The notes beneath the pieces were generated by a model. It was not told the origin of the DNA and searched no databases. It was given only the letters and a program-made list of their open reading frames with translations. Source: a virus. Taken from it: a stretch of 64,000 nt of DNA. Positions 1-64,000 of the stretch are shown here, in pieces (position 1 is the stretch's first letter; each line of letters begins with the position of its first letter). Location of the stretch: positions 32,001 to 96,000 of IMG/VR virus record IMGVR_UViG_3300037882_002578. The stretch is one strand, 5' to 3'. Made by a program: the position numbers and the translations under genes.

Positions 1-1
1 A

Positions 2-2083
2 ACTGATTATTTATTGACAGGAAGATGGTTCAGACATTATCACATAGGATATGATTTTTATAGACCAGAAACTTGGAGTCCTATGACAACATTCTTTTCT
101 GAAGATGTAAACATAAAATATCCTCAAGATGGAGAATACGTAGGCAGAATTCATTATTTATCTCCTTCAGATATTATTGAAAGATGGGGAAGTAAATTAA
201 CGGCGGAACAACAACAAAAACTTTCGGGATATTATAATAAAAATTTAGATAATACAGCTACAGGTAGAGAAGGAAATTCATTTAGAAATCTTTTAAATAA
301 TAATTTCTCAAAGCAACAATATGTACCATTTGAAGGGTACTACGAATATGACATGACTCTACAACTTCAAGATGCTTTTGATGTACCTCTAGGAGAATCC
401 ACAGTTATAAATCCAGACGGAACTACTAGACAAGAAGTCACTTGGTTTTCTCCTATGAATAGAAGTGTAAATAACACTACGAATTACTACGCAAGACAAC
501 TAAGAGGAGACATTGAAGTAAGAAGCGATTTAATACAAATCACAGAAGCTTATTGGAGAAGCTATCAAAGGATTGGCATTTTAAATTATATAACTAAAGA
601 TGGAATTCCAGACCAACAAATAGTAACGGACGATTTAATTAAAGACTTCTTAGTAGAGAACGGTATAAAAAAATTAACCAAAGTTACTCTTGAAGAGGTT
701 GAATCTAATCCAGAGCCTAACACTATTGCTTTTACTTACATGCCTCAAATTCGTTGGGGAGCAAAAATAAATGCAGGTAACTCTTACTTGTCAGAAGACT
801 TATATATTGGAGGAGATGCTCTAGACTATCAAATTAAAGGAGACAGTAATATCTATGATATGAAGCTTCCTGTTGCAGGTATAATAGGAAATTCTACAGC
901 TAAAAAATTAAGACCGTTCATAGTAATGTATAATATTTGTATGAACCAAATATTCAACTTACTAGAAAAAGAAATTGGAACATTTTTATTGTTTGATGTA
1001 AACTATTTACCTTCTGAATATAAAGATAACGTGGACACTAAGCACACTTTAGAAATGCTTAGAGAAGCGGCAGTAGAAATAGGAATTGTACCTATCGACA
1101 CTAAAAAACAAAATATGCAAGGGGCTGGACAAGGTATGAATACATTCATGTCTCAATCAATAACTTTTACAGACCAAATCAACAACAGAATGAACTTGGC
1201 TGAAAGATATAAACTTTTAGCTTTAGAGCAAATAGGTATTAATCCTCAAAGATTAGGTTCAGCTAGTGAGTATTCTACGGCGGAAGGAATTAAACAAGGA
1301 TTAACAGCTTCTTACGCACAGACAGAACCTCTATTCTCGGCAATGTCAACAGCAAATAAAAAAGCAACTCATGTACATTTAGTAGTAGCTCAATATTGCC
1401 AAAAAAACTATAAAGATGTATCTTACTATTATACAAAATCTGATGCTGAAAAAGTATTTATAGAGTTATCTGACCCTTATTTTCCTTTAAGACATTTTGG
1501 AATCGTTTCCACAAACAATTCTAATGATAAAAAAGAATTAGAAAATCTTAAGAATATCATGTTGCAAAATAATACGGCTGGAAGCGATATCCTAGACTTT
1601 GCTCAAATTGTCAGGTCAAAAACTATTACAGACTTATTAGCAGTAGGAAACCAAAATAGAATAGAAAAACAAAGAGATTTAGAATCACAAAGAGCACATG
1701 AACAAGAGTTAGCAGATAAAAACTTAGCCGCAATTAAAGCTGAAAAAGACGCTGATAGAGCTTGGAAAGCAGACCAAAACGAAAGAGATAGAGAAACTAA
1801 AATAGAAGAAGAAAGTATTAATGCTTACGGTAGAGCCAGTTCTAATGATTCTAATTTAGAGGGTTATGACAGAATTGCTGATGCCACTCAACAAGCTTTA
1901 GAAAATAATCTAAAAGGAGAAGAGGTAGAAATGAAAAAATCCTTAAGTAAATTAAAGGAAGAGGATTTTAAAACTAAAAAGGAGCTTGAGCAGAAAAAGC
2001 TTGAGCTTCAACAAGAGACCCTACAATTACAAAGAGAGAAAATGGCTTCGGCAGAAAGGATAGCATTGTATAATCCAGGATAA
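2..2083 (+). CDS. Portal protein, 5'-truncated by window edge
   Basis: Frame is open to the window edge (TDYLLTGRWF...). Large protein with coiled-coil C-terminus, directly upstream of scaffold-like and capsid genes as in crAss-like phages. Confidence 0.8.
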   Translation, partial: TDYLLTGRWFRHYHIGYDFYRPETWSPMTTFFSEDVNIKYPQDGEYVGRIHYLSPSDIIERWGSKLTAEQQQKLSGYYNKNLDNTATGREGNSFRNLLNNNFSKQQYVPFEGYYEYDMTLQLQDAFDVPLGESTVINPDGTTRQEVTWFSPMNRSVNNTTNYYARQLRGDIEVRSDLIQITEAYWRSYQRIGILNYITKDGIPDQQIVTDDLIKDFLVENGIKKLTKVTLEEVESNPEPNTIAFTYMPQIRWGAKINAGNSYLSEDLYIGGDALDYQIKGDSNIYDMKLPVAGIIGNSTAKKLRPFIVMYNICMNQIFNLLEKEIGTFLLFDVNYLPSEYKDNVDTKHTLEMLREAAVEIGIVPIDTKKQNMQGAGQGMNTFMSQSITFTDQINNRMNLAERYKLLALEQIGINPQRLGSASEYSTAEGIKQGLTASYAQTEPLFSAMSTANKKATHVHLVVAQYCQKNYKDVSYYYTKSDAEKVFIELSDPYFPLRHFGIVSTNNSNDKKELENLKNIMLQNNTAGSDILDFAQIVRSKTITDLLAVGNQNRIEKQRDLESQRAHEQELADKNLAAIKAEKDADRAWKADQNERDRETKIEEESINAYGRASSNDSNLEGYDRIADATQQALENNLKGEEVEMKKSLSKLKEEDFKTKKELEQKKLELQQETLQLQREKMASAERIALYNPG

Positions 2084-2135
2084 ATTAAACATTATTTAAG
2101 AAATTAAACATTAATTAAGCTTAAAATCCAAAATA

Positions 2136-2174
2136 TAAGCAATTTTAATATTAAAGTAAAAACCAATAAATTTG
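2136..2174 (+). promoter_or_regulatory. Bacteroidota-type promoter with extended -33 element
   Basis: TAAGCAATTTT (2136-2146), 20-nt spacer, TAAATTTG (-7 box, 2167-2174), 9 nt before ATG 2184. Confidence 0.7.
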
Positions 2175-2183
2175 TAACATAAA

Positions 2184-3251
2184 ATGACAGTAGATAACAT
2201 TCAAGAAGGAAGTGCAAGCTTTGAATCTTTAGCAGAATTTGATTTTGATATACCTGAAGTAAAGGTAGAAACTAAAGAAGCACAAGAAACTCCTGATATT
2301 GATTTCACCTCTAAAGAAGAAGTAGAGATAGTAGAGGAGGTTAAAGAAAAACCTGCCGACCTAGATTTAGAAAACAAACCAAATCATTATTCAAAATTAG
2401 CTCAAAAATTAATCGAAAGAGGAGAGTGGGCAGATGCAGAAATTGTAAATGAAGATGGGAGTAAAGTAATGCTTTCTGAATTGAAAGATTTAGATGAAGA
2501 TAGATACTTAGAAATTTTAGAGAATCAAAAAGTATTTAAAGAAGAAGAATTAAAAGAAAAGTATACTAGTGTTGAAGGTTTAGACGACCATAAAAAAAGA
2601 CTTATCAACATTATAAAAGAAGGAGGAGATTTAAGTCAAATCTTTCAAGATACAAACTCTATTCAAAGACCTTTTGAAGGAGTAGATTTAGATGATGAAA
2701 ATACCTGCGCTAATATCGTTTATAGACAGCATTTAGCAAATGGTTTAGATGAAAAAGAAGCTACAGAACTTACAAAATTAGCTCAAAAAGATTTTACTCT
2801 TGATGAAAAAGCTAAAAAAATTGTAGGATATCATCAAAGTAACTATGATAAGCATTTAGTAGAAACCGAAGAATCTTTAAAACAAGAAAAAGTAAGAGAA
2901 CAAGAACAGTTAAAAGTTTATAGAGCTTCTCTTTCAAAAGGATATAAAGATTTAGGTATTCAAGACAACCAAGTTAAGAAGCTAGTCGATTTAGCCACTA
3001 GAGAAAATAATGAAGGAGTTTTAGAAGTTGACAGTTTATATGAGAAGGCGATGGAAAACCCAGAAACAGCTCAAGACTTGATTTACTTTTTAGCTGATAA
3101 AGAAAACTACTTAAAATTAAAGTCTTTAGACACCAAAAGAAAAGACAATATCCAAACCTACAAAACAATTAGTTTCGTTCCAAAAGATAAAAACAAAAAA
3201 GTAGCCACACAAACAGAAGATACAAATGTTCCATTCGACTTTGGAATTTAA
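2184..3251 (+). CDS. Putative capsid scaffolding protein (conserved gene between portal and MCP)
   Basis: Very acidic, helical 355-aa protein between portal and capsid genes; call by synteny. Confidence 0.55.
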   Translation: MTVDNIQEGSASFESLAEFDFDIPEVKVETKEAQETPDIDFTSKEEVEIVEEVKEKPADLDLENKPNHYSKLAQKLIERGEWADAEIVNEDGSKVMLSELKDLDEDRYLEILENQKVFKEEELKEKYTSVEGLDDHKKRLINIIKEGGDLSQIFQDTNSIQRPFEGVDLDDENTCANIVYRQHLANGLDEKEATELTKLAQKDFTLDEKAKKIVGYHQSNYDKHLVETEESLKQEKVREQEQLKVYRASLSKGYKDLGIQDNQVKKLVDLATRENNEGVLEVDSLYEKAMENPETAQDLIYFLADKENYLKLKSLDTKRKDNIQTYKTISFVPKDKNKKVATQTEDTNVPFDFGI

Positions 3252-3284
3252 CAATAACAATTCAATACTAAAAACAACACAACA

Positions 3285-4973
3285 ATGAGCGTTACGCAAT
3301 CAAACAAATCTCTTTTTAATGGAGACCACGTAATTAAGTTTACAGATAGAAAGACGGTACAAAGTATCCAAGGATATCAAGACCTAGCTTCTATGGGTGC
3401 TTGGTATCAAGAAGACCCAAATAAACATCACTTAGGGCTTATGTCTTTATGGGGACAACAAGCAAGAACAACTTATCCAATGTACAGAGAATTACTAGCT
3501 GACAAAGCAGTAATGGAAGTAAATGGAGTAGATGGCTCTTTTACCTATGATATTGCTATCAAAGAGACAGCAAACTGTACAACTATTAGAGATACTTCAA
3601 ATCAAGATTTTCCAGGTTTAGATGAATCTACTTTTAAAATTGTACTTACAAAACAATTCGCTCCAGGAGACATTATTTCTGCTGACCCTTTATTCGGAGA
3701 ACAATTAGTTGTATCTCAAGACGAAGAAGTAGTTATGAGAAATGAAGGTTTTGAGCACTCAGTAAAATTAGTATCTACTTCAAAAAGAGCTTACTACGAT
3801 TCTGCATTACTTGTTAAAGGTATCCAGTACTATAAAGTAGCTCACACAATGTTTGGAGAATATGCTCAAAACTACTCTAATGTAGATTTCATGGACTCTC
3901 CAACTACAATGACTTGTAAATTCCAATTAGGAAACATGTCAGGAGTTGAAGCTATGGTTACAGGAAATGCGGACAGAAAGACTATGGGTGGAGCTACAGC
4001 ACACGCAAGAGCTTATGTTGATGACTTGATGAACGAAGCTATGGACTTAGGAGAATTTGCTGTTATTGCAGATAGAGACGGAGTTACAGGTAAAGCTAAA
4101 CCATCTACAATGCGTATTGGAGCAACTATGGAATTCTTAGTTCACAGAGAGCATGAGAAATTAGTAGCTCAAGCATTACTTTTCCAAAAAGCAGGTGTTA
4201 TTCGTGAGGCTAATGGAGTAGCAAGATTAAATGAAGGGTTGTGGCATCAAATTCGTAGAGGTAAGCTTATCAAGTATGGTAGACCAGGCGGAATCACTAG
4301 AGCACATATCAAAGAAGCAGTAGAATATGTATTTAGAGCTAATGACAAACCTGCAGAAGAAAGAGTTGTTAAGTTCAAAGGAGGTAAAGAAGCTGTAGAC
4401 AATATCTATCAAATATTCAAAGAAGAAGTTGGAGCACAGGTTGCGTCATTAGCACCATTCATGGGTTCTGAGAGAATTTTACCAACTAATCCTGTATCTG
4501 GAAGTTTATTAAATCTTAAACTAGCTCCTGTACGTTTTACAGAAGTTTACATTCCTGGAATCGGAAACCTTCAAATCGAAGAAGACCCATCATTGAATAA
4601 TATCCCAATGACAGACCGTTTCCAAAAAGGTATGCATGCTAATAACAGAGCACATACAGTTTACTCTTTAGTTATATGGGACGTAGCGGACGCTTACTAC
4701 TCTAATAACAAAGTTATGCCAAAAGGAGCAACAGTCATTGAAGGTGGTAATACTAAAGCTAATATCTACTTAGTAAAACCAGAAGGAGAAATGACATATT
4801 GGGGTTCTGACAATGGACGTTACAATAACAAAAAAGCTTCTGACGTAGTTAGTTCTTACAAAACTATGGCTCAATCATTCTGGATTCACTCTTCTGTAGC
4901 ACTACACGTTAGAGATTTAACTCGATTCGTAGTTATAGAATTAGATGAAGCAGCAAGAAAAGGATTTAATTAA
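3285..4973 (+). CDS. Major capsid protein
   Basis: 562 aa, strongly biased codons, motifs such as RLNEGLWHQIRRG and LQIEEDPSL, position after portal/scaffold, 3' hairpin. Confidence 0.8.
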   Translation: MSVTQSNKSLFNGDHVIKFTDRKTVQSIQGYQDLASMGAWYQEDPNKHHLGLMSLWGQQARTTYPMYRELLADKAVMEVNGVDGSFTYDIAIKETANCTTIRDTSNQDFPGLDESTFKIVLTKQFAPGDIISADPLFGEQLVVSQDEEVVMRNEGFEHSVKLVSTSKRAYYDSALLVKGIQYYKVAHTMFGEYAQNYSNVDFMDSPTTMTCKFQLGNMSGVEAMVTGNADRKTMGGATAHARAYVDDLMNEAMDLGEFAVIADRDGVTGKAKPSTMRIGATMEFLVHREHEKLVAQALLFQKAGVIREANGVARLNEGLWHQIRRGKLIKYGRPGGITRAHIKEAVEYVFRANDKPAEERVVKFKGGKEAVDNIYQIFKEEVGAQVASLAPFMGSERILPTNPVSGSLLNLKLAPVRFTEVYIPGIGNLQIEEDPSLNNIPMTDRFQKGMHANNRAHTVYSLVIWDVADAYYSNNKVMPKGATVIEGGNTKANIYLVKPEGEMTYWGSDNGRYNNKKASDVVSSYKTMAQSFWIHSSVALHVRDLTRFVVIELDEAARKGFN

Positions 4974-4989
4974 TTTAAAAAATAATAAA

Positions 4990-5011
4990 GCCTCGATGTA
5001 AAAGTCGGGGC
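4990..5011 (+). terminator. Stem-loop after MCP (3' stabilizer or weak terminator)
   Basis: GCCTCGA-TGTAAAAG-TCGGGGC 7-bp stem; no downstream U-tract. Confidence 0.5.
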
Positions 5012-5029
5012 AACATGACTACTAGTTTG

Positions 5030-5068
5030 TAAGTAATTTTATTTTAGTTTATTATTATTGTATTTTTG
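5030..5068 (+). promoter_or_regulatory. Bacteroidota-type promoter with extended -33 element
   Basis: TAAGTAATTTT (5030-5040), 20-nt spacer, TATTTTTG (5061-5068). Confidence 0.7.
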
Positions 5069-5093
5069 CACATAATAAACCAAAAAAGTTAAA

Positions 5094-6071
5094 ATGGCAA
5101 CATTAAGAAATACAAACGAAAAATTAAAAATTGTAGTACACGGTTTTGACATCTTATCAGATACAATCTATAAAGTAGTTCCAAAACTAGATACACAAGC
5201 ACCAGATGGGTTTATAGCTCACGACACTACAAAAATTTTAAACCCAGAAATAGGAACATCTGTACCTATGGCAGTTTGGGACGAAGATAGAGGAGTATGG
5301 GACACAGGACTTCACGAAAACTCAAAAATACTTGTTAGACTATACCCTGATCCAAAAGCTAGAGCTGAAGTTTTAAAAGGACTTAAAAAATTTATTATTG
5401 ACCCTGTTGAAGCTATTAAAGGTAAAGGAGTTTTAAGTCACATTCAAGAAAGAGACAAAGAATCCTTTTGGGACAATAACTCTACAAACATAGTTAAAGA
5501 TTTAACTTTCTCAACTAGTAATCCTATGGATTTGCTTTCTTTATATTCTGCAGTATTACATGGTAATTTAGCTCCTAAAGAAATGGAAGAAAATCCAGTA
5601 TTTAGAACAAAAGCTCAATTTGCAGTTCAAAACATTGAACAAGTTGTTGATTTAAAACAACGAAAAGATTTAGAAAGAAATAAAGCTATTGGTTTATTTT
5701 TCGCAATGTTAACTCAAAATAAAGAAGACCTTTTAGCTATACTTGATTACTTAGGAATCCCTAGCACAAATAACCCAGATGAAGCAGCTTTAAATAGTGT
5801 ATTTACAGAGTGGCTAAACAATAAAGAAAATGGATTCCAAAATGCTTCCATATTTGTAGAAACCCATACTTTTTTCCAAACAAAAGATGGAAAAGAAGAA
5901 TTAAAGATTTTCTCTACTCTAAAAGAATTATTAAGAAGCGGAGCTATTAAAAGGAAAATGGGAGCTATTTACTTAGATGATTTAGATTTAGGAGCTAACT
6001 TGAAAATAGCTGCGAAAGGAGCAGTAAAATCAGAAGAAACACAAGAACTGATTTTTAATAAATTGACTTAA
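5094..6071 (+). CDS. Conserved virion-module protein following MCP
   Basis: 325-aa ORF with its own promoter; synteny with crAss-like capsid module; no motif recognised. Confidence 0.55.
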   Translation: MATLRNTNEKLKIVVHGFDILSDTIYKVVPKLDTQAPDGFIAHDTTKILNPEIGTSVPMAVWDEDRGVWDTGLHENSKILVRLYPDPKARAEVLKGLKKFIIDPVEAIKGKGVLSHIQERDKESFWDNNSTNIVKDLTFSTSNPMDLLSLYSAVLHGNLAPKEMEENPVFRTKAQFAVQNIEQVVDLKQRKDLERNKAIGLFFAMLTQNKEDLLAILDYLGIPSTNNPDEAALNSVFTEWLNNKENGFQNASIFVETHTFFQTKDGKEELKIFSTLKELLRSGAIKRKMGAIYLDDLDLGANLKIAAKGAVKSEETQELIFNKLT

Positions 6072-6076
6072 AATTA

Positions 6077-6742
6077 ATGGACATAAATAAAGCTTACCAA
6101 AAGTTTATCATAAAGATAAATAAAAATGCTACAACAGATAGCATCTCATGTGATAAAGGTAGGTTTGCAATAATCCTAAATGAATCTCAAAATAAGTTTC
6201 AAGAATTTATTTTAGATAAAAAAGGGGACGATGAAATCAGATACATTCAACATTTATTAGTGGAAGACTATTTGATTTCATCGTCTACTCCTCAAAAAGA
6301 TTCTCAAGATTTCCCGCTACCAAAAAATTACTTCGACTTATCTAGTGTACATGCAGAAGCCTCTAAAGACAATTGTACAAAACAAAAAATAGATTTATTT
6401 GAAATAAAAAATGATGATAGAAATAACATCCTAAGTGATGAATTTAATAAACCGTCATTTAAATACAGAGAAGCTCCTTACAATCTCACTTCAAATAAGA
6501 TAAAAGTTTATAAAGAAGGCTTTACTGTTGACAACTTAGTGTTATCATACTACAGATACGCTAAACAAATAGAACTACAAGATTCAGAAGACCCAGAAAG
6601 TGATTTCAAAACAAACTCTATACTAGAGTGGGAGGATAAAATAGCAGACCGAATAATAAGTCTAGCCGCATCTGAATTTGAACTTAACAACGGTTCTGAA
6701 AAATACCAAGCTAATAAGCTAAATTCCGCACAAAAAATATAA
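6077..6742 (+). CDS. Putative tail ring / tubular protein
   Basis: 221 aa with helical ends flanking a beta region (YYRYAKQI), typical of adaptor rings; synteny. Confidence 0.5.
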   Translation: MDINKAYQKFIIKINKNATTDSISCDKGRFAIILNESQNKFQEFILDKKGDDEIRYIQHLLVEDYLISSSTPQKDSQDFPLPKNYFDLSSVHAEASKDNCTKQKIDLFEIKNDDRNNILSDEFNKPSFKYREAPYNLTSNKIKVYKEGFTVDNLVLSYYRYAKQIELQDSEDPESDFKTNSILEWEDKIADRIISLAASEFELNNGSEKYQANKLNSAQKI

Positions 6743-6779
6743 AACAACAATTCAAATATTAAATTAAAACAACACAACA

Positions 6780-8747
6780 ATGAGTTTAAACAAAGGACAA
6801 GACAGAATATTCAACTTAATTGATGGAAATGTCTTAACATCAGGAGGTACATTAAACCTTGCAAATGGTCAATTGGCTATTTTAGATTTGTCTTTACCTA
6901 ATACACAAAATGGTAGACGAGCAGTTAACAAATTTGATGGTAAACCAAAAGATACCAATTTTCAAATTAAAATGGGAGTAGCACCTTTAGCAGCTACACG
7001 TTCAATTACTGACAAGCCATACTCTTCTTTACCTTTCAAATTATCAGAGATAGTAGATTATAAAGTATTTGCTCCAAAAGCAAAAGGGATTAAGAATGAC
7101 TCTTTTATTATAGGGTACAATGGTAAAGCAGGAACAGAGATAAAACTTTCTAAAAACAATTCAGATGTAATTGATTTCACTTTGTCTGGGGATGCTATTG
7201 GAGCTTTAGGTTATCAAGATAGCTCAGTAAGAGTTAGTTTATATTTAGAGTACCCTTACGTAGATGAGGATGGTTTAGACTTAAAAACAGGTCTTGTACC
7301 AACTATGCAAGAGATTGTAGAAAATGCAATTGACGTAGCTAAAAGAATGACTTTGATGGGCGGCGTATCAATTTTAGATTACATTGATATCTCTCCAGTA
7401 AATTCTTTGTCGCCTAGTGCTCAAGACCTTGTAGACGATGTATCTTACAGAACTTTTAGTTTGACTTTAACCGATAAAGGAGACGAGACAGCTTTAGGAA
7501 GAGTACAAGCTCAGTATCCAAACTTTACTATATTAAAAGCGGATAGACTTGAAGATACTTCAACAGTATACACAATCCTTGCTCCAGCAGCAACTGTATT
7601 AGCAGATTTCACAACAACGACTCCATCTTACATAAAAGGATGTGAAGATTGTGTAGCAGGATACACAGAAGCAGTAGAAGGTATTATTTATTCCATTTCA
7701 ATTGAAAATGACGGAGTAGACGTAACTACTACTATTGACAATGTTCCAGGATTTGTTACAGGTTCAGTTTTGAAACAATCTCAAATTGACGGAGTAGCAA
7801 TTTATACAGTAGTTGTAAATGATGCTCTAACAGAGGCAGAAATAACAACATTTAAAGCTACAGATGCGGTAAGCTCTACAGCAGTGTTCACTTTAATAGG
7901 AGAGGCTTCATCAGTTTGCGAAAGTTCAACTACAACTTCAAAAGCTTGGATACCAGGAGAAACTTGCAGTGCTATTCCAGAAACTTATACTATAACTCTT
8001 GCAGATGACGAATGCGGAGAGAATAAATTAGATAAATTACAAAAAGCTTACCCTAATTTAGTAATTACAACAGGCATGGGTAGTTCAGCTTTATGTCAAA
8101 CAACTTATACTACAACGGTTTTATCTAACATAGTTTGTGAAGACTGTTCAGCCGAGTTTAGAGATTTATTTGTAACAGAAGCTCCACAAGAGTTTGAAAG
8201 AGTTGCTTGGGAAAAACCTGCAAAAGTTTACTACCCTTTAGCTAAAATGGGTATCAAAATCACAGGTAAAGATTTTATAATGAGTGGTTCAGAAGAGTAT
8301 AGAGACGACATACCTTTCTACGCAACTTCAACTAGAATCAGTATTGCAGGTGGTTACACTACTATGATTAGTGAAAACTTTATTGCAGGTACAGGAAGAT
8401 ATGCTGTAAAAATGCTTTCTATGGCAGAAGAGCCAGAAGCTTATGGAGGAATGTTGAGAGACCAAGAAGAGCGTTCAAGAATCTATTTTGATGGAACTCA
8501 TAGACTAGAAGGTAACAATTACGGTAAATTTGTTATGGGTCAAGAAACAAGATTAAAAGGTTTAGTTCAATACGTTGATTACGCTTTAACAGTTAATGTT
8601 AAAACCCCGATAATGAACTTAGGTACTGGTAACGAAAAAATCACTTATATTATAAGAGTTGAAGTAGGGTATCATCAAGCAGTAGAAAATTTACTTAACT
8701 CTTTAGCAACTGCCGCTGGACTATCAGCACAAGTAGCTTACGCATAA
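6780..8747 (+). CDS. Abundant structural protein (auxiliary capsid/decoration-like)
   Basis: 655 aa, T/S/V-rich, two CEDC motifs, strong terminator downstream; synteny. Confidence 0.5.
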   Translation: MSLNKGQDRIFNLIDGNVLTSGGTLNLANGQLAILDLSLPNTQNGRRAVNKFDGKPKDTNFQIKMGVAPLAATRSITDKPYSSLPFKLSEIVDYKVFAPKAKGIKNDSFIIGYNGKAGTEIKLSKNNSDVIDFTLSGDAIGALGYQDSSVRVSLYLEYPYVDEDGLDLKTGLVPTMQEIVENAIDVAKRMTLMGGVSILDYIDISPVNSLSPSAQDLVDDVSYRTFSLTLTDKGDETALGRVQAQYPNFTILKADRLEDTSTVYTILAPAATVLADFTTTTPSYIKGCEDCVAGYTEAVEGIIYSISIENDGVDVTTTIDNVPGFVTGSVLKQSQIDGVAIYTVVVNDALTEAEITTFKATDAVSSTAVFTLIGEASSVCESSTTTSKAWIPGETCSAIPETYTITLADDECGENKLDKLQKAYPNLVITTGMGSSALCQTTYTTTVLSNIVCEDCSAEFRDLFVTEAPQEFERVAWEKPAKVYYPLAKMGIKITGKDFIMSGSEEYRDDIPFYATSTRISIAGGYTTMISENFIAGTGRYAVKMLSMAEEPEAYGGMLRDQEERSRIYFDGTHRLEGNNYGKFVMGQETRLKGLVQYVDYALTVNVKTPIMNLGTGNEKITYIIRVEVGYHQAVENLLNSLATAAGLSAQVAYA

Positions 8748-8770
8748 GTAAGAAGTTTATTAACTCAATA

Positions 8771-8802
8771 AAGGAGAGAGAACAAACCCTCTCTCCTTTT
8801 TT
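8771..8802 (+). terminator. Rho-independent terminator
   Basis: AAGGAGAGAG-AACAAACC-CTCTCTCCTT followed by a T-run. Confidence 0.85.
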
Positions 8803-8820
8803 ATAAATCTTTGATTATAT

Positions 8821-9252
8821 ATGCAAGTTTTACAATATTTAGAGAGTTTTTTAGTAGCTTTAGTAACTTTATTTGGAGGCTATGCTATAGGTATAAAAAA
8901 AAGAAGAATAGAAAATAAAAAAGAATCTGCAATTGCAGAACAAGAAGAAGTAAAAATAAAGAAAGAAAAAGTAGAGCTTTCTGAATTAATTCAAGAAGTT
9001 TACGAAAAAACTATAAGTACTTTTTCTAAGAGAATTGATGATTTAGAGAGGTCAAATGATGACTTACTTAGAAAATATAATGATATACTTTTAAGAAATG
9101 CTATTTTAGAAGAGAGAGCAGAAGCTTACGAACAAAAGTATAAAAACTTAGAAAAAGAACACACTAAGCTAAAGTCCGACAACTACAAACTTCACAAAGA
9201 AAATATTGAAATTAGAAAAGAACTGGAAGAGTTAAAAAATCCTTTAGCATGA
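8821..9252 (+). CDS. Membrane-anchored coiled-coil protein of lysis cassette (holin/antiholin-like)
   Basis: N-terminal TM (FLVALVTLFGGYAIGI) and long coiled coil, directly before holin and endolysin. Confidence 0.5.
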   Translation: MQVLQYLESFLVALVTLFGGYAIGIKKRRIENKKESAIAEQEEVKIKKEKVELSELIQEVYEKTISTFSKRIDDLERSNDDLLRKYNDILLRNAILEERAEAYEQKYKNLEKEHTKLKSDNYKLHKENIEIRKELEELKNPLA

Positions 9253-9500
9253 AAAAGATATTTGATGACACTTTAAAGACTAATGGTAAATGGAATAGGC
9301 AAGCACTTACATTTTTTGCTTCTTTTACTATTTCAGTCATATTAGGTTCTACCTTAACAGGACTAAGTTTCTTTTTAAATATAGTTACAAACCCTATAGC
9401 AGAAAATGTTTTTAACAGCTTTATAATGCTAACAGGTGTTATGAGTGGAACAAATATTTGGAATAAAATAGTAGACATAAAAAAAGCCGAAAAAGAGTAA
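9249..9500 (+). CDS. Putative holin
   Basis: 83 aa, two TM segments, charged C-terminus, overlaps endolysin start. Confidence 0.6.
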   Translation: MKKIFDDTLKTNGKWNRQALTFFASFTISVILGSTLTGLSFFLNIVTNPIAENVFNSFIMLTGVMSGTNIWNKIVDIKKAEKE

Positions 9501-10165
9501 TGAAACAGATAATAAAATTTCAAAAAGATAATGGATTAGTAGCCGATGGAGTAATCGGTATGAAAACCTTGTCTAAAATGAAAGATGTTTGGAAAAGAAG
9601 TTCTTTAGAAGAAGTAATACATTATCTAGGACAAGTTTATGTGGAATCAGATAAGTTCAATATAGAATTAGAAAATTTAAATTATTCCGCAAAAAGACTT
9701 TTAGAAGTTTTTAAAAGAAGATTTGATACCAACAGAGATAAGTGGTTAAGCTCTCAAGAGAAGGAAAAAGTAAAAGAACTTATAGGAAGTCCAATTAAGA
9801 TTGGAAGTTTTGTTTACGCCAATTTAAATGGTAATGGAAATGAAGCTTCACAAGAGGGATATATCTTCAGGGGGTCAGCAGGAATTCAGCTCACAGGAAA
9901 AATAAATTACGAAAGATTTTCTAAATGGATAGGAGCTAAAAAAACATTAACTGCGGAAGAAGTAGCTAAAGATTACTTTTGGGAAGCAGGATTATTTTTC
10001 TTTGGAGAGAATAAACTATGGAGATTTGCTAAAAAAGTGGATATTGATTCCATAACTAAATTAAGTAAAGCAATTAACCTTGGAAACCCTAACAGTCCTT
10101 ATCAACCAAATCACTTGAAAGAAAGAGTAGAAGCAACTTTAAACTTTAATAAAATAATAAAATGA
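9500..10165 (+). CDS. Endolysin: PG-binding domain plus glycoside hydrolase family 19
   Basis: FQKDNGLVADGVIG (PG_binding_1-like); HYLGQVYVES, ENLNYSAKRL and FRGSAGIQLTGKINY are GH19 lysozyme motifs. Confidence 0.85.
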   Translation: MKQIIKFQKDNGLVADGVIGMKTLSKMKDVWKRSSLEEVIHYLGQVYVESDKFNIELENLNYSAKRLLEVFKRRFDTNRDKWLSSQEKEKVKELIGSPIKIGSFVYANLNGNGNEASQEGYIFRGSAGIQLTGKINYERFSKWIGAKKTLTAEEVAKDYFWEAGLFFFGENKLWRFAKKVDIDSITKLSKAINLGNPNSPYQPNHLKERVEATLNFNKIIK

Positions 10166-10311
10166 TAACAGAGATAATATTAGGTTTTTTATTTATAGCT
10201 TTTGGGGTAGTATTAATTTTAAATAATAAAAAAGTAAAAAAGAATGTTCCAAAAACTAACGCTACAGTTTTACCATTACCTCCAAAACCAGATAAAGGTA
10301 CTCCAAGGTAG
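10162..10311 (+). CDS. Unannotated 49-aa membrane microprotein
   Basis: My translation: MITEIILGFLFIAFGVVLILNNKKVKKNVPKTNATVLPLPPKPDKGTPR; ATG overlaps the endolysin stop (ATGA-type coupling). Confidence 0.65.
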   Translation: MITEIILGFLFIAFGVVLILNNKKVKKNVPKTNATVLPLPPKPDKGTPR

Positions 10312-10627
10312 TTTTTTAATAATATCTTTACTCCTTTTATTTTTTTGTAGAAGCATCAGTGGATATTTTGCTAATTATGATACTAATTATTGGTTTGACT
10401 ACTTTTTAATAACAGAAAGACTTTCTACAATTTTTTTACTTTTAGCTGGATATAAATATCTTAAAAATGTCTGTTGGATAGCTTATGAGATGCTTTTAAT
10501 ATTTTTGATTCAAGATTTCATAGACAGAGTTTTTTACGATATCACTTATTGGGGAATCAATGACACAATAGCAATTTTTATAATAATTTTTCAATATTTA
10601 ATAAGACTTTACAATGATAAAAAATAA
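10244..10627 (+). CDS. Multi-pass membrane protein (start uncertain)
   Basis: About four hydrophobic aromatic-rich segments; 5' end overlaps the 49-aa ORF in another frame. Confidence 0.55.
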   Translation: MFQKLTLQFYHYLQNQIKVLQGSFLIISLLLLFFCRSISGYFANYDTNYWFDYFLITERLSTIFLLLAGYKYLKNVCWIAYEMLLIFLIQDFIDRVFYDITYWGINDTIAIFIIIFQYLIRLYNDKK

Positions 10628-11249
10628 TTACAAAATAATCCCTTATCTAGTTATTATAGGATTACTAGTTTATATATTTATATTACCTGAAACAAAACAA
10701 AATAAAACTCTCACTCAAAAAGTAATCATCCCAGAAAAAAAAGGAGAAATTAAAAACCCTGTAGTTATAATAAAACATAAAGGAATAAAAGACAGTATTA
10801 TTTGGAGAGATAAAATAATAAGAACTGAGAACCCTGTCAATAAAAAATTAGCAAAAGACTTCATACTGTCTCAAAAAGAGAATGATTCTTTAAAAAGCTT
10901 AAAACTATACTTAGACGCTATCGAAGAAGTAGATGGAACTTACGTATTTAATGATAAATATTTAAATATCGAACTAACTACAAAAACTAGAGGAGAAATA
11001 CTTAAAATATCCTCTAAATATACAATAAAAGAACGAGAAGAAATTGTACAAGTAAAACAAAAAGAAACTGTTTTTGCAATATATGCAGGAGCAGGATTAA
11101 ATACGACAACTACTCTAGAAAAATTAACTCCAGAAGTTAATCTAGGATTTCAAAATAAAAAGGGAGACATCATAACCTTTAAATATGGTATAACAGATAA
11201 ATCAGTAGGAGTAGGATACTCTTTAAGAATATTAAACTATAAAAAATAA
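10614..11249 (+). CDS. Putative spanin-like protein
   Basis: N-terminal TM, soluble middle, C-terminal amphipathic beta strands (VFAIYAGAGL...VGVGYSLRIL); last gene of lysis cassette. Confidence 0.45.
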   Translation: MIKNNYKIIPYLVIIGLLVYIFILPETKQNKTLTQKVIIPEKKGEIKNPVVIIKHKGIKDSIIWRDKIIRTENPVNKKLAKDFILSQKENDSLKSLKLYLDAIEEVDGTYVFNDKYLNIELTTKTRGEILKISSKYTIKEREEIVQVKQKETVFAIYAGAGLNTTTTLEKLTPEVNLGFQNKKGDIITFKYGITDKSVGVGYSLRILNYKK

Positions 11250-11254
11250 AATAA

Positions 11255-12298
11255 ATGAGTTGTAAATTAAATTGGTATAACTTACCTAAAGAAATAAATA
11301 AAATTATAAAACCTTATACAAACATAAAAGTATATTGGTACAACTTGCCAATGTCTCTTGATAAAGTTTATAAAGAGATACTTTTTTTAAAACCTTCTTG
11401 TAACTCAACTAAAAAGTTTCAATGGTTTTCTTTAAACAAAAAAGCAGAAATAATTTGCGAATTAGTAGATTGTTTAAGTACAAATGAAATAAATTTTGAT
11501 GTAACTTCATTCGATTGGGGAAGTATTGTAGACGCTAATAGTCTTAAGATAGCTTTAGAGATGCAGTCAGGAGAAACTACAAATACAATATCTAATTTTA
11601 GTTTAATTGGAGGTAGACTAAGATGTAACGTAACCAATATAATAGAAATGTACTTGAATTCTTTTAATATTATAAATGTAAAAGAAATAAGTATTGCAGG
11701 ATTAACTCGTTTAGGCTTACAAAGTAACCAAATAGTCACATTTAACCCGACAGTTCCTTTACCTTCAAGCTTAACACATTTAGATTTATCTATTAACCAA
11801 ATAATTACATTTAATCCAAATATACCTTTACCTTCAAGTTTAATAAGTTTAGGATTAAACAGTAACCAAATAGTCGCGTTTAATCCAACAATTCCTCTAC
11901 CTTCAAGTTTACAATTTTTAAGGTTAGGTAACAACCAAATAACTAATTTTAACCCAACAATTCCTTTACCTTCAAATTTACAGACTTTACAACTAGGCGA
12001 AAATCAAATAATTACATTTAATCCAACAATTCCTTTACCTTCAAATTTACAGACTTTAGAACTAGACATTAACCAAATAGTCGCGTTTAATCCAACAATT
12101 CCTCTACCTTCAAGTTTACAAGAATTAAATTTACAAAGCAATCAAATGACAACACAAGGTTATGTAAATAGTGAGCCTTGGGCAAACTCCATGAGTATAG
12201 GTACAGGTATTATTAGATTTAACAATAACACTAACTCTGCTTCAGGTACAAATTTAGTATCTATATTGCAATCTAAAGGATACACAGTAATCGTATAG
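11255..12298 (+). CDS. Leucine-rich repeat protein
   Basis: Six full 23-aa LxxLxLxxNQIxxFNPTIPLPSx repeats plus flanking partial repeats. Confidence 0.85.
   Translation: MSCKLNWYNLPKEINKIIKPYTNIKVYWYNLPMSLDKVYKEILFLKPSCNSTKKFQWFSLNKKAEIICELVDCLSTNEINFDVTSFDWGSIVDANSLKIALEMQSGETTNTISNFSLIGGRLRCNVTNIIEMYLNSFNIINVKEISIAGLTRLGLQSNQIVTFNPTVPLPSSLTHLDLSINQIITFNPNIPLPSSLISLGLNSNQIVAFNPTIPLPSSLQFLRLGNNQITNFNPTIPLPSNLQTLQLGENQIITFNPTIPLPSNLQTLELDINQIVAFNPTIPLPSSLQELNLQSNQMTTQGYVNSEPWANSMSIGTGIIRFNNNTNSASGTNLVSILQSKGYTVIV
11702..12147 (+). repeat. 69-bp tandem coding repeat, six full units plus one partial
   Basis: Units start at 11702, 11771, 11840, 11909, 11978, 12047, 12116; 11864-11914 is identical to 12071-12121. 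Confidence 0.9.
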
Positions 12299-12307
12299 CT
12301 TTATAAA

Positions 12308-12850
12308 ATGGAAATAAAAAAAATAAACATAGATTTTGAAGTTATACCAACAAACAATCCAAAGAGACTTTGGATAACAGATTGTAGCGATTGGAGTGTA
12401 GCAGAAAATAAAGCTTCAATAATATCTATAACACCTCCTGGAAGTAATACACCTATAAACAATACTTTTGTAAAACATAATTTAAATGTTTTCCATAGCG
12501 TAAATTTATTATTAAGTTGTTTGTCTGAATGTAAAGAACAAGAATATGAAGACTTGCCTGATGGAGTATACACTATAAAACTCCATTCAGCGTACACAGA
12601 TATAGATAAAACAAGATACTTCTTAAAGACAGACCTAACACAATTAAGTTTAGACCAAGTTTATATTAAGTCTGGACTAGAGTATGATAAAAATAATAAA
12701 AGTTTTAGAGAAGATTTACAAGACATAGAATTTTTAATAAGAACTGCTTCGGCACATGCAAGAAACTCTGATACTTTTAAATCTAACAGGGATTTTAGTT
12801 TAGCTCAAGAATTATTAGCTAAGTATATTTCATGTAAGGACTGCATATAA
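12308..12850 (+). CDS. Putative tail hub/collar protein A
   Basis: 180 aa with DLPDGVYTIK beta motif and helical C-terminus ending SCKDCI; synteny. Confidence 0.45.
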   Translation: MEIKKINIDFEVIPTNNPKRLWITDCSDWSVAENKASIISITPPGSNTPINNTFVKHNLNVFHSVNLLLSCLSECKEQEYEDLPDGVYTIKLHSAYTDIDKTRYFLKTDLTQLSLDQVYIKSGLEYDKNNKSFREDLQDIEFLIRTASAHARNSDTFKSNRDFSLAQELLAKYISCKDCI

Positions 12851-12864
12851 AAACTAACAATATA

Positions 12865-13221
12865 ATGTCAACACAATCAATTTTAGAATTAAATAAAGAT
12901 TCTTATTTTAATAAAGTCGAGGACAAATTACTTTGCTTATCTGACAGTTATTTTTACAAAAGAAAATTTTTACTAGGAGAAGGAGTAAACAGAGATGAGC
13001 TTAGTTTTAATATGACATTTCATAGGATATTAAATTCAAAAGAGTGTACTATAAATAATTATATAAAAAATAAAATTGAGGGTAAACTACAAGAACGTAA
13101 AGTTAAAAAAAGAAAAAGTTTTCAAAAAAACCTACATAAATACAGTGAACTTATGGATTGCACAGAACAAGAGGCTTTAAATATAGTCTGCAAAGACGTA
13201 TGGACTAACATAGAGTGGTAA
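12865..13221 (+). CDS. Putative tail hub protein B / hypothetical
   Basis: 118-aa ORF paired with the previous gene; synteny only. Confidence 0.4.
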   Translation: MSTQSILELNKDSYFNKVEDKLLCLSDSYFYKRKFLLGEGVNRDELSFNMTFHRILNSKECTINNYIKNKIEGKLQERKVKKRKSFQKNLHKYSELMDCTEQEALNIVCKDVWTNIEW

Positions 13222-13228
13222 AGTTATA

Positions 13229-13930
13229 ATGAAAATCAATAAAATAAACCATTATAAAGTTTTAAACTTACAAGGTACTTTAGAACCTAATTCGGTATAC
13301 TACGTCTTAGACTCTATAAAAGACAAAGTAAAGACATACATAACCGACTTATCTGGAATACCAATACCGTTAATAGATTTAACAACAGAAAGTATATTAA
13401 AATCTGTAACAGGAACTGCGGAAAATCCAGAAATAAATATTGAAAACTTTGTAAGTACTGAAACAAGCAATTTATTAAAGGTGTCTTTACAAGACGGTAA
13501 GTTAAAAATAGATAATGTTCTGCAACTTAAAGATGTAAACATAATAGAAAAAGTATCTGCTGAAAACATACCAAGCTACACTCCTGTAGTAATAATTAAT
13601 AATCAAGCCTATAAGTTTGATGCCTCAAACATTAATCATCAGTTTGCTTTTTCAGGTTTTTCAAAAAATGGTACTTCCGCAGGTCAAATGTGTTCAATAC
13701 AATACCAAGGAGAGCTTACACTTGTAGGGTGGGGTTTAATACCAAGTACACAATATTTAGCAGATGTATCGGGTATGATAACAATTGATAATACCAATTC
13801 AAACAACTTTACAAAAGTTTTAGGATACGCAATAAGCGAAGATACATTACAAATAATAAAAGATTATACAACAATAAATAAAAATTATGGCACAGTATCC
13901 AGACGGAGTAAAATTCTTAATTACTTCTAG
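13229..13930 (+). CDS. Fibre/decoration-associated structural protein
   Basis: LEPNSVYYV N-terminal motif and small beta-rich C-terminal domain; fibre cluster. Confidence 0.45.
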   Translation: MKINKINHYKVLNLQGTLEPNSVYYVLDSIKDKVKTYITDLSGIPIPLIDLTTESILKSVTGTAENPEINIENFVSTETSNLLKVSLQDGKLKIDNVLQLKDVNIIEKVSAENIPSYTPVVIINNQAYKFDASNINHQFAFSGFSKNGTSAGQMCSIQYQGELTLVGWGLIPSTQYLADVSGMITIDNTNSNNFTKVLGYAISEDTLQIIKDYTTINKNYGTVSRRSKILNYF

Positions 13931-14150
13931 AAATGAAAATCAAAACAAAGGACAAGTAGAAGCAGAATTTATTGTTGATTCAGTAAATGAGTATTATGAA
14001 GGAAATGTACAAGAAGACGCAAATAATTTATATCAAGAGTTAATTGCTACTTATAATCAAAATGCTACAAAAGAATTCTATTTAGAAAAATGTATTACAT
14101 ATCAATATGAAATAAGACCTGTGCCTTCGGCTAGAAGAATTACTAAGTAA
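13887..14150 (+). CDS. Hypothetical protein
   Basis: 87-aa ORF with A-rich leader, overlapping the previous gene by 44 nt. Confidence 0.5.
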   Translation: MAQYPDGVKFLITSRNENQNKGQVEAEFIVDSVNEYYEGNVQEDANNLYQELIATYNQNATKEFYLEKCITYQYEIRPVPSARRITK

Positions 14151-14166
14151 CTTAATACATTATAAA

Positions 14167-14490
14167 ATGAAAGATTGTAATAAAGTAAAACACACTTGTG
14201 GAAGTATAAAAGGATTCGCAACATGTATAAAGTATGAAAAAGAAGTTCCCCAGTTTTCGGAGTTATTCGGAAATGATTGTAAAGATTTAGAGCAAGTAGT
14301 AGAAGATTTATATAATATTGTTAACAAAATAAAACAAGACACAGATGTAACTGGACTGTTAAATAGTTGTATAACATTTACAACTCCAAAAATAAACAAC
14401 TCAGTTATAGAGCAAATGTATATAAAAATATGTGAAATGCAAGCACAAATAACAGCACAAGGATTATTAATAGCATCTTTACAAGAATAA
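14167..14490 (+). CDS. Cys-containing small virion protein with coiled-coil end
   Basis: KHTCG...ATCIKY...NDC...SCIT...KICE pattern; fibre cluster. Confidence 0.5.
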   Translation: MKDCNKVKHTCGSIKGFATCIKYEKEVPQFSELFGNDCKDLEQVVEDLYNIVNKIKQDTDVTGLLNSCITFTTPKINNSVIEQMYIKICEMQAQITAQGLLIASLQE

Positions 14491-14508
14491 ACTTAAATTA
14501 ATCAAATT

Positions 14509-15366
14509 ATGCAAAAATATAAAGTTTACAAAAAAGGAAATTACATCTACTTTGAGTATACAGATTCAGCAGGGAAAGTAATTAAAAAAAGATATTCTGC
14601 TCTTGAATTAACTTATTCAAAAGAGGAGTTATTTTTTAATGTTTATCACAAAACAAAAGGAAGCTTATTAAATTTAGAATTTGCTTCAAGTTCTGACGAA
14701 GCGGGGGCAACATATACTGAAGCTCAATTAGAAAATTTCTTAAACGAAAATACGGGTTTTAATACAGCACCAGGAGGTAGTGGTGCAGGAGTTACAAGTG
14801 TTTCTGGAAAGACAGGAGTAGTAACTCTTACGAAAAATGACGTAGGTTTAGCCAATGTAGATAATACTAGCGATGCAAACAAACCAGTTTCACTAGCAAC
14901 ACAAACGGCATTAGATTCAAAAGTACCTTCTGCTTTGTTAGGGGTCATAAGCGGAATAGCTACACTTGGAGCAGATTCAAAACTATTAACGTCACAAATC
15001 CCTGACTCAATTATAGCTGGTTTAAAATGGCAAGGGACTTGGAATGTCGCAACAAATACACCTGATGTTCCGTCAGCTTTAGCTTTAAACAATGGATTTT
15101 TTTACAAAGTAAACGTAGTTGGTACAAGTTCAATAACAGGTTCAAGTATAACTTATAGTCTTGGAGATTGGCTTATAAGTAATGGTACAGTATGGCAACA
15201 TGTACCTAATGTAAATACTGTAAATAGTTTCAAAGGGAGAGTAGGAGATGTAATACCATCTACGGGAGATTATAATCAAAAACAAATCAAAACTATTCAC
15301 GACAATACTTTAGTTGAGGGTTGGTTTGGAGTTGATAATACAGGAATATATTTTGAAACAGTATAA
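14509..15366 (+). CDS. Tail fibre protein
   Basis: VTSVSGKTGVVTLTKNDVGLANVDNTSDANKPVSLATQTAL and VNSFKGRVGDV are typical fibre shaft motifs. Confidence 0.75.
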   Translation: MQKYKVYKKGNYIYFEYTDSAGKVIKKRYSALELTYSKEELFFNVYHKTKGSLLNLEFASSSDEAGATYTEAQLENFLNENTGFNTAPGGSGAGVTSVSGKTGVVTLTKNDVGLANVDNTSDANKPVSLATQTALDSKVPSALLGVISGIATLGADSKLLTSQIPDSIIAGLKWQGTWNVATNTPDVPSALALNNGFFYKVNVVGTSSITGSSITYSLGDWLISNGTVWQHVPNVNTVNSFKGRVGDVIPSTGDYNQKQIKTIHDNTLVEGWFGVDNTGIYFETV

Positions 15367-15384
15367 TAAAAATAAACTTTAATT

Positions 15385-16566
15385 ATGTCAAAAACATATT
15401 TAGCAACAAAACAAGAACTTACGACAGTAAATAATTCAGTTGTTATCTTATATGGGTTAGTTGAACAGAAATATACGGCGGCAGAAAAAACTAAATTAGA
15501 AAACCTTACAGATAATTTTAAAGGGTTGTTTGTAGATTCAGTAGCTCGTGGTTTAGCAGTGGCAGTACCTCAGTCTGGAAACTATGTGCTACAACAAGAT
15601 ACAAATACTGTATGGTACTATAATGGCACAACTTGGGTAGATACTGGAGTAGCTTCTTCAGGAGATATGCTTAAAGCAGTCTATGACCCAACAAATAAGC
15701 AGGTTGACGCTTTTAGTATGGGTAACATGGTCGAAACTTCAGGTAAAAAGATACTTACAGCCGTTGAACGAACTAAGTTGGGACAGTATAGAGGGCATGT
15801 CGCAAATTCTACTGAGATGATTTTGCTAATTGCACCAACTGAGGGGCATTTCTGTACAAGAGCTGATACAGGTAGTATATGGATTTACAATAACTTTGCA
15901 TGGGCGAATACTTTAAGCGCATCTAGTACTTTTGGAGATACCAAGTTTAATTATCAAACAACTGACCACGGCGGTTGGTATGTATTAAATGGACGTTCAG
16001 TGTCGACACTATCAGCTACCGCACAAGCAGCATCTATTAGCTTAGGATGGGGTTCTTTTATTCCTGATACACAAGGAAAATTTCCTTTGGCAGCGAGTTC
16101 TTCAATAATTACAGGAACTAATGGAGGAAGTAATACTATTGCTAGAGCTAACTTACCTAACTTCACTTTATCAGGTAATACAGGAAATGAATCTGCATCA
16201 CATACACACACGACAGCAGCTTATACCATATCTGAAACTACAGACAGTGAGTACGCTACTAGTAGTTTAAGACCAAGTACTTTTGCATTTGCAAGTACAA
16301 GCACAGTATTCCGTGACAACGGAAGTACATTAGCTGGTACTGACCAATCTTATGCTGCGTTAAACGCACCAGACAGAGATATTGACGGTATAAATACATT
16401 GCATAGCCACACAATGACAATTAACGTTCCATCAAGAACCTCTGGCGCAAATAACTCTAACCATACTCACGCATATACAACATCAAGTATTAACGGTGGT
16501 GTAACTCAAACTACATTCATGCCATCTTTCTCAGCTAAGACAGAATTTGTATACTTAGGATTATAG
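15385..16566 (+). CDS. Tail fibre protein with tail-collar domain
   Basis: GDTKFNYQTTDHGGWYVLNGRSV...IPDTQGKFPL collar motif; His-rich HTHT knots; GDMLKAVYDP motif. Confidence 0.8.
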   Translation: MSKTYLATKQELTTVNNSVVILYGLVEQKYTAAEKTKLENLTDNFKGLFVDSVARGLAVAVPQSGNYVLQQDTNTVWYYNGTTWVDTGVASSGDMLKAVYDPTNKQVDAFSMGNMVETSGKKILTAVERTKLGQYRGHVANSTEMILLIAPTEGHFCTRADTGSIWIYNNFAWANTLSASSTFGDTKFNYQTTDHGGWYVLNGRSVSTLSATAQAASISLGWGSFIPDTQGKFPLAASSSIITGTNGGSNTIARANLPNFTLSGNTGNESASHTHTTAAYTISETTDSEYATSSLRPSTFAFASTSTVFRDNGSTLAGTDQSYAALNAPDRDIDGINTLHSHTMTINVPSRTSGANNSNHTHAYTTSSINGGVTQTTFMPSFSAKTEFVYLGL

Positions 16567-16596
16567 TAAAAACCAAAGCCTTAAACTATGGGGGGT

Positions 16597-16710
16597 TTAT
16601 CTATTGAGTGGCTTAAGAAGCTGCTGCTGGTATGCCTCAGATTGTTCATCTTCAATCTCCATCCGTGAAATAACATAAACAATTATCACACAACTAGATA
16701 AAATCATCAT
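16597..16710 (-). CDS. Possible antisense 37-aa membrane peptide in a GC-rich island
   Basis: MMILSSCVIIVYVISRMEIEDEQSEAYQQQLLKPLNR; purine-rich minus strand; atypical codons. Confidence 0.25.
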   Translation of the reverse strand: MMILSSCVIIVYVISRMEIEDEQSEAYQQQLLKPLNR

Positions 16711-16751
16711 TAACAAGAACAAGTAGTAATAAATTCACAATAAACAATATA

Positions 16752-17411
16752 ATGGAAGAGTGTAACACAGGAATAACAATAACAAAAACAGCAGAAGAGT
16801 GTGATGGTAACTACATAAGCACTAATTGCATATCCTCTCCAAACGCTATAACCTATTTAGACCTCTCAGCAGGAGCTAGTCAAACTCAAGTAAACGCAGC
16901 TATAACTTCTGCTTTAATGAGAAAAGACGAACAAATAAGTGAAATACCAATAGCAAATGGAAGTGAAACTAAAATAATTGCAGGAGAAGGTATAACTATC
17001 ACAGGAACAGGAACAAATACAAACAATTATATTATATCATCAACAGGAGGAAGTCCACAAAACTTACAAAAAACAGTATTACAAAAAACAGGCATATATA
17101 ATTTAGTTGCAGAGGACATAAATAAAAGTATAATTATTGACAACACTTTAACAGAAGAAGAGGCAGAGACTGAGGATATATTTACAGTTAGTATAGGATT
17201 ACCTTTAGGAGTACCTAACGGATTTAAAAGTAAAATATTAAAAACAGGAAGTAGAAATACAGAACTCGTATTTTTACCTTTAATAAGAACACGCATAACT
17301 GATATTAGAATTAATAAAGTGTCAAGTAATTATGAATGGATAAACATAGAAAAAGTAGATAACACAGATAATTTTATTATCAACGGAGAATTAGATTTTT
17401 TACCAGTATAA
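16752..17411 (+). CDS. Fibre-associated structural protein
   Basis: Cys N-terminus, GSETKIIAGEGITITGTG shaft motif shared with the next gene. Confidence 0.6.
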   Translation: MEECNTGITITKTAEECDGNYISTNCISSPNAITYLDLSAGASQTQVNAAITSALMRKDEQISEIPIANGSETKIIAGEGITITGTGTNTNNYIISSTGGSPQNLQKTVLQKTGIYNLVAEDINKSIIIDNTLTEEEAETEDIFTVSIGLPLGVPNGFKSKILKTGSRNTELVFLPLIRTRITDIRINKVSSNYEWINIEKVDNTDNFIINGELDFLPV

Positions 17412-17421
17412 CTTTATAAAA

Positions 17422-18582
17422 ATGAAAAAAAATAATTGTGAATGTGGAGGAGAGTTACAAGTTGACTGTACTTGTAAAACTAGACTTAGCACAGATTGTA
17501 TAACTTTAAAAGAAGATTTAGTTTGTAGTAATATATTAAAGGGTCAAACAGAAACAGAGGCGTTAAAACTTTTAGATGCTTATATTTGTGAAAGATTTGA
17601 GTCTCTAGAAAATTTTTTTGATTTAATAAACGTAGGTTCAGGTTCTCAAATTTATAAAGGGATTTCAAATATCGGCAAAAAACAATTAAGAACTCTTTTG
17701 AACAGTAACTTAATAAGTTTAATTCAAGGAGAAAACGATATAACCATATCTGTAAATGAAGTAAATTTAATACCATTTATAAAAGCTAATCAAAAAACTT
17801 ATTCCGCCTTAAATTCAGGGACAGGTTCTAATATTTATAAAGACTTAACGGTAGTAGGGGACAACACTCAACTAAATTTTAGAAAACTAAAATCTTCGAA
17901 TGCTTCTGTAAATATATTACAAGGTACAGATGATATAGACATTACAGTTCCAGCAGGAGTAATACCAGATGGGTCAGAAACTAAAATAAACGCTGGAACA
18001 AATGTAACAAAAACAGGGGTAGGTACAACGCCTGACCCTTATGTAATCTCTGCAATAAATACAACTTATTCATCAGGAACAGGTTTATCCTTAGTAGGAA
18101 CTACATTTAATAACATTTCTCCAGACCAAGTAGTTACTTTAACTCAAGGAGGTGCAGTTACTATAAATGGAACTTATCCCAACTTTACAATATCTTCTAC
18201 AGATACAAACACTACTTATTCTGCAGGTCAAGGTTTATCTTTAACAGGAACAATTTTCGCCATAGAAAATTTACAAAAAGTAATTACATACCCAACAGAT
18301 TTTACAGGTACAAACTATACCCTAACTAATGCAGATAATAATTTTGAAATTATAGTTGCAAATGGAGCAACAAATGTAACCATAACAGTACCTAGTGGAT
18401 TGGCATCCAAGATAGGAGTAGGGTTTACTCAAAAAGGTACAGGAGATGTCTCTTATGTAGCTTTAGGAACAACTATAAACAATCCTGTAGGTCTAAAAAT
18501 AAAAGGTCAATTTTACCAAACTTTTTTAAGTCAAGAGTTGAGTACAAATAATTACTTTTTAGGAGGAAACACAAAATCTTAA
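17422..18582 (+). CDS. Tail fibre protein
   Basis: CECGG...CTC N-terminus; duplicated NTTYS(S/A)GxGLSLxGTxF units; GSETKINAG motif. Confidence 0.7.
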   Translation: MKKNNCECGGELQVDCTCKTRLSTDCITLKEDLVCSNILKGQTETEALKLLDAYICERFESLENFFDLINVGSGSQIYKGISNIGKKQLRTLLNSNLISLIQGENDITISVNEVNLIPFIKANQKTYSALNSGTGSNIYKDLTVVGDNTQLNFRKLKSSNASVNILQGTDDIDITVPAGVIPDGSETKINAGTNVTKTGVGTTPDPYVISAINTTYSSGTGLSLVGTTFNNISPDQVVTLTQGGAVTINGTYPNFTISSTDTNTTYSAGQGLSLTGTIFAIENLQKVITYPTDFTGTNYTLTNADNNFEIIVANGATNVTITVPSGLASKIGVGFTQKGTGDVSYVALGTTINNPVGLKIKGQFYQTFLSQELSTNNYFLGGNTKS

Positions 18583-18584
18583 TT

Positions 18585-18959
18585 ATGAATATCTTTCAAA
18601 AAAATATCTATAGAACACAAAATTTACTAAATAATTTAACAATTACTTTTTTAGGGTCAACGGTAGAGCAATGCGGAGCAGGAGATGACACTAAAATAGT
18701 AAGAAGTACTGTTAATTTATCAGGGACAGTTAGTGTAGACACTATTTTTTCAATAGAAGTTGTATACAGTGTAAATGGAAGTTGTGTTACAAGCTTAGGG
18801 TCTGTTTTTACCCAAGTTACCGTTCTAGCAGGACAATCTACAGGAGATAGTGTAGGATGTTTCGCAGGAGCACCATCTTTTCCTTCAGAAAATACAGCTG
18901 TTATTTGTTCCACAACTATACTATCACACAATAATATAGTAGATAATATAATTATATAA
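18585..18959 (+). CDS. Small beta-rich Cys-containing protein (fibre tip or accessory)
   Basis: 124 aa, Ig-like strand pattern, four Cys, last gene before terminator. Confidence 0.45.
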   Translation: MNIFQKNIYRTQNLLNNLTITFLGSTVEQCGAGDDTKIVRSTVNLSGTVSVDTIFSIEVVYSVNGSCVTSLGSVFTQVTVLAGQSTGDSVGCFAGAPSFPSENTAVICSTTILSHNNIVDNIII

Positions 18960-18995
18960 AACAAAAGTTTATTGGTTTTCTTTTGTTTTAAAAGG

Positions 18996-19023
18996 AAGAG
19001 GTGTAGAAATATACCTCTTTTTT
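18996..19023 (+). terminator. Rho-independent terminator
   Basis: AAGAGGTGTA-GAAA-TATACCTCTT followed by a T-run. Confidence 0.85.
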
Positions 19024-19038
19024 AATTAAACCATTTTG

Positions 19039-19077
19039 TAAGTAATTTTTAAAAATAAACATAATACACTATATTTG
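19039..19077 (+). promoter_or_regulatory. Bacteroidota-type promoter with extended -33 element
   Basis: TAAGTAATTTT (19039-19049), 20-nt spacer, TATATTTG (19070-19077); ATG only 4 nt later. Confidence 0.7.
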
Positions 19078-19081
19078 CAGA

Positions 19082-19747
19082 ATGAATAATCGAGAATTTG
19101 TATCAAGAGTATTAAATGGATTAAAGTCTTTAAGTAAAGACTCTATGATTTCACGCCGTTTTATTTTAAAAGTCGGGCAAGAAAAAGCAAAGTTTTTTAT
19201 ATCTCAAAAAGCTGGAGAGAGTTCAATCTACCGAGAAGATAACTTACTGTCAAGCCTAAACTGTTTTGAATTAAAAAAAATAGATATTATTAATTGCCCT
19301 ATAATAGAATTTAGAACTTGTAAACAATTAATGAGGTCTAAGAAAAAACTTCCTGAATTAATTTACAGTAAGTACGGGTCAAGTGTAAAAGAAGTAACTT
19401 CATTAGACGGAGAGTTTTTAATAAAACCAATTACTTTAGCACAATACAGATTAAACAAGCAAAGAAAAGATGCTTCAAATAACTTATACTTTTATATAAA
19501 AGACAATTATTTATATATACCAGATACAGAAGTAGAAGTAGTAAATGTTTCTCTAATAACTTTAGATTTATTTGATTTAGATGAATTGTCAGCATGTAAT
19601 GATGGTAATTGTAAATCAGCTTGGGATTATGAGTTTATATGTAGTGATAAATTAATGGAGGCTGTTATTTCAGAAACTATAAAAGAAGTTGCTATTTCAA
19701 AGCAAGTTCAAGAAGACCAAAATCCAAATTTAAATGAAGGTAGCTAG
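19082..19747 (+). CDS. Putative tail ring / tubular protein
   Basis: 221 aa; YFYIKDNYLYIP beta motif and ring-type helical termini; synteny. Confidence 0.55.
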   Translation: MNNREFVSRVLNGLKSLSKDSMISRRFILKVGQEKAKFFISQKAGESSIYREDNLLSSLNCFELKKIDIINCPIIEFRTCKQLMRSKKKLPELIYSKYGSSVKEVTSLDGEFLIKPITLAQYRLNKQRKDASNNLYFYIKDNYLYIPDTEVEVVNVSLITLDLFDLDELSACNDGNCKSAWDYEFICSDKLMEAVISETIKEVAISKQVQEDQNPNLNEGS

Positions 19748-20351
19748 ATACATTAAAGGCGAAAAAAGAGTCTTTAGACATTCTAAACACAATCCAAAAA
19801 ATCTTAATCATATAAAAAGAAAGCCAAAAGAAGCTGATAATAAAGAAGTAGAAAAGAGAGCTTTTGTAAATACTATTGATTTAAGAAGTAATAAAAAGTT
19901 ACTACAACATTTAGAAAAAACTTTAAACTTATCAGAAAAAGGACTTACAAAAAAAGAAATATTCAGTATAATATATCAAACTTTAAAAATAATTGGAGAA
20001 AGAACTGTTAGAAACGAAGCAGGAGTTTTTATTAAAGATTTTGGATATTTTTGCGTAGTGAGATACCCTCAAAGAAGAATAATGGAAGGTTTTGTACAAG
20101 GTAAAAAAAAGAAGTACATGAACTTTCAAACTAAAGGATACCCTCACAGTATAACTTTTATATCTATAAGAAAAGATAATTTATTGAAAGAGTGGGTAAT
20201 GGAAAGAGCTTTTCACAAATACCACACAACAAGAATAATGTCCGAACTTTTAAAAGAAGGAAAAAAATATAAAATGAATTTTTCACTACTTTATAATTTG
20301 TACGGAAACAGAATATACACAGTAGATGTAATTAAAAAAGAAAAAAATTGA
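19734..20351 (+). CDS. IHF/HU-like DNA-binding protein
   Basis: LTKKEIFSIIYQTLKII...VFIKDFGYFCVV matches the HU/IHF fold pattern; same position as in crAss-like tail modules. Confidence 0.65.
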   Translation: MKVARYIKGEKRVFRHSKHNPKNLNHIKRKPKEADNKEVEKRAFVNTIDLRSNKKLLQHLEKTLNLSEKGLTKKEIFSIIYQTLKIIGERTVRNEAGVFIKDFGYFCVVRYPQRRIMEGFVQGKKKKYMNFQTKGYPHSITFISIRKDNLLKEWVMERAFHKYHTTRIMSELLKEGKKYKMNFSLLYNLYGNRIYTVDVIKKEKN

Positions 20352-21235
20352 CAACACGTAGCCAACTTATAGCGGAGGTTTTAACTAGCTTAAAAAAATA
20401 CAATGAGAGTGGATTAATAGATATGATATCTTTAAATCTATGGACAAAAAATGCCTTGTTAAAATTTGGAGGAAACATAATGCCTAAAGTAGATAAAGTA
20501 CTTGAAGTTAAGAATGGCATGGCAAAATTACCTGAAAATTTTTACTCGTTATTTTTAGCAGCTAAATGTACTCCAGATAAAAGTGAGGTATTATGTGGAG
20601 AACAAGAGGAAGATACTTTACAAAACATTTATCAATATAGAGTTAGAACCGAAGCAAAAAAAGAATGGGATAACCTAGTAGATGATTTTAAGACAGGAGA
20701 GTTTATAGAAATAACTGAAAAACTCTTTTTTCACGATGGAAGGACTCAAATAGAATTTAAATATAGAAACCCTCAACTTTTAAAGTTAACCAGAGGATTT
20801 AAAAAAGATAGGCTTTGTGGTAATAATCTAAACCTACAAAAAAATTTAACAAACTCTTGCCCTTACGAGATAAACATACTAGGAGATTATATACAAACTA
20901 ATTTTAATACAGGATTTATTTACATACAATACCAAGGGTTACCAACAGAAGAAGATACAGATGATTTAATCATTCCAGAAGTTACAGGTAATTACGTTTA
21001 TGAATATATTGAAGCAGAGTTAAAGAAAAGAATATTTCAAGATTTATGGAACAACGGAGACGACCTAGACGTTCAAAATAAGTTAGTATATTGGACACGA
21101 GAATCGGCGGATAAATTTTCAAATGCAATGACTGCTGCAAAATTTGAAGGAATGGGAGGAAAATGGTGGAAAGAGTTAGCCTTAAATCACAAAAAAAGAA
21201 ACAGAATATATCAGCAATTTGCTTTCGGTAAATAA
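20348..21235 (+). CDS. Tail tubular protein (P22 gp4-like ring)
   Basis: TTG start, 295 aa, immediately upstream of the stabilization gene; YIQTNFNTGFIYIQYQGLP motif. Confidence 0.6.
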   Translation: MTTRSQLIAEVLTSLKKYNESGLIDMISLNLWTKNALLKFGGNIMPKVDKVLEVKNGMAKLPENFYSLFLAAKCTPDKSEVLCGEQEEDTLQNIYQYRVRTEAKKEWDNLVDDFKTGEFIEITEKLFFHDGRTQIEFKYRNPQLLKLTRGFKKDRLCGNNLNLQKNLTNSCPYEINILGDYIQTNFNTGFIYIQYQGLPTEEDTDDLIIPEVTGNYVYEYIEAELKKRIFQDLWNNGDDLDVQNKLVYWTRESADKFSNAMTAAKFEGMGGKWWKELALNHKKRNRIYQQFAFGK

Positions 21236-24200
21236 TGGAAAAACCTATAAAAAGTTTAAATGTTCCTAAAAAAGGAATGTCTAGAAAAAATCCCTTAGAA
21301 TTAGAAAATACAGAGTACTCCTTTGCAATGAATGCCAATTTGGAAAATTCATCAGAGGATTTTTTCAGTCTATCTAACGAGCAAAGTAACTTACTAGCTA
21401 ACAAATATAAACCAGGTTTTAAATTTATAGGAGGGGCAGTAGATACTCTTTCAAATACAACCTATGTTTTTTTGACAAACCCTATAACAGGAGAAGGGGA
21501 GTTTGGAAAATTAGAGGGTTTTGAGAATAATATTCAAATAGAAGAACCTTTAGAAAATACAGTTCAACAACCTTTACAAACGTATACTGCTTTACTCAAC
21601 GACACTTGTAATAACGGATTTAATTTTAACATTAACTTCCCAATAAAAAAGTGCATCATAAAAAATGAAAAAGGTTTAAAAATAATATACTTTACAGACA
21701 ATAGAAATGAACCTCGTTATATTGAAATAAATAAGCTAACTCAATATATAAATAGTCAAACAATAAGTTGTGGAGAACCTGTAGGAAACGTAAAGTGTTT
21801 TGATACAGATAAGATGAGGATTTTTAAAAATCACAATATACCCGACCTAATTCCAGCTTCCTTAGACCAAGGAGGAAAGTTAACAGAAGGCACTTATCAG
21901 TTTTTAATAGCTTATTCAGATGAAGCAGGTAATGAGCTATCTCAATATTATTCATTAACACAACCCGTGTCAATATTTGATGAGAATAATGTAGTTCAAG
22001 AAGCATTTAGTGAAATATCAATCACAACAAATTTTGCTATAAAATTAAAAGTTGAAGGATTAGATACCCAATACACTCATTATAAAGTTGCGGTTATACA
22101 AAATACAAATAATTCACAAACTTATTTTATAGAAGGGTTGCACACTATCGATGATAACAGTGTAGTTTATACAAGTCAAGAAAATAAAAAAACAATTAGT
22201 TTAGCTGAATTATTAAAGATAAACGCAGAAGTAAAAAAAGCGGAGGGATTAGCAGTATCTAATAATGCTTTATTTTTATATGGGTTAGAATCAGAAAAAG
22301 AGTGGAACTTACAACCAGTAGTCAACTTTATAGGTCAGTCTGTTAAATGGCAAACTTCTATAGCTTCTGAAAACTTTTATGAAAACGGAATAAATAATAG
22401 TAAAAAAGGGTATAACAGAGATGAAGTGTACCCTTTAGCTATACAATTTCAAACAAATACAGGATATAAAACACCTATATACCCTCTAATAGGGAGACAA
22501 CCTACAGAAGAAGACTTAACAGAAGTGTTAAGTAATAACAAAGATAGACTCTCTATAGAAGCAAATAAGGTTAATTGTGCAACATCTGAAAGATTAAAAA
22601 GATGGCAGTTTTACAATGATGCAAAAGAAACAGATGTATGTTTAAGTGAAGATATACCTACTACTACAATAACAGAAACTATTGAGAAAACATCTATAGT
22701 TGAAAATGTGGTAACTATACCAGGAGCAACGTTTTCAGTTTTTGATACTCAAGAATATGAAAATCTTTCAGAACTTATAGAAGATAGTTTTGAAGACTGT
22801 TTTGACTACCCTTTTTGTGAATATTTAGACATTACAGACTATGAAAATCAAAATAATATCCCTGAATTTGAATCTGAATGTAATACACCAATTTTATTTT
22901 CAGAAAACCTGTCTTTAAAAAGTATATCAGGAGAATTAGCAACTAGAATACCAAGTGATTTTCCTATAGATTATGCTAAAATAATACCTTCTAATTATTG
23001 CCAAGTTTTTGAAACTAGTCAAGTAGACGGCTCTTTAGTTTTAGACGAAGAATTTCAAATTACATATATAAAAGAAACTTTACTGGATAAGTTTATATAT
23101 AAAAGACTCCCTGTTTTTTCAAACACTATTTGTAATACTCCAGAAGAAATACAAACTTTATCTATAAATACTTTTCCAGTTTCTAGTCAATATTTTATGT
23201 ATTATGGAGCAGATACTGTAGCTGAACTGCAAACTACTAAAGGAGCTACACCTCTTTCAGCAGAGTTTACAGACAAGATACATAAAGGAGCTTTATGGTA
23301 TAAAGGAAATTTTATAACAAGAGAAGAAATAATACTTGAAATAACAAAACAAAAACTCCCAGAAACTCCAGATGATAGTATTTCAAAAGGAAAGTTAGTA
23401 AGGGTATCTATATACAGTAACTGTAGTGCACCTCTACCTATATATAGTCAAATTATAAACTTAACAGATGGTTCTCAATACAAGTTAAGATTATCAGGGG
23501 GTATTCTATACTTAAAAGAAGGGTTTAATTCAGAGGTTAGTTTAGGAGTATTTAATGGCACAACTTTTTTAGTTTCTGTAGACTGCCCTATAAAACAAGT
23601 TATAGGTCAAGATGATGCAACTAGATATATAGTTGCTCCTACTAAAGGTTGTTTTTCTATAGTAATCAGAGATATAACTTACAGTAGAATTGATATTTCT
23701 TACACTTCAATAGTGCTAGATAAAAGACAAACTTATACTTCTGAATGTAGTTTTGAATTACCACAATTACAAAATTGTATAGTGTTACCTTATAAAAAAG
23801 GTGATTTTGCTTATATAGAAAGTATGGAAACATACCCTGACAATGCGGAGTTATACAATTCTAAAATATTAAACATAAGTCCTCAAGACTTTACAGATAC
23901 TGAGGAAAGATTAGAATTTGAGAGTATTTTTACAAATGGAGTTAACGAAGGAAGATATAATCTAACAGAACAGACAGATTATAGATGTGCTAACATTAGA
24001 CACTTTAAATTTCCAGACAATAAAACAGCTCCTTTTATGTGGGATAATTCTTTATCTGGATTTTCAGCTACTACTATATTTCCATTAGGGATAACTATAG
24101 ATGAAAAGACTATTAATACTTTTTTAAAAATTGCTGTAAAAAATAATTTAATAACTCAATCACAAAAAGATAGTATAGTAAGTTATGAAATATTTAGAGG

Positions 24201-26910
24201 AGATAGGACTGCAAATAGAAGTATAGAAGCTTCAGGTTATTTATTTGACATGAGAACTTATCAAGAAGACGGAAAAGATATCCTTTATTCAAATTACCCT
24301 TACAACGACTTAGGAGCAGACAAACTTAATTTAAATAATAATGATTCTATAATACCTCACAACAATCAAAGTAACTATAATTTCACATTTCACTCTCCAG
24401 AGACAGATTTTAAAAAATTAAACATACCTTCTGAGTTAAAAGTAGAAGGGTATATTTTTGGAAAATCAAGTGGAAATTTTGTAGATGTCAATGAGCACCC
24501 TAAATGGGTAATATTAGGTAGAAAAGCGAAATCTACAGCTACAACTTTAGCAATAATAGAAGCTGCATCTGAATTAGCAATAAGGTTAGCAGAATCAGCA
24601 GAAGTCTTTAGAGTAGGATTTGGATTAGCTAATAGTATAAATGTACCAGGAATAGTTTTGGCAAGTTTAACAGCTATAACAACAGCGATAAGGGCAGTAT
24701 CTCAAGTAGGAAGATACCGCTATGAGTGGTTAAAGACGTTTAGAGACTTAGGTAGTCCAAAAAACTTTGCTTACAAATATTCATCAGAGGGACACTATAA
24801 CTATATAAAAACACTTCAAGAGGAAGGAGATTTATTAAGAAGTATAAATGTAAGTAAAAGCTTAAAATCAGGAAACTACACAACAGTCAATGAGATAAGC
24901 GGAGAAAAGTTAGAAATAAACAACTTAGACCGAGAGTATAGTACGTTTATATCTTTAGGTAAGGACTTTCCAATAACATGGGAAGAAGAGTATAGAAGGT
25001 ATGATAACGGAATTTTAAATAGAAACTTATCTAGTTTAACTTATGCTAGTGAATCAAATTCTATGGAAGAGGGAAGGAGTAATAATATAATAAAAAATAT
25101 AGCTTCTCCTTATGTTAAATTAAAAAACTATAATCCTGCTCAATATGGAAGTATAAACAGCATATCTTGGATTAATACAGGTTATAGAGGAGATTTAAAA
25201 AATCCTTCTAGTAATTGTATAACTATTTTAGGAGGAGACACTTTCATAACAAGATATCATTTAAAAAGAAAAATACCTATATTTGTAACAGATGCTATGG
25301 GAATAGCCTCTTTAACACCATTTGATTATAGAAAATATACAAATATAGGAAGAAAAGCTAGATTTTTTTGTGATTATGAAATAACAGGAGATTTCAGCAG
25401 AGGAAACATTATATTTCCAGACTTTGATAGTAGTTATAACTTTGATAGTGTAAAAGGAAACAGAGACATGTATTTAAGACCCCCAAGCAAGTTTTACTTG
25501 TATTACTATGGGATACCTGGAATAATAACAGAAACAGAAATAAATACTAACTATAGAACAGCAAGAAAAGAACCTGAAAACGATTTTTATCCTAATGTAG
25601 GCGACCATGTAGATTGGACTCAAGAAAATAATGTATCAATAAAAAAACCAAATCAATTTTTCTATAACAAAGTTTTTTCACAGACTGCCACACAACTTTT
25701 TTATAAAACGTTACCAAATAATTATACAGAGACAGAAGCTTTAAGGCAATCTAAAACCCCTAACGGAGTTAGATATAGCTTACAAGACAATTCAGAAACA
25801 GGTAACTACGACCCTTGGTTAGTATTTAGAACTAATGATTTTTATGAGTTTCCAACTTCATTCGGTAAATTGAAAGAGTTGAAAGGGATAGAAAATGAGG
25901 TTATATTGGGTAGATTTGAAAATAATGTAGCTTACTTTAATACAACTGATATAGCTGTACAAGGGCTTTTTCAAAATGACAATATTTTTGGTAACGGAGG
26001 TATTTTTACTAGAAACAAACCAAGAACTTTTTCAGAAACAGAGTTAGGATTTGGAGGAACACAAAGTTCAGAAAGTATTTCTTGTGAATATGGACATTTT
26101 CACGTAGACGCAAAGAGAGGGCAGGTAATGCAAACAGTTGCTGGGAAAGCTCCTGTAGAAATATCAGGTTATGAATCAAATCTTAGAAATTGGTTTAAAG
26201 AACACTTACCCTTTAAAATATTAAAATCAAATATACCAGGAATAGATTTAGATAACCCTTACAATGGTATAGGAATAACTATGGGATGGGATAGCAGATT
26301 TAATAGAGTTTTCTTGACAAAAAAAGATTATATACCTATAAACGACTGCATAGAATATTCTCAAGAAGAAGGTTTTCTACTAAATCAATCTAAATGTGAG
26401 ATAGTCCCTCCAATTATAGATTGTCCCGAAGGTTACACTTATAATGAGGAAACTCAAATGTGTGAAAGAACAGTATTAAGTGGAAATTTATGCCCTAACG
26501 GTTATACTTATAACGAAGAAAACAGTACATGTGTTTTAGTGAGCACTAGTTTAGCAGATTGTGAGCCTAGAATAAGCATATCTTTTTTAACAGCCTCCGC
26601 TAGTTTTGGAGAGCAATTAATAAGTTTTCAAGGATTAACAGCTAGTGAAGCAAAATGCACATGGTTTGAAAACAGTTTTCAAAGACAATATATTCCTTGG
26701 TACGTAGAAGAATTTCCTTTGATTGTAGGGCAACAAATTTATTTAAACTCGGTAGGTTCAGGACTAGTTACAGCAACAACAATGACAATAGTTAAGAGTT
26801 TAAATAATGGAGAAGGAGTATCTTTTCCTTCTGAAAGTGACTACGCAGTAAATATAGTAAACGGAGTAATACAAAGTATAATTCAATTATCTCAACTACC
26901 AACTTGTTAA
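21235..26910 (+). CDS. Tail stabilization / muzzle protein (P22 gp10-like), N-terminal part
   Basis: 1891 aa, YSFAMNAN start motif, beta-propeller-type segments (GHFHVDAKRGQV, GWDSRFNRVFLTKKDY), then CPxGY repeats. Confidence 0.7.
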   Translation: MEKPIKSLNVPKKGMSRKNPLELENTEYSFAMNANLENSSEDFFSLSNEQSNLLANKYKPGFKFIGGAVDTLSNTTYVFLTNPITGEGEFGKLEGFENNIQIEEPLENTVQQPLQTYTALLNDTCNNGFNFNINFPIKKCIIKNEKGLKIIYFTDNRNEPRYIEINKLTQYINSQTISCGEPVGNVKCFDTDKMRIFKNHNIPDLIPASLDQGGKLTEGTYQFLIAYSDEAGNELSQYYSLTQPVSIFDENNVVQEAFSEISITTNFAIKLKVEGLDTQYTHYKVAVIQNTNNSQTYFIEGLHTIDDNSVVYTSQENKKTISLAELLKINAEVKKAEGLAVSNNALFLYGLESEKEWNLQPVVNFIGQSVKWQTSIASENFYENGINNSKKGYNRDEVYPLAIQFQTNTGYKTPIYPLIGRQPTEEDLTEVLSNNKDRLSIEANKVNCATSERLKRWQFYNDAKETDVCLSEDIPTTTITETIEKTSIVENVVTIPGATFSVFDTQEYENLSELIEDSFEDCFDYPFCEYLDITDYENQNNIPEFESECNTPILFSENLSLKSISGELATRIPSDFPIDYAKIIPSNYCQVFETSQVDGSLVLDEEFQITYIKETLLDKFIYKRLPVFSNTICNTPEEIQTLSINTFPVSSQYFMYYGADTVAELQTTKGATPLSAEFTDKIHKGALWYKGNFITREEIILEITKQKLPETPDDSISKGKLVRVSIYSNCSAPLPIYSQIINLTDGSQYKLRLSGGILYLKEGFNSEVSLGVFNGTTFLVSVDCPIKQVIGQDDATRYIVAPTKGCFSIVIRDITYSRIDISYTSIVLDKRQTYTSECSFELPQLQNCIVLPYKKGDFAYIESMETYPDNAELYNSKILNISPQDFTDTEERLEFESIFTNGVNEGRYNLTEQTDYRCANIRHFKFPDNKTAPFMWDNSLSGFSATTIFPLGITIDEKTINTFLKIAVKNNLITQSQKDSIVSYEIFRGDRTANRSIEASGYLFDMRTYQEDGKDILYSNYPYNDLGADKLNLNNNDSIIPHNNQSNYNFTFHSPETDFKKLNIPSELKVEGYIFGKSSGNFVDVNEHPKWVILGRKAKSTATTLAIIEAASELAIRLAESAEVFRVGFGLANSINVPGIVLASLTAITTAIRAVSQVGRYRYEWLKTFRDLGSPKNFAYKYSSEGHYNYIKTLQEEGDLLRSINVSKSLKSGNYTTVNEISGEKLEINNLDREYSTFISLGKDFPITWEEEYRRYDNGILNRNLSSLTYASESNSMEEGRSNNIIKNIASPYVKLKNYNPAQYGSINSISWINTGYRGDLKNPSSNCITILGGDTFITRYHLKRKIPIFVTDAMGIASLTPFDYRKYTNIGRKARFFCDYEITGDFSRGNIIFPDFDSSYNFDSVKGNRDMYLRPPSKFYLYYYGIPGIITETEINTNYRTARKEPENDFYPNVGDHVDWTQENNVSIKKPNQFFYNKVFSQTATQLFYKTLPNNYTETEALRQSKTPNGVRYSLQDNSETGNYDPWLVFRTNDFYEFPTSFGKLKELKGIENEVILGRFENNVAYFNTTDIAVQGLFQNDNIFGNGGIFTRNKPRTFSETELGFGGTQSSESISCEYGHFHVDAKRGQVMQTVAGKAPVEISGYESNLRNWFKEHLPFKILKSNIPGIDLDNPYNGIGITMGWDSRFNRVFLTKKDYIPINDCIEYSQEEGFLLNQSKCEIVPPIIDCPEGYTYNEETQMCERTVLSGNLCPNGYTYNEENSTCVLVSTSLADCEPRISISFLTASASFGEQLISFQGLTASEAKCTWFENSFQRQYIPWYVEEFPLIVGQQIYLNSVGSGLVTATTMTIVKSLNNGEGVSFPSESDYAVNIVNGVIQSIIQLSQLPTC

Positions 26911-26919
26911 AATAAAAAT

Positions 26920-27855
26920 ATGGCTTGTAACTGCCCAAATATAAATTGTACTCAAGAAACTATAAATGATATTGTTTACTGTAATTGTGAAACAATATTA
27001 CAAAACGTAGCTTGCCCAGAAGGTTGTAAAACTATAAGACAACCTAATGGAAATGCTATATGTGAATGTGTAGAAAGTGTTGAACCTACAGTAACTGACA
27101 TAAAAGTTCCTGTAGAGCTTACAAACCCAGAATATTTTAAAGATGTAAGTTTTACAATAGCTTACAGCCCTATTTTAGAAAAATGGATTAGTTATTATAG
27201 TTTTGCACCAAACTATTACTTAAATCATCAAAACTATTTCCAAACAGGAATTAACAATTCAAATGATTCAAGTGAATTAGGTTTGTGGAGTCATTTACTA
27301 ACAAATCAATCCTACCAAGTATTTTATGGTAAAAAGTATCCTTTCATAATAGATTATACAGTTAAAACGTCTTTGACATCAAAAGAGGTAAATTCTATAA
27401 ACTTTAATTTAAATACTAGAAGATACCATGACGAATATGATTGGTCAGAAATAGAAAACAAACCTATGTCAGCAGTGACAGTTTACAACAATTTAGCTAA
27501 CAGTGGAGAGTTAAGACTTGTAAATAATACGGGGCAAACAAACTTAATAAGTAAATATCCAAAAACAGCTTTAAATGGAAGCAGTCAAGAAATATTAGCA
27601 ACTTACAAAGAGGAACAGTGGTTTATAAACTATTTTTATAATAGAGTTGTAGATAATAATCAAAACAAACCTTTATGGCTTTGGGATGAAAATCAAATAA
27701 ATAAGACTATTAATACAGACGCAGTAAAGTTTAAAGGTAAGCCTGTCCTAGAGAAAATTAAAGGTATGTTTGCAAATGTAAGATTAACTCAAGATGTTGA
27801 AACACAATTCCAATATGTTTACAGATTTGGAGTAACAAATGAAAAACCAGAGTAA
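26920..27855 (+). CDS. Tail stabilization protein, C-terminal part
   Basis: After a Cys-rich leader it continues the propeller-like sequence (SFTIAYSPILEKWISYYSFAPNYY); same frame as the previous ORF. Confidence 0.6.
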   Translation: MACNCPNINCTQETINDIVYCNCETILQNVACPEGCKTIRQPNGNAICECVESVEPTVTDIKVPVELTNPEYFKDVSFTIAYSPILEKWISYYSFAPNYYLNHQNYFQTGINNSNDSSELGLWSHLLTNQSYQVFYGKKYPFIIDYTVKTSLTSKEVNSINFNLNTRRYHDEYDWSEIENKPMSAVTVYNNLANSGELRLVNNTGQTNLISKYPKTALNGSSQEILATYKEEQWFINYFYNRVVDNNQNKPLWLWDENQINKTINTDAVKFKGKPVLEKIKGMFANVRLTQDVETQFQYVYRFGVTNEKPE

Positions 27856-28958
27856 TGAGATTTAAAGAATATAAAGAAGGTGGAAAAATATCTGAAGATA
27901 AAAAAATATACGCTTACAACTATTATCTAAAAAAAGGAGTACCTGCAGTTCAAGCCGCAGGTATTGTAGGTAATTTAGCTGCTGAATCAGGGTTTAATAC
28001 AACTGTAGTAGGTAAGGCGGATAGCAAGCAAAGTCAAGGAATTGGGCAATGGCACAGCGAAAGGCTTAATGGACTTAAGAAGTTTGCAGGAAATAATTGG
28101 ACAACTTTAGATAGCCAACTTGATTATGTTTTACATGAGTTAAACACAACTGAGAAAAAAGCTAAAACATCTTTATTCTCAGCTAAAACACCTCAAGAAG
28201 CAGCTATAGCTTTTATGAACGATTATGAAAGACCTGCAGAGTGGGCTAAAAAACAATCAGGGAGTAAAAGAGTTAACGAATCTTTAAAGCTTTTAGGTTT
28301 AACATCAGACCCTAATTATTCTTACGGTTCAGAAAATTATAACCCTTACAGGTTTGACGAATATAAAAGAACAGACTTCTATGAACCTCAAGTAATTGAA
28401 AATATAAGTAGTTTGGATAACAAACAAGAAAACACTAATTTAGCAGAAGATAAAGCAACAGAAATTAAAAATAGATTAGAACAGAAAAAAGCAGAAAAAG
28501 CTTTACTTCAACAAATGATTCTGGCAACTCAAGTAGTTTATGTAAACCCTGCCGATTACCAATCTCAACCTACATTTGAAGAGCCTGAGCAAGAATTTAA
28601 AAACGGAGGAGAAAAAAACTCTTTATGGAAAAACATAAGAGCTAATAGAGGTTCAGGGAGAAAACCAACAAAAGAAATGTTGGAACAGGAAAGAAAGATT
28701 AAAAGAAAAGAAGATGGCGGGGCAATACCAATAAGCTCACAAGGAATGTACGAGTATAAAAATCAAGAGGTTATTGTACCTACTAACGGATTAATAACAA
28801 TGAAAAATATTCCTCATGATATATTAGGGATTTCTCAAGAAACAGGTCAACAAATTTTAATGAAACCTGAAAAAGAGTACTTCTTTCCAAATACTCAAAA
28901 CGTACTAGAAATTCCGCAAATAAAATCAAGAATAAAAACAAAAAGATTTTCAAAATAA
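27855..28958 (+). CDS. Virion cargo protein with phage tail lysozyme (Phage_lysozyme2-like) domain
   Basis: AAGIVGNLAAESG...GIGQWHSERL...QLDYVLHEL...AAIAFMNDYERP motifs. Confidence 0.8.
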   Translation: MRFKEYKEGGKISEDKKIYAYNYYLKKGVPAVQAAGIVGNLAAESGFNTTVVGKADSKQSQGIGQWHSERLNGLKKFAGNNWTTLDSQLDYVLHELNTTEKKAKTSLFSAKTPQEAAIAFMNDYERPAEWAKKQSGSKRVNESLKLLGLTSDPNYSYGSENYNPYRFDEYKRTDFYEPQVIENISSLDNKQENTNLAEDKATEIKNRLEQKKAEKALLQQMILATQVVYVNPADYQSQPTFEEPEQEFKNGGEKNSLWKNIRANRGSGRKPTKEMLEQERKIKRKEDGGAIPISSQGMYEYKNQEVIVPTNGLITMKNIPHDILGISQETGQQILMKPEKEYFFPNTQNVLEIPQIKSRIKTKRFSK

Positions 28959-28960
28959 TT

Positions 28961-31900
28961 ATGAAAAAGAAACTAAATAGAAAACCTGTATATAAAAAAG
29001 GAGGAGAAAGTTGGGTAAGCGATAAAATGAATAATCTGCCTATGTATCAAATGGGCACACAAGCTACTTTACCTAACACATTAGGGTTTAATCAATCTTC
29101 CATGAACTTACAACCACAATTAAACAAGTTAGACCCAAATAGTCTTAATTACGGAGAGACTTGGGCTAACAATAACCCCCTTCCACAAATGGGTACGAAT
29201 AGTTTTAGTTATAATCCAAACTTTGTGGAAGATTTAAATAACAACCCTTCTGATATTCTTTCACAAAATCAAGAGCAGTACTCTTATAATAACACAATAA
29301 ATGAAGATGAAACACAGTCAGAGCAATTTTTTAACCCTTATGGTGGAATAAATTTAGAGTCAAGACTTGCTTATGGAGCTAATCAATTAGGAAAAGGTAA
29401 TACAGCTCAAGGTATTTTAGGGCTTGCTTCTGGAGCTTTAGGAGCAGTCAGAACAGGAGTAGGAGCTTACGCAGCAGGAAATAGAGAAAAATATATTATG
29501 AATGAATATAATGATAAAGTAAACAAAGCGATGACTCCAAGAACAATGTCTTTAGAAGAAGGAGGAATGATTGACTTTATGCAGAATGGAGGTTATAATT
29601 ATGCACCAACAGGGGACAGAAGAATCAATACGATGGATGCACAAAAAATTAATCAATCAACAGGTATACAATTTACACCTGATTTTGCCCAATCTTATTT
29701 CTCTCAACAAGTACCTCCTCAAACACAAACACCTCCACAAGTTCCAAGGAAAAGTACAAATGTTTTAGACATAACTTCGGATGGACAGTTCACAGATAGA
29801 AAAGTGTGGAGAAATCAAAAACCTGAATGGTATGTAGGTAAAAAAGTAGCTGTCGAAGGCGTTGATTATGACAGAATACCTTATAAACAATGGGAAAGTT
29901 ATAAAATGACTCCTGAATATAGTAGTTTTCAGAATCAAAATATAGACAGTAGAATAGCTGAATATCAAAAAGGAGGTAAAAAGGAAGTACCTTCAGAAGA
30001 TGTTGTAAATAACCTACAAAGAGGCATGGACTTTGCTCAAATGGCTGCCAAATACATAGGAAGCAGAGGAGCTTTAAATAAAGTTCCAGGAGGAGTAGGT
30101 TCAGCTTTTGGTATATTAGATGCTTTTCAAAATTCAAAAAATATGAACCCTGCTGACGTAATAGGACTAATACCTTTTGTACCTGCTCAAATTTTGTCTG
30201 AAACAATTGACCAAGGAATTAGACAAAAGAAATTAATGGAAGATTATGCTAAGAAAGCAAAAAAAAATAACTTAAACATACAATTAAAAGATAATAGTTA
30301 TACAATTAAAGACACTACTTTAGATACCAATAAATATCAAGAGGGAGGACAGACAGGGCAAGACCAAGTTATGCAGATAATTCAAATGTATGCTCAAATG
30401 GCGCAACAAGACCCTCAAACTATAATGGAACAGTTGCAACAAATGTCTCCAGAAGAACAACAAATGGCTATTCAAGAAATGGCACAAGCTGTACAACAAC
30501 CACAACAGGAACAGCAGTTTCAGAAAGGAGGCGAATTTGTAAAAAAGCTTACGGGGGAATATACAACCCCCTTAGATGAGAATGACCCAACTATAAATGC
30601 GGAAGTGGAGCAGGGAGAATACTTGCAATCACCTGATGGAGAGATAAGTAAAGCTTTAGGGGAAACTCATGAGGCAGGTGGCACAAAAGTAAATCTCGAA
30701 GGAGGAACACGAATAGTTTCTGACCATTTAAAACTAGGCGGTATTAATGCAAAACATTATAAAGAAAATTTTGACTTAGAAGTAAAAGCTACTGACACTT
30801 ATGCAAAAGTATTAGACAAATTTACTCAAAAATCGGGACTACAAAAAATAGTAGACGAGCAAGAAAAAGTGATAGAACAGTTAAAAAAATCAGAAGAGTC
30901 TGCTCAAGGAAGTAGCGTATCTGAGTCTACAAACAATCTTAACAAAATGTTCTTATCTGAAAAATTAGCTGAATTAGAGCAAGAAAAAGCCCCTTTATTA
31001 GAGGCTAGAAAATCTTTAATGGAAGATGTATTTAATAGACAAGAAGCTTCAAAACCTGTAGAAGAAAGTTCAGAAGAGCAGTATGAAAAAGGGGGAGAAG
31101 TGCCACAATATCAAAGGGGAGACCTTACACCATATCAAGGAGAGGGAAGCTTCAGTCTTGATAATTTAGAGAACTTCTACAGACAATCAAGAGGTTTAGG
31201 ATATACAGGTAAAAAGCAGATAGGAGATATTCAACAATGGATGGCTAAAAATTATCCAGAAGAAGTAGTGAACTATTTTACAAAAAGCGGACAACCATTA
31301 ACAGCAAAACATGTAGATTTAATAAAGTCTAATTCTAGAGATGTGTTTGCTAAAACAGGTATTTCTCCAAACAAGACTTCTGCTGATTATACAAGTGAAG
31401 AAAAGGTAGCTCTACAAAATGCTTTAGGAGAGAGAGCTAATAAAGAATTTTATTTACAAGGTTTTACAGACAATAAGTGGGATTGGAGAGCACCTGTAAT
31501 GGGAGTACCACCTTTAGCTCCAGCAGGTTTAAACGCTCAAAAAATATCTGCTCCACAATTACCAAACTTTTATAGAGAACCCGAAAAGTCTCCAATACTA
31601 GAAGATACAGAAGTAGGTAAAATTAAAGATAAGCAAGAAGATACAAGAAAAAGTTTAAATCTTATGTCACTTCCAAACCAAGCACCTATGATGCCTGATA
31701 GCTTAGAAGGAGCTTTAAAAGTTACTAGAAGGTATGACAGAGTTAATCCTATGCAATTATCTCCTGAACAACAAATAGGAGCTATAAAAGGACAAGAAGC
31801 CCAAGCTATTGAACAAATAAATCAGTTACCTGAATCTCAAAGAGCAGGAGCTTTAGCTAATTTATCTGCAATAACGCAAGAAAACTTAGCTAAAGTTTAT

Positions 31901-32281
31901 TCAGATATCAATAGAGCAAACTTAGCCTCTGACAATCAAGCTCAACAGTTTAATGCTCAAACTCAAGCTCAAGAAGAAAACGCAAGAGCTTCTGACTTAC
32001 AAAGTTATGAAAATAAAATTATGAGAGCTAAAGCAACTACAGATTCTGATAGAAGAGGTTATTATAACCAATTAGAGGCGGTTAATTTAGCAAACTACAA
32101 CGCCGTGAATAATGTAAATTTGTTAAACCAAATGTATGATAACTATGGTTACAATGGAAGTAGTGTAGAGCAGACTCAAGGAGCACCAAAATGGAACGCC
32201 TCGCAAGCAACAGCAAATGGTATCCCCATAACAAACACAAAGAAAAAAACGACTAAAAAACGTTTTGGAGGTAAAATATAA
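28961..32281 (+). CDS. Virion cargo/ejection protein, low complexity with repeated xxxGG motifs
   Basis: 1106 aa, Q/M-rich tracts, GETHEAGG domain, no Cys, directly after muzzle and lysozyme genes. Confidence 0.6.
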   Translation: MKKKLNRKPVYKKGGESWVSDKMNNLPMYQMGTQATLPNTLGFNQSSMNLQPQLNKLDPNSLNYGETWANNNPLPQMGTNSFSYNPNFVEDLNNNPSDILSQNQEQYSYNNTINEDETQSEQFFNPYGGINLESRLAYGANQLGKGNTAQGILGLASGALGAVRTGVGAYAAGNREKYIMNEYNDKVNKAMTPRTMSLEEGGMIDFMQNGGYNYAPTGDRRINTMDAQKINQSTGIQFTPDFAQSYFSQQVPPQTQTPPQVPRKSTNVLDITSDGQFTDRKVWRNQKPEWYVGKKVAVEGVDYDRIPYKQWESYKMTPEYSSFQNQNIDSRIAEYQKGGKKEVPSEDVVNNLQRGMDFAQMAAKYIGSRGALNKVPGGVGSAFGILDAFQNSKNMNPADVIGLIPFVPAQILSETIDQGIRQKKLMEDYAKKAKKNNLNIQLKDNSYTIKDTTLDTNKYQEGGQTGQDQVMQIIQMYAQMAQQDPQTIMEQLQQMSPEEQQMAIQEMAQAVQQPQQEQQFQKGGEFVKKLTGEYTTPLDENDPTINAEVEQGEYLQSPDGEISKALGETHEAGGTKVNLEGGTRIVSDHLKLGGINAKHYKENFDLEVKATDTYAKVLDKFTQKSGLQKIVDEQEKVIEQLKKSEESAQGSSVSESTNNLNKMFLSEKLAELEQEKAPLLEARKSLMEDVFNRQEASKPVEESSEEQYEKGGEVPQYQRGDLTPYQGEGSFSLDNLENFYRQSRGLGYTGKKQIGDIQQWMAKNYPEEVVNYFTKSGQPLTAKHVDLIKSNSRDVFAKTGISPNKTSADYTSEEKVALQNALGERANKEFYLQGFTDNKWDWRAPVMGVPPLAPAGLNAQKISAPQLPNFYREPEKSPILEDTEVGKIKDKQEDTRKSLNLMSLPNQAPMMPDSLEGALKVTRRYDRVNPMQLSPEQQIGAIKGQEAQAIEQINQLPESQRAGALANLSAITQENLAKVYSDINRANLASDNQAQQFNAQTQAQEENARASDLQSYENKIMRAKATTDSDRRGYYNQLEAVNLANYNAVNNVNLLNQMYDNYGYNGSSVEQTQGAPKWNASQATANGIPITNTKKKTTKKRFGGKI

Positions 32282-32290
32282 GTATAGATT

Positions 32291-32329
32291 TAAGCAATTT
32301 GAAGATACCACAGAAATGTGGTATTTTTG
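32291..32329 (+). promoter_or_regulatory. Bacteroidota-type promoter with extended -33 element
   Basis: TAAGCAATTTG (32291-32301), 20-nt spacer, TATTTTTG (32322-32329). Confidence 0.75.
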
Positions 32330-32349
32330 CATATAAATAATTCAAAGAA

Positions 32350-35190
32350 ATGGCAAACTTTCTCTCAGAAAAACAACAATATAATAAGATAATTGACCCT
32401 GTTAACATTAACTTAGTCAATACAGTACTTTCAGCAAAACAAGGAAAATTTGACCAAGGAGTTGCCGCAATTGACTCTGCTTTAGGAGAGCTAGGACGTA
32501 TTGATGGAATGCTTTTAAGAGACAAAGATAGAGAATATTTAGCTAATAATGTAAAAAGTTTATTAGACGTAGTTAATAATAGTGGCAAGTTAGACTTATC
32601 TAAGTCAGGTGTAACTAGAAATATTCAAAGTCAAATAAAGTCTGCTTTAGATTCAACAGTTATTAATGCTGTAGCTCAAAGCAGTAAGATTAGAACTTTT
32701 CAGTCTGAAATAGCAGACAAACAAAAAAATAAACCTGAATTATATTCTGACGATAACTATCAATATGCATTAAAAAATGCAGGAGTTCAGAGCTACTTGA
32801 ATGGAGAGACAGAAGAAGTAGGGACTTTAAGATACGATGATTATATTGACGCACAAAAAGTTTTAGATGAATCTGTAGCTAAATGGGCTAAAGATTTTGG
32901 ATACAAAACAGAGTTTAAATCAGGAGATACAAGTCAACTAATATATGCTAATGAAGAAAAGAAAGTCCTTTCTAAGAACGATATTATAAATAAATTAAAA
33001 ACGAGTTTAGACCCAAAGATATCAAAGCAGTTACAAATTAATTCAGATGCTTACTACAGCAAAAGACCCGAAGGGCAAATTTTAACAGATGCAACTAATT
33101 ACTATAACAAACAAAACTCTGAAATAGATGTGAAACTTTTAGGAATAAAAGCGGAAAAAACTAGTGCATCAACATCAAGAAAAGTAGAATTAGAAAATGA
33201 TGAAAAGTACTACACAGACTTAAAAAAAGAAAATTCTAAAAAACTAGAAGATAAAGATTTTGACAACATTTATCAAAAGTATGAAATATACACTACAAAC
33301 TTATTTGATAACATAGCAGATAACTATGATAGAGACGAGGTAGTAGATATTAAGTACAATGATAGTAATTTAAAGATAGCTCAATTCAATTCAGATATAG
33401 AGTACAAGCAAGCCACTTTAAGACAAGGGCAAGAAAGAATAGACATAGCTAAACAACAAGCTAGAGCAGCAGATACAGCCAACATGATTGTTTCAGGAGG
33501 AAGTATAACAGATACTCCAGACCAAACAGCAGGAGAAAAAACAAATTCACAAAAAGCTTTAGAAAAACATAATTCAGACTTTAATGAATTAAAAGCTGTT
33601 CTTGAAGCTTCGGATGAAAACTTTAGAGATTTAAATACAGAACAACAAAAAGAAGATTACATAAAAAACTTAGCAAGCGTAAAAGGCTCTGTAAGTATTA
33701 ACAACGACTCTTTAAATCCAGAAGCTAGAGAAAAATTAGAGGTTTACAAAAATTCTTTGAACGTAATTAAGTCAACTAGACAAAACATAGCAAACAAAGT
33801 AGGAAATTCAATAATTGAAAATTATAATAATTTGCTAGGCAGTAGTACTAACTTTAGTAATCTTGCAAAAACAGCACCTTTAGCAGCAAACGCAGCTTCA
33901 AAAGGAGTACCTCTAACTAAATTACCTAAAGCTGATGTAGCTGCAATAAAACATGAAATAGCTGTAAACTCTTTAAACTTTGACGGCACATTAAGCCCAG
34001 AAGAAAGAAGCACCTTAAAAACTTATGTCAGAAACCTAGAACAACAACCTTACTTAACTCCTGCACAATCAAAAGCTATGAGAAGTAAAGATAAAGATGA
34101 AGTAGGTTATTTTGCAGGTACAGGCGACCTAATATCAGGTACACTTAAAGCATGGGGTTCTAGCCTAGTTTACGGAGGAGAAAGATTTATAAATTCAGTT
34201 ACAAACAATTCTAGTAAGAATGTTCAGGCAGAACAGGATTATAAAAACAGAAATAAAACAATAGTAAACCAACTTAATAGAGGTTGGGATAGAATGGAAA
34301 AAAGCAGACTGGATAAAGATATAACTAGCGAAGATACAAACTATACAGAATTAGATACAGGAGATTTAAAACCAACAGCTAAGTTAGGTTTTAGTGAGGC
34401 AGTAAAAAATGCAATTAGAAACGCAACAACTAACTCAGAAGACAGTTATAAAAAAATAGTTCAGGATACTAAAAATTTAAGAAGCATATCTTTTAACCCA
34501 GAAAATAAAAGTCAAGCAGGTATAACTCAAGCTATAAAAACTCAGTTGTCTGCAGTAAGTGAAACACCTGTAGAAATAGAAAAAGGGAGTATATTTGAAA
34601 CTGTACTAGCTAGTGACGGAAAGAATATAAACATAACTTACATTCCAAAAGGAGAAACTGAAAAAGTAGTAAGAACAATACCAGCAGAAAGTTTACCAGT
34701 TTTAAGTCAAGATTTAACAGATAAATCAGTACCTTTTATAAACAGTAAACTAAACAGAAACGCTCCTCCTAGAAGATTGACTTATGAAACTCCAAGAGAC
34801 TCAAAATCAAGAGAAGATTTGCTTTACAACATTTATAACATGTATGGAGAACAAATCCTACCTCAAAAAGAGTTAATAAAACAAGTTCAAACAGGGCAAG
34901 ATATTCCTACTCAAATAGAGATGAGAGCTATTGCAGAAAAAACTCCACCTGAAGTAGCAACACAAATAAACAAATTAGCCGAAGAAGTCTTTGACGTAAT
35001 TTGGACACCAACAGGAAGCGGATGGAGAGCCACAGCAGTAGATTCAAATAATAATCCTATAACTTTAGAGGGAAGACAAGTAGAGAAAGTAATCCCAAGG
35101 GATTATAATGAAGGAGCTATGAAATTAGAAGCTATGGGATTAATAAATCAATATAAAGTTTTAAAAATAAAACAGTTAATAACAGAATAG
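32350..35190 (+). CDS. Virion cargo/ejection protein
   Basis: 946 aa, helical, Cys-free, in cargo cluster. Confidence 0.55.
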   Translation: MANFLSEKQQYNKIIDPVNINLVNTVLSAKQGKFDQGVAAIDSALGELGRIDGMLLRDKDREYLANNVKSLLDVVNNSGKLDLSKSGVTRNIQSQIKSALDSTVINAVAQSSKIRTFQSEIADKQKNKPELYSDDNYQYALKNAGVQSYLNGETEEVGTLRYDDYIDAQKVLDESVAKWAKDFGYKTEFKSGDTSQLIYANEEKKVLSKNDIINKLKTSLDPKISKQLQINSDAYYSKRPEGQILTDATNYYNKQNSEIDVKLLGIKAEKTSASTSRKVELENDEKYYTDLKKENSKKLEDKDFDNIYQKYEIYTTNLFDNIADNYDRDEVVDIKYNDSNLKIAQFNSDIEYKQATLRQGQERIDIAKQQARAADTANMIVSGGSITDTPDQTAGEKTNSQKALEKHNSDFNELKAVLEASDENFRDLNTEQQKEDYIKNLASVKGSVSINNDSLNPEAREKLEVYKNSLNVIKSTRQNIANKVGNSIIENYNNLLGSSTNFSNLAKTAPLAANAASKGVPLTKLPKADVAAIKHEIAVNSLNFDGTLSPEERSTLKTYVRNLEQQPYLTPAQSKAMRSKDKDEVGYFAGTGDLISGTLKAWGSSLVYGGERFINSVTNNSSKNVQAEQDYKNRNKTIVNQLNRGWDRMEKSRLDKDITSEDTNYTELDTGDLKPTAKLGFSEAVKNAIRNATTNSEDSYKKIVQDTKNLRSISFNPENKSQAGITQAIKTQLSAVSETPVEIEKGSIFETVLASDGKNINITYIPKGETEKVVRTIPAESLPVLSQDLTDKSVPFINSKLNRNAPPRRLTYETPRDSKSREDLLYNIYNMYGEQILPQKELIKQVQTGQDIPTQIEMRAIAEKTPPEVATQINKLAEEVFDVIWTPTGSGWRATAVDSNNNPITLEGRQVEKVIPRDYNEGAMKLEAMGLINQYKVLKIKQLITE

Positions 35191-35191
35191 T

Positions 35192-38100
35192 ATGGCAGGT
35201 ATAAATATATTTGGAATAGACACTACAATTGATTTAACAAATGAAGTGCGTAAAAAAAATCCAATTGACTCTGCTATGCCAAAAACTTCTGGGTTTTTTG
35301 AATCAAACCAAGGTCAAGATAACGGAGGATTATACTCAAGTTACTTTTCAAAGCCAGAGTCTTTCAACATAAATCAATGGACAAATGAAGATAGAAACGT
35401 CTCTCAAACCAGGTTAAATGATGGAACTTATGTAGATAAATTTGAAGATTATTATGCTGGAACTAACAATGAAGAGCGTCTAGCACAAGGGCAATCCACT
35501 TCTGATAAATGGATAAATGGACTTGAAAAATTAGTTTTAAAAACAGGTAATGTTGTTCTAGGCAATACAGTAGGTTTTGTTAATGGTTTTATAGAAGCTG
35601 CCAAACAAGGAAGTATGTCTGCTATATATGACAATGACTTTACTAAGACACTTGATGATTGGAATACTAAATTAGATTATAAGCTACCAAACTATTATAC
35701 TCAACAGGAAAAAGATGCAGGATTCACAGACAGTTTAGGTAGTGCAAACTTATGGGCTAACGACGTACTAGCAGGAACAGCATTTACTTTAGGTACAGTA
35801 GTTTCGGAAGCAATATGGGCTTATGCTACAGGAGGAGCAAGTTTAGCTTTAAGAGGAGCTAGGATAGGATCAGAAATAGGCGTTACAGCAAGAGCAGTAG
35901 AAAAAATGAAAGGGTTTTTAAAAATACCTTTAAAATCAACAGCTAGTAAGGGATTAGTAAATAGAGAAGGAGCTATATTAGGAAGCAAGGCAGGAGAAAT
36001 ATTAAACACTGTAAGATTTGGATTAACTTCAGCCTCTGGAGAAGCATCTACAGAAGCTTGGCACTATAAAAAAGAAGCTAAAGAAAACTTTTACAATAAC
36101 TTCGAGTCTTTAAATGGAAGAAAACCTACAGACGAGGAAATAAGTAAGTTTGAAGAAGACTTATCTAATTCAGCAAACACAGTTTTTGCCACTAACTACT
36201 TACTTGTGGGCGGAGCTAACTTGGCATTTTTTGGCGGACAATTTGGTATAAAAAACCCTTTAAAATCTTTATCAAAAGACATAAATAAAAGTTTATTTGG
36301 AGTAGGGACTGAAGTAGTAGAGACAGGAGGTAAAAAAGCTATTCAAGCTTTAAAAGCTACTAAATTTCAAAACTTTGCAGGAAAAGCTTATGGAGTAACT
36401 CGAAACTTATTCAACGAAGTAATACTTGAAGAAGGTTTACAGGGGGTTACTGCAAAGACTGCTAATAGTTGGTTAGATAGTACTTATGACCCTAAAAAAA
36501 CTGCGGAAAATCTAGACATGATGGGAATGGTCTATGAAGCTATGGCAGACACCTATGGTACAAAAGAAGGATGGAAAGAGTTAGGTACAGCCGCATTGAC
36601 AACAATTATAGGTGGAGCAGCAACAGGCAACTTGTTTGGAGACGCAAAAGCTATTGACAACAAGAGAAAAGGAATGGAATACAATGCAAGTGGTTTAAAT
36701 ACCTTTGCAGGAGACATTTTCATTAAAAGATTAGCTATGACTAATCAAATACAGGGAGCTAATGAACGTAAAGCAGAAGCAGACGCTAAAGGAGATTTAG
36801 TTGGAGGAGAAATAGCTAGAAATGATAGCATGTTTTCTAGACTTAATTTCAATTATAACATCCAGAGAGACTCTAAAGAAGACATTTCAGACTTACAAGA
36901 CTCTTTAAACTTAATGACTGAAGAGCAGTTCAAGGAAGCAGGGATAGACGCAGAAAACATAGAGCAGTTTAAAACTAATACTATTGAAGAGTACAAAACT
37001 TTATCCGAGTCATTTGAGAAAAATAAAGAGTTTGCTGAGGCTATCATAGGAAAAGGACAATTTGTTGGGGGGAATGAAGCAGGACTTACAAATAAGTCTG
37101 CAATAATAGAAGCTTTAACTTATAACCTTACAATGGGAGAAGTTACAGGTGGGTTACAATCTGATTTATTATCAAGTATTAAAAAAGAAATACTTGGAAG
37201 TTTTACGCAGAGTAATCAACTTGTAGACGCTTTAGATGTAGATAGAGTTCTTATAAATGCCAATAAAAGTACTCAAAAAGATTATCAAAAAGTAAGTAAA
37301 AAGCTAAAAGAAACTTTTTCAAAAAAAGAAGCTTTAAAAAAAGAACTTTTAAGCCTAGAAAGAAATAAAAACACTAAAGAAGATAATACAACCTATAATC
37401 AAAGATACGCTCAAGTATCTAACAAACTATTAGAGTTAGAGGGAGAGTACATAAAACTTACGACGGAAAGAAAGTTGGTATTTAAAACAGCTAAAGTAGA
37501 GAACCCTTTTATAAAAGATGATACCTCAGTTTCAGAAATTGACTTAGATAATACTGAAAAAAAGTTATCGGATTTAAATAAACTTGTTGAAAACTTAAAG
37601 GAGACTAATTTACCAGCACACTTAAAAATTAGTAAATTAATCTCGGAGTACAACCGTTCAGTAGAGCAGTTTAAAGAGTTTAATAATACCGCAAAAAAAC
37701 TTTCAGACCCTAAGTATAAGCCTAAAGACCAAAATAGTTTTCTTTCAAAAATAATTAATGGTAAAAAGTCTATGGACGAATTTACTAGAGACTTTTTCTT
37801 AGAAACTATTAAAAAGTATTCGGACGTAAAGAATGAGTACTTAAAAGAACAGGCAGAAGATATAATTGCAGACGTGTCTAATGAAGAGTATAAAAATTTT
37901 CAAGACAACAAAGAGGTTTCTGAAGAATTGTTAAAAATTATTTCTCAAAAAGTAAAAAACAATGAAACACTTTTACCAAGAGAGAAAGAGATTTATGACG
38001 CTAAAAAAGAAGAAGTAGATGCTATTAGAGATACCATAGAAGTTAAAACACCAGAAGCAGAAACTCCTCAACTATCCTCTACAAAGCAACTAGTAAAAAG

Positions 38101-39994
38101 AATAGAACAAGCTATAGAAGCTAACAGTGTTTCTATGACTTACGTAGGTAATAGTTATGACGACATAGTAAACAAACAACCTACTCAAGAAGAGCTTGAC
38201 GAGTATGAGAGTTATTTAGAGAAAATAAATAATAGTAAGCGAAAAGATAAAGATTTTGCTACAAGAGTTAATCCAAGTTTTTCAACAAATACAAAAGCTG
38301 AGATAGGATTAACTAAAGAAGAACTTGTAAAATTTCAAGCTTTGAACTTAAAACTTTCTCAATGGAGAATGCTTGACGGAGCAGTTAGCGGAGAGAGTGA
38401 AAGTATTGCAGACTTAATTGAAATTTTAAATCAAATGAAGATTTCAATAGAGCAGGAAAATACTAAAAACACTATAAGCAGTCAAGAATTTGTAACCATA
38501 AATGAAACAGATGAATTACAATCTGCCAATGATGTAACTCAAAACAGTTTTACTCAAGTTCATAATAACGTTACAGCTAAAATAGTAACTATAAACAAAG
38601 AAAATGCTATAAGATTTAGCGACCTAAACATAGCAACGGTTATAGAAAGACTACAAATAATCCCAAACATAATTACACTAGATGGACAAACTAGACAAGC
38701 TACTCCAGAGTTAATTCAAGAGTTTGGAAAAGTAAAAGGTACAAAATTTACTTTTGGGGATATAAATTTTACTATAGAAGATAGAGCTAGGATATCTATT
38801 ATGGAGACCAACTATAATTCGATAAAAGAAACTTTAAATTTAATACCTTTATCTTCTAATTTAACTTACAGTACATATTCCCCTGTTTATCAAAAAGCAG
38901 GAGATGAAGTAGTTCAAGTAAGTTCTGACTTTACACCTTCTGCACCTATAGATTATAATCCAGAAGCAAACTATGAAGTTTCAGAGGGAGAAGATGTAGA
39001 ACTAGAAGTTAGATTCGATGACCCTTACAATGCTTTTTTAATTGAAGAACTTAGAAAGGCGGGTAAAAAAATAAGTAAAGAATTAGCAGAAAGAGTAGAA
39101 AAGTCATTAGTAATATTTACAACTCTAAAAGGAAATCAAATATCAGGCTCTTTAAAAGCCACTCACAGTACAATAGGAGAAGGAGTAACGGATAACAAGT
39201 TTTTAGAAATTAGAAAAAATGCGTATCTAACTTTACTAGAAAACCTTAACAACGGTTCTACAGGTTTTAAATTAAATTCAAAAGTACAAGTTAGAAATTT
39301 AGTTTTAGGTTTTCCAAACATGAACGTTCAACAAACTGAAGAAGGCTACGAACCATTAAATGTAGATTTTACAGATGAAAGCTTAGGAGTTGTAGTTAAT
39401 ACAGGCTATGTGCTAAATGGAAAAAGTTTTCTTTCAAAAGACGATAAAGGAGTAAGATTTGATTTTACTACAAAAATATCCAAGAAAAATAAAACTACTA
39501 AAATACCTGTAGTCGTATTTGAATACAAAGGAGTTAAAATAGCTTATCCTATAAGTTTAGTAACAACTACTGTACAAAAAAGCGGAGAAATAGCAGAGAT
39601 ATTCAATAATCCCCAGCTTTCAGAAGCAGAAAAGATTAAGAAAATTAATGCAAAGCTTGTAGAGAATAACATAGAACCTAAACAGTTTGAATTAACAAGT
39701 TTAGACCCTGTGAAATTAAAAAGTATCGCAGAAGCTATGGATAACATTCAAGATTTTATCTCTGTTGAAACTTTAGCGGATAAAGACTATGATAAAAACT
39801 TATTAAAATCTCAAGCACGAATAGCTATAAACTTACTAGATAAACCAGTAACAGCTCCTAAACTAGTTCTAGATTTATCAGGATATTCAGGAGAAGGTTT
39901 TACAGCTCCCGAAGTGGAAGTAGGAGAAGAGGAAGTTTTTACAGTACCTGCAGAAGACTTGGAAGAAGTTGAAGACTTAACAGATTGTGATTAA
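35192..39994 (+). CDS. Large ejection protein with membrane-inserting region
   Basis: 1600 aa; G/A-rich hydrophobic segments in the first 500 aa; only Cys is the penultimate residue. Confidence 0.6.
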   Translation: MAGINIFGIDTTIDLTNEVRKKNPIDSAMPKTSGFFESNQGQDNGGLYSSYFSKPESFNINQWTNEDRNVSQTRLNDGTYVDKFEDYYAGTNNEERLAQGQSTSDKWINGLEKLVLKTGNVVLGNTVGFVNGFIEAAKQGSMSAIYDNDFTKTLDDWNTKLDYKLPNYYTQQEKDAGFTDSLGSANLWANDVLAGTAFTLGTVVSEAIWAYATGGASLALRGARIGSEIGVTARAVEKMKGFLKIPLKSTASKGLVNREGAILGSKAGEILNTVRFGLTSASGEASTEAWHYKKEAKENFYNNFESLNGRKPTDEEISKFEEDLSNSANTVFATNYLLVGGANLAFFGGQFGIKNPLKSLSKDINKSLFGVGTEVVETGGKKAIQALKATKFQNFAGKAYGVTRNLFNEVILEEGLQGVTAKTANSWLDSTYDPKKTAENLDMMGMVYEAMADTYGTKEGWKELGTAALTTIIGGAATGNLFGDAKAIDNKRKGMEYNASGLNTFAGDIFIKRLAMTNQIQGANERKAEADAKGDLVGGEIARNDSMFSRLNFNYNIQRDSKEDISDLQDSLNLMTEEQFKEAGIDAENIEQFKTNTIEEYKTLSESFEKNKEFAEAIIGKGQFVGGNEAGLTNKSAIIEALTYNLTMGEVTGGLQSDLLSSIKKEILGSFTQSNQLVDALDVDRVLINANKSTQKDYQKVSKKLKETFSKKEALKKELLSLERNKNTKEDNTTYNQRYAQVSNKLLELEGEYIKLTTERKLVFKTAKVENPFIKDDTSVSEIDLDNTEKKLSDLNKLVENLKETNLPAHLKISKLISEYNRSVEQFKEFNNTAKKLSDPKYKPKDQNSFLSKIINGKKSMDEFTRDFFLETIKKYSDVKNEYLKEQAEDIIADVSNEEYKNFQDNKEVSEELLKIISQKVKNNETLLPREKEIYDAKKEEVDAIRDTIEVKTPEAETPQLSSTKQLVKRIEQAIEANSVSMTYVGNSYDDIVNKQPTQEELDEYESYLEKINNSKRKDKDFATRVNPSFSTNTKAEIGLTKEELVKFQALNLKLSQWRMLDGAVSGESESIADLIEILNQMKISIEQENTKNTISSQEFVTINETDELQSANDVTQNSFTQVHNNVTAKIVTINKENAIRFSDLNIATVIERLQIIPNIITLDGQTRQATPELIQEFGKVKGTKFTFGDINFTIEDRARISIMETNYNSIKETLNLIPLSSNLTYSTYSPVYQKAGDEVVQVSSDFTPSAPIDYNPEANYEVSEGEDVELEVRFDDPYNAFLIEELRKAGKKISKELAERVEKSLVIFTTLKGNQISGSLKATHSTIGEGVTDNKFLEIRKNAYLTLLENLNNGSTGFKLNSKVQVRNLVLGFPNMNVQQTEEGYEPLNVDFTDESLGVVVNTGYVLNGKSFLSKDDKGVRFDFTTKISKKNKTTKIPVVVFEYKGVKIAYPISLVTTTVQKSGEIAEIFNNPQLSEAEKIKKINAKLVENNIEPKQFELTSLDPVKLKSIAEAMDNIQDFISVETLADKDYDKNLLKSQARIAINLLDKPVTAPKLVLDLSGYSGEGFTAPEVEVGEEEVFTVPAEDLEEVEDLTDCD

Positions 39995-40030
39995 TTAATT
40001 TGCCAAAGTTAAAAATAATATTTACATTTG
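39992..40030 (+). promoter_or_regulatory. Bacteroidota-type promoter
   Basis: TAATTAATTTG (39992-40002), 20-nt spacer, TACATTTG (40023-40030). Confidence 0.65.
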
Positions 40031-40046
40031 TAAAAAATAACAGTAA

Positions 40047-41480
40047 ATGAGTTGTATAGTAATATATGGGGATAGTGGAAATATAGTTGGAACTCAAACT
40101 CCAAAAGAAGAGGTATCTAAACTATTCCCAGAAGTTTTAAATAAAATAAAGAATCCAAAAAGAGCTGCTGACTTAGTGGCTCTAACTTATACAGAAAGAT
40201 TTAAAGAACAAGTTACAACTCCTTTAAAGAGCAAGTACAAATCTTTTATAAGAAAGAGCTTAGATAATTTAGAACCAAGTGACAGAGTAATAAGTCTTTT
40301 ACATAAAGGTAAAGAATATCCTGTAGACTTGAAAAACCTACAGTATAAAACGGTGGAAGTTAATGGATTTACTACTTTTCAAGCTTTTACTAAAGCAGGG
40401 GAAGAATTTGTAATGCTAGGTAAAGTAAGAATGAAACCTTACAAAGATGGATTAGCAATTGAAAGTACTAGTTTAGGTACTTCTCAAGTGTATAACAACG
40501 GCAATATAGAAAATTTACAAGGTAAGGGAATAGGAACAGAGATATACAAGTATGCTATACAAAAAACACTATCTCAAAACAAGCCTTTTTATTCAGACCA
40601 AGCCCAAACAGCGTCTGCAAATGGAGTGTGGGAAAAATTAAAATCTTTAAAAATTGTAAAGCAAGAAGAAGGCAGAAATAAAATTGAAAGTACTCCAAGC
40701 AGTCATTTTGACAACAATGGAGAAGTGCTTCCTCAAGTATTGTTCACTTATTTAAGAGGAGAACAGAATAAAGGAGCTGTACTTACTTTTGAGCAAAAGC
40801 AAGATATAAAAAACGCTTTGTTAACACTCCCTTTTGTGGATTCTCAAGAAATGGCAGATGCTTTAGAAAAAGCTTTCTACAATAATGAAGGAGAATTTAA
40901 AGTAGAAGATAGTAAGCTTAGAGAAATTTATTCTGACTATGAAATCCTTAACATCAAAACAGATTTAGAGCTTCAAAAAAATATTAAAAACATAATAAAA
41001 GCTTTAAAAAATATAGACGAAGTATTTACTAAGGAGAGTTACTCTGAAAGTGATTTTTTAGCAAAGCAGTCTACAATAAACAGTTTAGGAAAGCTTGTAA
41101 ACAACAATCCCCTTTTAACAGAAAAAAAAGTTATTGAAGAGTTAGGCGGAGTATCTGACAGAGAAGAGTTTCTAAGCAAAGCAGAAGCTTTAGAAATACC
41201 AAAAGTACTTGAATTAGCAAAAGAAGAGCCAAAAGAAATAGAAACTCCAAAAATAATAAAAACTAAAAAAATAGTAAAAGAAGTTAGGATTATTAAAGAA
41301 GAAATTATATCTTTGCCAGAAATAAGTAAATTAGAGCTTATTAAATTGCCTTTAATATCTATATCTGAGATAGCAAATGCAAAAACATCTAAAGATATGA
41401 CAAGAATAAGATTAGTTCAAGAAGAGTTGAAAAAAGAGTGGCAAGATTTAGAAGAGTTAAATAATTGTGTATGGAGTTAG
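40047..41480 (+). CDS. Cargo (polyvalent) protein with GNAT acetyltransferase-like domain
   Basis: LQGKGIGTEIYKYAI...SDQAQTASANGVWEKL matches the GNAT acetyl-CoA-binding motif; MSCI N-terminal domain similar to that of the 49230 ORF. Confidence 0.65.
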   Translation: MSCIVIYGDSGNIVGTQTPKEEVSKLFPEVLNKIKNPKRAADLVALTYTERFKEQVTTPLKSKYKSFIRKSLDNLEPSDRVISLLHKGKEYPVDLKNLQYKTVEVNGFTTFQAFTKAGEEFVMLGKVRMKPYKDGLAIESTSLGTSQVYNNGNIENLQGKGIGTEIYKYAIQKTLSQNKPFYSDQAQTASANGVWEKLKSLKIVKQEEGRNKIESTPSSHFDNNGEVLPQVLFTYLRGEQNKGAVLTFEQKQDIKNALLTLPFVDSQEMADALEKAFYNNEGEFKVEDSKLREIYSDYEILNIKTDLELQKNIKNIIKALKNIDEVFTKESYSESDFLAKQSTINSLGKLVNNNPLLTEKKVIEELGGVSDREEFLSKAEALEIPKVLELAKEEPKEIETPKIIKTKKIVKEVRIIKEEIISLPEISKLELIKLPLISISEIANAKTSKDMTRIRLVQEELKKEWQDLEELNNCVWS

Positions 41481-41875
41481 ATGATTTTAAACACGTCCTT
41501 GAAGATAAGAGGCATCAAGAAATACTAACATTACTTTCAAATGCAAATACGGCAAATAAGGGTGTAGTTGAAATAGTTGATGCCAATACAAAAACACTTG
41601 AAAAGTTTATAGAAAAACTCCAAGAAATAAGTAAAGAAACTCCTGCTGATATAACAGTTGAAGTTAACCAAGACTTAGTTATCAGAGAGCTAGCAAAATT
41701 AACTCAAGAGTTTAAAAACAATCTTACGGATTTAAAAAATAATTTAAATAACCCTATAACTTTAGATGTAGAAGAATTAAAGCCTTTACTAAAAAGAGAA
41801 GAACAAAAAAAGAATTGGGTTTTTGACATAAAAAGGGACACTCAAGGATTTATACAAACAATTACAGCAAGATAA
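41471..41875 (+). CDS. Hypothetical coiled-coil protein (first cassette gene)
   Basis: ATG at 41471 overlaps the end of the previous gene; C-terminal WVFDIKRDTQGFIQTITAR hairpin. Confidence 0.6.
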   Translation: MELDDFKHVLEDKRHQEILTLLSNANTANKGVVEIVDANTKTLEKFIEKLQEISKETPADITVEVNQDLVIRELAKLTQEFKNNLTDLKNNLNNPITLDVEELKPLLKREEQKKNWVFDIKRDTQGFIQTITAR

Positions 41876-41898
41876 AATAACCTAAAACCAACAGCCTT

Positions 41899-44451
41899 AT
41901 CGCAGCATTTACAGTAACTACGGCGCAAAACCTAGACCAAATTACAGGAAAGACAGGGGGGGATACCTATTCAATAAACGGAGGAATTCTAACTATAGAC
42001 CAAGACTCTAGAACAGGTTTAAACCAAACAACTTCTACAAGTTTAGGTAGTATTACCTTATCCGCTTCTTTAGGAGGAGTAGTAAACATTGATGGAACTG
42101 CTATATGGATGATACCATTTTCAGCAGGAACAGGAAATGTCCCTGCATTTAATACAGTAATCAGTAACGGTACAGGTACAGGAAAGTTGATTGGAGTTCA
42201 CGCTACTCTTACATCGGCTTCTACAGCATCGGGTGCTGTTATGCCAACCACAGGGTTTATCAGAGTAAAACAAAAAACAGGAGCTTATTCAGCAGGAACT
42301 TTAACAGGCATAGGAGCTACAGCAGACAATGTAGGAAGAGTAGGGTGGATAGAAATAGTTGGGGATGAAGCAAGTACTATAAACGCAAACCGTTTAGGTG
42401 TTTATAACTCTAATGGTGCTTGGTACGAAGTAGGCACAACTTCTGGAGTTTCTAATCAGACTATGCAAATCCCTAATAACGGTTTACAAAGATATTGTGG
42501 AGGAGTTTACATAGAAAAAACAGTGGGTAGTAATGATTTTGAATTTTATCCTAATAACGGAACTAACACAACAACAGGTACAGAAGCTACTAGAGGAAAG
42601 GTAGTTTGGATTGATGCTACAGGACTTGTAAGAATAGGTAACTCTGGAGCTGCAACAAATGGTTTTACACCAATTGCAGGATTAAAAGTAGTAGTAGGAA
42701 ATATATTTTTTGAGAATTGTACAACTGCAGCAAGAACAGCAAATGTAATACCTAGTGCTACGTTAGCTACAAGATATGATTTTACTACCACAGGAGGAGG
42801 AGTTATAAATATTACAAAATCAACTTATGCTTGGTATTTATCATGTGCTCAAGCTTACTCAGTAAATATATCTGAATCTTCCTTTATAGATTCTATATTT
42901 CTATCCGAAGTTGCAACAGCAATGACTTTTAATAAAGTCGGAGTTGGAAACAAACCAACTACTCCATTACTTACATCACCATTAATAATGACGTTTTGTT
43001 TTGCAGGAGGAACGTTTACAGATTGTGTTTGGTTAAGAGTTAGTATGTCAGCATCAGGAGCACACACAAATACTTTGTCAGATTGTTCAGGATTTACTTT
43101 TATAAGAAATAGAATAGCTGCTGGAGTTATTAGAGCAAATGCAACAACCTTTTCTGTAAATGCCACACGTATTAAAAACTGTACTTGGACAACTCCTACC
43201 ATCATACAAGGAGCTATGACATTTACTACTTGTGACAACATACAAATAACGAATACCATTTATTGTGAAGCGGTTTCAGGTACAACACTAACTACTCAAG
43301 TAGGTTATGTATGGACACTAAGTACAAATACCATTAACTGTAAAATATCTGGATTAACAATTCCAGTTTTAAATACACAACCTTATACAGGACTTTTGCA
43401 AATAACAACAGGGTGTTCAAATAACAAACTTAGAAATATTGGTACTAGAGCTTTACCTTTAAGCATGGGTACAGTAAATAACTGTGGATTAATATACACA
43501 ATAGCTTCGGCATGCTTTGAGACTAAGATTCAAAGAGTCTATGTAAGTAATACTCGAACAGGTATTATGACAGGAGATAACTCTTCAAAAGGTCTTACAG
43601 AAGAAAATGTTTTTGGAGATTACGCAGATGCCGTAGACGTTATGGCAGTATTAAACATGGAACGAAAAGGAATGGGAGGTACAGGATTATTAACTGGGCA
43701 AGTTTCTGTTTATGGCACTCATTGGAGGGATGGATTTACTTCTACAACAGCAGGAAGAATAGCAATATTAATGAACGAACCCACAGCCGAAACAACAACT
43801 CAGGTTACACTTACAAACGGTGCTGCCTTTACTTCTGCAGGTGGATTATATATGCCTGTTATAGGACACAAAGCTCTGTTTGAAACACCAAGTTACATAA
43901 TAGGACATAACTCTTTTACCAATACGCCTTTAATAATGGCAGGAGGGACGGCAACAAACTATACTTATAGGTATCAAATAGATAAAGGAGCAGGTTTTGG
44001 GAATTTTAGTTCAGTTTTAACATCTGCAACGTTAGCTACAACTTTAAGTGGAGAAACAGGTATAAATCCCAGTATAGGTATAAAATTAAGATTAGAAATA
44101 ACAACTTCAGTTACGAATACAACAGCAATAACAAGTGTGTTTTTAACAACAGTAAGTTCAACTACTTCTCAAGATTTTCAATACCCCTTAGATACATTTA
44201 AGTTAACACTAAACGGAATAGTCAATGGTTCGGATGTAGTTGTTTTACAAGCAGGGACAGAAACAGTTTTAGCACAAGTAGACCAAAACAGTACAAACAG
44301 TTGGGATTACATCTATGAAATACCTACTATAATTGACATATTTGTTTCTAAAGCAGGTTTTGTACCTTTTTATATTAGAAACTTTACTTTACAATCTTCA
44401 AATGCAACTTTACCAATAGCACAAATTAACGATAGAAACTATATAAATTAA
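41899..44451 (+). CDS. Tailspike/fibre-like beta-helix protein (5' end lacks ATG; ATC at 41899)
   Basis: Frame open from 41881; T/G/S/N-rich beta-solenoid-like sequence, Ig-like C-terminus ending DRNYIN; first ATG only at 42109. Confidence 0.6.
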   Translation: MAAFTVTTAQNLDQITGKTGGDTYSINGGILTIDQDSRTGLNQTTSTSLGSITLSASLGGVVNIDGTAIWMIPFSAGTGNVPAFNTVISNGTGTGKLIGVHATLTSASTASGAVMPTTGFIRVKQKTGAYSAGTLTGIGATADNVGRVGWIEIVGDEASTINANRLGVYNSNGAWYEVGTTSGVSNQTMQIPNNGLQRYCGGVYIEKTVGSNDFEFYPNNGTNTTTGTEATRGKVVWIDATGLVRIGNSGAATNGFTPIAGLKVVVGNIFFENCTTAARTANVIPSATLATRYDFTTTGGGVINITKSTYAWYLSCAQAYSVNISESSFIDSIFLSEVATAMTFNKVGVGNKPTTPLLTSPLIMTFCFAGGTFTDCVWLRVSMSASGAHTNTLSDCSGFTFIRNRIAAGVIRANATTFSVNATRIKNCTWTTPTIIQGAMTFTTCDNIQITNTIYCEAVSGTTLTTQVGYVWTLSTNTINCKISGLTIPVLNTQPYTGLLQITTGCSNNKLRNIGTRALPLSMGTVNNCGLIYTIASACFETKIQRVYVSNTRTGIMTGDNSSKGLTEENVFGDYADAVDVMAVLNMERKGMGGTGLLTGQVSVYGTHWRDGFTSTTAGRIAILMNEPTAETTTQVTLTNGAAFTSAGGLYMPVIGHKALFETPSYIIGHNSFTNTPLIMAGGTATNYTYRYQIDKGAGFGNFSSVLTSATLATTLSGETGINPSIGIKLRLEITTSVTNTTAITSVFLTTVSSTTSQDFQYPLDTFKLTLNGIVNGSDVVVLQAGTETVLAQVDQNSTNSWDYIYEIPTIIDIFVSKAGFVPFYIRNFTLQSSNATLPIAQINDRNYIN

Positions 44452-44458
44452 ATAAAAA

Positions 44459-45811
44459 ATGGCAAAAATAACAAGCCCCTCCCAAATTTCGGTAGGCACA
44501 GAATTAACAATTGACACAACAGCAAAAACATTTACTTTAAATGTAGCAGGAAATTTAGTAGCAAAAGATGGTGTATCTTTTCAAGCGTTATATTCTAAAT
44601 TTATACAATTATGGGAAACAACCGCTTATAATAAATTTGAATTTGGATTTTACGCCATTGATGCATTATCAGGACAATTCCAAATAGGTACAAATGGGCA
44701 AACTTTTAATGGATGGAAGCCTTCAAATGACGCAACTAGACAAATGATTAGAGATGGGGGATGGTCTGAGTTTTCAGCTACGGGGCAATTGCTTAGGCAG
44801 TACGTAGGTATAGTATCTTTGGGAGAAGTTAACACAGGAGCGCAACTTTACTACCAAAAAGTTTTAAACGGGACATCTTCTAATTTTACTTTTTCAGATG
44901 AAGTGAATGAAGGTATTCAAGTTTTTGGTGATATTAATAATGGCAACTTTGATAATCGTAGTTTTTTTAAAGGTTATGTAAGAGAACAAGGAAAAAAATA
45001 TAAAGACTCTATACTTACAGATACAGGTAAAACATCCACAGGTGCGAATATTGTAAATTTACTTTTATCTAATGAAGATGACTTAAAAATACAAGTATCT
45101 GACGCTACCGTAGTTGCAAGTACTCCGTATACAAATATAAATGTTGAGTATTTTGCAACAGACCAAAATAGAACTATTGGAGGAGTGTCTTATCCATTTA
45201 GAACTATTATTAATGGAGCTAATGCCACAGCGGAGCAAATATATACTAAAATACAATACTTACTTAGGCAAGGAACTGATATTGATAATGGAACAGGTAC
45301 TGTAGTAGGAAAAACAGCAAACTTACTTTTAAATTTTGTTGGAGATACTTTAATAACTACAAACGGTGTCTACATTGACAACTATAACACAAATGATGTA
45401 AACAGGCTTGTATTTACAGATAAAAACGGAGTAACAAGAACTGAACCCTTTACCGCTACAGGAACACTAAATTTTAATTCTTTTCTTACACTAGGTGGTA
45501 CAGGATATTATAGAATGTACTTTACAGATTTAGCAGGTGTTGCAGATTATGGGTTGTCTGGAGCAATTACAGTTAATAATGCTGCTGGAGCAGGTGTATT
45601 TGGAACTATCACAAGTTCTTCAATACCCTTTAGTTTCTCTTATGACCAAAATTCACAAGGAGGGCGTACACCAGGGACAGACGCACAAGTTACAGTAGTA
45701 GCAGGTAATGCAGGAAGTGCAAAGCCAGTGGTTACAACTTATACAATTACAAAATCAACAGGTCAAGGTATTTCCCTTATAGCTGAAAATGACCGTGCAT
45801 ATTTAGCTTAA
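44459..45811 (+). CDS. Structural/fibre-associated protein
   Basis: 450 aa, beta-rich, ends ENDRAYLA, similar to the DRNY ending of the previous gene. Confidence 0.55.
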   Translation: MAKITSPSQISVGTELTIDTTAKTFTLNVAGNLVAKDGVSFQALYSKFIQLWETTAYNKFEFGFYAIDALSGQFQIGTNGQTFNGWKPSNDATRQMIRDGGWSEFSATGQLLRQYVGIVSLGEVNTGAQLYYQKVLNGTSSNFTFSDEVNEGIQVFGDINNGNFDNRSFFKGYVREQGKKYKDSILTDTGKTSTGANIVNLLLSNEDDLKIQVSDATVVASTPYTNINVEYFATDQNRTIGGVSYPFRTIINGANATAEQIYTKIQYLLRQGTDIDNGTGTVVGKTANLLLNFVGDTLITTNGVYIDNYNTNDVNRLVFTDKNGVTRTEPFTATGTLNFNSFLTLGGTGYYRMYFTDLAGVADYGLSGAITVNNAAGAGVFGTITSSSIPFSFSYDQNSQGGRTPGTDAQVTVVAGNAGSAKPVVTTYTITKSTGQGISLIAENDRAYLA

Positions 45812-45831
45812 CTTATATAAAAACCAAATAA

Positions 45832-46389
45832 ATGAGTTATATTTTTAATGGTATACAAAAAACAATAACCCTGTCACAAGGAACTGCTAAAATTTCAGTT
45901 AGAGATTTGTGGTCTAGATGGGTAAATTGGTTTTTGACAGACGATAATAGTAAATTCTTACCTGCTTTTAAGATGGTAGGTGGAGAAGATATCAATGCTT
46001 CAGAGGGAACACGTATACCTATATACTCTTTTTTAGAAAATGGGTGGAGAATAAAACCTCAAGAGTCAAACCATACTTTAACAGTAAATGATGGGATACT
46101 TTTAGTAAACGGAGGAGGAGACCCTTTTATAAATACTTCTGGAGCATATACAGTAAGAATAAATTATCAACAACCCTTACAAGCTATATCTTTCTCTTCT
46201 AGTAACACGTCAAACAGCAGTGCAGATTTAGAAGAAATAAAACTTAAAATAGACGAGATGTATAAATTAAGCGGGTTAGATGTTAATAACCCAGCAGTAA
46301 CTACAGCTAATGATATAATAGTAGGAGATATTGTTATAGACATTACAGGAGACGGAGAAACTTCAACAACACTTACAAGAAATGATTAG
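45832..46389 (+). CDS. Structural/fibre-associated protein
   Basis: 185 aa; YSFLENGWRIKPQE motif; tight operon with neighbours. Confidence 0.55.
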   Translation: MSYIFNGIQKTITLSQGTAKISVRDLWSRWVNWFLTDDNSKFLPAFKMVGGEDINASEGTRIPIYSFLENGWRIKPQESNHTLTVNDGILLVNGGGDPFINTSGAYTVRINYQQPLQAISFSSSNTSNSSADLEEIKLKIDEMYKLSGLDVNNPAVTTANDIIVGDIVIDITGDGETSTTLTRND

Positions 46390-46639
46390 TCCTATATCTA
46401 TAGCCACTAGAGGTAGAATAAGTAAGAGTATTAAAAAAACTTTAACTTACTCTACTTTAGGTTTAATGGTTATTATGGCTCAGGAAATTCCTGTAAAACC
46501 GACTGTAATAAAAGGTTCTACCACTCACAGTAAAAAGTTTGTACAGAACATAGAAAAAAACATCCTATATGAAAAAATAATTCGAGAAGATGATGAAATG
46601 TTAACAATGATAAAAATATTTTTACAATGTCAAAAATAA
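46382..46639 (+). CDS. Hypothetical protein (last cassette gene)
   Basis: 85 aa, overlaps both neighbours. Confidence 0.55.
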   Translation: MISPISIATRGRISKSIKKTLTYSTLGLMVIMAQEIPVKPTVIKGSTTHSKKFVQNIEKNILYEKIIREDDEMLTMIKIFLQCQK

Positions 46640-48450
46640 AATGTTTTCAAGGGAATTTTTTACAAAGCGAACTTGAATCAAAAATGTCGCAAGGCATAGA
46701 GGAAACACAATCCATAAAAGAAGTTATTACAGAACAAGCAAATAAAATAATTGATAAAGTTAATAGGTTAAGAGAAGAATTAGAACTACCTTTGCTAGAA
46801 AAAATAATTTTAGAAACTCCAAAAATCACCCAAGAAGAAAAACCCATACAAGATGAACAAATTGTAGAAGTAAAACAAGAGATAGAAGAAATTATAATAG
46901 AAGATATAATTGTTATAGAAAACAAAACTTTATTTCAAAAAATGCAAGAGTTTAAACGTATACCCGAAATGAAAATTGAAGGCAACACTTTAACTCCCGT
47001 AGTTGAAAACAACACAGCAGTTCAATTAGAACAAACTTTAAAGTTAAGCGATGATTTATCTATATCTTCTGACATAATTTACTTAAATGAATTAGCTCAA
47101 GATTTATATAATGAAAACATTGAAGATGTAAAGCAACTTATAAAAGAGGTAGAAGTAAGAGCAGCTAAACAAGGAGTAGACATAGCAGGACTTTCAAGTA
47201 AAGTATTCTCTAAAACTAGAGATGAAATATATGACTTACTAGAGAGTTTAAACACTTTACTTTTAGACCCTTCAGAGCAATCTTTTAATGAGTTTATAGT
47301 AGAACATCAATCAGTTTTTGATTTAGAAGTAAAGCCTAGCGTTAAGGTAGAAGTAGTTTCGGAAAATAATTTAAATAAAAGCCTTATATACTTAAAAACT
47401 AATCTTTCAGAGTATTCGCTTTTCAATGATTTTGGATTACTAAAAGTTTCTGAAGATATATATCAAAGAGTTGAAAAAGAGGATTTAGAAACCCTTTACA
47501 ACAAACTATATGATATATCTCAATACAATCAAAACATATTACCTTTAGAAGCATTCCCTTTAGCAAATCAAGAAGGAGTTATAAGCACAGAAGATTTACA
47601 GAACGCTGAAAATAGAGATTTAATAGTTGCGGACATAAAAAGATTTATAGAAAATGAAGTATCTAAGTTAGACATACCAACTATACCTTTAGATAATACT
47701 GTTTTACAACAAATGGTTATTAATAAATATGCTTTTGGACATCCTATGGCTTTTAAAAAGAATGTATATTTTCAAGAAGAGTTTAACAGTTTTGAAGCCT
47801 TTGATGGGAACGAAGAATACTTAAAAACAGATTTTATAGCTGACTTCTATTCCGAATTTTTGCAAGAAAAAATAAAAGACCGTGAAAAATATAAAGAGTT
47901 CTACAGTAACTTTGCAATAAATGAGAGAGGAATAATACTTGTAAATGATGATGCAATAACAGTTCAAAAAATTAAAGATTATTTAGCCGAAAAAAACATT
48001 AAACAAGCTAAAGATTTAGAGAACTATTCATTATTAACAGACCAAGTACCAAACTTAAAAACTTTAGAAAAACCTAGTTCAGATTACACTAGAGATTTCT
48101 ACAGAGCAAATTATAGTAACAATCCAATGAGTTTGGACAAAGTAAAGGGAGAGTATAAGTTTATAACAGACACTACGATAGTAAAAAACAACAGTATAGA
48201 CAATTTTATAAGAGTTAAAGATAGAGTGTTTGAACTTGTAGACACAAAGGGAGGCAATAGTTTTTATGAAGAAATTCCTGTAAACACATCTGAGTATAAA
48301 ACTTTTAATTTAGCTCAACCTGTTTTAAGTGTTAATATAGATAACTATGGAGCAGAAAGATTAGATGAAATTCCGCCAGTAAAAACTGAAAAATATTACT
48401 CCAAAGCAGAAGAACAAAAAATAAACGAGGAAAGTTTTGAATGTTTATAA
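46627..48450 (+). CDS. Cargo protein, probable C-terminal half of the gene split by the cassette
   Basis: 607 aa, acidic; Cys only at residues 6 and 606. Confidence 0.55.
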   Translation: MSKIKCFQGNFLQSELESKMSQGIEETQSIKEVITEQANKIIDKVNRLREELELPLLEKIILETPKITQEEKPIQDEQIVEVKQEIEEIIIEDIIVIENKTLFQKMQEFKRIPEMKIEGNTLTPVVENNTAVQLEQTLKLSDDLSISSDIIYLNELAQDLYNENIEDVKQLIKEVEVRAAKQGVDIAGLSSKVFSKTRDEIYDLLESLNTLLLDPSEQSFNEFIVEHQSVFDLEVKPSVKVEVVSENNLNKSLIYLKTNLSEYSLFNDFGLLKVSEDIYQRVEKEDLETLYNKLYDISQYNQNILPLEAFPLANQEGVISTEDLQNAENRDLIVADIKRFIENEVSKLDIPTIPLDNTVLQQMVINKYAFGHPMAFKKNVYFQEEFNSFEAFDGNEEYLKTDFIADFYSEFLQEKIKDREKYKEFYSNFAINERGIILVNDDAITVQKIKDYLAEKNIKQAKDLENYSLLTDQVPNLKTLEKPSSDYTRDFYRANYSNNPMSLDKVKGEYKFITDTTIVKNNSIDNFIRVKDRVFELVDTKGGNSFYEEIPVNTSEYKTFNLAQPVLSVNIDNYGAERLDEIPPVKTEKYYSKAEEQKINEESFECL

Positions 48451-48467
48451 AATTCTTTCTATATTTG
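48436..48467 (+). promoter_or_regulatory. Bacteroidota-type promoter
   Basis: TTTG (48436-48439), 20-nt spacer, TATATTTG (48460-48467). Confidence 0.7.
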
Positions 48468-48482
48468 TAAAAAATAAAATAT

Positions 48483-49229
48483 ATGTATAGTAGAGATAAT
48501 TTAAAAAATTTAATACTTAAAGGAGATTGCCTTGAAATAATGAAAAGTATTCCTGATTGTAGTATTGATATGATACTTTGTGACTTACCTTATGGGACAA
48601 CAAAATGTAAGTGGGATACAATTATTGACTTAAAAATGTTATGGTTACAATATGAAAGAATTATAAAAGACAATGGAGCGATTATATTGACTGCACAAAC
48701 CCCATTTGATAAAGTTCTAGGAGCTTCAAATTTAAAGTTGTTAAAGTACGAATGGATTTGGGAAAAAACAAGTGCAACTGGACATTTAAATTCAAAGAAA
48801 ATGCCTATGAAAGCACATGAAAATATACTAGTTTTTTATAAAAATCCCCCTGTTTATAATTATCAAAAAACAGAAGGACATAAAAGGAAAGTAAGTAGGG
48901 CGGAACATAAAATTAATTGTAAAGAAAGTGAGGTTTACAATAAAGGTCAAAAACTAACTACTTATGATTCTACTGAACGTTACCCAAGAAGTGTGTTAAA
49001 ATTTGCAAGTGATAAACAAAAATCAAAATTACATCCAACACAAAAGCCTCTTGACTTAATGAAGTATTTTATTAAAACTTATAGTAACGAAGGAGATATT
49101 GTTTTAGATAACTGTGCAGGTTCAGGAACAACAGGAGAAGCTTGTATAGAGACAAATAGAAATTTTATACTTATAGAAAACGAAGATAAGTACATTAAAA
49201 TAATTAAAGATAGACTTAATAAAAAATAA
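48483..49229 (+). CDS. DNA methyltransferase, N6/N4 beta class
   Basis: Motif IV DLPYG near the N-terminus, HPTQKP, motif I VLDNCAGSGTT near the C-terminus. Confidence 0.92.
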   Translation: MYSRDNLKNLILKGDCLEIMKSIPDCSIDMILCDLPYGTTKCKWDTIIDLKMLWLQYERIIKDNGAIILTAQTPFDKVLGASNLKLLKYEWIWEKTSATGHLNSKKMPMKAHENILVFYKNPPVYNYQKTEGHKRKVSRAEHKINCKESEVYNKGQKLTTYDSTERYPRSVLKFASDKQKSKLHPTQKPLDLMKYFIKTYSNEGDIVLDNCAGSGTTGEACIETNRNFILIENEDKYIKIIKDRLNKK

Positions 49230-52200
49230 ATGAGCTGTATACTAGAATATAATGCACAAAACAAAATAACAGGAGTAAAAGATGCAGAGGGTAACACTTC
49301 TGCATTATTTAATTCTATAATCTCTAACCCTCACTTATCAGTAGAGCAATCTGTTGATTTGTTTAAAAATACTTTTACTAAAAAGTTTAAGGGAGAGCAG
49401 TTACCTATAGAGTACCGAAACAACAATAATGAAGTCTTTCAAACTTTTAAAGAAGCTTTAGATAACACAACTTCAGGAGATATTCAAGGATATAGTGGAG
49501 ATAATTTAATGTTTTCTGTAACTAGCAGTTCAAATCCTGAGTCACTACCTGGGTTTTTGAATTCAATGATTAAGGAAGATGTTATTCTAGGAGAAACTTT
49601 GTTAGATAATGGGCAAAAAGTAATTCAAGTTTCGGGAGCTTCGGAAACTATGAAAGCTATAAAGTCTCAACTTTTCCAAAATAGTTCTTTTAGCTACTTA
49701 GGGATTAACAAAGTTAAAAAACTAAGTAATGGTAACTTTATAATAGCAGAAGAAGAAGAGCAGAAAGAATTGCCAAAAGATTACAAAACATTTGAAGAGG
49801 AGTTAAGTTCTGACCCAATGTACAGACCTTATGGAGATTCAAAAGTAATTCAAGACGAAGTAGAATTACCTAACGAGGGTAAATTAAAAGTTCAAATACT
49901 TTCTCTTTTAAATAAGTTGGGCATAAAAACTATGGGTATATCAGAATACGTTTCAAAATACACCATAAAAAATGGAGTAGAACCTACAGCTCAAGCCTTA
50001 ATAGACATAGCAAATAGAGTAATAGCTTTTCAAGGAAATCAAATTTCAGTAGAAGATTTAACAGAAGAAACGGCTCACTTAATTGTGGAAGGTTGGAATT
50101 CGCAAGAGATAGAAAACCTTTTAAGAAATATACACAAGACAGAAGAGTGGGCAGAATTAAGCGAACAATACAGAGAAATCTATTCTAAAAATTATAGCGG
50201 AGAAGAATTAGAAACCGTATTAAGAAAAGAGATTTTAGGTAAAGTTTTAAAGAACGCAATTCAAAACAGTTTTCAAGTAGAAAACAAGACAGAAACACAA
50301 CAAAATTTTATTGAAAAAGTAAGAACCTTATTTGAAAGTTTTTTCACTAAAGTACAAGTTTTATTTAAGCCTCAATATGTTTCCGATTTGCAAGAATTTA
50401 ACAATCAAGTTATTCAATTGCTTCAACAAGAGGAGTTACAAAACTACTTATCTAATGAGCAGTTATCGACTAGTAAGTTAACTCTGTATAGTGTACCAAA
50501 CAGTCCAAAAGACCCTATGGCATTACAAGTAGCAGTAGCTAGAAAAGCTATAGAAGTGTTAGAAATAACTCAGAACCAACTTTCAAAGGTAAATGGAATT
50601 TCTTCTAGTAAAGAGTCTATTCTTCGTTTAAAAAGAAATCTTGACGATATTGATGAACAGAATAAACTCGCTTCTTTTGCAGGTATAGCCGCTTCAGTAA
50701 AAAATCAAATAAAGTATTTAAATAAAGCTTTAAAAAATAACGATAAAAAGAAGCACCCTTTCTCAACAGAAGAGAATGTTGTCTACATGACATTGCTTAA
50801 TCAAATGAGACCTATACTTAGTGAAGTAGGAGCTTTATTAGAACCTTCAAACTATAATGACAGACTCATAAAAACAGAAATAGATGAAGCTATTATAGGT
50901 ATTCAAGATTTATATGGGCAAGTTAAAAGCATAGATAACTATGAAGTTTTGGAAAACTTAGTTGAAGATTTAGCTGTAAAGCACAATTGGTCGGAAGAGT
51001 CTAAAATAAACTATTTAAAAGTAGCAAAAGCAGCAAAAAAAGATACAAATTGGGCACATGCTTACTTTGGAAGTTTAAATCATGCTGAAAACCCTTTACT
51101 TAATCTTTTTGGTGAAAACATTAAGAAGATTACTATGCAAACTTATAGAGACCATGCTAATCCAACAACAGATTTACTGTTAACTTTAGAGTCTTTAGGA
51201 GTTAGTCAAAAAGAGTTAAATTCTTTAAGAAGAAGTAGTTTTTTAATTGATGAAGTAGACCATCAAAAAGTTGAAGACAAAGTAAATGAGATAGAACTTA
51301 AAGCTTACAATCAATTTTCTGGACAAGAGCCTTTAGAAATTAAAGAGTATTTAATAAAGAAGAGAGAAGGTAATTTACCCGATGTTCCAAACGATAAGTT
51401 GCAAGAGTATAGAGAGGAAATTAAAGACGAATTAAATCAGTACTTAGAAAGACCTTTTAAAGATGAATACTATGCTAAAAAAGAAGCTCTATACGAACAA
51501 GAGAATATTTCTCTAGAAACTAGAAAATGGTTAAGTACTATTTCAAGTGACGTAGCTTCAATATATCAGAGAGCTAAAGATGAGAATGGAACTATAATAT
51601 TGACAGAAGACTTAAAGTTTAATTTAGAACAAATTGCTAAAGAAAGAGCTTTTGCTAAAAGTCCTTATACAACAGATGGCAGTTACAAGCAAGGACTTGG
51701 AGGAGTTATAGATTCAGAAGGTAATCTAGAAATAGTTATAGTTGGAAACACATCTGAAGAAGCTTTAAGGGCTTATGAACTTGCAAAGTTAGATAAGATT
51801 TTCCTAGAGGATTTAAAAAATAATAAGAAAGATGCCAAAGGCATACCTGTTAAGTTTATTCAGGAAATAGAAAAATTAGAATCTAAAGGAGACTTTAAAG
51901 GAGCTTTTGATTTCTTAAAACTAAATTCTTACTTAGGGTTTAACAGAGAATTTTGGGACAGTTTGGGCGCAAAAGAAAGTTTAATAGAGAGACTTTCAAA
52001 CGTACAAGGAGATAATCAACAAAGAGCAGAAGAATTAATTTTCTCCATTAAAGAATTACAAAGCAAGAGAAACAATATAATAAAAGGTAATAGAGTACTT
52101 AACCAACCTTCAGAAACAGATGTAGAAAGAATGTCTAAATCTGAGAAAGAATACATAAAAGAGTACACAGAAAAGTTACAGTTATTATATCAAGAAGCTT

Positions 52201-54782
52201 CTACATTTTTTAAGAAAGAAGCTAGTGAGGAAGATGTTGAAGAAACTTCTGAAAATACAGTAAATCAAGCTTATAGAGACGCTCTAAAAGACTTAGGAAT
52301 AGTAGGAGTTGCAGAGTTAGATTTTATAAGAGAGCATACAACGTCAAACGGTAAGGCAGATATAGATTCAGCTAGAACTTTTGTAAATATGTTGTTAAAA
52401 GGGCAGTTAGTAAACATACCTAAAAAGTTTGAAAAATATTTTAGGACTAATTATCCTAAAGACCCTATTCAAAGACAAATTGCTGTAGAGAAAGATTTAA
52501 TAAGATATGCTCAAACAAGATTATTACCTTATTACACTAAGTTTTCTCCTGCAGGGTATGATGCTTTAATTCAGGGCTTAAACAGTGGAAATAAGAAAGT
52601 TTCAGAATTACTTCAAGAAGTAGCCGATGGACAATCGCCTTTGACAGTAACTCCAAATTATAGTTTCTTTGAAGCAGAAGAAAGAACAGATTTAAATGAG
52701 AAGTACGTAAGAAATTATGAAGGTGGAAGATATCAATTTAAAGGAGATGATTTTAAAAGTGCAGACTATGTAAATCTTTTTGAGCCAGATGAAAATGGAA
52801 ATCCAACAAAAAATGAAAAGCTGTTTAAAGCTAGACAAGCATTATTAGATTACCATAGAGAATCATTACAAGCAACAGATACTTTAAATCAGCATAATAT
52901 ATACAAACTGCCTCAACAAAGTAAATCTAGTTTAAGAAAATTAGAAGCTTTTGCAAAACAGCCTTCGTTTGGTAAAATTAGAGAAGGTATAAAAGATACA
53001 GTAGGATACAGAGAAGAAGACATAGCTACAGGAGAAGTTATAGAAGGAAGCGAAGAGTTCAAGATAGAGAATATGAAAATTATTCCTAAATATGGCTTTA
53101 AAGACTTAGCTAATCAAGATGACTTATCAGACGAACTTTTAACTAGCTACAGTTGGATGCACGAACAAAGTATGTTGTATAGAGCTAGAAAAGAACATAT
53201 AGGACAAGCTTTAATGCTACAAAGTTCCATACTAAATGACACTTACATAGGCAAGCAAGCAGCAGCTACAGCAACATATAAAATGTTTCAATCTCACATG
53301 GATGAAGCTTATTTTGGAGTTAAAGAGGATATCGATTACAACATAAACTTTTTTAAGAATTATAATGTAAACGTTTCAAAACTTTTAAGAATATTTTCAA
53401 CTTTTGTAAGATTTAGAAACTTAGGTTTTGCAGTCATTTCTCCAGCAACATCTTGGATAACGGCTCAAACTCAATTTTACTTGGAAAATAAAGTAGGGGA
53501 GCACGTAGATATGTCATCTACTAAGATGGCTAATAAAGAGTTTAGAAAACTAGCAGGAGCAGCTATAGCAGAAACGGGCGAAATAAATTCAAAAGCAAGG
53601 TTAAACATACTGTTGGAAAACTTTCTAGTGTACGACAAATCAGAAAGACTTAAAAACTCTTCCTTTGGAAAAGTTATGAGAAACATGGTAAAATTACCTT
53701 ATGCAACACACTCAATGGGTAACTTTCCAGTAATCCCTAGAATAGCTTTAAGTGTAATGTATGATTACAGAATTGTAGATGGAAACATTCAAAACTTCAA
53801 TGAGTTTAAAAGAGCTAATCCAACTTTGTCAAGTCTAGAACTTAGAAATACTTGGAATGCGAATGAAGAGAACGCCATGTACAAGTTTATGCTTACAGAT
53901 GATGGAAAGTTTAATTATGACAAAGCTAAAATGGAAACTTTATTAGGTAGGTCGGGAGAAGAATTAGAAAAATATCTAAAACTTAAGAACGAAGCAATCT
54001 ATCAAAGAATTAGTTATGCAGTTCAGAACATAGATGGTCAAATGCCTGAAGAAGAGAAGAGCATTTCGGCTCGTAACCTATTTTTACAGTTACTCACCGT
54101 TCATAGGTCTTTTATACCTATAGCAACAGCTAGAAGATTTAAAAATAAACACATTTCTCTAATGTCAGGACAAGTTGAAGAAGGCTCTTATAGGACTTTA
54201 GGTAGGTTTATAAAAGGTTACTTTGAGCAGTTTACTAAAGATGACGTAAAAAACTTAGGTAAAGATATAAAAACTTATTGGGCAGAGTTCACTAAAGATG
54301 ACGATAACGCTAGAATGAACATGCAAAGAAACGGTAAAGATTTTCTAATGTTAAATTTAATTGCAGGTTTAAGTATTCTACTATCTAAAATAGCTGATGA
54401 CGAAGAGAATAAAGACGTTTTCGCTATACAGGCTGTCAACTACTTAATGTTAAGGTTAACAAATGAAACAGCCTCTGTAGGTGTTGCACTTCCAGCAACT
54501 TATTATGAAGTCGTAGAGTCAAGTTTTGTCGGATTAAATGTTATTCCTGATGTTTTATCAGTTGGTGATATTGGAAATGATGAACTAGTAACAAGTGGTA
54601 AGTGGTATGGAGCTACAAAGAATCTTAGGTATTGGGGACGCAATACTGGGTTGATAAAATCTTATTTTGATTTAAAAAACGTGCAACGTGTTAAGGATTC
54701 TTACGTTAGAAATTCTGGAACTTTTATGTATTTTACACCCGCTTATCTTTTATCTGAGAGTAAAGATGAAAAAGAAAACTAA
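49230..54782 (+). CDS. Large polyvalent ejection protein with zincin-like metallopeptidase motif
   Basis: 1850 aa; EETAH (50064-50078) followed by a downstream E, typical of polyvalent-protein peptidases; hydrophobic helices near the C-terminus; only Cys is residue 3. Confidence 0.6.
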   Translation: MSCILEYNAQNKITGVKDAEGNTSALFNSIISNPHLSVEQSVDLFKNTFTKKFKGEQLPIEYRNNNNEVFQTFKEALDNTTSGDIQGYSGDNLMFSVTSSSNPESLPGFLNSMIKEDVILGETLLDNGQKVIQVSGASETMKAIKSQLFQNSSFSYLGINKVKKLSNGNFIIAEEEEQKELPKDYKTFEEELSSDPMYRPYGDSKVIQDEVELPNEGKLKVQILSLLNKLGIKTMGISEYVSKYTIKNGVEPTAQALIDIANRVIAFQGNQISVEDLTEETAHLIVEGWNSQEIENLLRNIHKTEEWAELSEQYREIYSKNYSGEELETVLRKEILGKVLKNAIQNSFQVENKTETQQNFIEKVRTLFESFFTKVQVLFKPQYVSDLQEFNNQVIQLLQQEELQNYLSNEQLSTSKLTLYSVPNSPKDPMALQVAVARKAIEVLEITQNQLSKVNGISSSKESILRLKRNLDDIDEQNKLASFAGIAASVKNQIKYLNKALKNNDKKKHPFSTEENVVYMTLLNQMRPILSEVGALLEPSNYNDRLIKTEIDEAIIGIQDLYGQVKSIDNYEVLENLVEDLAVKHNWSEESKINYLKVAKAAKKDTNWAHAYFGSLNHAENPLLNLFGENIKKITMQTYRDHANPTTDLLLTLESLGVSQKELNSLRRSSFLIDEVDHQKVEDKVNEIELKAYNQFSGQEPLEIKEYLIKKREGNLPDVPNDKLQEYREEIKDELNQYLERPFKDEYYAKKEALYEQENISLETRKWLSTISSDVASIYQRAKDENGTIILTEDLKFNLEQIAKERAFAKSPYTTDGSYKQGLGGVIDSEGNLEIVIVGNTSEEALRAYELAKLDKIFLEDLKNNKKDAKGIPVKFIQEIEKLESKGDFKGAFDFLKLNSYLGFNREFWDSLGAKESLIERLSNVQGDNQQRAEELIFSIKELQSKRNNIIKGNRVLNQPSETDVERMSKSEKEYIKEYTEKLQLLYQEASTFFKKEASEEDVEETSENTVNQAYRDALKDLGIVGVAELDFIREHTTSNGKADIDSARTFVNMLLKGQLVNIPKKFEKYFRTNYPKDPIQRQIAVEKDLIRYAQTRLLPYYTKFSPAGYDALIQGLNSGNKKVSELLQEVADGQSPLTVTPNYSFFEAEERTDLNEKYVRNYEGGRYQFKGDDFKSADYVNLFEPDENGNPTKNEKLFKARQALLDYHRESLQATDTLNQHNIYKLPQQSKSSLRKLEAFAKQPSFGKIREGIKDTVGYREEDIATGEVIEGSEEFKIENMKIIPKYGFKDLANQDDLSDELLTSYSWMHEQSMLYRARKEHIGQALMLQSSILNDTYIGKQAAATATYKMFQSHMDEAYFGVKEDIDYNINFFKNYNVNVSKLLRIFSTFVRFRNLGFAVISPATSWITAQTQFYLENKVGEHVDMSSTKMANKEFRKLAGAAIAETGEINSKARLNILLENFLVYDKSERLKNSSFGKVMRNMVKLPYATHSMGNFPVIPRIALSVMYDYRIVDGNIQNFNEFKRANPTLSSLELRNTWNANEENAMYKFMLTDDGKFNYDKAKMETLLGRSGEELEKYLKLKNEAIYQRISYAVQNIDGQMPEEEKSISARNLFLQLLTVHRSFIPIATARRFKNKHISLMSGQVEEGSYRTLGRFIKGYFEQFTKDDVKNLGKDIKTYWAEFTKDDDNARMNMQRNGKDFLMLNLIAGLSILLSKIADDEENKDVFAIQAVNYLMLRLTNETASVGVALPATYYEVVESSFVGLNVIPDVLSVGDIGNDELVTSGKWYGATKNLRYWGRNTGLIKSYFDLKNVQRVKDSYVRNSGTFMYFTPAYLLSESKDEKEN

Positions 54783-54839
54783 TATTTAATTAGTTTTAAA
54801 AAGTAAATTTTTATTATCATATTTACAAGGTAATTATTC

Positions 54840-54920
54840 AGTGAAGGCTTAATTACAATTAAAGTATTATTATATTTCCGCTTGTAGGGCTACTTCACTT
54901 AGCTTTACTTGCGGATTTTT
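54840..54920 (+). promoter_or_regulatory. Structured leader of the endonuclease gene (hairpin plus U-tract, possible pseudoknot)
   Basis: Hairpin 54877-54915 with loop CTTCACT complementary to AGTGAAG at 54840-54846. Confidence 0.55.
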
Positions 54921-54926
54921 ATTTAT

Positions 54927-56210
54927 ATGAAAAGAAAAGTTATTATAGGGATTTACAAAATCACGTCTCCAACAGGAAGAGTTTACATAGGCGAAAGTAA
55001 AGATATTTACAAAAGATTTTCCAACTATAAAAAACATAATCAAACAAAAGCCCAACCTAGAGTACATCACTCTCTAAACAAATATGGGTGGGAGGCTCAT
55101 ATTTTTGAAATAATTGAAGAATGTGAATTTGATGATTTATTTTGTAGAGAAAGATATTGGCAAGACCACTATAATGTGCTAGGGGAGATGGGTCTTAACT
55201 GTAAACTAACTAAATGCGGGGAGTCTAAAGCTGTTTTTTCAAAAGAAATACTTAGCAAGATGAGTACAAGCTCTTCTGGTAGTAATAACCCAATATCTAA
55301 AAAAGTTATTGACACTCATTCTGGAGAAATATGGGGTAGTATAGGAGAAGCTGCTAAATATTTAAAAATTAATATGTCAACTCTAAGAGGATTTTTAAAT
55401 GGAAGTAATCCAAACAAAACTACTTTATTGTTTTTGTCTGAGTACAAAGGAGAAAAAACTTACCCATGTATGTCAGAACAAAGAAAAATAATTGACACAA
55501 GTACTAAAATTGTGTATAACACTCAAAAAGAAGTAAGAGAAAGCGGATTGCCAAATACAGATAACATTTCAAACAAGCTAAATGGTAAGACTTTTAATAA
55601 TTCTTTTTTAATGTATTTAGATGAATATGATGAAAGTATAGGTATAAGGGATAATACACCTCCTCCAAAAGGTAAAAAAGTTATTGACACAAAAAGTGGA
55701 AAAATATTTAATAATGTCAAAGAGGCTGCTCGTACTTTAGATATTCCACCAACTAGACTTAAAAGTTATCTATTAGGAAACGCTGCAAATCCAACAGATA
55801 TGGAGTACTTACACAATTACGAGAAAGGTATAATATTAAACAAATTTAAAACTATAGTTAGAAAAGTTTACGATACATTTTTAAAAATTGAGTTTAACTC
55901 TATAGCTTCCGCAGCTAGGTATCATAATATAAAAGTAGGCACACTTAGAAAAAAATTATCAGGAGAGCTTTCGAATAACACTTATATGGTATATTTAGAA
56001 GAAGCATTAAACAGTAAAATAAAAATCCCTGATAGTTTAAAATTAAAAGCAAGAAAAGTTTTAAATACAGAAACACAAGTTGTTTATTTATCAATTACAG
56101 AAGCTTCTAAAAAAGAGAAAATATTATATCATAATTTAAGAAAGTACTTAAACAACTTGTTACCTAATCCAACACCATTAGTATATTTTTATAATCAAAT
56201 CAACCCGTAA
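54927..56210 (+). CDS. GIY-YIG homing endonuclease with five NUMOD1-like repeats
   Basis: GIYKITSPTGRVYIGES...RF catalytic motif; five KKVIDT...F/Y.SI.EAAR units; ATG at 54927 preferred over TTG at 54909. Confidence 0.9.
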   Translation: MKRKVIIGIYKITSPTGRVYIGESKDIYKRFSNYKKHNQTKAQPRVHHSLNKYGWEAHIFEIIEECEFDDLFCRERYWQDHYNVLGEMGLNCKLTKCGESKAVFSKEILSKMSTSSSGSNNPISKKVIDTHSGEIWGSIGEAAKYLKINMSTLRGFLNGSNPNKTTLLFLSEYKGEKTYPCMSEQRKIIDTSTKIVYNTQKEVRESGLPNTDNISNKLNGKTFNNSFLMYLDEYDESIGIRDNTPPPKGKKVIDTKSGKIFNNVKEAARTLDIPPTRLKSYLLGNAANPTDMEYLHNYEKGIILNKFKTIVRKVYDTFLKIEFNSIASAARYHNIKVGTLRKKLSGELSNNTYMVYLEEALNSKIKIPDSLKLKARKVLNTETQVVYLSITEASKKEKILYHNLRKYLNNLLPNPTPLVYFYNQINP

Positions 56211-56240
56211 AAAGCCATTTTGGTAATTTACGGGTTTTTT
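56202..56240 (+). terminator. Rho-independent terminator
   Basis: AACCCGTAAA...TTTACGGGTT followed by TTTT. Confidence 0.8.
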
Positions 56241-56241
56241 C

Positions 56242-56272
56242 TTGTTTAATATATTTTTTATTGTTATCTTTG
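56242..56272 (+). promoter_or_regulatory. Bacteroidota-type (early) promoter
   Basis: TTG (56242-56244), 20-nt spacer, TATCTTTG (56265-56272). Confidence 0.65.
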
Positions 56273-56323
56273 TATTTGAAAAAGACTGTTTTATATTTTA
56301 TTCCCGCCAAAAAACTAAAATCA

Positions 56324-56500
56324 ATGGATAAACAACAAATACAAAAACTAAAAAGACTTGGTATAAATACTGATAAAAATACAATTGAGGTATTTGAAGA
56401 TTTAATCAACGTAGCTACTCATCTATTTGATGAACTAGAAGTTAGAGAAGAAGATAGGTTTAAAGCAGAGCTCTTCCGTCACAGAAAACCAAAAAATTAA
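56324..56500 (+). CDS. Hypothetical 58-aa protein
   Basis: ATG at 56324 lies downstream of the promoter, unlike the listed upstream start. Confidence 0.6.
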   Translation: MDKQQIQKLKRLGINTDKNTIEVFEDLINVATHLFDELEVREEDRFKAELFRHRKPKN

Positions 56501-56506
56501 AATATT

Positions 56507-56659
56507 ATGATAGTACCTAATACAAGTAAGACTTTAAACCAAGACGGAAACACTTTCAATTTTGAAAATTTAATTATAGCTTCTGTGTATATTAATGGAC
56601 AAATAAAAAATATAAATGATTTAACACAAGAAGAAAAAGAACAAATACTAAATTTATGA
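56507..56659 (+). CDS. Unannotated 50-aa protein
   Basis: MIVPNTSKTLNQDGNTFNFENLIIASVYINGQIKNINDLTQEEKEQILNL; stop overlaps the next ATG. Confidence 0.6.
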   Translation: MIVPNTSKTLNQDGNTFNFENLIIASVYINGQIKNINDLTQEEKEQILNL

Positions 56660-56991
56660 AAAAGTATAAAAACCATATATTCGTAGAATTACCAAACAGT
56701 CAAGGAGGAGTTAGTGCAGACACATCCGATGGATATTTAACTTCAACAAGCGGTGAAAGAGTAAAACTGCCCCATAAAAATTACACTCTACTAGGAATAG
56801 CAGATGAATGTATAAATGCACCTTATGCAGAAAAATTTTCTAGAGATATTGTAAGTATAGGTGAAAATGGGCTATACCTTGACTATGACATAGGACAACA
56901 TCATTATGAATCAGCAAGTGACAGTTTTCAAACTTTAGTAACAAATTTAGATTTAAAACCAACAGATTATATTTTAAGAGATGAAAGATAA
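56656..56991 (+). CDS. Hypothetical protein
   Basis: 111 aa, coupled operon gene. Confidence 0.65.
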   Translation: MKKYKNHIFVELPNSQGGVSADTSDGYLTSTSGERVKLPHKNYTLLGIADECINAPYAEKFSRDIVSIGENGLYLDYDIGQHHYESASDSFQTLVTNLDLKPTDYILRDER

Positions 56992-57238
56992 AGAAACACC
57001 AGGAATAAATCCTCAAAAATTTGAGATAGTTTTAGATAAAGAGTGGCAAGAAGGAAAAGTACACTACATAGCAGGATTTGATTGTTATGAAAAAGAAAGG
57101 TGTATTAATTTATATCATAAAATTAGAAAGTTTTTAGGTTTAAAATATAAAATTAAAGAGCCTAACAGTAAAGTGAACATAATGAAATATCATGCTAACG
57201 GTTTAATCACGCATTTAGAATATGAAGGTAGGCAATAA
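56981..57238 (+). CDS. Hypothetical protein
   Basis: 85 aa, coupled operon gene. Confidence 0.6.
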   Translation: MKDKETPGINPQKFEIVLDKEWQEGKVHYIAGFDCYEKERCINLYHKIRKFLGLKYKIKEPNSKVNIMKYHANGLITHLEYEGRQ

Positions 57239-57377
57239 CAATTGGATTAAACAACAAGAAGTAGAGTTTTTTAAAACTTAGCAAAAACTACAAATTAAAT
57301 TACATTGGGAAAATGGTAGAATAAACTCAGAAGTAGAAAATGAAAATACAAAAATATGGAAGAAATTAAGAAAATAG
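57222..57377 (+). pseudogene. Small ORF with an internal TAG
   Basis: MKVGNNNWIKQQEVEFFKT*QKLQIKLHWENGRINSEVENENTKIWKKLRK fills the intergenic gap; TAG at 57279-57281. Confidence 0.3.
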
Positions 57378-57736
57378 TTAGAATAGGTGTTTCAGGTTCA
57401 CGTACAATTACAGACAAAGATTTTGTTTTTCAACAACTTGATTTTTATTTAAGCCGACTTTTAAGAGATAACGAATGTATAATAGTGCATGGAGGAGCTG
57501 TTGGGGTTGACAGTCTATGTGAGTTATATGCGCAAGAAAAAGGAATAAAAACAGAAATCTATTTACCTGATTATAAAAATAATCCTTCAAAAATAGCCCC
57601 AATTCTAAGAAACCAAACCATAACAGACAACTCAGACTATTTTATAGCAATGCAACAAAACAAGTCAAGAGGAACTCAAGATGCAATAAACAAAGCAATT
57701 AAAAGAGGAATACCAATAAAAATAATTACAATATGA
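57356..57736 (+). CDS. SLOG-family protein (YspA/DUF2493-like)
   Basis: IGVSGSRTI, IVHGGAVGVD, APILRN, SRGTQDAI motifs. Confidence 0.85.
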   Translation: MEEIKKIVRIGVSGSRTITDKDFVFQQLDFYLSRLLRDNECIIVHGGAVGVDSLCELYAQEKGIKTEIYLPDYKNNPSKIAPILRNQTITDNSDYFIAMQQNKSRGTQDAINKAIKRGIPIKIITI

Positions 57737-58008
57737 AAGAAAGTATTTGCCAATTATGTGAATATTCAAGAAGAGTCTCTTCAAGAGAGTTAGAAAATAA
57801 AGGTTATGTAGGTTGTTGCTTGCCCATAAAAAAAGAAAAAGCAGGGTTTAATGTTGATAGAGAATATTCTTTCATAGAATCAGGAGAAGAAGTTGCAGAA
57901 GGTTGGGTAGATTTAAGGTCAAAACCTTTTGGAGATGGAAGTGGAGTTTCAACAAACTTTCAGTTGATTACTTTAGGTATAAAAAGATGTTCAGAATTTA
58001 AAGAGTAG
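57733..58008 (+). CDS. Hypothetical Cys-containing protein (possible Zn ribbon)
   Basis: CQLCEY...GCC...RCSEF. Confidence 0.55.
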   Translation: MKESICQLCEYSRRVSSRELENKGYVGCCLPIKKEKAGFNVDREYSFIESGEEVAEGWVDLRSKPFGDGSGVSTNFQLITLGIKRCSEFKE

Positions 58009-58011
58009 AGT

Positions 58012-58452
58012 ATGAAAAAAGAATTTAAATTAAGTAACATACCTTTTGAAGTACAAAAAGTATGGGCGTACCAAAGCTTAAATCAGCCTGTAGGTCTAGA
58101 ACTATATAGAGAGATAGAAGCTACAATAGAAAAGTACCCTCAATACTTTCAATGGGAACATACTTATAACAGTATTCCTAGAGAAGTGCACAGTAAATAT
58201 GCAGAAGAACAGTTAATCCTTTATTATAGTTTTTATCCGCCAAAAGAGTCAAACATTAAACCAGGAGAAGGTATCTACAATTGGACTAGGAGACAAGAAG
58301 CTATACCTGCTAAAATAAATGTAAAAGGTTTAGAGAAATCTCTAAAATATATATTTGAAACCGCACCAAAAATTAAAAAAGAATATGAAACAGAAAAAAG
58401 AAAATTGTGGGACAAACACTATAAAGAATATAAACTCAAATACAGAGAATAA
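58012..58452 (+). CDS. Hypothetical protein
   Basis: 146 aa, operon context. Confidence 0.6.
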   Translation: MKKEFKLSNIPFEVQKVWAYQSLNQPVGLELYREIEATIEKYPQYFQWEHTYNSIPREVHSKYAEEQLILYYSFYPPKESNIKPGEGIYNWTRRQEAIPAKINVKGLEKSLKYIFETAPKIKKEYETEKRKLWDKHYKEYKLKYRE

Positions 58453-58508
58453 AACACCATACTACAAATACCATTACAAAAAATGGATACTAAACGGATA
58501 CTTAGAAA

Positions 58509-58766
58509 ATGAAACAAATAGCAACACTATACGCAAAATACAGAAGTAAAAGTACAAAGGAAGAAGGGTCTTACTATGATTTTGAAGCAGGTTATCTTTG
58601 CGCCGAAAAAGATTATAATAAAAGAATCCTTGACGAACTAAATAACCTACGTAGCAAGCTCTCTCAAGAAGAAACTCCTAAATTAGGTAAGATTATAAGT
58701 CAAGATAAAATAAAGGTTTTAAATAGCCAAATTGAAGTACTATTAAAAATAATAAAATACAAATGA
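58509..58766 (+). CDS. Hypothetical protein
   Basis: 85 aa; DFEAGY motif common in small phage proteins. Confidence 0.6.
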   Translation: MKQIATLYAKYRSKSTKEEGSYYDFEAGYLCAEKDYNKRILDELNNLRSKLSQEETPKLGKIISQDKIKVLNSQIEVLLKIIKYK

Positions 58767-58960
58767 TAACAAAAGAGGATTTAAAATTAGCTGTAAATTA
58801 CCTATTTAAAGAGGATAAAAAAGAATATCCTATTAAAATAGAAATGAGTTTAATGAAAGAAAACATTCAAAGGTATTTAATAGGTGAAATGACTAGTGAA
58901 GAGCTAATGTTAACAAAACCAGGAGATGCTAAATTAACTTTTTATGATAACGGAAATTAG
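58763..58960 (+). CDS. Hypothetical protein
   Basis: 65 aa, coupled. Confidence 0.55.
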   Translation: MITKEDLKLAVNYLFKEDKKEYPIKIEMSLMKENIQRYLIGEMTSEELMLTKPGDAKLTFYDNGN

Positions 58961-58961
58961 A

Positions 58962-59048
58962 ATGGAAATAGAATCAAAAAATCACTATTGTGAAAGCTCA
59001 GGAGAAAAATGTAATCAACAATGTAAGTTTTGTAAAAATGAAGAGTAA
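58962..59048 (+). CDS. Unannotated 28-aa four-Cys microprotein
   Basis: MEIESKNHYCESSGEKCNQQCKFCKNEE; starts 1 nt after the previous stop and overlaps the next ATG. Confidence 0.5.
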   Translation: MEIESKNHYCESSGEKCNQQCKFCKNEE

Positions 59049-59373
59049 AGAGCAGTTAGCAAAAGAGTATATAAACCATCTTTATGGAGATGTAAAAAAA
59101 GAAGATTTGCCTATGTATGAACTTGATGTACACCAATCATTTTTGGATTTTAAATCAGGATTTAAAGTGGCTGAAGGATTGTTTAAACCAAAATGGTTAA
59201 GTGTTGAAGAGTATCTTCCAAAAAATGTAACTCCAGTACTCGTAAAAGGAAAGTGTTGTGATATATGTGAACCTAAAGTAATAGCTGAAATAGAAGATGG
59301 AGAATGGTTCTTAAGTGGACACGGAGAAAACTTAACTTTTAAACCTACGCATTGGATACAAATTCCACAATAA
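59038..59373 (+). CDS. DUF551-like protein
   Basis: KWLSVEEYLP...VLV...THWIQIP; ATG at 59038 preferred. Confidence 0.75.
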   Translation: MKSKEQLAKEYINHLYGDVKKEDLPMYELDVHQSFLDFKSGFKVAEGLFKPKWLSVEEYLPKNVTPVLVKGKCCDICEPKVIAEIEDGEWFLSGHGENLTFKPTHWIQIPQ

Positions 59374-59417
59374 AAAAGAAACCCCTAAAGACTAACAATC
59401 TCTAGGGGTATTTTTTA
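59373..59417. terminator. Bidirectional terminator between convergent gene arrays
   Basis: A-run, ACCCCTAAAGA-CTAACAA-TCTCTAGGGGT, T-run. Confidence 0.8.
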
Positions 59418-59592
59418 AGTCAATAAGTAAATCGTAACGCTCCCTTTTAAGTAATTCTCTTTCTAAGTCAGTTTCAAATTGTATAGTGTCACACACATTA
59501 CCAAACTCATCTAAATATTTCCAGGTTTTAAAATCTTTCAAAGAAATTTCATCTAAAACCTTTTCTCTGATTTGTAAATACTCTATTTCCAT
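59392..59592 (-). CDS. Hypothetical protein
   Basis: 66 aa, last gene of the minus-strand array. Confidence 0.55.
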   Translation of the reverse strand: MEIEYLQIREKVLDEISLKDFKTWKYLDEFGNVCDTIQFETDLERELLKRERYDLLIDLKNTPRDC

Positions 59593-60104
59593 ATCATATC
59601 TAAATCTCCAAAAACATTTGAATTTTCATTCTCCCACCAAAATAGCAACATACCATCATCTTCTCTGCTAAAAACTTCAACACAGTAGTCTGCATAAAAA
59701 ATAGCGTTATCTTGGCAATACAGGCAAGCAAAGTCGTAACTAGCAGACTTATGTGCATAAAGTTCTAAATTATCATGTAAAGTTTTAAAATTACGACCTC
59801 TAAGTATTCCACTATCTATGAAAACATAGTGAGTATTCGGCTCTAAATTTTGAGCAAACTCTTTACAATAAACAGGATATATTTCTTCAAACGGAGTATT
59901 AGGATATGGCATCTCAAAGTTGGTCATTTGAAGTGGGTTGTCATAATAAGCGTGAATAACTCTCTGACTAATCATTGAAGAAAAGTCAGGACTGCAGTTA
60001 ACTATTACCGTTTTTTCTGTTACTATAGGTCGTAACATTTCTATTAGAGTTCCAATATCTTCAAACTCTTTCTCTCTTGATATTCTAAAATATTTATTTT
60101 TCAT
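59583..60104 (-). CDS. Phosphoribosyltransferase-fold protein
   Basis: YVFIDSGILRGRNF resembles the PRPP-binding loop (hhhhDDhhxxGxT), followed by FACLY as in type I PRTases. Confidence 0.55.
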   Translation of the reverse strand: MKNKYFRISREKEFEDIGTLIEMLRPIVTEKTVIVNCSPDFSSMISQRVIHAYYDNPLQMTNFEMPYPNTPFEEIYPVYCKEFAQNLEPNTHYVFIDSGILRGRNFKTLHDNLELYAHKSASYDFACLYCQDNAIFYADYCVEVFSREDDGMLLFWWENENSNVFGDLDMIWK

Positions 60105-60345
60105 TTCTTAATAATTTTAATTCTTTTTCCGAAATACATCTTCTACACCCATCAGAGTAAACTTCGTGCCCACATTCTTCGCACAAGTCAAACCACTCAA
60201 AGTATTCAACTTCTTCTCTAGGAATTTCATAAAGATAGTTCATGTCTAGAACGTAACAATCTTTAGTTTCTTGAAAATCAGGTTCTTCTAAAGGGTCATA
60301 AGAATCCCAACTCCCGTCTTTCATTTTAAATTTTATCCCTTTCAT
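60094..60345 (-). CDS. Hypothetical protein with C-terminal Zn ribbon
   Basis: CEECG...GCRRC. Confidence 0.6.
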   Translation of the reverse strand: MKGIKFKMKDGSWDSYDPLEEPDFQETKDCYVLDMNYLYEIPREEVEYFEWFDLCEECGHEVYSDGCRRCISEKELKLLRNEK

Positions 60346-60569
60346 TTCAAATCATCTGTTAAATCATACCAACCAATAACATTTTCCATAGGGAAAGTTT
60401 CCCAATCTTGCCACTCTTTTTTAGAGGGAATATAAACTGCTTTATCGAAAAATATGTAATCCCCGACTTTGTGTTTTACTAGAAGAGCTTTAGTGCAAAT
60501 TATTTCTCTTTCATTGTAAAAAGTTAACTCACTTCTATCAGTGGGTTTTGTTGTTTTCCATTTTATCAT
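60342..60569 (-). CDS. Hypothetical protein (DUF551-like architecture)
   Basis: W...P start and VIGWYDL end. Confidence 0.5.
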   Translation of the reverse strand: MIKWKTTKPTDRSELTFYNEREIICTKALLVKHKVGDYIFFDKAVYIPSKKEWQDWETFPMENVIGWYDLTDDLK

Positions 60570-60820
60570 CTTAATTTTATATCTATTAATTTAAACAATT
60601 CTTTTATATGCAGAGGTTCTAAATTTTGAGGGAAATCAAAAAACTTATCCCATTCATTATCCATAGCATTTTCTTGATGTAGGCGCAAGAAAAAATTAAA
60701 GCCATCAAATTCCAAGTAAAATATATCACTGTGGTTTTTAATTAAAAGAAGTTTACCTGTAAAGCCAAGGTTATTAAACCTTACAGACATATCTTTCCAT
60801 TGTGATTGTGTATAATTCAT
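60566..60820 (-). CDS. Hypothetical protein
   Basis: 84 aa, coupled. Confidence 0.6.
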   Translation of the reverse strand: MNYTQSQWKDMSVRFNNLGFTGKLLLIKNHSDIFYLEFDGFNFFLRLHQENAMDNEWDKFFDFPQNLEPLHIKELFKLIDIKLR

Positions 60821-60822
60821 AA

Positions 60823-61050
60823 CTAATCTTTTACTTCAAAAGTTACAAAATCTACTCCAACATCTTCTAATGTGTGTTCATTTCTAATTTTCCACAAAAA
60901 GTGAGACTTAAAATTATCCTCTAAATTATCAAGAACAGTTTTAATATCTTCTTCTGATAAATGATAGTAATTACTAATATGATTTACTTTAACTTTAAAA
61001 TTTAGAGTCATATCATACTCTCTATCTACTGTGTAATGCCTATTTGCCAT
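60823..61050 (-). CDS. Hypothetical protein
   Basis: ATG at 61050 (MANRHY) overlaps the previous stop. Confidence 0.55.
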   Translation of the reverse strand: MANRHYTVDREYDMTLNFKVKVNHISNYYHLSEEDIKTVLDNLEDNFKSHFLWKIRNEHTLEDVGVDFVTFEVKD

Positions 61051-61225
61051 TTTCTTCCATAAATTTTTTAAGTTCATCTAAACATCCCATTTCAATACAA
61101 CTCTTCATCTCTAAAAGCCTTTTCTCTCTTCTTTCTATAGATTTTTTGATTCTTTCAGGAGATAGGTTGTTGTCTATGGTATATTCAATCATTTCTTCAT
61201 CTAGCGTTTTTAGTATCTTCTTCAT
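61040..61225 (-). CDS. Hypothetical protein
   Basis: 61 aa, helical, coupled. Confidence 0.55.
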   Translation of the reverse strand: MKKILKTLDEEMIEYTIDNNLSPERIKKSIERREKRLLEMKSCIEMGCLDELKKFMEENGK

Positions 61226-61226
61226 T

Positions 61227-61358
61227 CTAATCTTTTAAATATTTATATACTATACTTCTTAGTTTACCAGGACTAAGTTGAAATTCTTTGTGTTTATTTT
61301 TAGGAATTGCTATTAAATTATTCCAAATACCTTGTACTAATTCTTCTCTTTGTGTCAT
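61227..61358 (-). CDS. Unannotated 43-aa protein
   Basis: MTQREELVQGIWNNLIAIPKNKHKEFQLSPGKLRSIVYKYLKD fills the gap exactly. Confidence 0.55.
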   Translation of the reverse strand: MTQREELVQGIWNNLIAIPKNKHKEFQLSPGKLRSIVYKYLKD

Positions 61359-61365
61359 ACTTTAT

Positions 61366-61590
61366 TTAATCAGGTATTTGTAAGTATCTTACTATTTCAT
61401 TTGTTATTTCCCAGTCACTGCTATCCCACCACTCTTCAAAACTTGAACCATCCATAAATCCTTCACAATAATGAGTTAAATATCTTTTACCATCTTTATC
61501 TTCGGCAATTACTTGGTCACTATTCTTACCATCCCAATGCCCTGTTTTATAGGTTAAAGGTTTCCTATCTTTTGTGTAAATCCATTCCAT
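61366..61590 (-). CDS. DUF551-like protein
   Basis: MEWIYTKDRKP...VIA...IVRYLQIP. Confidence 0.6.
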   Translation of the reverse strand: MEWIYTKDRKPLTYKTGHWDGKNSDQVIAEDKDGKRYLTHYCEGFMDGSSFEEWWDSSDWEITNEIVRYLQIPD

Positions 61591-61718
61591 TATTGTTTTC
61601 TTTTAAATATTAATAAAACATATAAATATAAAAATACTCTCACTAATAATTTTGCGCCAAAAACAATTAAAAAAACAGCAATTGACTCTAAAAAATTAAA
61701 CTTCCAAATTATTTCCAT
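61590..61718 (-). CDS. Unannotated 42-aa membrane peptide
   Basis: MEIIWKFNFLESIAVFLIVFGAKLLVRVFLYLYVLLIFKRKQ; TAATG overlap with the next gene. Confidence 0.55.
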   Translation of the reverse strand: MEIIWKFNFLESIAVFLIVFGAKLLVRVFLYLYVLLIFKRKQ

Positions 61719-61816
61719 TGTTCCCACTTTTTTAAAGACTCTTGTAACTCTAAAGTGATAAAATGAATAAAAATGTTTATTTCTTTGGCTTCAAGGTTAT
61801 CCATTATTTCATTCAT
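61709..61816 (-). CDS. Unannotated 35-aa protein
   Basis: MNEIMDNLEAKEINIFIHFITLELQESLKKWEQWK; overlaps the next start. Confidence 0.4.
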   Translation of the reverse strand: MNEIMDNLEAKEINIFIHFITLELQESLKKWEQWK

Positions 61817-61869
61817 TTTAGGGTACAACAAATTACTTATATGTTCAATTATATTTTTATTTTCCATAA

Positions 61870-62175
61870 CTATTTAATTTCATTTTTACTATCCAAAACT
61901 AACCAATAATCTCCATTTCCAAAATCACTTTCAACTAAAATTAAAGTTAACTCTTCTCCTCTATAAACACCTTTTACATCAGAAGAGTAAACATCGTCTG
62001 TATCTTCTAATATGTCTTCCTCAGTATCTGCCCAGTAAACAGTTTCTTCATTACAAAGTTGCCAAAAAGACTTAGCATGGGACGTATCAATTTGATAATT
62101 CTCTATATATCCTTCATAACCTACATGTTTTGCAATCTTATTGCAAACTTCATCAAACTCCAGTATTAATTTCAT
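61870..62175 (-). CDS. Hypothetical acidic protein
   Basis: 101 aa. Confidence 0.6.
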   Translation of the reverse strand: MKLILEFDEVCNKIAKHVGYEGYIENYQIDTSHAKSFWQLCNEETVYWADTEEDILEDTDDVYSSDVKGVYRGEELTLILVESDFGNGDYWLVLDSKNEIK

Positions 62176-62435
62176 AATTTTTTAAATATTTTTGCAGGAA
62201 TAACAGCTATAATAGCATGGTCAGTATCTAAACGGTTATTTCTAAATACAAATCCCTCATCAGTTCTAGTACCATTACCAAATTGACCTTCATTTAATTC
62301 TCCATCTAACCACAAATATTTAACCGAATGGTCATAATAATTTTCTTTAGGTAGAGGCTCTAAATATTCTAAAATAGCTCCATGTTTTGAGATTAAAATA
62401 TCTCCTTGTTCGCAATTTCTTAAATCTACTTTCAT
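62172..62435 (-). CDS. Hypothetical protein
   Basis: 87 aa, coupled. Confidence 0.6.
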   Translation of the reverse strand: MKVDLRNCEQGDILISKHGAILEYLEPLPKENYYDHSVKYLWLDGELNEGQFGNGTRTDEGFVFRNNRLDTDHAIIAVIPAKIFKKL

Positions 62436-62441
62436 AATTTT

Positions 62442-62765
62442 CTAATATGCTGTTGTTGCTACTATTTCTATGTATTTAGCTGTTTTTAAATATTCCGCAA
62501 AAGATTCAGAAATTAAATAACCATCACAGAAGTCTTCTTCGGTTAAGTCTCCTTCATAGGTATCCCAATCAGGCTCTGATTCGTTTATATCTAAAATATA
62601 ACTATTTTCTAACTCTTTCTTAGTTAATTTTTTAATTATAGTCTCTTCAAAAGAGCTTAATCCTGTTTCACTAGAATAAAAATCTCTTGCACTTTTAATG
62701 TTAGGAGCACAAACCCAATCAGTTTCTCCTCCTTTTATGTTGTGTTCAAATTTATAAATGTTCAT
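62442..62765 (-). CDS. Hypothetical acidic protein
   Basis: 107 aa, coupled. Confidence 0.6.
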   Translation of the reverse strand: MNIYKFEHNIKGGETDWVCAPNIKSARDFYSSETGLSSFEETIIKKLTKKELENSYILDINESEPDWDTYEGDLTEEDFCDGYLISESFAEYLKTAKYIEIVATTAY

Positions 62766-63292
62766 AATCCTAATTTATTAATTGCTGTTTGAGTTAAAGT
62801 TAAATCAAATCTAGTTAAGTCTTCAACAGTTTCTATAAAATAAGAGTGTTCGGAAATCATTTCAAACGTTCCTGTTAATTTGTCAAAAACCAACATTAAA
62901 TCTTTATGTTTTAAGTAAATAAAATCATCTGCTTCACCATCAAATCTCCAACCTTCAAACAAAACTTTTTCTTTTGCTTCTTCAAATACATCTAAATAAT
63001 TTTCACCTGCTATTTCACAACGACTTCCCTCGCAAGAATCTCCAATTGAGTTTGATTTCCAATCACCTATTGGGCAATATTTACATAATTCTTCATCAAT
63101 GGGGTCTTTTAAAATATCACTATAGTCATCACAAGGCACAAACATTTCCAGTTTTGGAGATTTTTCTACTAATTTAGCATAGTTAGCCGTACTATAAATA
63201 TATCTTGCTGAGGCTTGTAAATCAGGGTTATTATCATTTTCCCAAACCCTGTAACGTTCTAGTAAAAATTTTGATGATGATATTAGTTTCAT
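62762..63292 (-). CDS. Hypothetical protein
   Basis: 176 aa with a Cys-containing central insertion (CKYC...CEGSRC). Confidence 0.6.
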   Translation of the reverse strand: MKLISSSKFLLERYRVWENDNNPDLQASARYIYSTANYAKLVEKSPKLEMFVPCDDYSDILKDPIDEELCKYCPIGDWKSNSIGDSCEGSRCEIAGENYLDVFEEAKEKVLFEGWRFDGEADDFIYLKHKDLMLVFDKLTGTFEMISEHSYFIETVEDLTRFDLTLTQTAINKLGL

Positions 63293-63468
63293 TTTAATAA
63301 GTTTTTAGTATTTTTAATAACTTCTTGCATTCCAGACTCTATATCTAAAGCTAACATTAAGTCTCTAATAATTTCTGTATAAACTTTTCTCTTGTCTAAG
63401 TTCATTTCTTTATTTCTTCTTTCCGAGTAATCAATAAACATCTCGGACAATAACAATCTATAATTCAT
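63289..63468 (-). CDS. Hypothetical protein
   Basis: ATG at 63468 (MNYRLLL), coupled. Confidence 0.55.
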   Translation of the reverse strand: MNYRLLLSEMFIDYSERRNKEMNLDKRKVYTEIIRDLMLALDIESGMQEVIKNTKNLLK

Positions 63469-63470
63469 AA

Positions 63471-63935
63471 TTAAAACCAATTGTCATTAGTAACTTCTGC
63501 AGGTCTAACCCCTGTCTCTATAGTCACTAAATCATTAATATGCTTTAAAACACCTTTCTTAGCATAACTCTTTTTCCAAAACAAAATATCTCTCAACTTA
63601 GAAACATTATAAGTAAAATCTTCAAACTCTATTTTATCAAAAGAAGGTTCTGGGTTTACTCTTAAATCCATTTTTACGTAAAGACCTTCCTCATTGATAA
63701 CCTTGCTTGTGCAAAAATCAAAATCATTACCTTCACTTGTCAAATCAAGTCTGTCAACTTCAAGATTTTTCACTTCATACTCGTCAATAGTTACATCTAA
63801 ATCAGATGAAATTAAATCTCTCTGTAAGTCAATACCTCTAAGCATTAAACCTAGACTGCCTCCTAAATGTGCAGTAGGATTTTGCAATTGAAAATCTCTA
63901 AACACTTGTAATTTTAAATCAATTCCTTTTTTCAT
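63471..63935 (-). CDS. Pol-beta-superfamily nucleotidyltransferase-like protein
   Basis: HLGGSLGLMLRG...SDLDVTI fits the hG[GS]x9-13Dh[DE]h signature, with a later acidic strand (VKMDL). Confidence 0.7.
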   Translation of the reverse strand: MKKGIDLKLQVFRDFQLQNPTAHLGGSLGLMLRGIDLQRDLISSDLDVTIDEYEVKNLEVDRLDLTSEGNDFDFCTSKVINEEGLYVKMDLRVNPEPSFDKIEFEDFTYNVSKLRDILFWKKSYAKKGVLKHINDLVTIETGVRPAEVTNDNWF

Positions 63936-64000
63936 AATTTTAATTTATTTAATTGTATCTCCAACATTATACCTTTCGGAATCAAAAGTAAGAACATTTG

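Follow-up and report, generated by a model that had tools for sequence, protein, structure and literature searches.

How can four large phage proteins, encoded by separate genes, have only six Cys residues among them, all at the very ends of the polypeptides and in head-to-tail order? This question is raised by a 64,000-nucleotide stretch of viral DNA (hereafter, the window), which comprises bases 32001–96000 of record IMGVR_UViG_3300037882_002578; this virus record spans 135,902 bp, is complete, and has terminal repeats. The source is a crAss-like phage with a complete genome of about 136 kb. Its closest cultured relatives are Cellulophaga phages phi4:1 and phi17:2 (about 29% identity), together with gut phage csAssE-Sib; megablast of the region against a phage collection gave no match. 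crAss-like phages are the most abundant viruses of the human gut, and the question bears on how they pack and deliver about 1 megadalton of protein, including an RNA polymerase. The gene block is preceded by a portal gene, structural genes, and a gene for a muzzle-like giant protein. This muzzle-like neighbor, P1891, is rich in Cys, and its C-terminal residue is also Cys. The four proteins, here called chain members, and the genes around them are listed below with their positions in the window.

P367, 27855..28958, plus strand: Cys-free ejection protein upstream of the chain, with a phage tail lysozyme domain (PF18013 Phage_lysozyme2, E 1.8e-29).
P1106 and P946, 28961..35190, plus strand: upstream of the chain; the blastp orthologues are phi4:1 gp040 and gp039.
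P1600, 35192..39994, plus strand: first chain member; sole Cys C1599 (codon 39986–39988).
P477, 40047..41480, plus strand: second member, N-terminal half of a split middle protein; C3 (40053–40055) and C474 (41466–41468).
Insert with a 134-aa ORF, P780 (13 Cys), P450, and P185, 41471..46389, plus strand: about 5 kb of non-chain genes between the middle-protein halves.
P607, 46627..48450, plus strand: third member, C-terminal half of the split middle protein; C6 (46642–46644) and C606 (48442–48444).
P248, 48483..49229, plus strand: DNA methyltransferase (phrog_67, E 1.8e-79; 7 Cys), a non-member between P607 and P1850.
P1850, 49230..54782, plus strand: last member; sole Cys C3 (49236–49238).

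On re-translation, the Cys positions given for the four proteins in an earlier note on this DNA proved exact to the codon. Its tail/head order, the location of all six Cys within six residues of an end, and the total length of 4,534 aa were likewise borne out, as was the absence of Cys from P367, P1106, and P946 (0 Cys each). The note requires correction in that the four chain genes are not contiguous, since the insert follows P477 and P248 follows P607. C1599 is the penultimate of the 1,600 residues of P1600 and is preceded by an acidic stretch. P477 carries C3 in its canonical head module and C474 in an 89-aa extension that is new, and comparison with unsplit homologues identified the head Cys of P607 (C6) as new and its tail Cys (C606) as ancestral. 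C3 of P1850 opens a head module of about 100–180 aa (49230–49769). Overall, the members other than the last end in an acidic, probably helical tail with Cys in the final one to four residues, and those other than the first carry Cys at position 3–6.

This distribution is far from random. The remaining ORFs of the window contain 1.21% Cys (148 in 12,205 aa), and the four chain proteins contain 6 Cys versus 55 expected in 4,534 aa (Poisson P ~6e-17). The probability that random placement would put all six within six residues of an end is ~1.4e-12. No other large protein with Cys only at its ends was found in the whole 135,902-bp genome.

Searches of the four chain proteins against Pfam, PHROGs, and PDB sequences yielded no named function, and P1850 had no Pfam match. 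Their homologies were more informative. P1600 residues 75–474 were similar to residues 33–512 of crAss001 gp47 (E 1e-13), and its tblastn matches included the genes annotated as "RNA-polymerase subunit" in cr85_1 and cr128_1. Residues 1195–1749 of P1850 matched crAss-like genomes, the C-terminal region of crAss001 gp49 matched phi4:1 gp035, the orthologue of P1850, and a weak match was obtained between P1850 and phi14:2 g065 (E 0.004). In the P1850 homologues P0060 and P0084, ART-PolyVal, LPD23, and Kinase-PolyVal domains directly follow the head module. The DFDxD polymerase motif (D[FY..]DxD) was absent from P1600, P477, P607, and P1850. A profile of the P1850 family retrieved no chain from the PDB, and ESM Atlas look-ups of the insert genes P780 and P450 gave nothing usable. 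The phi4:1 orthologues gp035, gp037, gp038, gp039, and gp040 are annotated as virion proteins by MS/MS of virions. Judged by these relationships, P1600, P477, P607, and P1850 are most likely packaged in the virion and ejected.

We examined homologues of the chain members in related phages. In phi4:1, the single Cys of gp038 (1,957 aa) is its last residue, gp037 has C4 and C516, gp035 (1,914 aa) has C3 only, and gp039–gp041 have 0 Cys; csAssE-Sib has the same Cys plan. The tail Cys was found in 12 of 12 P1600 homologues, none of which (0/12) had a head Cys. Eight of nine middle-protein homologues contained exactly two Cys, one at the head and one at the tail. Among the P1850 homologues, 75 of 76 carried the head Cys (position 3–7), and in 68 of them, with lengths of 1,800–3,100 aa, it was the sole Cys. 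When 28 diverse members of the P1850 family were aligned, 24 columns were invariant, C3 among them. An unbiased search of 1.84 billion cluster representatives with a profile built on the first 180 residues retrieved 471 clusters. The head Cys was present in 131 of the 132 new cluster representatives from this search, and it was the only Cys in 81 of the 95 that were at least 1,500 aa long, including one protein of 4,862 aa.

The earlier note had suggested that co-conservation of tail and head Cys be examined in orthologues. In 26 related IMG/VR loci, whose chains have two to four members, both Cys were kept at 43 of the 44 junctions between separate genes. The single exception is probably a truncated ORF call, because the close relative L033 starts with MSC. 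Across the homologues and the 26 loci, first members never had a head Cys, and last members almost never had a tail Cys. Further, non-terminal Cys averaged 0.1 in environmental members versus 2.9 in members of the gut epsilon group.

The four-member chain of the window would have arisen through a recent gene fission, as judged by alignment of the middle proteins. This family has a length of about 800–900 aa when unsplit. P477 residues 1–388 matched residues 1–388 of the unsplit middle protein P0005 (59% identity), and P607 residues 48–607 matched its residues 338–897. P477 was also considered as the C-terminus of phi4:1 gp038; this assignment was rejected, as P477 matches the N-terminal part of unsplit middle proteins. 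No Cys occurs at the split point in the unsplit forms. Where the gene is split (in the window, L003, and L004), the added 89-aa tail carries C474, the added 47-aa head carries C6, and the 5-kb insert separates the two. In another locus (L027), a break near residue 950 divides the P1600 homologue into two parts separated by a 167-aa gene, and the ends so created bear a tail Cys and a head Cys. The opposite change was observed in five two-member chains (L022, L023, L024, L029, and L034), in which the P1600-like and P607-like parts form one polypeptide and the junction Cys are absent. Similarly, P0177, P0188, P0191, and P0139 contain an internal copy of the head module that lacks the first ~20 residues and the Cys. 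From the gains upon fission and the losses upon fusion, it follows that the Cys pair arises at sites that lose a peptide bond and vanishes at sites that gain one.

The two kinds of chain end were compared separately. In an alignment of the last 250 aa of 21 tail-bearing proteins, the Cys was the only invariant column. In the head module (26 proteins), C3, V16, S24, and G136 were invariant. An HMM of the head module of last proteins matched the N-termini of middle proteins with E values of 4e-9 to 1e-5, starting at residue 1–4; the new head of P607 is an exception and is not a canonical head module by this HMM. N-termini of Crassvirales and A4 proteins gave no match to the HMM. The 180-aa head of P1850 was modeled with a pLDDT of 90.7 and a pTM of 0.85 as a small alpha/beta domain, with the Cys predicted to lie immediately before the first strand. 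Foldseek with this model found no PDB match, and VIA-align returned only weak rows. The third of these was phi14:2 RNA polymerase residues 2–95 (6vr4_B; Z 5.1, rmsd 2.8, 68 aligned), which we treat as a lead and not as a finding. A 650-aa model of P1850 was mediocre (pLDDT 69.7, pTM 0.36), and its fold search returned only generic three-helix bundles.

The same arrangement of terminal Cys occurs beyond this clade. In crAss001, gp47 has only C2339 of 2,341 residues, gp50 has C5, C2404, and one other Cys, and gp49 has only C5; the trio obeys the rule even though gp47 is encoded on the opposite strand. In phi14:2, g067 has a single Cys as its final residue, g065 has only C3, and the virion RNA polymerase g066, whose structure is solved (PDB 6VR4), has only C3 and C2179. 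DAC15 and IAS virus obey the rule with few extra Cys. crAss002 also obeys it, and here Met33 (MSC) is indicated as the true start of gp33. The terminal-Cys rule is thus usable as an annotation aid. In Leptolyngbya phage Lbo-JY46, the only Cys of a 1,552-aa protein is its last residue, and the only Cys of a 2,748-aa protein is C4.

Taking these observations together, we consider it fairly probable that P1600, P477, P607, and P1850 are joined tail-to-head by intermolecular disulfides into a linear concatemer that is ejected. By analogy with cyanopodophage A4, each tail would dock on the head of the next protein in the particle, and the two Cys would form an intermolecular disulfide. The product would be a linear P1600–P477–P607–P1850 concatemer of 4,534 aa and ~515 kDa. 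Other Cys would have been purged so that wrong bonds cannot form. As the disulfide would replace a peptide bond, chain genes could be split, fused, or interrupted by inserts with the connection kept. The bond would form once the particle meets oxidizing conditions, the chain might pass through the tail as a single string, and the links might then be reduced in the host cytoplasm, freeing the proteins. The earlier note had proposed that such a chain sets ejection order or stoichiometry; the chain may play a part in the direction and order of ejection or in stoichiometry. Several points count against the disulfide-linked chain. The cytoplasm in which phage particles are assembled is reducing, which would delay bond formation until after release; for the gut relatives, this means in a largely anoxic habitat. 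In the whole genome, no thioredoxin or thioredoxin-fold protein was found. The new head of P607, moreover, departs from the canonical head module.

The earlier note had supposed that each tail Cys pairs with the next head Cys, through either a disulfide or a shared metal site. The pairing agrees with the behavior of the Cys at junctions and upon fission and fusion; the metal site fared less well. A metal such as Zn, Fe, or Cu can be bridged by one thiolate from each of two chains without a disulfide, and the gut relatives keep the terminal Cys where oxidation is slow. Against this, three or four ligands are typical of stable structural sites, and beyond the Cys itself neither the head module (26 proteins) nor the tail alignment (21 proteins) showed conservation of any His, Asp, Glu, or second Cys. 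Because no further conserved ligand occurs on either side, a structural metal site is unlikely, and the A4 map shows a disulfide (PMC12002296). We regard as similarly improbable that the terminal Cys are attached to, or processed by, something else, namely a structural virion protein, DNA, a thioester, or a protease step. Such attachment gains some plausibility from P1891, the Cys-rich neighbor that itself ends in Cys. A general end-anchor, however, would not predict a first member without a head Cys and a last member nearly always without a tail Cys, nor would it predict the joint appearance of Cys upon fission and their joint loss upon fusion.

The topology could also differ, each middle protein closing its head onto its own tail and the first protein pairing with the last. 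Heads and tails are equally balanced in number, so that counts alone do not discriminate between topologies, and two-member chains give the same pair as in A4. This arrangement is nevertheless very unlikely. Where a split has produced a pair of new ends, each with a new Cys, the simplest reading is that these ends are re-joined to each other there, and the homology between middle-protein and last-protein head modules is what one would expect if every head accepts a tail in the same manner. Finally, Cys may have been lost only for unfolding and envelope crossing, as the wholly Cys-free upstream ejection proteins P367, P1106, and P946 might suggest, with the terminal Cys being tolerated leftovers or reflecting a nucleotide-level signal near gene ends. 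We find this hardly credible: the terminal Cys are kept at 22–30% identity while the neighboring residues vary, and they persist where chain genes lie kilobases apart or on opposite strands. Two further candidates were rejected. A split intein or native ligation does not fit the residue before the head Cys, which varies (S, A, K, N, T, D, P, V), or the flanks of only 0–5 residues, and a lipoprotein was ruled out by the lack of a signal peptide.

Disulfide-linked concatenation of the four proteins thus remains our preferred reading. A conserved end-to-end tether of this kind would explain how separate products stay together and in order, how chain genes can be freely split, fused, and invaded by inserts, and why chain proteins are nearly devoid of Cys. 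A broader proposal, which we put forward tentatively and hold to be possible rather than probable, is that the head module and the Cys-ended tail form a general plug-and-socket system in crAss-like and other podophages. It would string any number of cargo proteins into a redox-locked thread that is drawn through the tail in a set order and reduced only in the cytoplasm, and fission, fusion, and cargo swapping would be nearly free. If true, the cargo would include RNA polymerase, polyvalent effectors, and small enzymes.

Partial parallels to the proposed chain exist in cellular and animal-virus systems. In polyketide and non-ribosomal peptide synthases, docking domains fit a short C-terminal element of one protein to the N-terminal element of the next, and order is kept after a gene is split, as in the chain; these docks differ in being non-covalent and cytoplasmic, with no virion. 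In adenovirus, the C-terminal peptide pVIc, with its penultimate Cys, forms a disulfide with its partner, the protease, inside the virion. There the bond serves enzyme activation, no chain is formed, and the virus is an unrelated animal virus.

The giant multi-domain polyvalent proteins (Iyer et al. 2017, PMC5512222) resemble the relatives of P1850 in being delivered together with DNA. Unlike the proteins of the window, their domains are treated as peptide-bonded and released by a protease, and neither "cysteine" nor "disulfide" appears in the text of that paper (PMC5512222).

The closest physical precedent is cyanopodophage A4 (Anabaena phage A-4L). Cryo-EM of this phage showed the C-terminal helix of gp27 in a cleft of gp26 (PDB 9k3a), with a Cys1715–Cys5 disulfide (PNAS 2025, PMC12002296). 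In the A-4L genome, we found that C1715 of 1,717 residues and C5 are the only Cys of gp27 and gp26, respectively, and that the inner ejection protein gp29 has 0 Cys. A4 is the one phage in which the disulfide nature of such a pair has been seen directly, and by analogy the same bond would be expected in the phage of the window. As in the window, the two proteins are encoded by consecutive ejection genes, the upstream protein has a sole tail Cys and the downstream protein a sole head Cys, and a Cys-free protein and a lytic-enzyme ejection protein lie upstream. A4 differs in having one pair only and no two-Cys middle members, and it is a 42-kb T7-like phage. Phmmer gave E > 0.01 for all pairs of A4 gp26 or gp27 and window proteins, and 9k3a was absent from the fold-search results of both P1850 models (650 aa and 180 aa); because no sequence or fold similarity was detected, A4 may be an analogue rather than a homologue. 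The A4 paper did not generalize the rule and reported no link to fission or fusion (PMC12002296). The earlier note, which knew of no description of such a system, is thus not quite right for a single pair; the remark stands for the multi-member chain, of which our full-text literature searches found no description.

Also close in organization are the crAss-like trios, crAss001 gp47/gp50/gp49 and phi14:2 g067/g066/g065. The crAss001 atlas reports many inter-subunit disulfides in the tail and notes that cargo must partly unfold to leave; it contains nothing on cargo cysteines, and the phi14:2 polymerase preprint contains neither "cysteine" nor "disulfide." That preprint notes that certain phages encode the three proteins as a single fused polyprotein. 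The trios follow the same rule as the window and are virion-borne; P1600 is homologous to crAss001 gp47, and the C-terminal region of P1850 and its phi4:1 orthologue matches gp49 and, weakly, g065. They differ in the middle member, which is a two-barrel RNA polymerase in the trios, whereas that of the window is not and is split in two.

Chain-gene annotation was of note in two relatives, listed here by locus:
L090 (crAss002), 3270–3375: gp33
L002 (csAssE-Sib), 33086–39488: orthologue of P1850, the last chain member
In crAss002 gp33, an internal Met-Ser-Cys was found 32 codons downstream of the annotated start, and because it fits the head-Cys rule (Cys at position 3–6 in each chain member except the first), Met33 is probably the true start. 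The annotation of csAssE-Sib divides the orthologue of P1850 into a pair of genes that overlap in different reading frames and encode 281 aa (with C5) and 1,885 aa, respectively. In many IMG/VR relatives, the orthologue is a single 2,140-aa ORF starting with MVSTC or MTSTC. The csAssE-Sib record likely contains a frameshift or a sequencing error.

Between the last two chain genes, P607 and P1850, genes with normal Cys content were located at the same spot in three loci:
Window 48483–49229: DNA methyltransferase gene
L019 (related locus) 9058–9999: gene of about 315 aa
L033 (related IMG/VR locus) 9043–9999: gene of about 315 aa
This site seems to be tolerant of gene insertion.

Other non-chain genes lie between P477 and P607:
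Window 42109–46389: inserted genes P780, P450, and P185
P780 and P450 have similar C-terminal motifs (NDRNYIN and NDRAYLA, respectively). P450 and P185 contain no Cys, and the P185 homologue in L003, a related locus, consists of 434 aa with five Cys. Family, PHROG, and Atlas look-ups gave no lead for the inserted genes.

Two features outside the chain were also recorded:
Whole record 109103–109477, minus strand, outside the window: 124-aa ORF starting with MSC
L001 (phi4:1) 3984–4412: gp026, annotated as cysteine dioxygenase
The 124-aa ORF has one further Cys, and since the 135,902-bp genome contains no spare tail Cys to match it, its MSC start is probably due to chance. The phi4:1 gp026 gene lies a few kb away from the phi4:1 chain genes.

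A further protein was encoded in two pieces:
Window 21235–27855: muzzle-like giant protein, P1891 and P311
P1891 and P311 matched positions 6–1744 and 2049–2287, respectively, of the phi4:1 gp042 family profile (2,289 aa); judged by these matches, the muzzle-like protein is split too. The final residue of P1891 is Cys, and P311 starts with MACNC and has nine Cys within residues 1–50. Because the sequence around the two ends is rich in Cys, this junction is not a case of the sole-Cys rule. It may be a clasp related to the chain-protein pairs.
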